Shown: one piece after another, positions 1 through 64,000 of the stretch
Position numbering within the stretch: position 1 is the stretch's first letter
Layout: the number at the start of each line of letters is the position of its first letter
Assembly: GCF_963676685.1 (NCBI RefSeq)
Contig: NC_092352.1
Span: 25,172,001-25,236,000, forward strand
DNA: 64,000 bases
Direction: 5' to 3'
Source of the DNA: Mytilus edulis
Lineage: Eukaryota
Translations under genes and position numbers: made by a program
Notes under the pieces: generated by a model
What the model was told of the DNA's origin: nothing
The model's input: the letters and a program-made list of their open reading frames with translations, nothing else
The model's database searches: none

Positions 1-91
1 TCATTCTCCTCAGCATTTCTTTTTGTTATTACTGGATTGCTTGTCCTACCATTTTGGCAAAGGTTTCAGAGTCATAATGACTTGAAGACAG
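1..91 (+). CDS. Putative signal-peptide exon (5'-truncated by window edge) of the membrane-protein gene ending at 6517
   Basis: Frame 1 is open: SFSSAFLFVITGLLVLPFWQRFQSHNDLKT, with a hydrophobic core. It ends at phase-1 donor ACAG|GTACGA (GT 92-93), compatible with the phase-1 exons at 5376 and 6249. Confidence 0.45.
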
Positions 92-589
92 GTACGACTG
101 GGATTTCATGTTCCAGATGCCCCCCCCCCCCCCCTCAAACAACAACAACAACATGCCTTCACCAATGAATGTCCAGGGTCTGTCTGTCCTGATTGCCGCA
201 GACAAATACTTATTTCCCTATAATTTGCTTGATTGAATACTAGAACACATTTAATTTATCATTATTGATATGTATTAACAATTTAAATAATTCTATTCAA
301 TCAAGCTATTCAGCATAATAATAAATTAGCTTGTTAATCCTTTTCGTGTTTTCGTACATCATTGGTTTACTCACTCTAAACTGACTGGTTTATTAAAACA
401 AAACTTTGTTTTTATTTTTAATCCATAAACGACAAATATTACAACAATCAGTGAAAATTATATGGGTGTCATTGAAATGCTTCAAAACAACTTTTAAAAA
501 TTTCCATGCCTTTTCATGAACTTATACCATATATCATGCATGCATAACTGTCGCTTAATGCACTTAATATTAAGATTTTTCAATAAAAG

Positions 590-1170
590 TAAGGAAAACG
601 AAACAAGGGCGAACAACTCGGGAGGGGGGGGGGTATGTAAAATGGCGAACGGACCCGATAGTTCACCAATGACCAACCGGAAGAAAGAGTTGCGTTAGAA
701 AAGGATTTCACTTATTAAAACTATCGTGAAAAGGGAAGGATATTGAAGTCACCACATAAGGAACATATCAAATATCATCTGTGAAACGGTTATTCCATAA
801 CGGTCAATCAACGCGTGATGGTGTCCGTAAAATTTATGAAGGGTTGATTTCAACTTCACCATTTGAAACTCTTGGTTTAATAGCTTCCTTGTGAGCAGAA
901 ATCATTATAGGAAATACAAGCCCGGGAATATCGTATCAATTGGGAGTTATATACTCCGTATGCAGGGGCTGCTGGAACGTTGCTACATAGAAATGGAAAG
1001 TTCACAATTGGAAGCTGCAATCATTTCTTTTGTCGTAAAGTTTTGTTTTCAACCGACCCTCATTGTCAATTTATAAATGTAATTCAAGATATGAGGCAGA
1101 CTTAACTGTATCGTAGTATCCGTTATCTCTAGTTCGATGGGATCGATTCGTTCAACGTAGTCACCAAATT
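590..1170 (-). mobile_element. Penelope-like retroelement RT C-terminal remnant plus 3' tail
   Basis: Minus strand gives degenerate DT-VKSASYLELHL*IDNEGRLKTKLYDKR, nearly identical to the fragment at 21130-21430. It contains stops and frameshifts. Confidence 0.8.
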
Positions 1171-1179
1171 GTGTAAGAA

Positions 1180-2700
1180 AAACGCATTTCAACAAATGGG
1201 TGGTTTCGTATTACTACGATTGTCTTGTAAAAGAATTAGGAATAAATGAGCACTCGGGTAATCCCCATATACAAAGACATATCATATGACAAAAATCTAA
1301 TTTTGGCAAATCATAAGTCCTTCATGGCTTCAATGAACATTACCTTGATTGTATTACATACCTAAGCTTCACAATATTCCGTACAAACAACGGTACATTG
1401 TTGGCTCATCTGCATGTTCCACTTAAGAATTGTCCATTAGATTGACTAAAATTCTGTCCGCAGTGAGAGGGTCTTCAGAAATACTGTGAAACTTCACACG
1501 CGTAGTGGCATTAAACATCTGTAGATTCTTAAAAATTCTAAAGAACTTCTAGATAATTTCAAATCTCGGTCTCTTTCTGAAATTAGTTCTATAGAAACTT
1601 TTGATTTTTCAACCCTGTATACCACCAATCCCCGTGTGAAATTGAAAAATCGCCTGAAAGAAATATTCCACAATGCCTTTCAACATAAAATTGGTAGCAT
1701 ACGCTATAAATTTATTACTTTGGCATATTTTGTTACTAGTAAACAAAAGGGTAAAACATGCTACACAGAGGAACAAGTGATCAGCATGCTGGAGTTTCTT
1801 AACGACAACATATTTGTTGAATTTGGAGGTAGACTTTTTCAACAAATTGTCGGCATTCCTATTGGAACAAATTGAGCGCCTCTCCTTGCCAACCTCTTCT
1901 TATTTTCATATTAATCACTCCGATTAATATGAACACTTCGGACACTTGTCAAAAACAAAAAGATCAAAGAAGCCAGATTATTTATTTACACTTTCCGATA
2001 TATTGATGTTCTTTCCATTTACAATCCGAACTTTTATGATTGGGTTCCATTAATATATCTCTCTCCGCCTAATTTTTAGACTTGTACTTGAATTTGAAAT
2101 ACACAGTCATCTCAGTATCAGAATCTATGATAAACGAGACGATTTTAAATTCTGAAATTATAAATTTCCCCTACTTTAGTGGCAATATACCAACTTCACC
2201 TGCATATGGAATATACAGTTCCCAACTTATTCGATATTCAAGAGCTTGCAGCTCCTACTCAGACTTTGTAAAACGTCACCAGTGTCTGTCAGAAAGTTGA
2301 AAAACCAGGTGTATGTCAAAGAACGTCTCAACCTTTTTCAAAAAAGGTTCATCAGAAGGTACCAAAACATTATTGATACATATTCCGTATCAACTTCACA
2401 AATAATTCATGATGGTCTTATGATGTATGATGTATAGATTCTGCGTACTGACGTTGTTTATCATCTAAAGTACGTGTTATATTGTTCTTTTATTTGTTTT
2501 TTATCAATTTTAATATTACCTTTACTGTTTCGTCTGGGGTTTTTTTATATCCATTTGACGTGGCCCAGTACTTATACATCCCGTCAATGTGTTTGTATTA
2601 TCTTTCATTTTTGCTTGTGTGTTTTGTATATGCGATTTTTTTGTGTTTCTTTGGTTCTTATAACGTGACTTTGTACTTTTAAAGATCCCGTCATTATGTT
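1180..2700 (+). mobile_element. Degenerate Penelope-like retroelement reverse transcriptase
   Basis: Motifs YYIPKLHNIPYKQRYIVGSS (about 1350), FDFSTLYT, QIVGIPIGTN*APLLANLFL, FRYID-VLSI and NFPYFSGNIPTSPAYGIYSSQLIRYSRAC, broken by stops and frameshifts. No GIY-YIG domain is seen after the RT. Confidence 0.85.
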
Positions 2701-3095
2701 ATTGTTCTGTTATGTGACTTTATGTTATTGTTCTACTATCAATTTGATAATTCTTTGAACGACAAACGACAAAAATATTTACTGCGTAGTGGTATTAACC
2801 ATATATGGGTTCTTAAATATTCTAAAGAACTTCTGTATAATTTTCTCGGTCTGTTTCTGAAATTAATTCAAACATAACTTTTGAATTTTTAACCCTGCAT
2901 ACCACCAATCCCCATGTAAAATTAAAATTGTTTTGAATATACATTGAACGACAACATTTTTTCCTTTATGACGTTTACATTTTCATACGCCAAACACTCG
3001 AAACAATGAATGTAGTTTTTTTAATTTGATAGATCCTTTTGCGCTTGTTTGTAAATGGTTGTTTGTTTTGAAATGGTGACACAGTGATGACTTAT

Positions 3096-3442
3096 AGACC
3101 CCGTTTACACTGACAAAAAAGATCGATCTCTGGTCCAGTGTAAACGGGTAAGATGAATCTGCAATCGGACTTAAAAAGACTACCTCTAGAGGTGGTTTTA
3201 AAAAGATCGATTTTTTTTTTGGTGTAAACGCTTAGTTCGATCGCGATCTTTTTTTTTTTTTGATGAATTTTATATTTAGATACAAAAAGATTAAGGTCAG
3301 ACTGGTTTTTTTTTATGTTTAAGTGTAAACTCACTAGATTAAACAAGATCGATCGCGATCGATGTTGTGTGAGCAATGTAAACGCAAAGTGGTCTTTTTA
3401 AGATCGATTTAATTCAATTATTTGGTGGTGTAAACGGGGTTT
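3096..3442. mobile_element. Palindromic MITE, probably PIF/Harbinger-related
   Basis: Terminal inverted repeats AGACCCCGTTTACAC / GTGTAAACGGGGTTT, with internal repeated GTGTAAAC and GATCGAT motifs. Confidence 0.7.
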
Positions 3443-3449
3443 TTAGACT

Positions 3450-3735
3450 GTAACCATATTTTGACTATGTTACCGATTGTGTCTGTTTTGTTCACACATT
3501 GTTGTTAATATAACGGAATTTGATGCGACTGTCATACAAGTGAGAGGTTTAGCGCTATAAAACCAGGTTCAATCCACCATTTTCTACAGTAGGAAATGCG
3601 TGTACCAAGTCGGGAATATGCAAGTTGTTGTCCATTCGGTTGATGTGTTTTATCATTTGAGTTTGCTATTTGATTAGGGACTTTCCGTTTTGAATTTTCT
3701 TCGCAGTTAAGTAATTTTGTGATTTTACTTTTTCC
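3450..3735. repeat. Abundant dispersed repeat (family C); other copies at about 12585-12880, 27620-27990, 36590-36710, 49460-49560 and 57690-57860
   Basis: Shared AAAATCACAAAAATACTGAACTC...GAGGAAAA...GACTTGGTACAGGCATTT...AACCTGGTTTT blocks in both orientations. Confidence 0.8.
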
Positions 3736-3829
3736 TTGAAATCATAACAAAAATGGCAGATGTATATCTTTTACTACAGGACTTGATATCACAAACCGAT
3801 GATGAAAGCTTTGATAGGCTTTATCAGAT

Positions 3830-4450
3830 TCACAAAAGTTTCTCAAAAAGAAAGTTAGTTTTCTCTGTTATATCATGCTTGGCATCGAAACATAGCCAGG
3901 GTGGAAAATTATGTTGATTTGTATTCCCCAATACACACTTGATGACTTTAGGAATCGTTTTAGATTTTTTTGCCTTATGTTGTTCCTTGATTTCTGTTCT
4001 TCTGGTCTCCAAATACATTAGAACTTTTTTTTTTTACCTTCTTTCCCTAGTTCATTGTTTAATCTGCTGAATCACTTGCCTTCTTCTTAATTACTTGGTT
4101 TCTTATACCTCCTTCTGACGAAAAACTTCTTTCATTTGAAGACCATACATCACTATTTGTATCCTCGCAAGTTGGAGATTCAGCTGATGGCAGTGCTCAT
4201 TGTGAAGACAGGGTTAACGTTTGCTTTGTACCCATAAACTTCTTCGATTTCACTAAAATAGGTGCACTTTTTCACATCAGTTCCACTCTTTTGGTTGTGA
4301 TGTGTCACGAAATATTTTTGTAAAGTTTTTTCACTTCTGTTCACATTGCTAGAAAGTAAAAGTACTTCCATCTTTATAGATTTCCTCTGCGATATCCTGC
4401 CCGATGATTTTTTTCTTGGTTCAAGGTTTGTTAAATCTAAAGTCATTCTT
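3830..4450 (-). pseudogene. Myb/SANT-like DNA-binding ORF remnant of a PIF/Harbinger transposon
   Basis: HNQKSGTDVKKCTYFSEIEEVYGYKANVNP resembles the C-terminal motif of Myb/SANT-like (trihelix) domains. It is followed by a charged region ending HD...NFLFEKLL. Frameshifted. Confidence 0.55.
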
Positions 4451-5375
4451 AACTTTTATATTGATCAATTTTTACTCCCTGAGGTTACAAAGTCTTTGTT
4501 GATTTTCTAATTCAAATAACCCCGGCAAATAAAATATCCAACCATATCAAAATTTAAACTTGATAAGTGTAACTTGTCATGGTTTAACTATTTATCAAAT
4601 ATAATAGAAGAAAAAAAATTGTGACAAGAATAATTTACTGGACTGACAGATTGACAAGGAGTGAGAACATAAAGTCTCCTTGAGTTTTTTTTTTGGTTAA
4701 TGATTATCATAACTTTCTGTATTTCAGGATGTATTGGAGATTTTTCACGTTAAATTTTTTTGGCCTTTTATAGAATGCTGTTCTGCCACGGTGTGAGCCA
4801 AGTGTCCGCTTTAAAACTTTACTTTGACCTATAATGATTAACATTGTTAACTTTTACAAATAATTACTTGGATGGAGAGTTGGCCACCCATATCCACATC
4901 TTAAATCAATTGATGTTGAATAGTTAAAAAAACATAGTGATAGAGTGTAACAATTTGCTTTACAAAAAAAATGTAAGCCTTTCAACATTTACTCAATCAT
5001 TATTATTGAAGTAGACAAGAGTCTTGGAATTTCAATTTTTAAATATATAAACACATATAATTGATAATAGAAATGAGGTATGTGTCAATAGTTATCAAAG
5101 GTACCAGGATTATAAGCAGCAACAATCCACAAAAGGCCACAGCACAAATTGGTATTCAATAATGTGAGAGAAACTCCCGCACCGAGAGACGTGTTTTAAA
5201 TGGTCCTATAAAGATATATACTAGTGAACATGTATAAGTTATTAAACAAAACCTGCAGCACTTGGTTCACCAAAAACCAATGATTCAATTGTCTCTTCTA
5301 TCAGAAAATTGTTTTCTGATGTTTTGGCATGTTTTTTCTATAAAATGCCCGATTTCATTTTCCCTTCCTTTTAAG

Positions 5376-5552
5376 CTTTAGAGGTCAATACAGTGCAATG
5401 TCTTGTGCTGATTAAATCATTAGGGAGTGAATATAGTGAAAAAATTTTGGAATCATTTGCCACCAAAGTCTCAACATGCTCAAGTGCCGGTGTATCTGTA
5501 CAATCAGGATTGGCATATGCATGCTCTTGTATTATACCTTTTTGTAATTCAG
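5376..5552 (+). CDS. Internal Cys-containing exon of the plus-strand membrane-protein gene
   Basis: Polypyrimidine acceptor TCCCTTCCTTTTAAG| (alternative TAG at 5381). Open frame LEVNTVQCLVLIK...STCSSAG...YACSCIIPFCNS. Donor TCAG|GTTTAT, phase 1-1. Confidence 0.6.
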
Positions 5553-6248
5553 GTTTATTTCTTATTTTGATTTTCTTGCATTTTTTAGCTTTGCATATCT
5601 GTTAACCTGATGTGTATTTGAAAAATTTTCATTTTTGATTCTTTAATCATGTATATATGGCCCCATTTTCAGAGCGAAATGAAAAGGAGTTTATATAAAG
5701 CCATTTCCATCATCAGACGATGATTTATTTTTTTTGGATTGTCGCTAAAGTCTTTTTGCGAAGACATTTTTTTCGCCCATTGTTGCATTCAATTACCTTA
5801 AATATATATGGGTTTGCTGGACGTGTGCTGTTGGCGGACAAGAAAGTAGCTAAAAAGTATATACTAAAGAGGATCACAATTTAAATAAGTAGATTTTCTT
5901 GCGGGTATTTGTAAAAATCTTTGCTGGTTGTCTTCATATATCGTATGAAATTCATGGTTTAAATGAGATATAATATTTTTACTAGTATAAAATTTAAATA
6001 ATTAGACGGCTGCTATTATATACAAATATAATTAAGAATAAACAAAACAAATATGTAACATTTACTTAAATCATTTAATTATTTAAATGTTAGACAATAT
6101 GCCTCCCCATTAAATTAGCATAAAAAATATTATTTTTAGAATAAATTAGTCATAGCAAAAGTAAATTTATCAGCATTTACAATGAATGTTTGCTCTTCAT
6201 CCACGTGATTCATATTTATCACATGAAATGTTGTTTTCCATATTACAG

Positions 6249-6517
6249 AAAACAAGACTGTTGACAACTGTCATTGTAATTGCATTGAGCCTTTTGATAT
6301 CAATAAAGTTATAGAAGGAATCAAAATTGACAAGAAGAACACGTCTAGATATCGACGACGTTTTAGCAGTGCTCCAGATCCAAGGTTGTCTTCAAAAGTC
6401 ATGAGATTGACAGCAGCAGTTGTGATGGTCACAGTTGTCGGATCTCTGGTGGCATTGGATTTTCACAATCTCACTTCTGCTGTTCAGAACTTCCTGTCAA
6501 ATATCAGACACAACTGA
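6249..6517 (+). CDS. Terminal exon of a mollusc-type single-pass membrane protein (CxCxC - basic SAxDxRxS segment - TM helix)
   Basis: Acceptor TTTTCCATATTACAG|. Translation (E)NKTVDNCHCNCIEPFDINKVIEGIKIDKKNTSRYRRRFSSAPDPRLSSKVMRLTAAVVMVTVVGSLVALDFHNLTSAVQNFLSNIRHN*. Missed by the ORF track. Confidence 0.85.
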
Positions 6518-7119
6518 TCATGTAAGATCACCATACGACTGATTGTTTCCTAGTGCATGCAGTTATAGACCTGCTGCTAAAATCAATTAAAAGGAACACA
6601 ATTGACATAAATATAAACATTTAGCAGGTATTACATTTTGTTCATGTATATTGTTTTTGGACATATCAAAAATAGTTACTGTGATATTTGCACTGAGTCC
6701 CAAAATCTCTTGATTTTCTTTTAAAATTAAACCTCTCATTGATATTTTTCTCCAAAAAAAACATAAACATGCCCTCAACATTTTCTTTCTCGATACATAA
6801 TAAACATAATTGTAATCCCAAATTGTAACTATAGGAACAAAGAATGTAAACACACATATGATACAGCCTCAAAGCTGCAACCCATTATTTCAAAAAGGGA
6901 TTATGTGCCGTTTTTATAACATACGAAAAAGACAAACAAATGTTCAATTTTATTTGCTTTCAAACCACTGAGTATATCCAGGTACAGTGTGAACTCTTTG
7001 TAAATTGTTGCACACCCAAATTTGGTGGGGTTCGTGTTAGTCAGTCTTTAGTTGTCTATGTCACTTGTGGAGAGTTGGCTCATTGACAATCATACCATAT
7101 CTGCTTTTAATATGTGATA

Positions 7120-7680
7120 TATTGAAAGGTGGTACTATTTTATTGACATAATGTATAGCAGAATGTGGTTCTTCTTTATAGGCATGGTGTATAGCAAAGA
7201 GAAGGTTAATATCATGAGATATATCAGATGGAGTTATATCTGTATGTAATTTACTCAAGGGCGCTGCTAGTAGATTGAAATGCTGTATAGCACATGGTTG
7301 GTTAATATCATGAGATATATCAGATAGAGTAGTGTCGGCATTTGCTATATTAAGGGGCGGTACTAGTATATTGGCATGCGGTATAGCAGAAGGTGGTACT
7401 TGATTATAGTCATGTGGTTAAAGAAGTATATGAAAGGGAGTCATATCAGTATGTGCTATGTAAGAGGGCAGTACTATAGTATATTGACATAATCTTTAGC
7501 AGAAGGTTTTATTTGGTATATCAGAAGATGATGTGATAGCAGCATGTAATTTATCAAAATGCTGTCCTAGTATATTGAGATGCAGTATAGCAGGAGGTGG
7601 TATATCAGTGGATGATATCAGCATATCGAAATAAATACATGAAAAGTTGAAACCGCTAGCTAGATTTGGTGTATAAAATG
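7120..7680. repeat. Degenerate tandem repeat
   Basis: Recurrent GTATAGCAGAAGGTGGTA, GGTTAATATCATGAGATATATCAGAT and TAGTATATTG blocks. Confidence 0.6.
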
Positions 7681-8160
7681 AAGAAAATCGGCATGTGAAA
7701 GGTCTTTTCAGTAAAAACATTACCACCTATCCTGTTTATGTTTAATTTTAAATAAGTCTATGTTATTGGCGGATTTTTTTTTATCTCAAAAGATCGAAAT
7801 GTAAAGAGGGAAATATTTTTGTCATCCAGTTCTCACAGAATGCATATTGACATATATCCTTTCATTGTATGCTTATACTAGCACTTCTTCAAGAGACAAT
7901 TCTTTTCTATATCATGATGAAATAAATTTAAAACTATATTTTTATGTAAAAAGAGAATCTACATTCAATTTCAGTTTAAAAAATTTATCTGCTAAAAATT
8001 TGAATACATATAATAAACATTAAAAAGCAAATGACAGCGATATGAGATGAACATTGTAAATCAAGATGTCATTTAAATCATGTCGTTTCATGAAAATAAA
8101 GCTATTCGATTAGGAGAAAAACATGGATAGTTCCATGCATTATTAAATGGATGTTTGATG

Positions 8161-8276
8161 TTAATCTTGTAAAACATAGAAACACGTCATTGGAATAGGA
8201 TTAATGTCATTGTCATTATTTCCCTCGGTTTGTTTCTTCATACTCTCTGTCTGTTCACCGTACTCTTGTCCTGGTT
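8161..8276 (-). other. Candidate last exon (probably 3' UTR) of HEPN-like copy 1
   Basis: Strong acceptor TATTTATCTTGCAG| at 8277, downstream of the TM exon donor at 9295. The 3' end is uncertain. Confidence 0.4.
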
Positions 8277-8560
8277 CTGCAAGATAAATAACCACATTAT
8301 GTTAAAATTCTTCGTTTAAGTATAACCAATTACATGCTTAATTTGTGTTCTTTTCTGTTTATAATTTTTTTTTAAATTATGTCATTTGTCGGGGAGAAAC
8401 TTTACATTTATAACTAAAGGGCAACATTTCAGATGCAATAATTATCGATATGCATAATAGTAGAACAACATTGTGACATGCTAGTACTTGATTTTTATCA
8501 CACGCCAACAAAGGGGAAATACTTTCAATTTTTGACAAAAATACAATTTATTAAAGTTAA

Positions 8561-9264
8561 GGTAGCACAATACAAAGATTTTTCATCCCAAATCAGACAT
8601 CTTTAAACTGATGCAATTCCATTTATCTTTCTTTAAATTTTATAAATGAGGTGCCAAAAGAAAGAAGAAAGATTAATCTTTTAAATTGTGATAATTTCAT
8701 TAAGAAATAATTATTACATAATTAATTGTTATGTAATTAGTTGCCATATTGTGATGTCCATACTTGAATGAATTTAGCTTCTTTGTTATTCATAGCATCC
8801 CAAAATATTTTATAGAATCTCTTACAACACAGTTTGACCTCCAAAAATTTGGCTCAGATTTTTCCTATTGTATTTCATTCTCTCATAAATCTTCAATGAA
8901 GTTTGCAACATCAATTCATAAGACACCACTAAATTCATTTGGGTATAAAATTTGTTCTATTGATGTTTTTGGAAATCTGAGACACGGTTTTGGAGGTCAA
9001 GCTGTGTTGTACAAGAATCTATAAAATATTTTGGGATGCTATGAACAACAAAGATACTAAATTCATTTCAGTGTGGTCACCACAATATAGCAACTTATTA
9101 CATAATAATTAATTATGTCATTATGTAATTATCACAATTTGAAAGATTAATTTTTCTTCTTTCTTTTGGTACCTCATTTATAAAATATAAAGAAGGATGA
9201 AATGAATTACATCAGTTTAAAGTTGTCTGATTGGGGATTGAAAAAATCATTGTATTGTGCTACC
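8561..9264. mobile_element. About 700-bp palindromic MITE with TTAA target-site duplication (Kolobok-like termini)
   Basis: TTAA|GGTAGCACAATACAA...TTGTATTGTGCTACC|TTAA. The arms are complementary over about 300 bp. Confidence 0.85.
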
Positions 9265-9295
9265 TTAATACAGATAAATCTACAAGTAAGTGTAC

Positions 9296-9361
9296 CTTTT
9301 AGAAAGTATAAACTGCAATGGTAATCACTAAGGCAATAACAGCAACTAGTAAAACTAATAT
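9296..9361 (-). CDS. Transmembrane-anchor exon of HEPN-like copy 1
   Basis: Acceptor ...GAACTACAG|; phase 0 gives ILVLLVAVIALVITIAVYTF* (TAA 9301-9299). Flanking intron sequence (AAGGAAGTGTAA) resembles that next to the TM exons of copies 3 and 4. Donor GTACAC is weak. Confidence 0.65.
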
Positions 9362-9799
9362 CTGTAGTTCAACATCAAGGAAGTGTAATAAACTAGTTTT
9401 AATTTGTCAACTTGTGAACGTTCTAATGACTTCTGACAATCAATGTATTTTGTGTTGTTTTTACTGTTTTTCGCGCCTGTTCTTCATCGTTTGATTCTGT
9501 ATTGTTTCTGACATTTTATATTTTCGTTTAGTCTACGCACTTGTATTTTACTTAGCGACGTTTAAAAGGCGAATAAAGTTATCAGTCAACAATTTTAGAT
9601 TATCCTTTCAGATACAAATGAAACGTTAGATTATCTTTACAATTTGATACTTTTTCATAAATATTTAGTAATTTTGTGTACTTAAAAAAAGGACAATCCA
9701 TCCATTTTGCAAAAAAGGAGACTTCATATCATCATAAGTATGGCAACTTATTTATAATTTTTCTTATTTCTATATTTGTAGGTGTAAATATGTTTAACT

Positions 9800-10097
9800 T
9801 GCTTGATTTATTTATAGATCTGATTAGTTTTTAACGCCACTTTCAAAACTATTCTGCTATTTCGTGGCGGTCAGTTCTTCTTGGTGGAGGGTCCTCGGTG
9901 GCCAAGTGGTCTAAGTAGTTCTACTACTGTTATCACTAGCCAGTCAACACTTGAGTTGTGAGTTCGAACCGATAGGAAAACTTAATATTCTAGTCAATTG
10001 TCGAGTGCACACATGGTACGAATTCGCAACCTCAGTGTTGACTGGATAGTGATTACAGAAGTTTAACAACGTATAAGTCTCGGCCACTGAGGTCCTT
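9800..10097 (-). mobile_element. tRNA-derived SINE with an inverted second copy of its tRNA-like head (9890-9970, plus strand)
   Basis: Plus-strand head has A box TGGCCAAGTGG and B box GAGTTCGAACC. A reverse-complement head lies at 10015-10097. A SINE-type body/tail (TTTAACGCCACTTTCAA...GTGGCGGTCAG...TTGGTGGAGG) lies at about 9820-9890. Confidence 0.65.
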
Positions 10098-10289
10098 GTC
10101 TAACCTGAACGATAATAACTATCTATAAAATTGATGAAATGTCCAGAAAACTATTGTGAAAGGATACAACAATAAGATTGATGGTGATCAACGTCAGTTC
10201 TGTACATCTTCTCTAAAAAATAAAAATAAAACATATAAGAGATGTTGGAAAAAATGGTACAAATTACTGCGATGATAATATACTAGTAT

Positions 10290-13200
10290 ATAGTGTGGGA
10301 ACGGAACTGTACGAGTTTCTAATAATTTGGCCATTCGGGAGACTGTTAAGCGGGGCTCCGACATTTGCAAATTAACAAGTTGCATGATGATAACTTTGAC
10401 GAACTCTAATGTTACTATACATGTATAACGTTTCCGTTTCACGTTTTGGTAGCTAAAACATTCTTTATGTAAATATTAACCAATAAAGTAATGAGAAAAA
10501 TATATGCATCCAAACGTTTTCCTTAGAATGGTGGAGCTCCGTGTAAACCGATCAAACTGTCTTACAACAGCGATCAATAAAAAATGTTCAATAAAACACC
10601 GAAAAACCCATCGTAGCTACCAGAATTTTCTCATGTACCCTTTCTGATATATAGTCTTACCTGTCTGAAAGTTTCAAAGCCATTGTCCCAGTAGAAATCT
10701 AAATATATTCATTTTCTCCATGTCGGATATTTTTATTGACGGTACAATCACTCGGAGCCTTCCTGTACAATCACTTGGAGCTTTCCTATACAATCGGTTG
10801 GCCTAATTTATTAAATGTGCATTGCATATACATTGCAGTGGTTATTCCTTGTCTGTCCTATTATATTCACCTATGGTATTTGAAATGAAAATATGCACAA
10901 AACCAGTCATTTTGACAATTAAGATTCTATCAAGGAACCCTTTTAAAGTGACTATATCAGAGAAAAAAACATACTTTGTATAATAAATAAAAAAGAAGAT
11001 GTGTATGATTGCCAAAGAAACAACTCTCCACAACAGACCAAAATGACACAGAAATTAACAACTATAGGTCACCGTACGGCCGTCAACAATGAGCAAAGCC
11101 CATACCGCATAGTCAGCTATAAAAGGCCCGAAATAACAATTTAACAAGATAATTAACAGCCTAATTTATGTACAAAAAATGAACGAAAAACAAATATGTA
11201 ACACATAACCAAACAACCACTGAGTAACTATACAAGACAAAATAAAAAGGATAGTACAAAATATGCTAAGAAATCACTAATCTAAAATAAAAATGAAAAT
11301 AATCCTCGCATGTGCAAAATAAAAATATTGGATTTAGAGCATGGGTTTATTCATAAAGCCAAAGAAGCAGGTCATATTAGAATTTCCCGTAAAATTAAAT
11401 TTTATCAAGGATGGGAGAGGACTTGTTATCTGAAAGACAGAGAAAACACAAAATCCTTTTTGATCAGTGGCACGCTCCAGGAACACTCAATATTCCTAAC
11501 TATAACATCCGATGAACGAACGAAACAGTTGGGTTTTTTTTTTAGTGAGAACAACATTATATCAAACCACATTTATATCTTCAATATAAAAATAACGAGA
11601 TGTGACATGATTGTCAAAGTTAAAAAATAAATAGATTTAAGCAATTATAGTCGGCTGTAAAAGGTCCCGACATGAAAAATAAGAAACAATACATTTCGAA
11701 AACTGGCGGCCTAATTTATAATAAAACAATTTACGAAAAACATAGAATGAAATTCAAAACAGTGTGGCTGTGGCCATTGATTGACACATTAAATTCATCC
11801 ATTGACTGGGACAATTTACGTGAACGTTTGTCTGTAACGACCACTGTTCACGACGTACCTACGATAGACATTTAAACTGTGGGGTCACCAAAGGTTTCTT
11901 AACGCCTTTAATTATAAAATAATTCGAAAAATTAATCAGGAATAACCTTTATGTTTTGATTTATATAATTGATATAAGTCAAAACATCGCGTTATTTCTG
12001 ATTAATTTTTCGAATTACTTTATTAAGGTGTTGAGAACCTTTGGTGACCCCATAGTTTAAGTGTCTTTAAAAAGTACATAGTGAGAAGTGGTCGTTACAT
12101 ACAAACGTTCACCTAAATTGTCCCAGTCAATGGATGAATTTAATGTGTCAATCAATGGCCACAGCCACACTGTTTTGAATTTAATTCTATATGACAGACA
12201 TGAACCAACGACAACCACTGAACTACGGGCTCTTGGCTTGGAACAGGTACATAAAGATTTTGGCGGGTTTAAACATGTCTGTGTGCGCTCATTTCTCCCC
12301 AAAACTAGCACAACACAAGAAAAACTATAAAAAAAAACACAATTGAATGATAGGATCATCATTTAATAGTTAATACTATCATGGACCATATCAGACACGG
12401 TGAGGATCCAGTCTTTCTGAAAAATGGGGGATCCAAACCACGGAACACCTTGACACGTCCACTAGAGAGTTATAATTAGTCATATGCCACTAGAAACTAT
12501 TACAGTAAAATGCAATGTGTGTGTAGGTAATGGTAATACCTTTGACTAGTTTGCTTGCTAGCTGGACCGGGAAGTCATCATAAGGTAAAAAGTTAAATCA
12601 CAAAAATACTGAACTCACAGGAAAATCTAATCGGAAAGTCTATAATCACATGGCAAAATCAAATGACAAAACATCAAAAACGAATGGACAAGAACTGTCA
12701 TATTATTCTTGACTTGGTACAGGCATTTTCAAATGTAGAAAATTGTGGATTAAACCTGGTTTTAAAGCGCTAAACCTCCCAATTTTATGACGGTCTCAGC
12801 AAATCCGTTATATTTACAAAGATGCATGAACTACACAGACATAATAAATAAAATAGTCAAAATATTGGTACAGCAGTCATCCTCGTGTAACAATTGTAAA
12901 AGGAACAATAAAACAGAACACAAAAAACATCTATCTACACACGCATTCATTGATTCGCGTGTCTGACGTCAGAAAAATGTATACGTCACATATAATTGTC
13001 GTTCAATGTATATGTTGTGTACAAGTTGTAATGTTGTACAAATTATAATTTGTACAGATATTTTGTACAAGTTATCAGTGTTTTATGAACTGCGCATGCT
13101 TAACACAAATGGATGATTCAAGCACACAGTCTTAAAATTTCACATGGGCAATGTTAGCATACAGGGTTGAAAAATCAAAAGTATGGAGAATAAATTTCAG

Positions 13201-13790
13201 GAATAGACTGAGATTTGAAATAGTCCAAAAGTAGATAACCCTCCTTTCAGAGTAGTCTGGTTGGCCAAACGTTGAACAGTAAAGCTCCAAGTGATTGTAC
13301 AGCAAACTGGCAAGCGATTGTACAGTCAATAAAATATCCGACATGGAGAAAATGAATATATTTATATTTCTACTGAAACAATGGCTTTGAAACTTTCAGA
13401 AAGGTAAGACTATATATCAGAAAGGGTACATGTGAAAATTCTGGTAGCAACGATTGGCTTTTCGATGTTTTATTTGAAATTTTTGATCGCACCTGGTGAA
13501 TCGTTTTACACGAAGCTCCACCTCCACTATTCTAAGGAAAACGTTTGGATGCATATATATTTCTCATTACTTTATTGGTTAATATTTACATAAAGAATGT
13601 TTTAGCTACCAAAGCAGAAACGTTATATAGTAACATTAGAGACTTAAAGTCCTCTTTCTGACCAAGTTCGTCAAAGATATCATCAAGCAACTTGTTATTT
13701 TGCAAATGTCGGAGCCCCGCTTGCCAGTATCTCGAATGACCAAATTATTAAAAACTGTACAGCTTCGTTCCCAAACTGTGATAATATATG
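10290..13790. mobile_element. Long inverted-repeat pair (about 450 bp: 10290-10740 and 13330-13790) enclosing nested repeats; probable old non-autonomous DNA transposon
   Basis: For example GCGGGGCTCCGACATTTGCAAA versus TTTGCAAATGTCGGAGCCCCGC, and CATGTACCCTTTCTGATATATAGTCTTACC versus its reverse complement. Confidence 0.75.
11743..12189. mobile_element. Palindromic MITE (TAG...CTA termini) inserted in an older repeat
   Basis: TAGAATGAAATTCAAAACAGTGTGGCTGTGGCC... / ...GGCCACAGCCACACTGTTTTGAATTTAATTCTA; near-perfect hairpin over its whole length. Confidence 0.85.
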
Positions 13791-14578
13791 CTAAAATTCT
13801 ATATCTGCCCCTCAGGCAAACAACATTGATTAACCATCCTTTTACTTGTAACAACACTGAAGTTTCATGTTGATTAATGTAACTGTTGAACAATGATTGT
13901 GAATGCGAATTATTACCACTCAGGTTTAAAATAGTATTGGCTGACTGTGTTTTTTGAACTTATATTGTTGTTTTTTTTATATCTTTTTCCTCTGTTTGTT
14001 TGTGTATTTTAATTTGCTTTAGGTTATTTCAGATATTTTTAATTTTGTGCACGAAGGGATTAGAATAAAGACAGTCCCTGATTTCATGCAGAGAAGAAAC
14101 CTAAAATTAAGCATTTCCCAAGATTGATTGGAAAAAAAGAAATATTGTTACGTTGGTTTTCTTTTGACCGCCATTTTAACCTTTTCAAGTATGGCTTGGA
14201 TGTGTGGACATTTTTAGACACGTTCGGTCAGAACGAGGACTTTAAGTCTCTACACTCAAAAATACCATTTTTTTCCAGTGACAGTCAAAATTACCACCTC
14301 CCCTTCCCCCCTTTCTTTTGTCGTTTAAGCTTGCTGAACATATTTTTTGTAAGTTTGTCATTTGAATACATTGAGTCAACTATATCTTAAACGATGATAA
14401 AATTTGAAAAGCACCTATAACATTAACTATGACAGTCTCTCTCGAAGCATGAACACACAAAAAACGCACCATAAATAACAAGATTTCGAATGGGTATTAC
14501 TATATTCGGATGAGTGAATTTCGTCTTTTGAAACATTTTATGGCTTTTACAAGTATATAAAGATTTATACCAACATAC

Positions 14579-15190
14579 TTGTGGACTTGTCATATCGATC
14601 TGCTTTATCTTTGAGTCTTCAATTGTGCTAATTCTGACCAAGCCAATGTCATGCTGTGTTGCTCCTAACTTCTGGAGATTTGGTGATAAGGTAGCCCACA
14701 TCTTTTCAAAGTCATTTGCTCTTATACGTTGGTCTGTGTAGTCAAGCTTCAACTTTGTATGGACTTTTAGAATGATATCGACAGATTCTAATATGTCTGC
14801 GTTCAAAATTTCGAATTGCCGAAATAAGAAGGCAAGTTGTGGCATCTCCAGATCTGGAGACATAATGCGCTTGGCAATAATGTGACATAGACATGGGTGA
14901 ACATTACAATGCGAGTTTATCTTGTAACCGTAATCATAATAAGCATCAAGCTTGTCACGGCTGATTGGACGGTTTTTGGATTTGGTGCAGTCTTTCACAT
15001 TTTCACAGCACTCTTTGTCGTTCCAGTACAAATGCATAATTGTATGCTTGATATTTGTATTGTTGAGAAATTTCTCCAACGACTGGTTTGTTCTGTGGAG
15101 ATAATTTTCCATCAGTTTATCAATTGTTGGTTCGGCAATTTTGTGGAAGAGATTATTTATACGAAGGTAATTGTCACGTTGTGTAGCCAT
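14579..15190 (-). CDS. HEPN (DZIP3-type)-like protein, copy 1, main exon (204 codons), catalytic motif absent
   Basis: Acceptor TTACTTTACAG| 8 nt before the ATG; donor CAA|GTATGT, phase 0. The pattern NYLRI..LF...FL...H.I.H...CC...C...C...CLC...FEKMWATL...L.KLG matches copies 2-4 and the DZIP3-like HEPN layout. The RxxxxH position reads HTKLKL. Confidence 0.8.
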
Positions 15191-16536
15191 CTTTGAATCT
15201 GTAAAGTAATAGTTATAGAGAATGTATATGTGATAACATCAAATTAAGAATGGAAATTTGGAATGTGTCAAAAGGACAACAACCCGACCAAAGAGAAGAA
15301 AACAGCCGAAGAATACCAATGGGTCTTTAACAAAGTCTGAAATTCAGAATACATATTAGTACTATTTACGACGAAATTACTAGTAGCAGTATATAAATAC
15401 TCCGTGAGTAACACTGGAGACCAAATATTTCTAAAATTTACAGCTACGAAAATCTATTCCTGGGATAAAAAACCCTAAGTATTCCGAAAAAACTCATAGT
15501 AATAAAATTGAGAAAGGAAATGGGGAATGTGTCAAAAAGAGACAACAACCCGACCAAGGAGCAGAAAACAGCCGAAGGCCACCTATGGGTCTTCAACACA
15601 GCGACAAAATCCCGCACTCGGAAGCGTGCTCCAGCTGGCCCGTAAACAAAAATGATTACTAGTTTAGTGATAATGGACGTCATACTAAACTCTGAAATAT
15701 ATAAATAAACTAATTAAAATTAAATATTATACAAGACTTGACAGGCCAGAGGGTCCTGACTTTGGACAGGCGCAACAATCGGCAGAATTATAACTTAAAA
15801 TATATAATGTATACTTACTTTTTGTTTTATTTTTGTTTTAAATCTATGTTTCGAAACTCTCCATTTTACTTTATTATGACATGTACTATTAGTCAAGCCT
15901 TATGAATCGTGATTATTGTTTCTCAATAAGATCAACGAATCGTTGAATGCACACAAACTTAACAAATATCTTATATCTGAATAGTTTATTTTAAATGTAA
16001 TGAAATTAAGTTTTAATTATAAACATTAAGTGCTTCAACTCTTTAAAACAAATAACATTGTCACATAATAATAGAATGCATTGACATCCATTATATTTGA
16101 CATTCTCTCATATATACGTACGTATGTTCACACAAAATCGAAGAGTATAATTGTACTGACTGTATATTTATGTTTCACGTCGAATTGTTGTGTATTTAGT
16201 TCAGATGACGTCTACCGTTGTTATTACCAATAGTAGCTCAGAAAAGTATAAAACACTAAATGCTGACCATATCGAAGGACTTTAGATCAAAAAGTAAATG
16301 TCACAGATTTTAGTGAAATGTGCATGCAACTTTGGCATGTTGAAGTTTAACATTTGTATAAATGTACGTAATAGATCTAAAACTTAGATGATTCAAATTT
16401 ATATTCAGACTTTAATCAACAATTGATATGTTTTTGTCAGATATAATTCAGTTTTAATAATGTAAATCAATTGTAAGTAGCAGACTTTAATGGAAATTTT
16501 TGTTTTGTTTTTGGTTGTTGTTGGGGGGTGGTTTTT

Positions 16537-16570
<34 letters not shown>

Positions 16571-17799
16571 TTATGATATAAATCGTTTAATATAATGTTT
16601 CTAGTTCAAAATGCCACACATGTGAAGCCATACAACGAAAAAACCCAGAGTCATTCACATCATTATTATGTTTATATATAATCCAAACGGAAATTTATGA
16701 CGCAACAACATATACATTTATAAAAAAATATATGCATTGGTTTATGATTATTTTTAGAAACTTTTTCACTATTTTAAAGGGGCACTAGCTGTCAAAATCA
16801 TATTCACCGATTTCACTCAAATGCTCATATTTGATTTATAACAAGCAATGTTTGTTATAAATCACGTCAGTAACGAAGAACTGAATACTAAGCTGATGAT
16901 ACCCTCGGGGACTGATAGTCCACCAGAAGGAGAATCAACCCACTGCTGTTAAAAATGAAAACAACAGAGTATAAAGTGTATGCGTTCAAAGCGCTTTTCT
17001 AGATTCGCTTTCATCAGAAATGCTCAAAGCTGAATATTTTAAAGCCAAGAATAAGAACCGAAACAGTTGAAAAAACTTTATGACCAAAAAAGAGCCTGAC
17101 AATAATAGCCAATTCCATCTAAGAATATGTTTGGAAACGGGGAAACAAAACATTAGTTTCTTAGGACCACTATGATTTATTTTATTATGTGAGAATTTTC
17201 ATACACAGTTTTCCATCCTGGCCGTGACGTGTTTTACAACCAGAAAGTTCACATCCCCGTTATAAAACATACGAACACACACTTAATTACCCCATTCTCT
17301 CATCCTCAAATATAAAAATGCAATATATAAAAACAATTAAATACAAAATAAGGGATAAGGTCACCCCAGATGCCGAACACATGAAATGACAAAGAACAGG
17401 AAACAGTGAAGGACATACTGCAGTAGGAAAACCAGGACTGATTCAAACACAGGACTGAATTAAACACAGAAACATTTTGCAAGCAGAGAAAACTATGCAC
17501 CTTATAATCTGCATGATTTTATCAGATGACAAAAAAGAATACTAAAAATCCAAGCTAAGAATAAGGCGAAGAAGCTTTTATTCAGCCGAGGGTGTTGCGA
17601 ATGTGTTCTAGTATATATATAATCATATGATTTTCGTTCGCGTCACGGTGCTTCTGGAATTCCCTTCATCGTGTTTGCGCTTAACCCTTATTATGGAAAG
17701 CGTGATGTTCAACTTTACCTCAAGGAGTTTTAGTTGGAAATGCAGAGACAACAAATACAGGGTGTTAATTTCTAATATATAGTGGGCACTGAGTCTGTC

Positions 17800-17985
17800 T
17801 CAGGCATAGATTACCTAAGCCGTATTTGGCAGAACTTTTTGGAATTTTGGATCCTCAATGCTCTTCAACTTTGTACTTGTTTGGCTTTATAAATATTTTG
17901 ATTTGAGCGTCACTGATGAATCTTTATGTAGACGAAACGCGCGTCTGGCGTACTAAATTATAATCCTGGTACCTTTGATAACTAT
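17800..17985 (+). mobile_element. Hammerhead-ribozyme-bearing short repeat (retrozyme or PLE pseudo-LTR type); HHR variant at 17905-17951
   Basis: CGTCA-CTGATGA-ATCT-TTATGT-AGAC-GAAA-CGCGCGTC-TGGCG. The first pair of stem II is mismatched. Confidence 0.8.
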
Positions 17986-18409
17986 CATATACATAAATAA
18001 ATAGGTAAGAGGATCACAGTTGACTCCAATTTGAATGCCGATTATTTGTTAAAATCACGTCCTTCCTACGTAACATATATGTTGTCAATATAAAAAAGAT
18101 CGATCATGCTGATGATGTCAGGCTTAGAGAAGGCTATGTTTGAATCAGAGTTGTTTTTACAAGGTGTCATTCCTATTTTGATTGGTCAGTACCCTGCGCT
18201 TCGGCACTAACTTTATTTATACAACACCTTTAAAAATTTTACGTTCAAAAGAGTAGAAATTATCATGAAACTTAATAATTTATTCAAAGCATATATTATT
18301 ACGAATCTTTGACAACTAAAAATATTGCTATATACTTCTTGCACATTTTTGAATAACATATGATTACCACAAATAATCATTGCACTATTCATCTTGCTGA
18401 CTTTTATTC

Positions 18410-18495
18410 AATCTTATTAAAATATTGATCTCTGATTTCGTTATACCGCTCATATGCAGTATAACGAAATCAGAGATCAATATTTTGATTAGATT
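18410..18495. mobile_element. Short hairpin MITE remnant
   Basis: AAAATATTGATCTCTGATTTCGTTATAC...GTATAACGAAATCAGAGATCAATATTTT perfect inverted repeat. Confidence 0.7.
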
Positions 18496-19410
18496 GACTT
18501 TTATTTATTTGGTTTTTTTTTTTTTATTTTATGTTTTTGTCATTGATAAAGCATTGTCTTAATTTTTTAATATAAATTATTTTAATTTTTGTCAGTCGGA
18601 TATTTCAATGTCTATCAATTTTCTCTTTTTTTTCAATCCATTTCTAGTTGTATTATCCCAGATCTGTATATGAATATATGTATGACGTCTGACTATCTTC
18701 AAGCAATTGATAACCGGCAATTTTGTCTAAAATAAAGAAGAACAAAAAATCTTTCATATGCAAAATAATTGATGAATTATTCAAAAAGTAAATGAAGGTA
18801 AAAAATGTTTCAAAATATTCCACTAAAAATACTAATCTTTTCGTTTAAAGTATAAATAAAAGCGGAATTTTGAACTAACATTTCGTTAAGAGTAGAAAGT
18901 TTAGTTTAACTTTGTCAAAATAAGCTCTAAAACATCATCACTAATGTATTATTGGCTTGTAAGTGAATAATTCGACCTCATGTGAATCCGTATTCATGTG
19001 AACTTGAATTTAAAACCTTAGCTCGAGATGGATTACTTATTTACTAGGCGTGTTCAGTTATTAAATAGAAACAATTGTTATGAGTGAAATAAGGGTGAAT
19101 AATGTGTTGATTGATTCGATCCACAAAAAAAGACTAAATTGTAAATATATTTTGTAAAACTGAGAGCGGTCTGCTTGTTTACCGTTAAATATTCCATGCT
19201 GACCTTTATATATCATGTGTTCCTAGTAGGGATCTTACTGAACGTACCCCGCTTCTCTTTTCATTAATGTTTGTTAACTTACCATTAAATGTACAGGACA
19301 AGTACAACAATGATTCCTACAGGTATGGCTAGAATGATCAATACCTTTGTATGTGTCAAGGAAATAATCAACAAATTGTATGAAATGATAGTCACAGGGA
19401 AACTACATAC

Positions 19411-19471
19411 AGATAGCAACCAATATTCTCAATAAAACATTCCGTCTAATAGTTTGTACACTTTATATTAT
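19411..19471 (-). pseudogene. Degenerate TM-exon homologue of HEPN-like copy 2 (stop at codon 3)
   Basis: Acceptor TCTTTACAG| and donor T|GTATGT, phase 0 to 1 as in copies 3 and 4. Reads II*SVQTIRRNVLLRILVAI. A following acceptor at 18727 starts sequence similar to the last exons of copies 3 and 4. Confidence 0.5.
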
Positions 19472-21129
19472 CTGTAAAGAATACAGCATTAGTTGAAAGT
19501 TTTTTTTAATATAACTCCAGCTTCAACAAAAAGTTTTAAAACTAATTCATTTAACCCATTTTCATTCCGAATTATAAAAAAAAACACAATTAGACCGTGA
19601 AAGATATCAGTGTGTACGCCAGATGCGCGTTTCGTCTACAAAACACTCACCAGTAACGCTTGTCGCAATAAGTTAACATGTAAAATAAAGAACGAATGAA
19701 TCTTTGGGTACGTAAAATTGCTACAAATTTCTCGTACCAGATAATTTATCGATTTCCGTTCTGTACTGTCATCTCTTGATTTCCAATGACTCTTATAAAA
19801 AAAATAAGTATATACACTTATTCAATTTACACACACTTATGAAAAATAAAGCAGCCCATAATGGAAAACTTACAAGTGCTTTCTACGTATAATTTTTACA
19901 TTATATTTTATATTTTTCGACATTTTCCTCCAAATTCATTTGAATGATAACCAAAGGATACGACTAGTGCCATCAGTAGTATTTTACAACATGGACATCT
20001 GCAACCCTGCAAAAAATGAAATAGATAAATTTATTAACCATTCTAATGAGAATAAAAACTCATCAAATATACCAGAATTATAGCTGTGTACGTCAGACGT
20101 GCGTTCAGTCCAGAATAGACTCATCAGTGACTCTCGAAATTTAAGGTAAGAAAATTCCGATAGGTATTGACTGATCTGAGAGATAGAGTCATAAACATAA
20201 ACTGCGTACATGCCCATTCAAGGTGAGGATTGGTTTAATTGCCTTTTCCTTGTTCAAAACCTCGTACGTTACGTTAAAAGTTAGGAAAAATCACCGAATC
20301 TACCCCCGACTAAATCTTAGTTTGAAACTTTAAAAGTTCACTTTATAATGAACAGTGGCAAAACAAAAATCCATGTTTAAACAAAATCATTACCATGTAA
20401 TTATTATATTTGATGTGTAGAACATTGATCATATTCATAAGTAAAAGTTATCTTTTGCAGTAATTACTAAATTTTGTAAAAGTGCAGACATCACCTACTT
20501 ATAAAAGAACAGACTCTATTTGTCTTAGCACTTCAAAGGTTTCTGGTTTATATTATTACTAACACATTTTTTAAATAACAATATATCATTCCCTCATATT
20601 AAGAAGGTGGAATCCTCACTAGAGGGGATGTCTGAGTCAGCTTAAGATGTATAAATGATCATTACTGCATTACAAATTAGACTGGTTGGATTTTCCAGTA
20701 TTCTATACACTCTTTAGATTAAAACACCAATGCTACATTTCACATAATGGATGTTAAGTAGCATTAGTGAAAGAAAAACTTCCATGATGCCCTTTTCACT
20801 GAAGGTTGTTAAACTCTTCTGCACATCATTTAAACTCTTATCTATTGAAATATGCCAATTATTTTTTTCACTTGAATTTTAGAAGTCATCATTCAGTAAA
20901 GCCACCTTTATTTGCATTACTAACTTCGGCCAAAAGGAATAGAAAAACCTTTAAAAAATGTGTCTGCCTATCATGAAAGTTTTTTTTTTTTAAATCGGCC
21001 TCTACGATCAGTGGTCAAAGATGTGGGTTGAACGTCTTGTTTCAGTATTTCATTTTTAAACTAGCTTCCATAAAGATATCAAGAGGAATTAGGATGACAA
21101 TTTCTTACTCGTATCTTTTCTCTTTCTAT

Positions 21130-21500
21130 CCCATCGAACAAGAGATAAAGGATACAACAGATACAGTTAAGTCGGCCTTATATCTTGACTTACATCTAGA
21201 AATTGACAATGAAGGTCGGTTGAAAACAAAACTTTACGACAAAAGAGATGATTTCAGCTATCCAATTGTGAACTTTTCATTTCTAAGTAGCAACATCCAG
21301 CATCACCTACATACGGGGTATATATCTCCCAATTGATACGATATTTCCTATCATGATTTTCTTGATAGAGGGTTGCTGCTAACAAGGAAGCTATTAAACC
21401 AAGAGTTCCAAATGGTGAAGTTGAAATCATCACAGGCGTTGTCAGTTTGTTTTCGATTTATGAGTTTGACTGTCCCTCTGGTTTCTTTCGTCCTTCTTTT
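21130..21500 (+). mobile_element. Penelope-like RT C-terminal fragment in the intron of copy 2
   Basis: YPIEQEIKDTTDTVKSALYLDLHLEIDNEGRLKTKLYDKRDDFSYPIVNFSFLSSNI. Confidence 0.85.
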
Positions 21501-21666
21501 AATATCGTATTTATCTGGGATACTCACAGAATAATTACAACATAGCAGATAAGAATGATGTTTGGTTTTATAATTCATTTGTATAACGGTTTTGAAAATT
21601 GCGACGGCAAAATATTTTCAACTTTTTTTATTCACAAATTTGATGAAAATATTTAAAGTATATTAC

Positions 21667-22257
21667 CCTGTCATCCAAAGCAGTAGGAGTAGGTGTGCGG
21701 TTTACTCTTATTTTCTTTATTCTATCTATTTGCTGCTGTGTCACACCTAGGACCATCAAACTGTCTGTAGTGGTATTCCATTTGGTCTGAAATTCACTGT
21801 ACGGAACTATTCCTGTTCTTATGTCCTGCATCTCCTGATTGAACACATTCAGTCTCTTCAATGCTTCCATGTTCAACCCATTTAACATTGAGAATTCGAT
21901 TATAAGGAAGCATATAACATTCAGATTAAGATTCCGAAATTTTTTGCATGTTGTAACAACATTACAAATACAAACTGGCTTCGTGCAAACATTTTTTTCT
22001 TCGTCTTTATACAAGAAGCTCCATTGCCTTTGGGTCAGAGTTGCCTTTATTGGGTATGTACAGTTAGCATGCAATGAACAGCATGGCGATTTGACACGAA
22101 AACAGTGTACGATGCGATGTTTGTTTGTTTCTAGAAATTGGTAGATCGATACTTTATTTGCTCGCAGATGGTTGTCCAGAATTTTTTCACACGTTGGATA
22201 TACTAAACGAGTTAGAAGTTCATTCAGACGCTCGTAATTTTCCGTTCCTGATGACAT
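21667..22257 (-). CDS. HEPN (DZIP3-type)-like protein, copy 2, main exon (197 codons)
   Basis: Likely start MSSGTENYERL, with acceptor ...CAAAG|AAAG ATG; donor AGG|GTAATA, phase 0. About 76% identical to copy 3 by manual count. The RxxxxH position reads NQEMQD. Confidence 0.85.
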
Positions 22258-22932
22258 CTTTCTTTGAATCGAAAAAAAGAACATAAAACAATAATTACAT
22301 AAGTATGGGTATTGCATTTATACTGTAAAAAATAGCTCTTTTAAAACTATTATATATACTGCAAATAATGAGTTTAGACTTATGTTAACTATTAGTATGT
22401 ATGAGTGTTTTCTATGTTAAACAAACGGAAGCAAAATGTATAACTTACAGGGTTATTTTCTGTAATGGTCTCATACTAATTTCACTTTCAGTATTGCACA
22501 AGATTGTGGCTTCCTGTACCGATCGAGATATTAAGTTTAAAAAAATGTAAAAAACGGCATATCTTTATCAGCAGATTATCTCCCTTGAGTTTTATTTCAA
22601 ACAATGCAAAAATTCATGATACGGTTAAGTCCTTTTTCCAAACTATACATTTTGTAATTCCACTGCTCAAAATTAGAAGGAAGATGTTTGTGCTAAAAAT
22701 TGTTTAAGCAAGTCATATGTGTATGTGTCTATTTTCTATATATAAAATCTCGATATTGGTTGTCTTAGTCGTTATTTAGTAGGTTTTGTTTGTCATTAAA
22801 ACATTTTGGCTGATGATAAATGTTTGATAGTCTGTAAAACTCGTTCAATTTATCCGTTAATTCATATTTTAAATCATATGTTACTTTGAAATTGTACAAT
22901 ATATTAATATATATATTTTTGAAAAAACATAC

Positions 22933-23065
22933 CTTTTATAATTTGGTCAATATTTCAAAAACATTAAAATTACCTGATATTATAAATAACTTGACCTTTT
23001 TCATTTCGGTTATATGTGTGTTAGACTTACCAAGCGATCCATATTAGTGAATCTTTATTGTTTTC
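22933..23065 (-). promoter_or_regulatory. Putative promoter and short non-coding first exon of copy 2
   Basis: Donor AAG|GTATGT at 22932, TATA-like TATTTATAA at about 22980-22988, AAAGGTCA at 22992-22999. The block is conserved at 34525-34655 and 63202-63340. Confidence 0.5.
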
Positions 23066-23272
23066 ATTGTTGTACTTAAATTTGTACACTCAGAATAAAG
23101 TTAAATTAATTTGGCGTAACAGTGCATTGTCATATCGTTATTTCGACTTCGTTACTGTTTACTTGTGTTTACTTTTAGTATATGTCTCTATTAAAATCGA
23201 ATGTGGTATGCAAATGGGCGATCTCACGAATATTATGAAAACAACCATAGCATATGGAAATGCATTAGAAAA

Positions 23273-23309
<37 letters not shown>

Positions 23310-24164
23310 GCTTATTGAATATAACAAATTGAATATCTGTAAAAAAAAATATAATAATGATATAATATGTATAAAAAACCATATATCCTTTGAATTGTTT
23401 CTCGAATGATGTGTTATAGCGACTTCAATTTTTTTCTAATTGAAATATAAAAATTATATGGGGTCACCGAATTCTTTGAATAAATATTTCAAGTGTTTTA
23501 AGTTCATTGATTCAAAATTGTGTTTCTTAAAGACCCCATTTGAATAGTCAAAATCAATTCAATATGTCATTTTATTGTATACCACTTTAAATTTTGTAAG
23601 ACTAAAACGAAAATTTCATCATCATAACATAGTTTATGATATCCAAAGTGCATGCGAAAAATTTCATAAAATATCTTGTAATCAAACAGCTGATCTGTTA
23701 CCGTGAGCATACGTATTCATTTGTGCAAAATATTACAATCTTTTTACCTTTGATCTACATAGATATAGGAAGATATCGTAGTTTATAAATGTTAGGTATA
23801 CGTCAAATCCGGTAGCATTTGACACAAGAAAGAATATCAAGAGAGCAAACCCGTTAATAATTACTGGTGGACGATGGGGAGTATTTTGGTATTGAAATGA
23901 TTTATAACAATCCTTTCTAAAATAGTCAGTGAATACATTTTGAATTATAAAGAATCTAAGGTTTCAACTCCCTCAGGCAAAGTTGGCCTTCGACGGATTT
24001 TTTTTTATTTTAGTGGGGTTTTTTTTGTCAAATAGCTTCAATTGTTTTTGGTTCTTATATATCCTTTGTTTTCAATTACTTGACCTTGAGCGCTTTTGTC
24101 GAAGGTAAATCTAGAAATGTGCTTCGGTCGTGTGAAATCTTCAGACATTATTAGATTATCAATC

Positions 24165-24860
24165 TGTCATATCGACGGAAGAACTTGTGAATTGATGTCG
24201 ACTGCAGAAATTATAAGGTGATATCGACAGTAAAACGTGGGTAGTGATGTCATCTGTAGAATTTGTGATGTAATGTCAAGAATAGAACTTGTGAAGAGAT
24301 GTCGACAGTAGAACATGTGAGATGATGTCGTCAGTAGAACCTGTGCAGTGATTTCGACAGTAGAACTTTTGAAGGATTGTTGACAGTAAAACACGGCAGT
24401 GATGTCAACAGTAAAACGTGTGAAGTGATGTCAACTGTAGAATTTGTGAAGTGATTTCAACTGTAGAAAGTGTGAAGTGATTTCAACTGTAGAATTTGTG
24501 ACGTGATTTCAACTGTAGAAACTGTGAGAAGATGTCGGCATTAAAACGTGCGAAGTGATTTCAATGATAGAACTTATGAAGAGATGTCGATAGTAGAACT
24601 TGTTAAGTAATGTCGAAGTAGAACGTGTGAAGTGATGTCGACAGTAGAACTTTTGAAGTGATGTCGACGGTAGAAGAGGGGTGAAAGATATTAGAGGAAC
24701 AGTCAAACTCATATATCGAAAACAAGCTGACAACACCATAGCTAAAAAAGAAAAAGACACACAGACAAATAATAGAACACAATACACAACATGTGAAGTA
24801 ATGTCTACAGTAGAACGTGTGAAGCGATGTCGACAGAAGAGGATGTGAAGTGATGACCGC
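24165..24860. repeat. 26-bp minisatellite interrupted by a retroelement-tail fragment (about 24675-24790)
   Basis: Unit GTGATGTCGACAGTAGAACTTGTGAA, with the period of 26 visible at 24421, 24447 and 24473. Confidence 0.85.
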
Positions 24861-26429
24861 CTTATGCTTTCTCATATCCCTATAGATATTAGTAAGATTT
24901 ACTCACGTACTCATCTCCCGTCGTAAAACAACATTTTTCAGCACATGTCATTTGGCCTTTCGGCATGCTTCAACATTATGTTTTGAGCATTTTTAATGAA
25001 AATTAATCTTTAAAAGTTTTAGGACGCATTATATTTATAAATTTATTTTCACTTTTTTAATGTGAGCATCTACATTTTTAAAATAATACATTACGAATCT
25101 ATTTTGAGTATGTGAAAAATCCTAACAAACAAAGATGGCTGTATTATTGGAAATTTAATAATGATTTGTATTGACTGCAATATATGTAGCAAGAAATCCA
25201 TCCGACCTTTAGATAATCTAAAAGCTAATATATGTTTGACCATCTGGACTTTTTGAATTGTAAGTATTTCACCATTTATTTTTAGAGATGAAAAATGCCT
25301 TTCGAAACGACAAATCCATATTATTCAACACCATATATTTTAATGGTATAACATATTACACCCCCGATCAATAGGCATTGAAGGAGATATTGGGTTGAGT
25401 AAAAAAAGTAAACAGCAACAAAATAAAACAAGAAATCAATTAAGTTTAAAAGAGTATCGCTCTTTATAAAATCGAACCAAAATATTGTATTAAATAACAT
25501 TTACTGATATCAAAATTGTGTTTTGAGGTATTGTTATATTTTTGTTCACCTCAATTCAAATCTACACACTTTTTGTTCACCTCAATTCAAATCTACACAG
25601 TTTTTGTTCAACTCAATGAAAATCTACAAATATAAAAATTGAAAATATCATTTAAATATTGATACATATTGAAAAATAGATGAGGTAAATCAGAGAGCAA
25701 TTCAAAATAATCTGAAATGAGACATTTAATGATTACAACTTTGGAAACGCTGAAAATCAGACGAAAGAGCATCAAGACCTTCTAGAAACAATTTTATCGT
25801 ATATTATAATAAAAAGTTATATAGCCTACAGCCGGTTATTGTTTATTTATTAGTACACATTGGTAGGAAATTATCCAATCAAATTGCATCTCGTTCTTAT
25901 TTACAGATGTTAGAATAATTGGCAAAAAATTGCAAAGTAATGCGTTAGCTTTGCTGCGGTTTCAGGATATACAATATTAAGACTCTATTTTTGGTTCGAT
26001 AGAATCGTTTTATTGATATAGGTAATGAATTGCATGTAGTTTGTTGCTATATAAGGAAATAAGACAACCTACATTTAAATGTTATAACTCTGATATAATG
26101 GTACTTTCTTGAAGGCGGTATTATTAAAATAGAAAAATACAACCACTTAAAATTGTATGCACAAGTGTCAATATTACAACGGGAAAATACTAAAACGGGC
26201 AATTGAAATAGATAATAACATTCTAACTTTATTAGGACACTTTAGTAGGAGAGAATCCATCTTTTTTCAAATAACATTCCCACTTGTTTAAACTATCTTG
26301 ACAAGTTTGTTTCGTGTGTTTATTGTTTTAACTCAATGTGCTGATCTTTATACCTTGTAAAAAGGTATAAAAAAAAAAGGATCTACTTACAATTCCGAAG
26401 CACTTGAGATCCCCGCCAATTTTTGGAAG

Positions 26430-26760
26430 TGATCGACAAAAGGAATGATTTTAACTTTCCAATCCTGACCTGATCATTTCTATGTTGCAACATTCCAGCA
26501 GCGTCTGTATGTATGGAGAATGTATCTCCCAGTTGATGTTTGTGTCTTTTAGCATGATTTACTTGATATAAGTTTGCTGATTAAGGGGTAATTATATTGA
26601 ACCGTGCGTTCCAACTGATAAAGATGAAGAAATCCCTTCGAAGTGTTTACGATTTAATTGATCTTTACGGAAAATCTGTGTCACAGATGGCCATAGAAGT
26701 GTTGAGATTGTCGTAGTGACATTGCTGTTCCTTTTCCGCCACAGTTACATCATCGATTGA
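26430..26760 (+). mobile_element. Highly degraded Penelope-like RT 3' fragment (similar fragment at about 38285-38470)
   Basis: GACAAAAGGAATGATTTTAACTTTCCAATC...CAACATTCCAGCAGCG resembles DKRDDFNFPI...NIPAA. Confidence 0.55.
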
Positions 26761-27374
26761 GATTAATCACCGAATGTGTACTTTCATGTAGTGTTATACA
26801 TACATGTAATACACTTGTGGTTGCACAAGGACATGCTTTTTCTTCGAGTGTTAAATGTCTTTGCGTTAAATTCCACTAGATGTGTACTTTTGATAATTTG
26901 TGTCCAGGAATACATCAGATATCTAAAGTTTCAATTTACTACAATAATTGCGCCTATATTTAGATTGTAATATTGTTTTGTTTTTTATTCTGAATGTGTC
27001 TATATTTCAAGTCGATCTGTTGAGTCAGTCACTTTCAAAATTTATTTTAGTTTACAGCTTTTTTGTTATTGACAACCCTCCATATTCTTTATAACACGAT
27101 CCTGTAATTCAGCTATTTTCGTATGTTGTTATCTAGGAAATTTGTTTTTCGTTTATTGTGTTTAGCTTCAGGTTTTGTCATACCGAAACCTAAGCCAAAC
27201 TATAATGATGTTACGCCATGTTGAAGGATGCACGGTGATTCATATATAGTCGACCTTAGTTTTCTTATTGGCACTCATACCACAGCTCCTTACTTGTTAT
27301 GATAAATATCAATACTCTACATCATCACATAGTATACTTTATATACTTTACTGTACACCTAGTACATATTTAAT

Positions 27375-27515
27375 TAGGGGCCAGCTGAAGGACGCCTCCG
27401 GGTGCGGGAATTTCTCGCTACATTGAAGACCTGTTGGTGACCTTCTGCTGTTGTTTTTTCTATGGTCGGGTTGTTGTCTCTTTGGCACATTCCCCATTTC
27501 CATTCTCAATTTTAC
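27375..27515 (+). repeat. Dispersed repeat family A (3' terminal module of Penelope-like elements); other copies at about 15505-15780, 30360-30760, 36830-37620, 43710-44350 and 61620-61820
   Basis: GGGGCCAGCTGAAGGACGCCTCCGGGTGCGGGAATTTCTCGC...TTGAAGACC...GGTGACCTTC...CATTCCCCATTTCCATTCTCAATTTTA. At 43.7-44.35 kb it directly follows PLE coding sequence. Confidence 0.8.
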
Positions 27516-29036
27516 CTAATAAAATAGCATATTTACTATCATGTGTAATTCAAATCTTTGAAAAGCCTTTCTCCCGATGTAGAAAAATTGCACTGTTTTA
27601 ATAAGTAAGAAATAAAATGCGAAGTTAAATTAAAAAAAATACAGAACTCCGAGGAAAAATTAAAACGTAAAGTCTCTGATAAAACGGAAAATATCCAAAT
27701 TATACCAACGATCTGCGATGTACCCTTTCACGCAAAAATATCTCTTACGATAAAAATCAGGCTAAAATTTTCACTTTTGAACATTTCTTTTCGAGTATGA
27801 TTTTTAATGAAATAAAGGTACCAAAAAACTTGATGCGACTGTCATAAAAGTGTGAGGTTTAGCTAGCTTAAACCAGGTTTTATCCACCCTTTTCGACATA
27901 AGTAAATGCCTGTACCAAGTTAGTTTTCCATCAATTTAATGTGTTTGAGCTTTGATAATTTGCCATTTTATAAGAGATTTTTCGTTTGGACAAGACAAGA
28001 CAAGATAATTTATTACAACTTAGGCACACGTATGGTGCTACAAGAGGATAACAATTATACATTAACAATTGGGGTGCAGTGTTTTTGTGATTTTAACTCG
28101 CACTGTCAAAATAATTTTTTAAACCTTAAAATTGAACTTAAACAGACATGGAAAAATCCATTTGTAAAAGGTCAATATATCTATTTATATGTATGTTGAT
28201 GATTATATCGTGTTATGTGACCGTCGGTTGTTTTCGGGGTCATCTCGATAGTTAGTTAGATGGCGTCTAGACTAAAATGCACATGACACGAAGCTACATA
28301 TTATCGAGTCCATGCACTGTTAATTGTTTATTTTAGACTTTTTAAAATTTGTATAAATGTTTTACATTGTTATAAATCTAATATGAGAATTTGAGTCAAA
28401 TTGGTGAATTTTACAGCAAGTGTCTCTTTAAAAACAAATCTGAATTCTATATCAAACCGCATTTTCTAAATAAGACATTGTATTCAGCTGTTTATGCCAC
28501 GGATAAAAGCAACAAGATAGCATGCCCTTCTTAAGTCTTCCATTCTCAAATTAGTCGTGTTAATATAACGAGTCCACTGTTGCTGATGTTGATCTGCAGT
28601 CTCTCTTTCTGTACTTTAAGAAATAAATACGTTCATTAGTATGCATAATGCATCAAAAGGCAGAGTAACACACATTTTGAAAATAATATTTTTTTAAATT
28701 TTAGTATATTAAGTAGGCAAAACTAAAAGGAAAGGTTAATTTCAAATAGTCTGTTTGTCTGATATCTAACTGCTATTTTTTATCTTTTTGTACATAGTTC
28801 TGTTGAGATATCTGACGATCTTGTTAGTTTAGGGTTTTACATTTTCGAATATATAAGCAATTTTCTCCTAAATAATTCCAAAATAAATGTTATTGAAATT
28901 CCAAGCAAAAAACACAGAACGATGACTGTTTAATTGACTTGACATTATAAAATTAATGCGAATGCCAAACTTTTATGAGAATATATTCATTTCCCACACT
29001 TTAACTATGAGATTTATTAATTGTATGTTGACTTAC

Positions 29037-29091
29037 ATTATGAAGTGATGCCCAGTGTAATACCTATTGTAAGAACAACACAGAATACTAG
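29037..29091 (-). CDS. Transmembrane-anchor exon of HEPN-like copy 3
   Basis: Strong acceptor TTCCTTAACTTTAATACTTACAG| and perfect donor |GTAAGT. Phase 0 gives LVFCVVLTIGITLGITS* (TAA 29040-29038). A homologous 55-nt exon lies at 57314-57368. Confidence 0.8.
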
Positions 29092-32000
29092 CTGTAAGTA
29101 TTAAAGTTAAGGAAATTGTAATTATAATGCATTGTATTGTCAAACAATATGATCATTTCAATGAGAAAAATATCCGCAAAGTTATCAAAGTTCAAGGTCG
29201 TTAAACAACTACAGAACGGTCTTCGAAAGTTATCATAACACTAATTTATACATTGCGTAGGACTGTTATTTTTCTCTGATGAAATTATATTAGAGAGGAT
29301 GGAAATAAACTTACAACGCCATTGCACATAAAGAAAACGACCAAAAGACCAACAGCAGTATACAAAACGCAAAGCTCCTGCTTCTTGAGTGGCACCCGTC
29401 GTGTTGCTTATGCAAGTACAAACCCAGTATATATTAGTTGAATTCGTTGGGTCAACGTCGGGCAAAAATAGGTCGGGATTGTAGTTACGACAATTGGAAA
29501 AAGAGAATGGAAATAGGGAATTGGTCGAACATAAGCCAATTAAAATAAACACACAAAATTAATATGTGAAATAATAACGGTCAACTCGTGATGGCGTATG
29601 TTAAGTTTTGAAATGTTATTGTGAATGCAACAGATATAAGAAGGCTAATAAGATATTATTTAACTAAAACCAATTCGAGCATTGACATGTTACGCAACGC
29701 TCTTCTTCGACAGACAATGACCCTACTGCTTCAAATAATAGATGGCACATTGCATACAGAACAAGACACGAAAAACGCCATAACAGCCGTTTCTGTTTTC
29801 TTTCCGAAGCAAAAATCTGTCATTGTTTTAATTACTGAGGACTTTCATAAATATTCTATAGTATTTACACGAACTTATTCCATTAATTTCCATTGACTTC
29901 CTAAATACAAAACTACCCAAGCACGATTCATATAAGAGCTTTCTAAGTATTTTTTACATGGCATTTTATCTTTATATTAACTGCTTTCCTCACAATTCAT
30001 GTAAAGGATACGGCACTTATCGATAGAAGTATTGTATAACATACATTTCTGCACTCCTGCAAAACAGAAAAAGCTAAATTAATAAACTATCATAACATAT
30101 TGAACAAATCAGTAAGAGTCCTATTCTTAAATTTTGTTAAGACACGTTCAAGAAAAGCACTTAGTTACTACCTACTTAACAGAGCAAAAACTCGTACTTT
30201 CAGTTTAAGGTCTGGAGAAAAACTTTAATTTCAGTATTAAAACTTTAAAATCAAAAGTATGAGTAAATCTATGATTTTAAAATTGTAAACATTGATTTTT
30301 TTTAAATCCAAGTTTTTAGACTTTGTATCATTGTCATATTGTTTAGGGTTTTTTTTTTTGTTACTTATTCTGACATCGGACTTCTTTTAACTGAGTTTTA
30401 CTGTGCGTGTTGCTGTGCGTTTGTTTTTTCTACATGGGCTTGAGGAATAGGGGGAGAGTTGAGATCTCAAAAACATGTGTAACCCCGCCGCATTTGTGCG
30501 CCTGTCCCAAACCAGGAGTCTCTGGCCTAATTAGTCTTGTATGATTTTGAATTATAGTTTCTTTTGTATATTTCGGAGTTTAGTATGACGTCCATTAATA
30601 CTAACCTAGTACACATTTTTGTTTAGGGGCCAGCTGAAGCACGCCTCCAGGTGCGGGAATTTCACGCTGCGTTGAAGACCAATTGGTGGCCTTAGGTTGT
30701 TGTCTGCTATCTCGTCGGGTTGTTGTCTCTTTGACACGTTACCCATTTCCATTATAAATTGTAATAAAACTCCCGTTAATATTGTTACAAATAAAAATAG
30801 TGAGCATATATACATATAGTCTCTTAAACGGTTGAGTTGGATCATTATTTAAGGCCGTATAGTAACCTGTAGATAATACCATCCTCGTCCTTCGGTGTCT
30901 GGTCTCGTAGGCAATCATAACATATCTTATTTTTATACGATTTTTCATTTACATAAAAAAAAAACGTCTATATATCATTGTATTGACAAATTTTATCAAA
31001 ACAAAGATATTAAAAAAACAAAAATGTGTGTCGACAAGAAATGATACCTCGCTCACACTATCACACTACCTAGTTCAGTGAACCACAGAATCTTGATCAA
31101 AATGCTTATTCGACAATTTTTATAAAACGCCCACATTCTGATGAACAGCAACACAAAATAATCTTCCCAAAATTTATCCTGATGTCATCATGAGATTTGA
31201 TATCTCTCATATTGATTAGTTTCACTGATGAAAGTTTCATTTGCAGCTTATTCTCTGTAATTTGTAGAAATGTTGACGTGACCAATTTAAAGATAGAGCA
31301 GAATTTACAGACACTATTTTTAGTTGTAGAAATTTAAAAGTATCTAGGTTGTAAAACTACAAACACATTTTATAAATTACAACATGTACATTCGTTCATG
31401 TTAAACATGTAGAATCCTTACCAGAGGTGATGTCTGAATTATCTTTAGCTACATAATTGATCATAACTGTATCACAAATTCCACTTGTTGTTTTGTCCAA
31501 TCTACAGCCGTATTAGTAAAACTTCAATCATGCTCTTTTGTCCTAAGGGCTGTTTAAATGTTCTACACATCCCTTAAATTTTTATAACAAAATATGCCAC
31601 TAATTTCTATCACTTGAGTTTCAGCAAACATTCATTAATTAGTAAAGACACCTTTATTTTTGATATGGGCTACTGTCAAAATGAAAATCGAAGAAATTGT
31701 AAAAATCAATTTATCTATCAAATTACCCATAGCCAGAAATTTGTAGTACTTTTGCTAATTAATATTCATAATATGTAAATGAGAATTGTACCACGTGATA
31801 ATAGTTTGAACTGGAATGGGTTGATATCATTAAAATCTTTAAAACACGGATATTATAAGTTGCCCGTCACAAAGCCTTGATTATAATCACTCTGATATTT
31901 CCGTAAAGGGAAAACGGTACTATTTATTCTGCCATAGGCGACAATACTAACAATTCCTAAATTTACCACTTTTTATAATAAAAACCTGAATAAAACAGTT

Positions 32001-32944
32001 ATGTGTGGTGTTAGTACTTTATTATTCTATTTTAAAAATTAAAGCCAAATAGTATCATGACCAATTTCCAACGGAGCTTGTTTATGTTATCCATGCCCAC
32101 CGTCATTTTACAACAAATTTTGGAAATTTTGGAAGCCTTTTCGAATAATTCTCTAGAAAATATTTCAATAGGTTTTTAAATTTATATTGGAAATTTACAC
32201 ACTGCAGTTATTCATAGATAATTAAAAAAATATATTGTACCCTTACATCCAATCACAGCGCTCCTAATTTGACTTCCTTCACCTGCCTTGGGTACACAAA
32301 AGGCCAACCTAATGCTGGGAAAATGTAATACTACCGTTTTCCCTAAAGTTGTCAGGCGGTCAAAATCAAAACAATGAACACGAATTTAGTGAATTTTTCA
32401 TGTTTTTGTGAGGGTTTTTTTTTCTTGAAATAGGGGCATTTTAACTTTACGTGGGAACCTAAAGTTCAACGACTACACATACAAGGTTTAAACTTGCTTA
32501 TTCTCTGAACATTTAAGTTTCAAGTTTTATCCCGGCAACCTGTTTTTGTAACGACCTTGTTAGCCAATTTTCAACACGAAGTTTGCAAATTTGACGTTTC
32601 AGCCATTTTAGCCTGTATTTAATACTGCAATGTTAAAAGCCTCTCTCTTCAATTTTTAAAATAGCTCAGGAACCTTGATTTTTGCAACAACAGTCATTAT
32701 GTTTCGTTTAAATTGTGTTTATTGTTATGTATATTTACTTTCTGTCCCGGCAACCTATCTATCACTTAAATCATGGAAGTAATATTACTTCCATGCTTAA
32801 ATTAAAGTTAAAACACACATTTTTTTTTATTTCCCTATCATTTCAATATAATTCCCGTGACCCGTATTCGATTTCTTTAGTATAATATTCAAATAGGCAA
32901 GGTGGCGTTGATTTCTGGACATGCTGAACTTTAATTAGCCTCTA

Positions 32945-33125
32945 GTGAGGGGGATATGACCTTTATCGGGACTCCAGGATCGGGTGTTTTTAAGCTCAGG
33001 ATTTCGGGATTGACCCTTTCGGGATCCAAGAATTCTGTTTTTGGAATATCGGGATGTCGGGACCTCGGGATTTCGTCTTTTTAAGCCTGGGATTTCGGGA
33101 TCAGGACCCCTCATACCCACTCTCT
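32945..33125. mobile_element. Small MITE-like repeat with GGGATTTCGGGA subrepeats (second copy at 41277-41457)
   Basis: Near-identical GGACTCC.GGATCGGGTGTTTTTAAGCTC.GGATTTCGGGATTGACCCTTTCGG at both sites. Confidence 0.7.
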
Positions 33126-33398
33126 AAGGATGTACCTTAATGATATAATATTTTATGTGGAAACTAACTTCCATAAAGATTAAATCAATAGTCTAGATTA
33201 CAATTTCTCATTCGTGTCTTTTTTGCACTGGATTTGATTCACTACGTCTTCAATTACACACAAGGTAAAACGGACATACCAGACATGAATTGTGTTTTGT
33301 CTTGTAACCCATTGTATTCAGGAATGAAAAATTGCAACGACCAAATATTTTTTTCTGCTCTCAAATTGATGGAAAAAAATCTTTACATATATTATTAC

Positions 33399-33989
33399 CC
33401 TGTCATCTATAGCAGTGGGAGTTATAGCAGTGGGAGTAGGTATGCGGTTTACTTCATCTATCTGCTGCCGAGTAACACCTAGGACCACTAAACTGTCTGT
33501 TGTTGTTTTCCATTTGGTCTGAAATTCACTGTACGGAACTATTCCTGTTCTTATAACCTGCATCTCCTGATTGAACACATTCAATCTCTTCACTGCTTCA
33601 ATGTTCGATCCATTAATCATTGAGCATTCGATTATAAGGAAACATATAACATTCAGATTTAGATTCCGAAATGTTGTGCATGATGTTATAACTTTACAAA
33701 TACATCCTGACTTCCTGCAACTATTTGTTTTTTCGTCTTTATACAAGAAACTCCATTGTCTTTTGGTCAATGTTGCCGATATAGAGTATGCACAGTCAGC
33801 ATGCAGTGCACAGCAAGTTATATTGACACGAAAACAGTGCATAATGCGATGTTTGTTTGTCTCTAGGAATTGGTAGAACGACACTCTATTTTCTCGTAGA
33901 TGATTTTCGAGTATCTTTTCACACGTTGGATGAACTAATTGATTTAGTAATTTATTCAGACGCTCGTAATTTTGCTGTTCTGATGCCAT
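33399..33989 (-). CDS. HEPN (DZIP3-type)-like protein, copy 3, main exon (197 codons; 214 aa with the TM exon)
   Basis: Acceptor GTTAG|AAAC ATG; donor AGG|GTAATA, phase 0; intact frame. The RxxxxH position reads NQEMQV. Confidence 0.85.
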
Positions 33990-34524
33990 GTTTCTAACAT
34001 CGACAAAAATAAAAATAAATTATAATTACATAAGTATAAAATATTAACTTATTGGTCGTGCCGGTGTCTATCTGTACTGTTTATGCAGGTGCTGTATGAA
34101 ACTTAACCCGAAAGACAGCTGCCGAAAATAAAGGTGGCATAGTATGTACTTTATGCTTACTTTCATAGAATCCGAACATTCTTTAATACTGATATTTTAT
34201 GTATTGTGTCATTGTATCTGGGTTTTTTTTACCATTGTTTATCATATATGCGGTGAGGTTCTATTTTTCAAACTAATTTTCATTGCCTTTTTTATTCCTT
34301 TTGATACCCACCCCACTGCTCGAAATGAAAAGCAGGATGTTTGAGTGTTTTTAAAAAAAAAAGTTTTACACCCGCTCAATGTGCATGCGGCTTTTTCTTA
34401 ACATATTCTTTCTGTTCCTATCTTAAAGTATACGTTGTCTTATTGAAATATTCCCCATTTCCCTTCTCAATTTTCTGTTGCTTTGAAATTCTAAAAATGA
34501 ATATATATATTTGAAAGCTCTTAC

Positions 34525-34655
34525 CTTTATTTTTGTGTTCAATATTCCATAACCTTTATATTTATAAATAGTTTGACCTTTTACATTATTTTTTTTAGAA
34601 TTGTGTAAGACTTAGCAAGTGATCCACATAAGTGAATTTTGATTGTTTTAATTGT
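34525..34655 (-). promoter_or_regulatory. Putative promoter and non-coding first exon of copy 3
   Basis: Donor AAG|GTAAGA at 34524, TATAAATA on the minus strand at about 34558-34565, AAAGGTCA at 34574-34581. Confidence 0.5.
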
Positions 34656-35339
34656 TGTATTTAAATTTTGCATATTTAATAAAGGAAATTAGTCGTACCA
34701 GCGTAATGTTAAAATAAAATTGGACTAAATTGTAATCGGAACCTTTTAAATATGTCTCTGTTATACTTATACACATGGGTGTTAAAACACCAAATTTCTA
34801 AAAGGAAAAGTACTAATTGCCTTCAGTTTATAAATTATGATAATGTGCAAAAGTCATTTCAGCTTTCAGTCCAGGTATAAGAAGACAGACAGACAAGTTG
34901 TGTCGACATAAATGCCTAATATTCAAGCACTTCCGGCGTCAATGCGAAGTTTGCTTCATATGTAGTTCTTGGTCTTGTCACATATAGGAAAATTACAAAA
35001 CCGTTGAAAATATCAGATCTTCGATAGGGGGCATGGGATATCGTATAAATGTAGGACTCGGAGGTGCGTTAGGGACTCGGAGGTGCGTTAGGGACGCTGA
35101 AGTGCGATGGTCACGCTTTAGTGCGATGGTCTACGCCGAAGTGCGATGGTCCGTACGCTAATGTGCGATGGTCTATATATGTTGTTATTTATAGTTTTAT
35201 GCTTAATGAGAGAACGTTCTCTTTAAATTTTCTGTATGAAGATATTTTCTGCGTTAATATTTATATTTGTTTTCGTTCATTTTTTGTACATAAATAAAGC
35301 TGTTAGTTTTCTCGTTTAAATTGTTTTACGTAGTCATTT

Positions 35340-35480
35340 CGGGGCCTGTTATAGCTGACTATGTGGTATGGGCTTTGCTCATTGTTGAAGGCCGTACGGT
35401 GACCTATAGTTGTTAATTTCTGTGTCATGTAGGTCTATTGTGGAGAGTTGTGTCATTGGTAATCATACCACATCTTCACA
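35340..35480 (+). repeat. Dispersed repeat family B (other copies at 10990-11230 on the minus strand, about 4760-4900 and 59720-59800)
   Basis: TATAGCTGACTATG.GGTATGGGCTTTGCTCATTGTTGAAGGCCGTACGGTGACCTATAG...AATCATACCACATC. Confidence 0.8.
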
Positions 35481-38400
35481 TATCATAACACGAAGAGTAT
35501 GTGGTCCGGGAACACAATTATCGTCCGTTAATTTTCGTTGTTCATACTTTGAGTTAGAGTCGATGAAGTTTTCTTTAATTTAGTACAACACACTGTACAA
35601 ATATCATTGATAAAGCGCAAGTGGGATTTTTTTTATTTTCATTTATTGTCTAAAAGAAATGTACTATAAATAAATTGTGTTCTCGGACCATGTGAGCGAA
35701 CCCATATATAGTTAAAGGTTTCAAAGCACAATCGTATGTAAAATACAATTAACTTCTGTAAATTTCAAAAAAAGATGTGCTTCACAGAGGCTTAATTTCA
35801 CATGTTTTCTAATAATTTCATTTTACCGGTAGTATTAAGAATGTATATAACTTGTATGCATAATGGATATACAAAACAATTCCATATTTTCTTAGTCCAG
35901 TTGCAGTAAAAGCGACATGCGGGTGATAAGTTATAAAGTACTTATTATATTTCGTTTTAAGCAGCTATCACATATTCAGTCAATAAAATAAGCACTATTT
36001 TTAATGGAAAATATGTTTGCTTGTAGCTGCTGGAACGATTGAATGAATTTTAACTTTTTTTGTGCAAAGTCTGAGAGTACACTTAAACTTTACGATTAAA
36101 ACTTGAAATATTCTCGATTTTTTAATTAATAAACAATAATGCTTCTTCTAGCACAGATATTTACTTCTTTATCGACACGAACAATATGCAATTTATGTAA
36201 CCCATCGCACTACAGCGTAACCACCATCGTACCTCGGTTTTGATATGAATTGAACGAATAAAATTGAGAAAGGAAATAGGGAATGTGTCAAAGCGACAAC
36301 AACCCGACCATAGAGCAGACAACAAGTATTGAAAAAACAGCAATGAAAAAAAATCCAGAAAACAGGAAATATTTAAGTTTCTATTAATAAAATCGTAACT
36401 TTGAGAAAATATCTGGCATGTCGAATAAACTGACAATACTACGTTTTGTTTCCGGGTTTCTGTTTCGTTTTTTTTTTGTACTCTCGCTATTAATTTGCAC
36501 AACAAAACAGGTTGAAATGAAAAGGAAAATATTATCAAATACAGGGATTGTACCAGACAAGAAGTGAGTGTGAAATGAGGTAGTTGCTGATAAAAAGTAA
36601 AATCACAAAAATACTGAACTCTGAGGAAAAGTAAAAACGGAAAGTCCCTTATCAAATGGCAAAATCAAATGAAAAAAAAACACCACATCAAACGAATGGA
36701 CAACACCAATTAGACATTATTCGATTTTTTGACAAATTTCAGGATAGAAGCATTTAGAGGTTTGTTTAAAATATTACAGTGCGTTTAAATTAAAAGTTAC
36801 ATAACCTATAGTGGGCTATATTTAATGTTTAATAAACTTGAGAAAGGAAATGGGGAATGTGTCAAAGCGACAACAACCCAACCATAGAGCAGACAACAGC
36901 CAAAGGCCACCAATGGGTCTTAAATATAGCGAGAAACTCCATCACCCGTAAGCGTCCTTCAGCTCGCTTCTTAAAAAATATAAATACTTGTACAGTGATA
37001 ATGGACGTCATACTAAACTCCGAATTATACACAACAAACCTCAATTAAAAATCATACAAGACAAACAAAGGCCAGAGGCTCCTGACTTGGGACAGGCGCA
37101 AAATTGCGGCGGGGTTCAACATGTTTATGAGATCTCAACCCTCTCCCTATACTCTAGCCAATGTAGAAAAGTAGACGCATAACAATACGCACATTAAAAT
37201 TGAGTTCAAGAGAAGTCCGAGTCCGATGTCAGAAGATGTAACCAAAGAAAATAAATAAAATGACAATAATACATAAATAACAACAGACTACCAGCAGTTA
37301 ACTGACATGCCAGCTCCAGACCTCAATTAAACTGATTGAAAGAGTATGTCTTCATCATATGAATATCAGGCAAAATCCCTCCCGTTTGGGGTTTAGTATC
37401 ATAATATCCTAAAATATATGAGAAGAACATAACCCGTGTCATGTCAACAACTGTTTTTTTTTAAATAAACGTGTTTAGTTCCGATGAAAAGACCCTATAA
37501 GTGAATCAATATTAAAGCCAAAATTTGCAATCTTTAATTACCTGACAACAGTATCGTAACTATATCCCTTTTAATAAGTCTGTTTAACGGTTTTGTAAGC
37601 TTTTGAGGTGAATACTGACATTTTTAAGAACACATGAGTCGGAAACAGTCCAATCAAAATTACATCTATTTCTTATTTACTATTGTTAATTTAAAGACAT
37701 TAAGGAAACTGTTATTTAACTTTTTACGAATTCAATGTAGATATGCCTTTGCTAGCTTCACTGCATGTTCAAAATGCACAATACTAAAACTTTTGCTTTA
37801 TTGTTAATGTAAAGTTGTGTCCGGCAATCGCGACAGTAAGCAAGACAGTCTTAATCTAGAGAAGTACTTTTGAATGCTACATCTCAGTCAGAACGGTGCT
37901 TTCTTGAAGGCGGGATTATAAAAAATAGAAAAATAGAACAGTAAGCCTTTTATGCATTGGTGTCATTATAACGAAAGGCTATATTAAAGAAGACAGAGGA
38001 AAAGTATGAATAATGACATTTTCGCTTTTATTAATACATTTTCGACGGAAAGAGTCATCTTTTGGAGACGATCCTGCCACTTGTATAAAAAATCTTGTCA
38101 AGAGTTTATTGGTTTTGATTAAAAATGTCGATCAGTACACCTCAAAGAGATTCAGTACAAATATATCATATTAGTTAGTAGTCTTAATAAAACAATGATT
38201 ATCTTGGACGACATAAAACAGGAGAATATATTATTTACAATATTACATAAACCGTTAGTAGAACAAAACAGACAACGCCAAAACTTTACCGTAAAAGGGA
38301 TGAATTCAGCTTCCTAATTGTGAATTTTAGTTTCTATGTAGTACGATATCAAAGTTTTGTATCTCCAAGTTGATGGCTGCATTCTCTATCCTGATTTTCC

Positions 38401-39707
38401 ATGACAGAAGGTTGCTACTCACATGGAAAATATATTGTACTCATGGTTCAAATTACTAAAGTTAAAGTAGTCCTTTACCTTACAACATTTTTTTTTTCCA
38501 TTTACCTGTGTACAATATTTTATTTTATTTAGCGGTATTTTGTTATGGTTGTCTTTTCGACATCTCACCCCTTATGATATTGATTTTATATTAAGATTGT
38601 TTCATATATTAATTGTTTTCGTTCAGTGCATTTTCACTTGTTTGTGTTTTGTAAGTATTTTGAATCAGTTAAGCCATTTCTATTGATATTTTATAGTATG
38701 TCTTTCTATGTTGTAATGTTCTACTTTTGTTTCAGGTAAGGGTGAAGGTTGGTATCTAATAAAAACGCCTTTGTTTATACCTGTCCTTAGTCAGGAAGCT
38801 GATGTTCAGTGGTTGTCGTTTGTTGACGTTTTTCATAACAGTTTCTCGTTTCTCATTTTTTTATATAGATTATACCGTTGGTTTCTCTGTTTGAATAGTT
38901 TTACACTAGTCATGTGTGAGACCCTTTGTAGCTTGCTTCGCGTTCTTGCTACACAATACAGTCCCCTTTACACGATTATGATAATACCGAATTAAACTTA
39001 TCAACGAATGTGTCCTTATAATGAGTAACATGACGTGTCTAAATTTTTGTGCATCATCTGCTTCCCCCTAAAGATTACCTTTGGAAAACCCCTTGTTTAG
39101 TCTTTAATGGGTGTTTTGTTTTTGTTGCACTTCAGTGTGTTTGTTCTGCCTTTGTTTTCTTTTTTGAGGAAATGTGTTTTCTTCTGCTTTAGTGTGTAAC
39201 CCATATTTGTTTTCTCTAAATCGATTTAAGACTTTTGAACAGTGGTATACTAATGTTGCCTTTATCAAATAAAATGTTTTGAGGAGATTGATTGTTTTCG
39301 TCCTCTTTTGTTATTGCCATGTTGTTGACAGTTACTCTTCGAATTATGAGTTTTAAATGTCCCCTTGATATTTTTCGCCTTTGTTTAATAAAGAAAATAA
39401 GACGAAAGCCTTACAATAGCTTACAAAACACTATACAGAAAACTAAAGATAGAGGAAGTCTGATCAACCAAATAAACGAAGGGTATAGCTGCACAAGTGT
39501 TATCCGACGTGTAACTCTTAATGAAATTCATTGATATTAAATATTTATGGCCAATTAAAAAAAACTCCTATGATTTCAATCTATTCAAATAATGTAATTA
39601 TTTTTTCACTTTGCAGGTGTTCAGTACAACTATTTTTTAGTTTTTAAGTGCCTGCGACAACGTGACCCAGGATTTTTTTATTCCAAAGTCATGAGAACTG
39701 TTTTTTA

Positions 39708-42108
39708 CGGTGGCAGAATGCGGCCATGAAAGAAAAAAAAATTATGTTGTTCCCTCAAGATACTATGTCGTTCCCTCAAGATGCTATGTCGTTCCAACAA
39801 GATAGTTATCTCGTTCCCTCAAGATACTATGTCGTTCCCTCAAGATAGTTATCTCGTTCCCTCAAGATACTATGTCGTTCCCTCAAGATAGTTATCTCGT
39901 TCCCTCAAGATAATTATCTCGTTCCCTCAAGATACTATGTCGATCCCTCAAGATGTTATGTTGTTCCCTCAAGATACTATGTCGTTCCCTCAAGATGATA
40001 TGTCGTTACCACAAGATAGTTATCTCGTTCCCTCAAGTTACTATGTCGTTCCCTCAAGATAGTTATCTCGTTCCCGCAAGATACTATGTCGTTCCCTCAA
40101 GATAGTTATCTCGTTCCCTCAAGATAATTATCTCGTTCCCTCAAGATACTATGTCGTTCCCTCAAGATACTATGTCGTTCCCTCAAGATACTATGTCGTT
40201 CCCTCAAGATGATATGTCGTTCCCACAAGATAGTTATCTCGTTCCCTCAAGATACTATGTCGTTCCCTCAAGATAGCTATCTCGTTCCCTCAAGATACTA
40301 TATCGTTCCCTCAAGATAGTTATCTCGTTCCCTCAACATAGCAATACAATTATATTGATTTATTCTTTATTTCCAACTTCGAAACGGTGGAGTAAAGACG
40401 TGGAGTTACTTCCAATTCACTTTTTAATCAAATGCGGAACAATGCAAGAACGAGAAATTAAGACCACCGACACGAAACACGGAAAATAAATAAGGGGAAA
40501 TACGAAGCACGCACATCGAACCAAACACGAGAAAACGAGAAATAAAACACCAAATCACGAAAACACGTAAAATGAAAAAGCCGAAAACGTTGCACGAAAA
40601 TAACCCTTTACCACCCTTAGAAAATAAAATTAAAAATGAGCCACAAAATGTTTTATCATCTCCTATTCCTGGATTTCTAATACATTAACCTAACTGTTTG
40701 TGTTGTACATGTGCATATGTATGTAATCAGTATCTTCCTTAGATTTAATTTTCAAATGTTAAAAGGGTGAAAAATAATTCCTTTTCTGTGTATCCATGGC
40801 AACATTCTTCATTTATTTACCATAAAATATTGCAAAAAGGGGGTAAACATGCATGTCACATATCCCCCAAAAGTTGGATCAAACTAGAATTTCAATGCCT
40901 TTGAGTGATACCTTTTTAGACACTGTTTTCATAAATCTTCCTAATGATCAAATAAAAAATGGGTGTCTTTCGCCTAATTTTTTCGTAAAATCTAATCACA
41001 AAGTTCGTGCGACAAAAAGTTGGAAAAAAACATTACAAAAATTGCCGGACCAATGTATGGTATGGACATACATGTACAAATACGGACTGTCATACAGAAA
41101 ACAGCCTATATTACATACATTATATGATCTTGATGTTCATATAAACCCAATACGAAGGCTATTTTAATACTCAGCTATCCAAAAATGAATTTTATTGCAC
41201 ACTAGCTCTTATATTTGAAAAATCCTCAGGGGCCAAAATGCGAAACTACACATCTAACTGTGGAGTGCTACCTTTACTGGGACTCCGGGATCGGGTGTTT
41301 TTAAGCTCGGGATTTCGGGATTGACCCTTTCGGATCCGGGAATTCTTTTTTTCGGATTACGGGACGTCGGGATTTACTTTATTTAAATTCGGGATTTCGA
41401 GATTTCGTGTTTTTAAGCCCGGGATTTCTGGATCAGGAACCCTCCTATCCCCTCTCAGTTATTCTCTTTAAATACAGAATTATTATATCATTATTATTAT
41501 GTAAATATTCTACTTTTGGGATCTGGCCACGTCTACAGTTCCGCTTCGAAGGGCGAAATGAATCATATATCAATACAAATTTAAAATCTTGAGGGAACGA
41601 GATAACTATCTTGAGGGAACAACATAGTATCTTGAGGGAACGACATAGCATCTTGAGGGAACAACATAACATCTTGAGGGAACGACATAGTATCTTGAGG
41701 GAACGAGATAACTATCTTGAGGGAACAACATATTATCTTGAGGGAACGACATAGTATCTTGAGGGAACGAGATAACTATTTTGAGGGAACGACATAGTAT
41801 CTTGAGGGAACGAGATAACTATCTTGAGGGAACAACATAACATCTTGAGGGAACGACATAGTATCTTGAGGGAACGACATAGCATCTTGAGGGAACGAGA
41901 TAACTATCTTGAGGGAACAACATAACATCTTGAGGGAACGACATAGTATCTTGAGGGAACGAGATAACTATCTTGAAGGAACGACATAGTATCTTGAGGG
42001 AACGAGATAACTATCTTGTGGGAACGACATAGCATCTTGAGGGAACGACATAGTATCTTGAGGGAACAACATATTTTTTTTTTATTTCATGGCCGCATTC
42101 TGCCACCG
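39708..42108. mobile_element. Foldback-type non-autonomous DNA transposon with mirrored 21/22-nt subterminal tandem arrays and probable TA duplication
   Basis: TA|CGGTGGCAGAATGCGGCCATGAAA ... TTTCATGGCCGCATTCTGCCACCG|TA. Arrays of GTTCCCTCAAG+ATACTATGTC or +ATAGTTATCTC lie at 39743-40340 and, reverse-complemented, at 41586-42072. Confidence 0.9.
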
Positions 42109-42605
42109 TAGTTTTTGCTGTCTAAATCGCCATAATCACATAGGCACACGCTATTAAATTTTAAGAAACAATGGCCAAAAATCGTTATTTTTCCTACTTT
42201 TGGCATTTTTTATGCTCTTTTAACCCCCTCAACTCACCCATTTTTTGAAATTTATGGTTTTGAAATTCATTCAAACAAATTTCAAACTTACGGGATTATT
42301 TTAACGTGATAAATAGCTTTCCAAAACAAAATTTGAAAATGAGAAAATAGGGGGCAAAAGGCAGGCCTTATCGTACCCTGTCCTTTGAATTGCGCCACCG
42401 AAAGAACATTGTTCAAAAATAAGGAAATTGACATATTTCTCAATATATTTATTTCGTCAATCAAGAAACAAGTAAACATTTTTTTTTAAACTTGAAACAA
42501 CATTTGACATTTCAGTTTGTTTCTATCAAATTGCAATAAATATGATCACAATCATAGTCAAATGAATCAAAAAGGGAGGCAATTGCCAAGAGTAATTGAA
42601 ACACT

Positions 42606-42787
42606 TCAGTTCCTTAATTTTGCTCTGAGTTTGTATTCTGCAGGAAAGAAGATAACTCCAAACATTCTTTTCTTAGCGGGTGGTCCCGATCCATCAGGTG
42701 GCAAAAATTTAAACTTTCTCACAAGGGAAACGATGGTTAAAAATAACTCTTGCCGGGCCAACACTTCTCCAGGGCAGCTTCTTTTGC
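42606..42787 (-). CDS. Cytochrome P450 (clan 2 type), exon 4 (heme-ligand Cys, stop)
   Basis: Acceptor CTTATTCTAG|. Completes PFSLG|KRSCPGEVLARQELFL (FxxGxRxCxG). Confidence 0.95.
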
Positions 42788-43259
42788 CTAGAATAAGTAA
42801 TATACAATATAAAATATTACCAATATCACATTCATTCCTTAGCATATGTAGTTGCTAGAACAAATATTCATCCTGTCTCACTGGATACATATCACAGTAC
42901 AAAATCAACATTGATTTAGTTTAAACACGTTTACAATTAGTTAAATGTAATGTACACTGGTTTCGCATTAAATATGTTTCTCGGACAAAAGAAGAACCAT
43001 TATAGTAAAAATACGGTCTTCAACACGAAGCCTTGGCTCACACCGAAAAGTAAGCTATAAAGGGTCCTAAACATTACTAAATGAAATTATATTGAATTAA
43101 CCTAAGCTTATATGGCATGACATGATTTCTACTATATCTATACCGTCATTTCCTTTCCATACTTCTCGTGTATTTTGAATATCACAAGTACCCTCTTTAT
43201 TGTATTCCCAAAAATTCCAATGCGTTAAAAAGGATCGTTGTCTCTTGAAACCATTAATA

Positions 43260-44350
43260 TGCGATTCCTCATGGTTATATCAATAAAATATCAAGATTTA
43301 ACACATATTATTCGACTTTCGATACATACGATTCGCTCGTGTATGTAACAACGTTTTAGATTTTAACGAGAGAAATTTATGTATTACTGAAAAATTATTA
43401 CACCAGGGTTTTCGATATCACAAACTAGTCAACACTTTTACTAAATTTTATCATCGGTATAAGGACATCATTCGTAAATATAGCTCAACATGCAGACTTT
43501 TTATACGTTCAGGTATTTCACATCCAATCTTTTATGGAAATATTCTTTATAAAGCACAAAAATTTTAGTATTCACCTCAGCAGCTTACAAAACCTTTTAA
43601 TAAACTTATTAAGAAGGGATATAGTTACGATACTGTTGTCAGGTCATTAAAGATTGCATATTTTGGCGTTAATATTGATTCACTTATAGGGTCTTTGCAT
43701 CGGAACTAAACACATTTATTTAAAAACCAGTGGTTGGCATGACACGGGTTATGTTCTTCTCATATATGTTATGATGGTAAGATAGTTAACCCCTAACGGG
43801 AAGGATTGTGCCTGATATTCATATGATGAAGACGTAATCTTTCAATCAGTTTAATCTAAGTCTGGAGCTGGCATGTCAGTTAACTGCTAGTAGTCTGTTG
43901 TTATTTATGTATAATTGTCATTTTGTTTATTTTCTTTGGTTACATCTTCTGGCATCGGACTCGGACTTCTCTTGAACTGAATTTTAATGTGCGTGTTGTT
44001 ATGCGTTTACTTTTCTACATTGGCTAGAGGTATAGGGGGAGGATTAAGATCTCATAAACATGTTGAACCCCGTCGCATTTTTTGCGCCTGTCCCAATTCA
44101 GGAGCCTCTGGCCTTTGTTAGTCTTGTATTATTTTTAATTTTAGTCTCTTGTGTACAATTTGGAGTTTAGTATGGCGTTCATATTCACTGAAATGATATA
44201 TATATTTGTTTAGGGGCCAGCTGAAGAACGCCCCCGGGTGCGGGAATTGTTCGCTGCATTGAAGACCTGTTGGTAACCTTCTGCTGTTGTCTGTTCTATG
44301 GTCGGGTTGTTGTCTCTTTGACACATTTGCCATATATATTCTCAATTTTA
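43260..44350 (+). mobile_element. 3' part of a Penelope-like element (RT C-terminus plus 3' UTR) in P450 intron 3
   Basis: RFARVCNNVLDFNERNLCITEKLLHQGFRYHKLVNTFTKFYHRYKDIIRKY. The 3' UTR matches 36830-37620 in reverse. Confidence 0.8.
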
Positions 44351-44731
44351 TTTCTCATGGTTTGTTTTTCGTTATTGTTTTATCATGTGGCGATTTACAT
44401 TTTCAGAATCTATACAAGTCATGTATGCAGGCAGAGTTTTTTATTTGCACCTATACCACATTTTCTGATATCTTTTGTCGTTTTATGATTTACTGTTGTG
44501 TATGTGGTTTGGTTACTGTTGTTTATAGCTATGAGTATGTTAAAACATAAAATTAAAGCTAAGAAGAATACAGTAAGATTTTTCGCAGTAACCAATAAGA
44601 TTAAGAATGAAATCGAAGAATGCGTCAAGGAGACAACACACCGACTAAAAAGCAGCTAAAACGCTACCAGTGTGTCAACACAGCGAAAAATTGAAGAGTG
44701 TTATATGCCTTCTACTTTTTCTTTTACATAC

Positions 44732-45175
44732 CTAACGAAAACGGTACATTCAATTTGGTCATCGATGTAGATATTTTAGATCCCTCTAAGAATCTATCTG
44801 GTATAAAATCTTCTGGGTCAGGATAAATGTTCTTATCAAAAAGTACAGAATCCAAACTTGGGTAGATAACAGTCTCAGCAGGGATTTTATACCCTTGGAA
44901 TTTAACATCAACCCGAGAAGACCTTGGAGCAGACAATGGTCCCACATTCGATACCCGCATGGTTTCGTTGCAAACAGCGTCACAGTAAGGCATATTCAAT
45001 CTGTCATTCATATCAGGAGGGCGTTCTAGTCCAATAACGTCTTGAATTTCAAGAAACATTCTTTCCTGTATTTCAGGTTTGCAAATAAGATGGAGAATTG
45101 CCCATCGTGTGTTTGTGGCTGTAGTGTCAGTTCCTGCCAACAAAAAATCACGGCATATTCTTACAAGCTGTCGTT
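44732..45175 (-). CDS. Cytochrome P450 exon 3
   Basis: Acceptor TTATTTGTAG|, donor TTAG|GTATGT. I-helix AGTDTT, ExxR (ETMR) and PERF-like PDRF. Confidence 0.95.
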
Positions 45176-46112
45176 CTACAAATAAGAAAAGTACAGAAAT
45201 ATTTTTAAACGTAGGTCTTCTTTCATAGTTTAGAAAGTTGTAACACGCATACTAAAAATATCATAAGTATAAAGTTTAACAAATTCTTAGAGCTATGAGC
45301 TATCTCTTGAACATTATCATATTCGAATCATAACGTGAGTCAAAAACATTTTTACACACAATAAAATAAAAGAAGTATAAATAAGTGCTCCACTTAGGTT
45401 TTAAACATTTTTATTGACTACCAAGGATATTTACAAAAAAACTATAAAATTTCAAATAAAGTTTGCAATAACACAGCTACGTGTGGTTTCGTTGAACTTC
45501 TGACAACTCATGTCATACTATTTTATATTTAACCAAAATATAACTGTTTCTTTTAAATGTAAAAATGTAAATGACATTAAATCAAAACCAAAATTAAATA
45601 TAAGTAAGGCTGTGTGGTTTTTTTTCTACGGAACGGATTATTGGTAAAAAAATGTTTATTTATGTATAAATCTTTACGATGATATGAGTTTATGGATCAT
45701 ATTTGTTTGGGCATGACCACATGAAACGTTGTGTTGCATATAGTACTATGCAATAGCAGAGTCTATAATCCCTTTCTATAAGGAATTGCCAAAACAATGA
45801 GTTGGAAAGTAAGTAACCATAATATGAAATAATTTGCATTTATTCAATGTTTTAGGCAGAATGGTTTGCATTCATAAAAAATTTTGGCAGAGTTTGGTTA
45901 CTACTATACTAAATCAAAGATTAATAGTTATTATTACATCTTTTATGTAAACTATTGTCAAGTATGAATTTTAAAGTTGCACATACCTCGATTTAAGACA
46001 CTTACGTCGTTAATATGAATTACAAATCTCACATTTGAATTAAGAAGATAAAAGATTAAATGTTATATGGTTACGTTGAAATTTTTTTTAGTCAAAGAGT
46101 CAAGAATTCGCA

Positions 46113-46310
46113 TAGGTACCAGGATTATAATTTAATACGACTGACGCGCGTTTCGTTTACATAAGACTCATCGGTGATGCTCAGATCAAAAAAGTTATAA
46201 AGCCAAACAAGTGAAAAGTTGAAGAGCATTGAGGACACAAAATTTCAAAAAGTTGTGTCAAATACGGCTAAGGTAATCTTTTCCTGGGATAAGAAAATCC
46301 TTAGTTTTTC
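46113..46310 (-). mobile_element. Hammerhead-bearing repeat copy with mutated core (CCGATGA) in P450 intron 2
   Basis: Reverse strand reads GAGCATCACCGATGAGTCTTATGTAAACGAAACGCGCGTC, with flanks matching 17800-17985. Confidence 0.75.
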
Positions 46311-46442
46311 GCAAAAATATATTATTCATTATGTTCCATGACAACGTTTACGAGTTGACACTATGAGTGAAACTAGTTTTTCCTCGTTGTATGTTCACCA
46401 CTCACTTTAAGAAAAAAAAATGAAAATCTAATACAACTTAAA

Positions 46443-47257
46443 AACAAGAATGTGTCCATAGTACACGGATGCCCCACTCCCATTTTCATTTTCTATGTTC
46501 AGTAGACCGTGAAATTGGGATCGAAAATATAATTTTGCAATTAAATTAGAAAGATCATATCATAGGGAATGTGTTTACTAAGTTTAAAGTTGATTGGACT
46601 TCAACTTCATCAAAAACTACCATGACCAAAAACTTTAACCTGAAACTCCCACTTTCATTTTCTATGTTCAGTGGACCATGAAATTGGGGTCAAAAGTGTA
46701 ATTGGGCTTTAAAATTAGAAAGATCATATCATAAGCAACAAGTGTACTAAGTTTCAATTTGATTGGACTTCAGCTTCATCAAAAACTACCTTGACCAAAA
46801 CTTTAACCTGAAACTCCCATTTTCTATTTCTATGTTCAGTGGACCATGAAATTGGTGTCAAAAGTGTAATTGGGCTTTAAAATTAGAAAGATCATATCAT
46901 AAGCAACGAGTGTACTAAGTTTCAAGTTGATTGGACTTCAGCCTCATCAAAAACTACCTTGACCAAAAACTTTAACCTGAAACTCCCACTTTCATTTACT
47001 ATGTTCAGTGGACCGTGAAATTGGGGTCAAAAGTCTAATTTGGCTTTAAAATTAGAAAGATCATATCATAAGCAACAAGTGTACTAAGTTTCAAGTTGAT
47101 TGGACTTCAGCTTCATCAAATACTACCTTGACCAAAAACTTTAACCTGAAGTCGGACGAACGAACGAACGGACGGACGGACGGACGGACGGACGAACGAA
47201 CGGAGCCACAGACCAGAAAACATAATCCCCCTCTACTATCGTAGGTGGGGCATAAAA
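46443..47257. mobile_element. Helentron/pearl-like non-autonomous element with four 168-169-bp internal tandem repeats
   Basis: ATGTTCAGT recurs at 46495, 46664, 46832 and 47001. A (GAAC/GGAC)n microsatellite lies at about 47155-47203, followed by terminal hairpin CCCC.CTAC-TATC-GTAGGTGGGG. Confidence 0.8.
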
Positions 47258-47276
47258 ATGGAAGAACAATTCTTAC

Positions 47277-47795
47277 CTGAGTATACAGAATCTTTTTCGT
47301 TTTGTCGCTTCTTCATCTCAGATAAATAAGCATCAGCATAATCGACTAGATTATTTTCATCAAATGTTTGCTTATGCTCATCAAGACATTTCTGGACAAA
47401 TGCGTCTAACTTTCTTTCGACGTCCAATAATCTTTTAGCATGGAAAAGATCTCCAGGGAATGATTCCAAAACTGGTATCGCGTCTAATATTCCAGAAAAT
47501 TCGGAGTCTGTTAGATGCTCGTGTAGCATATCTCTGATTTTCATCATTTGTGGGTCATCATAATCAAAACGACGATTGAACACAATAGATGTTACAATGT
47601 TAGAAAAAACACCTTGAATAAGTGGTTTCAATGTAAACATTTCGCCTTTAGTGTTTTCAATTGTTTTTAATAAAATTGTCACCTCTTCAAGGATTTTGTC
47701 CTGCAGGCTGCGTTTTCCTAATCCGAAATCCTTCAATGTCTTTTGAGTAAAAAATCTGCTTTCTTTCCACAAAAGACCACTAGATCCAATAATTC
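47277..47795 (-). CDS. Cytochrome P450 exon 2
   Basis: Acceptor TTTTGTTTCAG|, donor TCAG|GTAAGA. GIIGSSGLLWKESRFF (WxxxR), NIVTSIVFNRRFDYDDP. Confidence 0.95.
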
Positions 47796-48410
47796 CTGAA
47801 ACAAAATAAAAACATTGCACAAGGTCATATTTTTCTCGAACCGTCAATGACGTCTTTACACGATATCCATTGTATGTTACATGTGTACTGAAATCATACC
47901 ACGTCTCTTTATTTTTATACTTACTAAAGCAAAACATTTTAATCGTCTTTGAATATATTGTGATAGGTAACAAAACATTGTCCATCGATTAATTAGATTT
48001 TGTTACTAGGGTAATTTAAGGCAACAGTAGTATACCGCTGTTCAAAACTCATAAATCCATGGACAAAAAACAAAATCGGGGTAACAAACTAAAACCGAGG
48101 GAAACGCATTAAATATAAGAGGAGAACAATGACACAGCATTAAAATGTAACAGACATACACACATAAACGGACCAAGCACCAGACAAAACCCTATGAGAA
48201 CAATAAATAAACGTAAAACTGTTGCAGATCTGTCTTGTAAACATATTGATATTGATTAGTATATTTTTGGCTCATAAAGCGGTGTGCTTTAAGACTATTT
48301 CACCAGGATGTACACCAATCTATTGTGAATCAAGAAACATTGTTATAATTTGGATCCTCAATGCTCTTCAACTTTGTATTTATTTGGCTTTTTAACTTTT
48401 TTGATATGAG

Positions 48411-48452
48411 CGTCACTGATGAGTCTTATGTAGACGAAACGCGCGTCTGGCG
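48411..48452 (+). ncRNA. Minimal type I hammerhead ribozyme, intact core
   Basis: Stem I CGTCA/TGGCG; CTGATGA at 48416-22; stem II GTCT-TATGT-AGAC; GAAA at 48436-39; palindromic short stem III ACGCGCGT; GUC cleavage triplet at 48445-47. Confidence 0.85.
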
Positions 48453-48740
48453 TATAAAATTATAATCCTGGTACTTTTGATTTCTATTATAACTGCAGAG
48501 TTATTTTCAATATATATAAGGAGCCACACGACACTTTAGAGTTCCAATAAGATTGTCTTTATGGAAAAGTATACAACATATGTACAGTGCCCTAACTTGT
48601 TTACATCATCTTTTTTCTCTGGTGAATAGCAATGTAACCCCCTCGTCTTATTTGTATATTTTGGAAAAGGTTCATGTGGTGATTGGCATATTGTGTTACA
48701 ATAAACTCATCATATAAACCAGGATTAAATTTTATATTTA

Positions 48741-48785
48741 CACCAGACACGCGTTTCGTCTACAAAATACTCATCAGTGACGCTC
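48741..48785 (-). ncRNA. Minimal type I hammerhead ribozyme, sense to the P450 pre-mRNA (intron 1)
   Basis: Reverse strand GAGCGTCA-CTGATGA-GTAT-TTTGT-AGAC-GAAA-CGCGT-GTC-TGGTG. The core is intact, with one stem II mismatch. Confidence 0.75.
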
Positions 48786-49019
48786 GAATCCAAAAATAGT
48801 TAATAAGGCCAAAATAAAGCACGAAGTTGAAAAGCATTAAGGACCGAAATTCTTAAAAGTTTTGCCAAATACGGCTAAGGTTATCCACACCTGAGATAGG
48901 AAAGCCTTAGTATTTCAAAAATTCCAAATTTTGCAAACAGTTAATTTATAAATATGACCATATCAATGATAATTCATGTCAACACAGAAGTAATTGTTAA
49001 TGTACTTGTAATTAATATG

Positions 49020-49295
49020 GTTTTGGGAATCGTTTATCGGAATTTGACTATTTACCGAATTTGTTTTCACATAAGCAACACGACTAGTGCCACATGTGGA
49101 GCAGGATCTGCTAATCTTTCCGGGGCACCTGAGATCACCCCTAGTTTTTGGTGGGGTTTGTGTTGCTAATTCTATAGTTTTCTATGTTGTGTCATGTGTA
49201 CTATTGTTTGTCTGTTTGTCTTTTTTTCATTTTTAGCCATGGCGTTGTCAGTTTATTTTCGATTTATGAGTTTGGTATCTTTTGTCCCTCTTTTA
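49020..49295 (+). repeat. Retroelement 3'-tail repeat with self-complementary ends
   Basis: AGCAACACGA...GGAGCAGGATCTGCT...GCACCTGAGATCACC...GGGGTTTGTGTTGCT. Tail fragments recur at about 21435, 24675 and 51375. Confidence 0.65.
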
Positions 49296-51454
49296 TCAAT
49301 CTACAACATTTCCGTGAATTCTTTAATGTCTTAACATGTTTCCTCTAAGTGAACCTGGTTCCTGGTGGAAACATGAACCAATGCAATACTGAGAGCATTA
49401 TACGTTTGTCTTTGATAATCGGGGGAAATCGAGAAAAATGTCCCTTCGCGGATAACAAAACATATCGTTTGATGTGTTTGTGATTTTGATTTTACCATTT
49501 GATTAAGGACTTGCCGTTTTGAATTTTCCTCGGAGTTTAGTATGTTTGTGATTTTACTTTAATACATGTAGATACGTAGATATAGAAAAGTGGTGTAGAT
49601 TAAATATGATGAGATAAACAGATTAAAATTCAAAATTCATAAATGGGCTTACAATCTGTGTCAACACTATGTATGTACAAATTCTATTTTAATATTTTTA
49701 ATCAGGTTGACTTACTGTACCTGAACTTTAGTCCTTGACTGTGTTCTGAACATATGGGGCATTTTAATCAAAGCTGTCCTACGCAATGTCATAAGACCAA
49801 TGTTAGATTGCAATGACACCATTATAGACAGGAAGATAGGTTGAATATTTGAAAAGAATATAGATACAAATTATACTTTAAACGATATTAATAGATGATA
49901 TTTGACATAACTGTCTGCAAGACAGTTGATGACATTTTCCTGTATAAATTGTGAATATCATTCAATGATTAAAACAAAAATGGAAAAAAAGTCAAAGATT
50001 TGCTACAAAGCCAAAAAGCAACAATACTCGTTAACAGCAAAATGCAATGACCGTGACTAACGTGTATTCTAGTAAAAGTTACAATCCAGTGAGTAACGAT
50101 TTAACCAAGGCTTTTCAATTACTATATGGCTAAATTACTCTTCTACACTATTAACTCCATTTACTGCATTTCAACTACAAAGACCACATCCTACTCTAGC
50201 ATATAACCAAACTTCACGACGTAATGATGCCATGCGGAAAGGCATGCGAACATAAGTGGAAGCAATTGATAAATTTTTCGTATCAGCCCCTAAGCATCTT
50301 TTTCAGAAAATGTGATATTTACGTAAATTTGATGCTTTTGTGATGCAGTGAAAATTAAAAGTTATAAACTCTTTATTAATAATTATAACAAGCATATCAA
50401 TCAAGATACAGACAAAGACAATAGAATATGATTATGATTTTTATCACAAATAACATGCAAACAAGAATAAGAGAGAAATAAGTCTACAAAGGATGATAGG
50501 TCAGATTTAAAAAAAAATTGTTAATACCATTAATTTTGTATTATTTTTTTTTATGTTTTAATGCTGTCAAAAAAGAATATAAGTTAAGTTCTACTTCATC
50601 GCTCTTATCGTTTCAAATAAAAAAGTCAGATAATCACTGAATTCATATATTAATTGCAAGTCATCAATTGACATTATCGAGTCTAAAAGATCCTCTTTTT
50701 GCAATCTTTCCATTTCTGAAACTAGTATTACCCGATTAACATGTCTCGGTGTAACAACTGTTGACATAGAAACACAATCAATCAAACAAATTACATATTT
50801 ACTGACATGAGATAATGTTATTCAAACGTTGGTTATTACATATAAGTAAAGTCTAATTAATAATGATCTGAAATCTTGTCCTCGTCCATGAAGTTTGAAA
50901 GATATAACGATACAGATATATGATGATAATTCGCACAATAACGTTTTTATCTGTAAGAAAACTCTGTTTACTATTATGGTTACGTGTATGATGCTAGCAG
51001 ATATTTTGACGATGAATTCTTTGTAATAAATCCTGATCTTTCTGAATATGCATACGAAATTAATCCACTTCATCACACTCTTATCAAAATCAACGTTAAA
51101 ATCAATCGTTGTCCCTTTTTACACTTGCTAATTTAGAATACCCAACATGAAAACAATACGTTAAATAACTTCATTCGTTTGAAGTGCTTTTCTGGATTTA
51201 CCATAATTAGGAATGGTCAAAGCTTAATAGAATGTATAAGAATTAGTTTTGTTATTACTCATGTCGGTATCGAAGTTCTAACCACTGAGCTGATGGTACC
51301 CTTTTACACTAAAACTACTCAGAGTCTGAAATGCCAGACGTTGTGCTCGACAAGTGAAATCAAGCACACATTTTAAAAGAGGGACGAAAGATACCAAACT
51401 GACAGTCAAACTCATAAATCAAAAACAAACTGACAACGCCATGGCTATAAATGG

Positions 51455-52700
51455 AATTTCATCAAACTATATAGCTATCTCAGTTATATATTGATCTTAC
51501 TGAATCCCATGTCGTTTTGTAGTTTGGTGTATTGCTGTCAAATTTAAGGATTAAATAAATCTAGATAAAAAACCTAGAATTTGCATTTCGGACTAAAGTT
51601 AGATAGTACATTCTTTTTACAAATTTTTTTATTACTTTTTCAAATTAATTTGGATTTTCAGCAAACTGTACACCTATCTCAGTTATATATTGGCCTTACT
51701 GAATTCCAAGTTGTTGTGTTGTTTGGTATATTGCTGTCAAATTTAAGTTTTTTTTAAATTAATCAAGGTAAAACAAAAAGCTAGAATTTATGTTAACATT
51801 AAATTCAGATAGTACACTTAAATTTTTTTTCTAACTTTTTCAAATTAACTTTGATTTTCATCAAACTATACAGCTATCTCAGTTATATACTGATCTTACT
51901 GAATCCCATGTTGTTATGTATGTTGGTGTATTGCTGTCAAATTTAAGGATTGAATTAATCTAGGTTCAAAAAGGTTAAAGAAATTATCAAAATTGTTCTT
52001 ATTCTGGTGTGAGGTATAAAGCAATACCTCCTGCATGGGTCAAACTCATTAAATAGATCACACGTACCAGAGTGTATTCAATTCTAAATAATGTTCATTC
52101 AAAATTGCAACATCCTGGTAAACTTAAATCGCAAGGCCTTTTGAATTCAATAGATAAATAATACAAGAGTTTAAGAAAAGTAGGGCTTTCTTTTTACCTG
52201 TAAAACACACATATACTGATGTAATTACACATTATTAAAGTGCTTTTTGTATGCGATGACTATTCTAGTTTTAACAAAACAAAGTTGTCATTTTTTAAAT
52301 TTTATAACTTTTTTCAAATCAACTTAGATTTTCATTGCACTGTTCAGCTATCTTTTTTTATATATTTATCTTACAAAATACCAGGTTGTTTTGTATTTTG
52401 ATGTATTGCCGTCAAGTTTGGGGACTTAGTTTATAGGTAGGAAAAGGCTCAAATGTTCAGTTTTGACAAAATTCAGATAGATGCCTATAATTTAAATATT
52501 TAAATTTGACAGCCATAAACCAAATAATTTGTTTTTTGTAAGATAAATAAATAATGAATATAGCAGTGGATTTTGATGAAAATCCAAGTTGCTTTGAAAT
52601 AGTTATAATTTTTTAAGACTGAAAATTCTAGCTTTCTTTACCATGATTAATTAAACCCCAAAATTTGACAATAATATGTCAAACATCATTTCAACCTGTT
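51455..52700. repeat. About 200-bp tandem repeat (three clear units, one degenerate, one inverted remnant) in P450 intron 1
   Basis: CTATCTCAGTTATATA.TG..CTTACTGAAT at 51475, 51675 and 51875. Confidence 0.8.
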
Positions 52701-52811
52701 GTATCTAATATAGTTATCCCGCAATGTTAAGTCTTTGAGAGAGTATGACCTTGGTATACTGTAAAGACATTAGATCTACTGTTCAGTAATGTTTGTGGGC
52801 CTCTGGTCTTT

Positions 52812-53215
52812 GTTTTATGCCCTTGCAACTCAAAGGTGGAGGGCATATTGTTTTACCCCTGTCCGTCTGTCCGTCCCAATATTGATGTATAGTTATTAAG
52901 CTTAACATATCCTAAAGTTTGAATCCTAGGAAATTTTCACTTTGTTGCTGTTTGTACATGTATATCGACGGTGTGCATGTGTTCAGGATTTTGATTTTTG
53001 TTAATATTCGCTCTTTGAGAGATAGTTGAACTTTGTCACTTTTTGGAATATTTACTTACATAAGAGGATCGTTTTCAGATAACTCCTCTTACAGTTTGAA
53101 TGCTAGAAAGGTTTCACTTTGCTGGCTATTGTACACATATTGAAGATGTGCATGTGGTCAGGATTTGAATTTTATTATTGTTTGCTCTTTTGGGAGATAG
53201 TTGAACTTTAACATA
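52812..53215. mobile_element. Truncated Helentron/pearl-like element with two roughly 180-bp repeats
   Basis: TTTTATGCCC...GGGCATA hairpin, (GTCC)n, then a duplicated GTTTGAAT.CTAG..AA..TTTCACTTTG...GTGCATGTG.TCAGGATTT...GAGATAGTTGAACTTT block. Confidence 0.55.
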
Positions 53216-53517
53216 TTGGGGTATAAGCGGTTAAATGATAAAGTTATTGTAAAATAACACTTTATATCTGCGGGTGAATCAATTTTGTCTCCCACCATAA
53301 ATTCTCAAAGAAAGTCCTACATTGACTTTGTTATAATACAGTTACTTCAGAGTAGAGTGCGAGGGCATCACTTTGTCTAGTTTTCTTTTATGTTTGTGTA
53401 TGTATGTGTGTATCACTTTGCTACAATCCCATTGATATATATACATATACTTAATTTTATACTGTAATGTACAAAAATAACACAAGATCCGGTCGCGTAT
53501 TTGCATAATCTGTTTAC

Positions 53518-53869
53518 CTTGATGTTGTAATAGCCTTGTGAAAAAGAAATTGTCTGGTCTATCACTGAACATGTCACCTTGTTTCACTAAAGCATCCTTT
53601 AAATTCTCGTATCCATTTATAACTACTATCCAACTCGACCCCAACTTCAAACTGTATATATCACCATACTGTTGTCGTAATTCACGGAAAGCTTCAATCA
53701 AATTTTGTTTTCCTGTGATGGACATCATGTTTCCAACGACTGGCCAGAGACGAGGCCCGGGAGGCATTCCAGACGGACGACGACATTGCTTTATTAGTGT
53801 ATACGTTATAAGACCGAACAAAACAAGAAACAAAATTGACGATGCATCAGTGAAAAGAGAAAAATCCAT
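53518..53869 (-). CDS. Cytochrome P450 exon 1; full spliced CDS 352+519+444+182 = 1497 nt, 498 aa
   Basis: N-terminal membrane anchor, PPGPRLWPVVGN hinge, YGDIYSLKLG and FSDRP. Donor CAAG|GTAAAC. All three introns are phase 1 and the frame is intact. Confidence 0.95.
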
Positions 53870-56047
53870 CTTATTTTATGAAAAATGAGACAGGTATACT
53901 GACCTTGTCACTGATAAGATAAAATTTGTTTTAAAATGTTATTAACATTTGTTACATGATAATGTACGATTATACGATCAACTTATTGTACTAAATGTTT
54001 TTGGTTTATATCCTTCCTTTTGGCATTGAAGCATAAGATCTTCGACCAAAGACGAGTTTACATGAACATTTCAAATGATATGTTGGCAGAATCTGTTGTT
54101 TTTTTAAATGTTAATTTAGTTAACATGATTGTTATCATTATTTCAAGACTCCAATATTATTAGGGCACAAAATACTAACAATACCAAGTTTCATATGGAC
54201 ATATTGATGGTCAGTTCAATCAAAAGTTCTCAATATCAAATCTGTTCCTATTTTCGCTAACCAATTGTAAAGATCCTTTTTTTTCATTTTGGCAGATTCA
54301 AATAGAATATATGTATACAGTGTTTCTTGACCAATGGCAGCACGTCAACTTTTCAGTGTGGGAGAAATAAAAATTGTTGTGGTGTCTGCAAATTTCGTGC
54401 AACAGGAACCACAAAAAACGTTAATACAAATGTATTCTAAAAGTTTCTACAGAAGACTCATCAGTGACGCTCATATCAAAATTTTTATATAAAGCATACG
54501 TTTGATGAACATAGCAAATAAGTATAAAAGACAGAACAACAATAACAAAAACCTTACCGGTAACAACCGTTGCCATATTGTTTTTTTCTCGACGATAAGT
54601 CATGTCAATTTCCGAGGTATCAAGCCGTTTTGTGTATCTGGATAGTACGACGTTTGCAATTAGAATGCCTCACTAATACAGTTTGCATATTAAAGACAAT
54701 TGAACAATTATTAAGATTACACACAAAAAATACATATCGGTTGATGAACTACGATGTATAACAAGAGATATTTAGTCTATAATAAAATAAGGGATTTTGA
54801 GCTTTTCAATTCTTTAAGCTGAATCAGAGCATGGATGTGAAATGAAAAGAAATAACAATAAAATTGAGAACGGGGATTGAGTTAAAGAGTCAACAACCCA
54901 ACCCAAGAGCAGAAAAAACTCACAGGCCACCAAAGGCACCACAGAAAAAAAAACGCAACTGGAAGTGGACTTCAGTTGGCTACGAGTTTTAATATGAATT
55001 AATGACACCAGAGCTCTTTAAAAGCATATGATATAAAAAAAAAAATATTGTCTCACCGGCAAGACATCTTCAGTTACTATCTGTGATACCGCGGTAAAAT
55101 GGCATCTTGAATGTCTTTATATACATGTAACGTGATTTTAGCATTACTTGTAAATATGGCAGACCTGCTTATTGTGTTAAGGAGTATTATTCATCATTGT
55201 TTTCAATGTAAAGAATGTATCGTTGTATCAAATAAAAAAAATCTTGTTTAGCTAGTTCTACAGACAAAAATATACATATTTTTGCATTGCATATATGTTA
55301 ATGACCATCACTGTTTAAAATTATTTTTTTTTTTTCAAATTATAAAAATTCCTTTTTTTTTTCTTCTAGTTCATGCGATAGTCTTGATGTTTTATTTTCA
55401 TACCAAAATGACCAATTTTTATTACAATGTATACAGATATTCTGAATTCTATATGATACTGCATTTTCTATATAATGTATTGTTTACACCTGTTTATGTC
55501 ACGAATAAAAGCTATAATAAATAATGGTGTTCTTAAGTCTTCCAAGCTCCAGTCGTGTTTTTAACAAGTCCACTGTTTCTGTTTTACGATAGTGATCAGT
55601 GCTCTTTCTTTCTATCCTTTAAAAACGATTAAAAAATCAAATACGTTGTTCATTATTCGAAATAGATCAAGAAGGAGAGTAACACTAAATTCGAAATAAG
55701 GAATTGTATTACAGTAAGCACTTTTAACAATTAAGGAATTCACTTCATAAAGAAGGGATTAATTTCAAATAGTTTATAAGCTGAAATTGTAATTATCTGT
55801 ACGCAGTACTGTGGAGATATCTGACAATCTTTTTAATTGGTCGTTTTACATTGTAAAATATACAAGCATTTTTTGTTCTCGAAAACAAGTATTGTAAGTG
55901 TCATTACAGATAAAAAATAATTGTGATATTATGTATCCTCAACTCATTCATACCCATATAAGATGCAAGCATACTTACTACTGAGGAATGAGGTGAATAA
56001 TTAACAACTGAACTATTTTCGGAAAACGATGCCCCATTTTGGTCAAC

Positions 56048-57156
56048 CAGGGGCGGATTTAGGCGGGGGCGTGGCGGTCATGCGCCCCCCCCCCCTAAAA
56101 TTTGCAAAGCATGGGTTGTCCTCAGCTCAATAAAGTATCTGAACAGACGACGAATGTTAATCTCGTCGCATTGCATCTGTTTTAACATTCAAAAAAGTAT
56201 ATAAAACAGTAAGTTTAACAGAATCAACGTGATTACTAATAAACTGACCTACGGTTTATTTATAAGTTCTATAAATATATTATACTTCATCGCGGTTCTG
56301 CGTTTGGTGAAAAAATATCATAGGCTTTTAGCAGTTCAAGTAAAACAATGTGACATGGTAGTTGCGGATTTTATAAACAATTGCTTTGATAAGTTCAAAA
56401 ACAACCCTACCTCACTTTCCCACGAAGTAGGCGAAAGTGCCTTACCCGCGATTGGGTTGGTTATTTCATTATGGCACGGCCAAGAAAACAGTCCTGTTTA
56501 AATTCTTTCTTAATGAAAGATAGGAATACTGGTTCAAGCGAAAGGTTCGTTTATTAATTTGTATCATTGTTTAACATCTCTGTATGATATCAATATGTTT
56601 CTCACTTTCAACCTGTAAAGTTTGCCGAAGCATGCATAAACGGTGAAGACCCCCAACCCGTACTACCGTATTACATAGGATCCCACGAAAATAAACATAT
56701 CGTCGCAAGGACCTCATTCTGATTTTACAGGTTTGCGGTAGAAATGTATATAAAAAGTTTGACACGACCTCCGGAAATAGAATAAAAGACAATTAAAAAT
56801 CGCTGGCAAAAGTAGAAATTCTTGTTTTCAAAATCTTATATTGGTCGGTGAGCTATTATATTGAGTCAATGAATAGAAGCTCGCAGATTTCTTGTTAATT
56901 ATAGTGATTACAAATTGTAAGGGGTGGATTTATGCGGGTTTAGCTTGAAACTTAAATTTCTCGCTAATTTTACCACAAAATATTTATTTCTCGCCACGCT
57001 TGGCAAGATATCTACATTGCACCCTCTCTAGAAGAATATTTCAATAATTTCGATAATAATACCTTAAAAAAAATTCGCCTCGCTCCGCTCCGCCGAAATT
57101 TAAGTTTGCGCCCCCCCCCCCCCCCCCCCTAATCGAAAATCCTGGATCCGCCCCTG
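56048..57156. mobile_element. Non-autonomous hAT-like DNA transposon with 5-bp target-site duplication
   Basis: TCAAC|CAGGGGCGGAT...ATCCGCCCCTG|TCAAC. It is absent from the paralogous region near 28.9-29.0 kb. Confidence 0.8.
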
Positions 57157-57313
57157 TCAACCTAATTCTAAAATGAACATTTTCAAATTTAAAGAAAAAA
57201 ACGAAGAATAACATTTAATTAACGTAAAAATTCAAATATCAAACTGTTATAAAAATATAGTATTCAGTTTTCAATTTTTGACTGTGAGGTTTATATTTTG
57301 TATGTTAACTTAC

Positions 57314-57368
57314 ATGTTTGAACGACACCCAATACAATACCTATTGGAATACCAACACTTATTAATAG
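57314..57368 (-). pseudogene. TM-anchor exon of HEPN-like copy 4
   Basis: Acceptor ...CATACTTACAG|, donor |GTAAGT. Reads LLISVGIPIGIVLGVVQT plus T; same 55-nt length as in copy 3. Confidence 0.75.
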
Positions 57369-58569
57369 CTGTAAGTATGTAAGTTAAGGAAATTGTAACG
57401 TCAGGTTTTTATTTACATTCTATACATTTAATCCTATAATAGATTGACAAATTGTGTATTACACTTTTATATACTATTATGTATCATTAAATTTCGGATA
57501 ATATCAATGAAACATCCCCCAAATTACCAAAGGTCAAAGATGTTCAACAACAACAGAACACCAAACGGTCTTTACAGTTAATAAATCCCATATATTGCAA
57601 AGGACATTCTGTAAAACTGCTATCAAATTACATAATATTCTAAGCATTTTTTTCCGATAATAAACTAATATAAAATTATATATGAACTATAATTACAAAA
57701 ATACTGAACTCCGAGGAAAATTCAAAACGGAGAGTCCCTATTCAAATAGCTAAATCAAAAGGTTAATTACATCAAACGAATGGACAACAATTGTTTAATT
57801 TTGACTTGGTACAGGCATTTTATTATGTAGGAAATGGTGGATTAAACCTGGTTTATACCGTTTTTTTAATATGATGTATTTAAAAATTAACAAATTATCA
57901 ATCAGAATACTATCCACCAGAAAATCAAAGTTCAAGGATGTTCAACAAGTACAGGACACCTAAAGGACTTCAACTGTTAATAAAAAAAAAACATACTATA
58001 TAGTACGATATACATTGCGTGAAATTGTTATCAGCTTTCTCTGATGAAATTACAAAAGAGAGGCGAACGATACCAAAGATATTCAAACTTACATCGGCAT
58101 TGCAAATAAAAAACAAAACTAAACGACAAACAGCAGTATACAAAACAGAACATATAACACTAGATATTGAGCAATACTATCACCACAACTAAGGGCAACA
58201 GTAGTATACCGCTGTTCGAAATTCATAAATCGATTGAGAAAACAACAAATCCGAGTTACAAACTAAAACTGAGAGACACATCAAATATAAGAGGAGAACT
58301 ATGACACAACAGTAAAATGTAACACACACAAAAACGAACTATAATATAACAATGACCATTTTCCTGACTTAATATAGGAAATTTAAAGAAAAAAATGGTG
58401 GGTTGAACCTGGTTTTGCGACTAGCCAAACCTCGCGCTTTTATGGAAATTTTAACTACAACATTGAAATGACAACATTACATGACAGGACTACAGTACAA
58501 ATAAATGCAAGAACATTCAGGACAAAGAAATACACAAACAAACATTACATTTGGACATTTCAACATGCT

Positions 58570-58725
58570 AATAGTTATCAAAGGTACTAGGCTTGTAATT
58601 TAATATACCATACGTGCGTTTCGTCTTCATAAGACTCACCAGTGACGCTCAGATGAAAAAGGTTAAAAAAAAAACCAAACAAGTACAAAGTTGAAGATCA
58701 CTAGTGACCCAAAATTCTAAAAATA
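58570..58725 (-). mobile_element. Hammerhead-bearing repeat copy (CTGGTGA variant core, 58605-58650)
   Basis: Reverse strand reads GAGCGTCACTGGTGAGTCTTATGAAGACGAAACGCACGTATGGTA. Confidence 0.75.
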
Positions 58726-60061
58726 GGGGGATGATTCGGAAGAGTGAACAGAGACTGATCTATGCATTGCTCATGTAAGTACAAACCCTTTGGTACGTCT
58801 AATCAGGTAGGTCACATTCGGGGAAATGGAAGACGGGATTGTGGTTACGCCGATTGGAATAGAAAATGGGAACGGACAATGTGTCGAACAGGTAATAACC
58901 CGACCTACTAGCAAGATAAAAAAGACCAAGGCCACCAATAGGTCGAACAAGCTGTTAAAAAAATCCTGCACCCGGAGGCGGACTGCAAATGGTATCTCAA
59001 AAATAATGTTTACTATTTCGGTGAAATTGACGCCACATTGATTATTTAACCATAACCAAAAAGGAACAGAAAACAGAACATCCATGTGTCACGGTATACG
59101 TTTTAAAGACAGGCAATACCCCTACTGATTAAAGCTATAGATGGACCCTGAATACGAAATAAGACCCCATAACACAAAAAATATAACAAACGTTATGATT
59201 TCGTTCCTGAGCGACAAATCATTGCTTGATTTCAAATTCGTCTCGGTTTATATTCTTGTGTATCTAAACGAACTTATTTCATTACCTTTCACCTCTGATA
59301 TACATGGATACATATACGAGATTTGTAAGTTTTAATTTTACATGCCATTTTATTTTCATATCAACCGCTTGCTTCAGAATTATTATGAAGGATACAAGTA
59401 GCATACTTATTAGAAGTTTAAAACATTTAAAACATGAATTCCTGCATCCCTGCAAAAAAAGGAAATGTTAAAGAAATTAATAAGAGTAATATTCTTAATT
59501 TTGACCAGGAAAAAAACCCTTAATTTAAGTATGAAGACTTAAAATCCATGACTGCAAAAATGAGTTAATCTTTGAATTTAAAATGATATAACAATTAAAC
59601 ATCCAAGTATCAAACTTAATTCCATTTAAACAGATAAATAAATCTTTGAACTATAAAATTATTAAAATTATAAATAGTGTGCATACATGTAGTCTCTTCT
59701 ACTGTTTGGTTTGATAATTGTTGAAGGCCGTATGATAACCTGTAGATGATACATCCTTGCCCATCAGGTCTAATTGGCAATCACCCAATATCTTATTGTT
59801 ATACTATGTTTTCCTTTAAATAAATTTTAAAAAAAAAATATGTTTCTACAGGAAATGATGCCACGCTCACGCAATCATACTTTCATGTTTAGTACATTGT
59901 AGAATCTGCGTCATGTAATTATAATTATTTAATTCATCATAGATACCAAGATTGAAATTTAGTAATTTAACATATATTTTATAAAAAGTTCACATTTTAT
60001 TAGAAGGGGCATAACATCATCATCAGGTATTTAATATAAGCTGTTATATTTTCAATATTGA

Positions 60062-61252
60062 CTAGAACACACCCGCGAAATCGCGGGCATTAGAGCTTTT
60101 GAGATTTCATATCTGGAGAATTTAAAAAAGGTATCAAAATGTATAGGTACTTGGAAACAGCTTAAGTCCTCTTCCAAAGTCCCGTTATTTTTTTCTGTTA
60201 AATTCCATTATTTTCGCGTTTCTGTATACTATGAACATACGTATCTATATTATAAATATTAAAGTGTATTTAATTTTCTATTAACTATTAATTCTATAAA
60301 GTTTTTTCTCCATGGCGATCACTGCTATATTATATAGAGAGTCTCTATATATTACAGTAGTATATTATTCATAGTATACGGGGATGATGCAGAAAAACGT
60401 GAAAATAATTGTCTTGTCCCCGTCCAGGTTCTTATGAAAAATTGAGTGTAAGTTAAAACCGAGGTATAATAGTAGTGGATCTTACGATCTAAAAACCACG
60501 ATATGGACAACGCTCTGATTGGCTTATTTATTTATCATTTTATTGTTATCTATCATACGATTGGATATCAATGTTAAAACCGGTAGTCATGTCTGACTTA
60601 AAAGTCGGTTTGGTGACGGAAACCTACTGCTTTATTGTATAGAGAGTGCATCTAAAACAAAAAGAGAGTTATTTGTGGAAAACTTTTAGTGCATACTAAG
60701 TTTTAATTAACTCCCGTCTGGATAATATCCGTTGAGGAGGTGTTCCATAATTGGAAGGAAATACATATAGAAGAGGAAGAAGAAGAAGAAGAAGAGTCTC
60801 TATGTATTATAATAGTATATTAATCATAGTATACATGCAGATAAACGCAAAAATAATTGTCCTTTCCCCGTCCAAGAACTTAGAAAAATTATGTGTAAGT
60901 TAAAACCGAAGTATAATAGTAGTGGTTCTTACGATATATAAAAACCACGATATGGACAACGCTCTGATTGGCTTGTTTATTTTTCATTTTTGTTAACTAT
61001 CATACGATTGGTTCTCAATGTTAAAACCGGAAGTCATGTGTGACATGAAAGTCTGTTTGATGACGGAAGCGATATTCGGATGCCTTAATTTTCGTTTTTC
61101 TCCCAAAATAACCCAAACTGAATGGTTATAAGAATGGATGACAAATGCGACTATGCATGGTACCTATAGGACACAGAGGCATGATGATTAATTTATTGTG
61201 GGAGGAAGAGAAGCGACACACAAAATGAAGTCTTCTCGTTTAATAGTATAGA
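60062..61252 (-). mobile_element. Non-autonomous Helitron
   Basis: On the minus strand A|TC... start at 61252, GC-rich hairpin CCCGCGA-AA-TCGCGGG at 60072-60087, and ...CTAG|T end. There is an internal direct repeat of about 280 bp (60335-60625 and 60792-61070). Confidence 0.85.
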
Positions 61253-62014
61253 TTAATTTCACTGATAAAATATATCTTTTGCAGGTAACACATTTTGGTA
61301 CCAGTTTTTTCTAAACTAGATGGGCATTTGGACAATAAATGTGTCCTTGGTGATGCTTGAGGTCTAAATAGTTCACAGTCCAAAGCTTAGTAAATAAGAA
61401 GGGATGTCTGAATTAGCTGTAGATATATATTGATTATAACTGCATTACACATTCTAGTGGTTGGGTTGTCGAGTCTACTGCCAAAGTGTGCCATGCACCT
61501 TTTCGTAAAATGTGTCTGTTTACAAATAGCTTTAAAACTTTAAGTTTATCATATTATCATTTAATGTTATAAGCATCTAGTATCGGTGCTTAAAGGTGTG
61601 TCTTATACATATTAGTTTCTTGTGTATAATTCTGAGTTTGGTATGGCGTCCATTATCCCTGAACTAGTATACATATTTTTCAAGCGCCAGCTGAAGGACA
61701 CTCCTGGTGCGGACGTTTCTCGCTACATTGAAGACCCATTGGTAGCCTTCGGCTGTTGTCTGCTTTATAGTCGGGTTGTTGTCGCTTTGATACTTTCCCG
61801 ATTTCCTTTCTTAATTTTATTTTTATGTTGCAATATTTTCTTGTCGAAACTGACCTTTTTTAACCCGATTTTTGTCACTTCTTTTCAATGGACTGTTAAG
61901 GTACGACGAAAATAGCAGAAATGAATGACGTGATCTTTTGTACCCTATTGTATTAAGGTATTAAAATTTGCAACGACCACTTTTTTTTTGTGGAAAACGC
62001 TTTCAGAATATTAA

Positions 62015-62589
62015 CTGGCCATCTAAATCAGTAGGTGCAGTTACTCTCAAATTCTTTATTCTATCTATCTGCTGCTGAGTAACACCTAGGACCATTAATT
62101 AAACTGTCTGTAGTGGTATTCCATTTGGTTTGAAATTCATCATACGGAATTATTCTTGCTCTTATGTCATGCATCTATTGGTTGAATTCATTTAGTCTCT
62201 TCAAATCTTCAACTTAGTAATCATTGAGAATTCGATTATAAGGAAACATATAACATTTAGATTAAGATTAGATTGTGCATGTTGTTATAACTTGACAAAT
62301 ACAACCTGACTTCCTGCAACTATTTGTTTTTTCGTATTTATACAGGAAGCTCCATTGTTTTTGGGTCAGTGTTCCCTTTTTTTGGATATGTACAGTTAGC
62401 ATGCAGTGAACAACACGTTGTATTGACACGAAAACAGTGCACAATGCGATGTATATTTGTATCTAAAAATTGGTAGAACGACAATCTATTTTCTCGCAGA
62501 TGGTTGTCCAGAATCTTTTCACACGTTGGGTATACTAATTGATTTAATAATCCATTCAGACGCTCGTAATTTTGGTTTTCTGATGTCAT
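62015..62589 (-). pseudogene. HEPN-like copy 4 main exon, pseudogenised
   Basis: Starts MTSENQNYERL, then a +1 frameshift in the A-run near 62375. Further deletions near 62270 and 62215, a 4-nt insertion near 62097, and the homologous GT donor changed to TT. Confidence 0.85.
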
Positions 62590-63201
62590 GTTTCTTGCAG
62601 GGACAAAAGAATAACCTGAAATGATAGTTATTATTGAATTATTGGTCGTGTCTGTGTCTATCTGTTTTATTCGTGACGTTGCTGTTTGAAATTTTGCGCG
62701 AAAAATAGCTATCAAAAATAAGGGATTACCGATTATGTACTTTTGCTTACATTCATAGAACGCGAACATTCTTCGATACGGTACTATGGAATGTTGTATG
62801 TTTGTACCTGTGTTTGTTGTTGGTCATACTAGCATGATTGTATGGCTTTTTTCTAAAATGATGATCATTGTTTGTTGTTGTTGTTTTTTATTCCTGTTGT
62901 AATTCCACTGCTCGAAATTAAAGGAAGTTGTTTTTGTGTTAAAACTAACAATGACGGTGTAAACCTGGCACGCACATATCTATCTGTTTATGAATCTTGA
63001 TGTGTAGTCTTAAGTTATGTCTTTATGTTTAAGTCATTTAAGACGTCCGTTTTATTAACAAATTTTGATAGCCTGTTAAAATTATTATCAATTTCTCAAT
63101 ATTATCTTTTATTTATATTTTAAAGCCGAAGTTACTATGAAATTATAAAGAAAAACATGAATTTGTTTATATATAATATATATATATATTTAGAATCTTA
63201 C

Positions 63202-63340
63202 CGATATTTGTTGGTCAATATTCAAAATCCTTACAAATACCACATGACATGAAATTATAAATAGTTGACCTTTTTCAAATGTTTAGATTTTTGTTAGACT
63301 TACAAAGCGATTCACATAAGTGAATCTTTATTGTTTTTAT
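63202..63340 (-). promoter_or_regulatory. Promoter and first-exon homologue of copy 4
   Basis: Donor |GTAAGA at 63201, TATTTATAA at about 63255-63263, AAAGGTCA at 63266-63273. Confidence 0.45.
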
Positions 63341-64000
63341 TGTTTTATTAACTATGAATAAAGAATATTTAGTACGTACGTATGTAATTTTATAATGTCA
63401 TAACCGTTCTAATCGATAATTTTTATAGTGTATGTTTTAGTTCAAACATGTGTGTTAACAACACCAAATTTCTAAAAGCAAATCGAAGTAATAGGATAAT
63501 AAGAACTAATTATTAGTTTATGGTTATATACAAAAGCCATTTGAACTTTCAGTCCAGGTAAAGGAATAAGAGTGAGTCATGATGTTTTGACATGGAAGAT
63601 GCTGCTTAATATGCCAGCACTACAGGCTTCAAGTTAAATTCATACACATTTCTTTGCACTTTTCAAAGAAACTTGAAAAACCGTTGACACATATGTACAA
63701 TGTAGGGCATGTAGTATTTTCGGCATAGTCATGACGTTTCTCTACTAAATTTAGACTATGTTATGATCAACCATTCAGTCTTGTCGAATGTAGAACTGTA
63801 GTTTTAAGACGAATTGATCTTCCTCGCATTCCCGATTTATTAAATTGAATTAGATATTAATAAACAATAATTAAACTCACAAAACATAGAATATGTGAGT
63901 TCTTCTTGATAAAATATCTGCTATGTCGAATTAACTGACCTAGTATTGTCTATTTTTTTCCAGCGTTTCATATAACAAATGAAATTAATCGAACTAATTG

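What the first reader, a model, noticed from the sequence alone, without database searches (positions are those of the whole stretch)
8161..63340. Tandem family of predicted tail-anchored, catalytically dead HEPN-fold proteins with a Cys/His insertion (best candidate for an undescribed system)
Seen: four paralogues share one architecture: short non-coding exon, roughly 600-nt exon ending in phase 0, 55-66-nt hydrophobic exon, then a last exon. In copies 1 and 3 a stop directly follows the TM helix. In copy 4 the terminal T plus the candidate next exon (acceptor at 55878) would give TAA. No signal peptide is present. Manual alignment to the DZIP3-like HEPN layout (NYxR..LL; QWxxL; D-hydrophobic helix; RNxxAH; FxxxW...LG) holds throughout, but RNxxAH is replaced by NQEMQD, NQEMQV or HTKLKL. 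Established: HEPN RNases need RxxxxH and act as dimers, and DZIP3-like HEPN domains are expanded in bivalves, usually fused to larger immune-type proteins. Inference: these roughly 214-224-aa proteins are cytosol-facing membrane-tethered pseudo-nucleases. They could be decoys, dominant-negative partners or membrane recruiters of active HEPN effectors, or nucleotide/RNA sensors.
Basis: partly seen in the sequence, partly recalled or inferred. Interest (0 to 1): 0.85.

Follow-up and report, generated by a model that had tools for sequence, protein, structure and literature searches.

The report
Membrane-anchored dead HEPN gene cluster in mussel
A tandem cluster in the blue mussel genome encodes small proteins whose RNase-type (HEPN) domain has lost its catalytic residues and which end in a membrane anchor; this is a real, little-studied variant of a known immune-type family with no function shown yet.

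Summary

**What the window holds**
- It lies on Mytilus edulis chromosome contig C9 and carries three intact paralogues (c1, c2, c3) and one pseudogene (c4), all on the minus strand.
- Two more intact paralogues (c5, c6) lie just past the window end, so the cluster has six members.

**Corrected gene model**
It encodes juxtamembrane cysteines and the first half of the membrane helix, and ends in a U12-type donor (/GTATCCTT).
- A U12-type intron then precedes the 55-66-nt hydrophobic exon.
- RefSeq models for c1 and c6 use this structure. So does the M. trossulus model of c2, and one spliced contig supports it for c3.
- The tail-anchor conclusion still holds.

**Fold and active site**
- HEPN is supported. 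PF18738 is the best Pfam hit, below threshold for the window's own proteins but above it for close relatives.
- Two AlphaFold models have HEPN structures as their top matches (Z 7.7 and 8.2).
- Relatives outside the cluster keep [RK]N..H. The tail-anchored clade is monophyletic and lacks the motif.
- The Cys/His module is shared with the active relatives.

**Status**
- Function is untested; a non-catalytic membrane adaptor or regulator is the inference.
- The scan had already noted this array in the overlapping neighbouring window (s1-832422).

The parts
14579..15190 (-). c1 exon 2: start codon and 204 codons of the HEPN/Cys-His domain; donor caa|gtatg
   Evidence: ORF and sequence. Identical to residues 1-204 of RefSeq protein P0057 of this genome. 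Full-length AF2 model has pLDDT 81.8.
   Evidence: Present in RefSeq model P0057.
9296..9361 (-). c1 exon 4: second half of the membrane helix, TAA stop at 9301-9299. Preceded by a TCCTTGA branch-site motif 14 nt from the acceptor.
21667..22257 (-). c2 exon 2: 197 codons of the HEPN/Cys-His domain; donor agg|gtaat
   Evidence: One residue different from M. trossulus XP_063447022.1 (P0002). AF2 model has pLDDT 86.5 and pTM 0.81.
19962..20006 (-). c2 exon 3 (45 nt, GCRCPCCKILLMALV) with U12-type donor
19283..19344 (-). c2 exon 4: VLIILAIPVGIIVVLVLYI, TAA stop at 19287-19285. TCCTTGA motif 12 nt upstream of the acceptor.
33399..33989 (-). c3 exon 2: 197 codons; donor agg|gtaat
   Evidence: 97% identical to M. 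edulis CAG2244579.1. Covered by contigs of runs X3 and X9.
30012..30056 (-). c3 exon 3 (45 nt, ECRNVCYTILLSISA) with U12-type donor
   Evidence: A 440-nt contig of run X3 joins exon 2 to this exon and then to 29091. That contig carries an allele lacking 9 nt (CYT), as P0001 does.
29037..29091 (-). c3 exon 4: LVFCVVLTIGITLGITS, TAA stop at 29040-29038. TCCTTAA motif 16 nt upstream of the acceptor.
   Evidence: Joint 30012|29091 seen in an X3 contig.
31543..31572 (-). Possible alternative c3 exon (GCVEHLNSP, then stop) that would give an isoform without the membrane anchor
   Evidence: One X9 contig (depth 4.5, 40 letters on the shorter side) joins exon 2 to about 31572, after a tttaag acceptor. 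Weak evidence.
62021..62589 (-). c4 large exon: pseudogene
   Evidence: Five indels (+1, -5, -7, +4, -9), an in-frame TAG and a lost donor relative to c2/c3. The six-frame search shows stops inside the match.
59396..59449 (-). c4 exon 3 relic (54 nt, GCRNSCFKCFKLLISMLL), still open, with U12-type donor
57314..57368 (-). c4 exon 4 relic (LLISVGIPIGIVLGVVQT, no stop inside). TCCTTAA motif 16 nt upstream of the acceptor.

Best explanation
**What it is.** This is a Mytilus-restricted tandem cluster of small genes: six members on chromosome contig C9, five intact. Each gene encodes three parts:
- an N-terminal DZIP3-like HEPN domain that carries a conserved His2/Cys5 module, probably zinc-binding;
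- a short disordered linker;
- a C-terminal tail anchor preceded by juxtamembrane cysteines.

**Gene structure.** The anchor is encoded by two mini-exons split by a conserved U12-type intron.

**Predicted topology.** There is no signal peptide and the only hydrophobic segment ends 0-1 residues from the stop in c1-c3. The protein should therefore be inserted post-translationally, with the HEPN domain facing the cytosol.

**Activity.** The clade has lost the Arg and His of the Rx4-6H RNase motif that its non-anchored relatives keep. No other polar residue is conserved at that site. The proteins are therefore most likely non-catalytic.

**Inferred mechanism.** They probably act as membrane-tethered binding modules, for RNA or nucleotides or for other HEPN proteins, within the expanded bivalve HEPN/NLR-type defence repertoire.

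**Shown versus inferred.** Shown here: the genes, the splicing, the fold class, the motif loss, the anchor and purifying selection. Inferred: zinc binding, palmitoylation of the juxtamembrane cysteines, which membrane is targeted, and the regulatory or adaptor role.
For: **Gene structure**
- RefSeq proteins from this very contig give c1 as 239 aa (P0057) and c6 as 232 aa (P0042). Both have the exon 2 / mini-exon / hydrophobic exon layout.
- The M. trossulus model of c2 (P0002) maps to window exons 20006-19962 and 19344-19288.
- An X3 contig joins 33401 | exon 3 | 29091 for c3.
- All six copies have /GTATCCTT at the end of exon 3 and TCCTTRA 12-16 nt before exon 4.

**Fold**
- PF18738 is the best Pfam hit for every member. 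It exceeds the cut-off in P0004 (29.3 bits) and in genomic relatives.
- AF2 models have pLDDT 86.5 and 81.8.
- VIA top hits are Csm6 4rgp_B at Z 7.7 and 8.2. Many other HEPN entries are in the top 50: 1wwp, 2hsb, sacsin 3o10, MtlR, Swt1 4pqz, AbiF 8vz6, the HEPN toxins 8xdj, 7ae2 and 5yep, and Cas13.
- The nearest ESM Atlas clusters are mollusc clusters carrying PF18738 and PF15112.

**Dead site**
- In alignment A2 the motif column reads RN..H or KN..H in relatives, and FNQEMQD/V, VHTKLKLD, FHAFFQN or ECRLCEF in the anchored clade.
- The tree puts the anchored clade on one branch with 100/98 support.

**Anchor**
- There is a single Kyte-Doolittle peak (2.5-3.6) at the extreme C-terminus and none at the N-terminus.
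- The c1 model has a helix at residues 203-238.

**Constraint**
- c2 versus c3 gives dN/dS 0.39.
- c2 differs from its M. trossulus orthologue at 1 of 231 residues, and c1 at 5 of 239.
Against: - None of the window's own proteins reaches the Pfam cut-off.
- Foldseek against PDB found nothing. The VIA Z-scores (6-8) are in the range that helical bundles can reach by chance, as the tool itself notes.
- Two raw RNA-seq runs showed no reads on c3 exon 2. Splicing evidence from reads rests on single contigs in runs whose RNA status is only guessed.
- One contig suggests a c3 isoform without the anchor.
- The homodimer prediction gave no answer.
- Zinc binding, localisation, lack of RNase activity and any partner are all untested.
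- One of the four window copies is already a pseudogene, so the family may be partly dispensable.
Confidence: 0.65

Rival explanations
1. The proteins are still RNases and use residues other than the canonical Rx4-6H, as some HEPN families do.
For: Anantharaman et al. 2013 (PMC3710099) note HEPN families that keep activity with altered motifs. The helix-1 [YF]xR motif and W160 are retained. c2/c3 keep Asn and Glu in FNQEMQ.
Against: The residues at the motif position are not conserved among the six paralogues: FNQEMQD, VHTKLKLD, FHAFFQN, ECRLCEF. The only invariant polar residues in the alignments are the His/Cys of the metal module.
Confidence: 0.1
2. The cluster is a decaying, largely dispensable lineage-specific expansion with no maintained function. 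The open frames simply have not yet been hit by mutation.
For: c4 is a pseudogene. c3 had zero reads in two RNA-seq runs. c3 exon 3 carries a 9-nt indel polymorphism. The family is known only from Mytilus.
Against: dN/dS is 0.39 between c2 and c3 at dS 0.42. Five members have intact ORFs with intact splice signals, including the rare U12 signals. c2 is near-identical to its M. trossulus orthologue, at 1 difference in 231 residues.
Confidence: 0.1
3. The main products are soluble. The anchor exons are optional, and the proteins act in the cytosol like other small DZIP3-like HEPN proteins.
For: An X9 contig joins c3 exon 2 to an alternative exon at about 31572 that ends in a stop after 9 codons.
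Against: An X3 contig and four RefSeq models include the anchor exons. The anchor exons and their U12 signals are conserved in all six copies, including divergent c1 and c6. The alternative exon is seen in one low-depth contig only.
Confidence: 0.1
4. The domain is not a HEPN homologue but an unrelated helical bundle with a zinc module. The Pfam and fold matches reflect generic four-helix packing.
For: Pfam scores are below threshold for the window's own proteins. VIA Z is at most 8.2 and designed helical bundles appear among the hits. Foldseek found nothing.
Against: phmmer links c2 to motif-bearing proteins that pass the PF18738 cut-off, at E 1e-5 to 6e-4 in a library of 1.84 billion. The RN..H of those relatives aligns with the degenerate site. 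HEPN entries are the top hit and the most frequent class for two independently built models.
Confidence: 0.05

Closest known systems
DZIP3/hRUL138-like HEPN domain family (Pfam PF18738)
   Same: Best Pfam match. Same layout: helix-1 [YF]xR, QWxxLY, D-hydrophobic helix, FxxxW...LG. Large lineage-specific expansions in bivalves (PMC3710099, PMC9646362). Relatives in the same genome pass the Pfam cut-off.
   Different: Rx4-6H is lost, whereas 194 of 202 pearl-oyster members keep it (PMC9646362). The proteins are small and stand-alone, with a C-terminal membrane anchor instead of fusions to NACHT, Death, TPR or RING. The window's own proteins score below the Pfam cut-off.
CXorf38 / DUF4559 (PF15112) HEPN with an inserted Zn ribbon
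   Same: A Cys/His metal-type module is inserted into a HEPN domain (PMC3710099). Among the nearest ESM Atlas clusters are mollusc clusters carrying PF15112 together with PF18738.
   Different: No PF15112 hit at E <= 1 for any member. CXorf38 keeps RNEIMH and is soluble.
Membrane-bound eukaryotic HEPN proteins: Ire1 (KEN domain) and C6orf70/ERMARD
   Same: A HEPN domain held at the cytosolic face of an endomembrane by a transmembrane segment (PMC3710099).
   Different: Those are predicted or proven active RNases with other domains, and they are not tail-anchored. Here the site is degenerate and the anchor is the extreme C-terminus.
Inactive HEPN domains (Swt1 C-terminal domain, MtlR, HEPN fused to nucleotidyltransferases)
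   Same: HEPN fold without the catalytic dyad, thought to act by binding RNA or partners (PMC3710099). Swt1 4pqz and MtlR 3brj/3c8g are among the fold matches.
   Different: Unrelated subfamilies, none membrane-anchored, none with the His2/Cys5 module.

Membership tests
HEPN_DZIP3 (PF18738) | Score at or above Pfam's gathering cut-off (27 bits) | tested here: not met
   c1 16.0-16.3, c2 24.2-24.3, c3 21.9, c5 23.3 and c6 18.9 bits. It is the top hit each time. Close homologue P0004 scores 29.3, and relatives L003, L005 and L011 score 29.8-33.4.
HEPN_DZIP3 (PF18738) | HEPN four-helix core fold | tested here: met
   AF2 models have pLDDT 86.5 and 81.8. The best VIA match for both is Csm6 HEPN 4rgp_B (Z 7.7 and 8.2). 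About 15-20 of the top 50 are HEPN-superfamily entries. The Z values are moderate.
HEPN_DZIP3 (PF18738) | Rx4-6H catalytic motif | tested here: not met
   The aligned position reads FNQEMQD (c2), FNQEMQV (c3), VHTKLKLD (c1), FHAFFQN (P0007, the c5 type) and ECRLCEF (c6). Relatives read RN..H or KN..H.
Tail-anchored membrane proteins | Single transmembrane segment within about 30 residues of the C-terminus | tested here: met
   Kyte-Doolittle 19-residue maximum of 2.5-3.6 at residues 211-236. It ends 0-3 residues from the C-terminus in P0057, P0002 and P0042. The c1 model has a helix at 203-238.
Tail-anchored membrane proteins | No signal peptide or other membrane segment | tested here: met
   There is no N-terminal hydrophobic stretch (9-residue KD maximum <= 1.2), and no sustained second run of windows above 1.6. 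No dedicated predictor such as DeepTMHMM or SignalP was available.
Tail-anchored membrane proteins | Post-translational insertion (GET/TRC40 or equivalent), cytosolic N-terminus | not testable with these tools
   Needs localisation and insertion assays.
U12-type (minor spliceosome) introns | 5' splice site /RTATCCTT | tested here: met
   /GTATCCTT lies exactly at the end of exon 3 in all six copies. The window has 5 minus-strand matches in all, against about 1.7 expected on both strands.
U12-type (minor spliceosome) introns | Branch-site TCCTTRAY close to the 3' splice site | tested here: met
   TCCTTGA or TCCTTAA lies 12-16 nt from the acceptor of exon 4 in all six copies.
U12-type (minor spliceosome) introns | The sites are used in transcripts | tested here: met
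   Joint 30012|29091 in an X3 contig for c3. RefSeq models for c1 and c6, and the M. trossulus model for c2, use the same sites. Dependence on the minor spliceosome itself was not tested.
CXorf38 / DUF4559 (PF15112) | Match to the Pfam model | tested here: not met
   No hit at E <= 1. Only neighbouring ESM Atlas clusters carry it.
APOBEC-like deaminases (PF08210) | HxE ... PCxxC zinc site on an alpha/beta deaminase fold | tested here: not met
   The hit is weak (18.8 bits against a cut-off of 25). The His is followed by CF, not xE. The model is helical apart from two 3-residue strands and matches HEPN structures.

The most novel reading that the evidence does not exclude
The anchored pseudo-HEPN proteins pair with catalytically active DZIP3-like HEPN effectors, many of which sit at the N-termini of NLR-like proteins in bivalves. 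HEPN active sites are built across a dimer, so a dead, membrane-bound partner could do one of two things. It could silence and sequester an effector at a membrane, giving antitoxin-like control of an animal immune RNase. Or it could nucleate effector assembly there, giving a MAVS-like tail-anchored adaptor.
Probability: 0.12. Interest if true: 0.75.

Novelty: new variant of a known kind. Interest (0 to 1): 0.45.

Why it matters
DZIP3-like HEPN domains are among the most expanded putative immune effector domains in bivalves, yet none has been studied biochemically. This clade combines three features:
- it has shed the catalytic dyad;
- it has gained a tail anchor;
- it has stayed under purifying selection.

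That makes it a natural candidate for a regulator or membrane platform of this system, and a compact (~230 aa) entry point for experiments.

The U12-type intron that splits the membrane helix in all six paralogues is a clean marker for tracing the family. It is also a reminder that gene predictors and manual reading can miss 45-nt exons bounded by minor splice sites.

If the proteins turn out to be only dispensable paralogues, the finding is a routine lineage-specific expansion.

Tried and rejected
- **Foldseek against PDB:** no match at E <= 0.001.
- **Profile of A2 against PDB sequences:** nothing meaningful; best E was 0.08.
- **Homodimer prediction for the c2 domain:** no answer (score 0.00, controls not run). 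This counts neither for nor against binding.
- **Rfam on the whole window:** no family at gathering score.
- **APOBEC-like reading of the Cys/His module:** rejected. The hit is below threshold, there is no HxE, and the model is helical.
- **The look-up of encoding contigs:** Orthologous DNA from M. trossulus could not be fetched, so orthologue dN/dS and the state of c4 in other species were not obtained.
- **Anchor architecture in distant relatives:** I looked for the same mini-exon/U12 layout downstream of 15 distant relatives elsewhere in the genome. None was found within the roughly 9 kb downstream that was fetched.
- **Joints 30736/30737 to 34449 in X24 and X9:** taken as repeat-element matches, not splicing of c3.
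- **Spliced (joined) proteins of the window:** not sent to any search tool. Exons were searched by reference, and the database proteins P0057, P0002 and P0042 stood in for full-length c1, c2 and c6.
- **Read evidence:** only c3 was tested with reads (one call allowed). c1 and c2 splicing rests on RefSeq models.

Full report
**Where the window is.** The window is G000:C9:25172001-25236000. C9 is 88,296,451 bases long. RefSeq proteins XP_071129149.1 and XP_071133225.1 of Mytilus edulis are recorded on a contig of exactly that length. The genome is therefore the M. edulis chromosome assembly.

**The four copies.** Six-frame ORF listing finds four related open frames on the minus strand. They start at 15190, 22257 (ORF from 22317), 33989 and 62589 (ORF from 62769). 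Plausible donors follow at 14579, 21667 and 33399.
- c2 and c3 are 73% identical in protein and 81% in DNA.
- c1 is only about 25% identical to c2 and c3.
- c4 is not intact. Against c2/c3 its large exon has +1, -5, -7, +4 and -9 indels, a GAG-to-TAG change in the ancestral frame, and GT-to-TT at the donor. The genome search also shows stops inside it.
- The indels are not all in homopolymers, so I read c4 as a true pseudogene in this haplotype.

**The cluster is larger than the window.** Two further intact paralogues lie at C9:25241470-25242021 (c5) and C9:25249114-25249662 (c6). That is 5.5 and 13 kb past the window end. A cytochrome P450 gene sits between c3 and c4.

**Corrected gene structure.**
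- The M. trossulus RefSeq protein P0002 (231 aa) differs from c2's large exon at one residue. It continues with GCRCPCCKILLMALV and then VLIILAIPVGIIVVLVLYI. These map to two separate small exons in the window, 20006-19962 and 19344-19288.
- The same pair of small exons exists in every copy.
- Exon 3 is 45-54 nt. It starts with one to four cysteines among basic residues and runs into hydrophobic residues.
- Exon 4 is 55-66 nt and completes the hydrophobic segment.
- RefSeq's model of c1 in this genome (P0057, 239 aa) has exactly exon 2 + RRCTELTLITINLIV + ILVLLVAVIALVITIAVYTF.
- RefSeq's c6 model (P0042, 232 aa) has the equivalent structure.

**Read evidence for c3.** I laid reads and contigs on 28700-34690.
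- A 440-nt contig of run X3 (depth 11) runs from exon 2 into exon 3 and then across the joint 30012|29091.
- That contig carries an allele lacking 9 nt (the CYT codons) and has AAG for AGG at the last codon of exon 2. The M. edulis protein P0001 shows the same differences.
- All exon boundaries are in phase 0.
- In c4, c5 and c6 the frame runs on into the last exon.

**A U12-type intron splits the membrane helix.**
- In all six copies exon 3 ends at /GTATCCTT.
- In all six copies TCCTTGA or TCCTTAA lies 12-16 nt before the acceptor of exon 4.
- These are the consensus signals of minor-spliceosome introns (established knowledge).
- Four of the five minus-strand GTATCCTT sites in the window are these donors. 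About 1.7 sites are expected on both strands together.
- The signals survive in copies as divergent as c1 and c6. This is independent evidence that the tail exons are old, functional parts of the genes.

**Tail anchor.**
- In P0057, P0002 and P0042 the only strongly hydrophobic segment is at residues about 206-236. The 19-residue Kyte-Doolittle maximum is 2.5-3.6, and the segment ends 0-3 residues before the C-terminus.
- The N-termini are hydrophilic.
- The full-length c1 model has a disordered linker at 188-202 and a single helix at 203-238.
- With no signal peptide and a terminal anchor, the domain must face the cytosol (established knowledge of tail-anchored proteins).
- That placement favours zinc binding over disulfides for the Cys/His module, and makes the juxtamembrane cysteines candidate palmitoylation sites. 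Both points are inferences.

**HEPN fold.**
- PF18738 is the best Pfam hit for all members but stays below the 27-bit cut-off, at 16-24 bits.
- A full scan of 1.84 billion representatives with c2 found only 18 proteins at E <= 0.001.
- Among them, P0004 (60% identical to c2) scores 29.3 bits. The distant relatives P0015, P0016, P0018 and P0020 score 30-38 bits.
- Relatives at other loci of this genome score 29.8-33.4 bits.
- The AlphaFold model of the c2 domain has pLDDT 86.5 and pTM 0.81. The model of full-length c1 has pLDDT 81.8.
- Foldseek found nothing in PDB.
- The exhaustive VIA search put Csm6 HEPN 4rgp_B first for both models: Z 7.7 (rmsd 3.1, 110 residues aligned) and Z 8.2 (rmsd 3.3, 97 residues aligned).
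- The top 50 of that search also hold 1wwp, 2hsb, sacsin 3o10, Roquin 4txa, MtlR 3brj/3c8g/6kcr, YutE 1ylm, the HEPN toxins 8xdj, 7ae2 and 5yep, Swt1 4pqz, AbiF 8vz6 and Cas13.
- These Z values alone would not be decisive for a helical bundle. Their consistent HEPN identity together with the sequence links makes the assignment sound.

**Dead active site.**
- In alignment A2 the relatives read RNEISH, RNVTYGH, RNTYIAH, RNDAIAH or KNxYLSH.
- The anchored proteins read FNQEMQD, FNQEMQV, VHTKLKLD, FHAFFQN and ECRLCEF at the same place.
- A maximum-likelihood tree puts the seven anchored-clade rows on one side of a branch with 100/98 support. All but two of the 19 other rows keep [RK]N..H.
- Of those two, L008 reads RNKYDYLSH, a wider spacing of the same motif. 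Only P0021 has no such motif.
- None of 15 distant relatives examined shows the mini-exon/U12 tail within the ~9 kb downstream that was fetched.
- Loss of the motif and gain of the anchor therefore coincide in one clade.
- In the pearl oyster, 194 of 202 DZIP3-like HEPN proteins keep Rx4-6H (PMC9646362). Loss of the motif is therefore unusual.

**The Cys/His module.**
- H47, H51, C59, C60, C96 and C98 (c2 numbering) are invariant and C66 nearly so. This holds in anchored and motif-bearing proteins alike.
- The module lies between core helix 1 and the next core helix and includes two short strands.
- It is therefore a feature of the wider mollusc subfamily, not of the dead clade.
- Anantharaman et al. 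describe a Zn ribbon inserted into the HEPN domain of CXorf38 (PMC3710099). ESM Atlas neighbours carry PF15112. No member matches that Pfam model, however.

**Selection and expression.**
- c2 versus c3 gives dN/dS 0.39 at dS 0.42, with similar values across the domain.
- c2 and c1 differ from their M. trossulus orthologues at 1 of 231 and 5 of 239 residues.
- Twenty runs hold most of the c3 exon, though none of them is on record as RNA. Contigs of X3 and X9 cover the c3 exons but hardly any unique intron sequence.
- Two raw RNA-seq runs had no reads on c3 at the sampled depth.
- One X9 contig joins exon 2 to an alternative exon near 31572 that stops after nine codons. This hints at an isoform without the anchor.

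**Verdict.** The exon structure is corrected and one copy is a pseudogene. The genes are already modelled in RefSeq as uncharacterised proteins, and I found no paper combining 'tail-anchored' and 'HEPN'. Function remains an inference, and the homodimer test gave no answer. I rate this a new variant of a known kind, of moderate interest. The scan's first stage also noted the same array in the overlapping next window (s1-832422). That is not independent evidence.

Noticed in passing
window 44724-53869 (-): A multi-exon cytochrome P450 gene sits inside the HEPN cluster, between c3 and c4. Three of its exons match PF00067 at E 4e-42, 3e-21 and 8e-17.
   Followed up: partly
L001:5425-6027 (-) and L002:3114-3662 (-), i.e. 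C9:25241470-25242021 and C9:25249114-25249662: Two more intact paralogues (c5, c6) lie beyond the window end. They have the same mini-exon, U12 donor and hydrophobic exon. c6 is RefSeq XP_071133225.1.
   Followed up: yes
window 30034-30042 and 33400: c3 is polymorphic. The contig of run X3 and M. edulis protein P0001 lack 9 nt (codons CYT) in exon 3, and they have Lys instead of Arg at the last codon of exon 2.
   Followed up: partly
window 39743-40340 and 41586-42073: Two ~500-600-bp arrays of a 21-bp unit lie in inverted orientation about 1.2 kb apart. They look like the ends of a transposon or a large palindromic repeat.
   Followed up: no
window 30500-30750, 31900-32400, 32950-33100: Repeats inside the c3 intron collect very high contig depth (up to ~1500 in X9), and most reads there run on into unlike sequence. 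These are abundant, transcribed repeat families. A related 'caacaacccgac' element lies near c4 at about 61700-61800 and at 34449-34490.
   Followed up: partly
window 21148-21230 and L001:7370-7450: An almost identical ~75-nt stretch ending in GTATCCTTTA occurs about 450 nt downstream of the c2 large exon and again upstream of c5. It is a shared repeat or a remnant of the segmental duplication, not an exon of the family.
   Followed up: no
window 24172-24675 and 46476-47150: There is a 26-bp tandem array of 19.5 copies, and a 169-bp tandem repeat of 4 copies. The second lies between two P450 exon ORFs, so probably in an intron.
   Followed up: no
L003 and L004 (C14:37084758 and C14:37116430); L013 and L014 (C8:40425523 and C8:40394944): Motif-bearing relatives (KNxYLSH type) occur as recent tandem duplicates about 30 kb apart. 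The C14 pair has identical ORFs. Most ORFs of this KNxYLSH type end around an 'EEV' or 'DEV' motif; whether a donor follows, and so whether they are first exons of larger genes, was not checked.
   Followed up: partly
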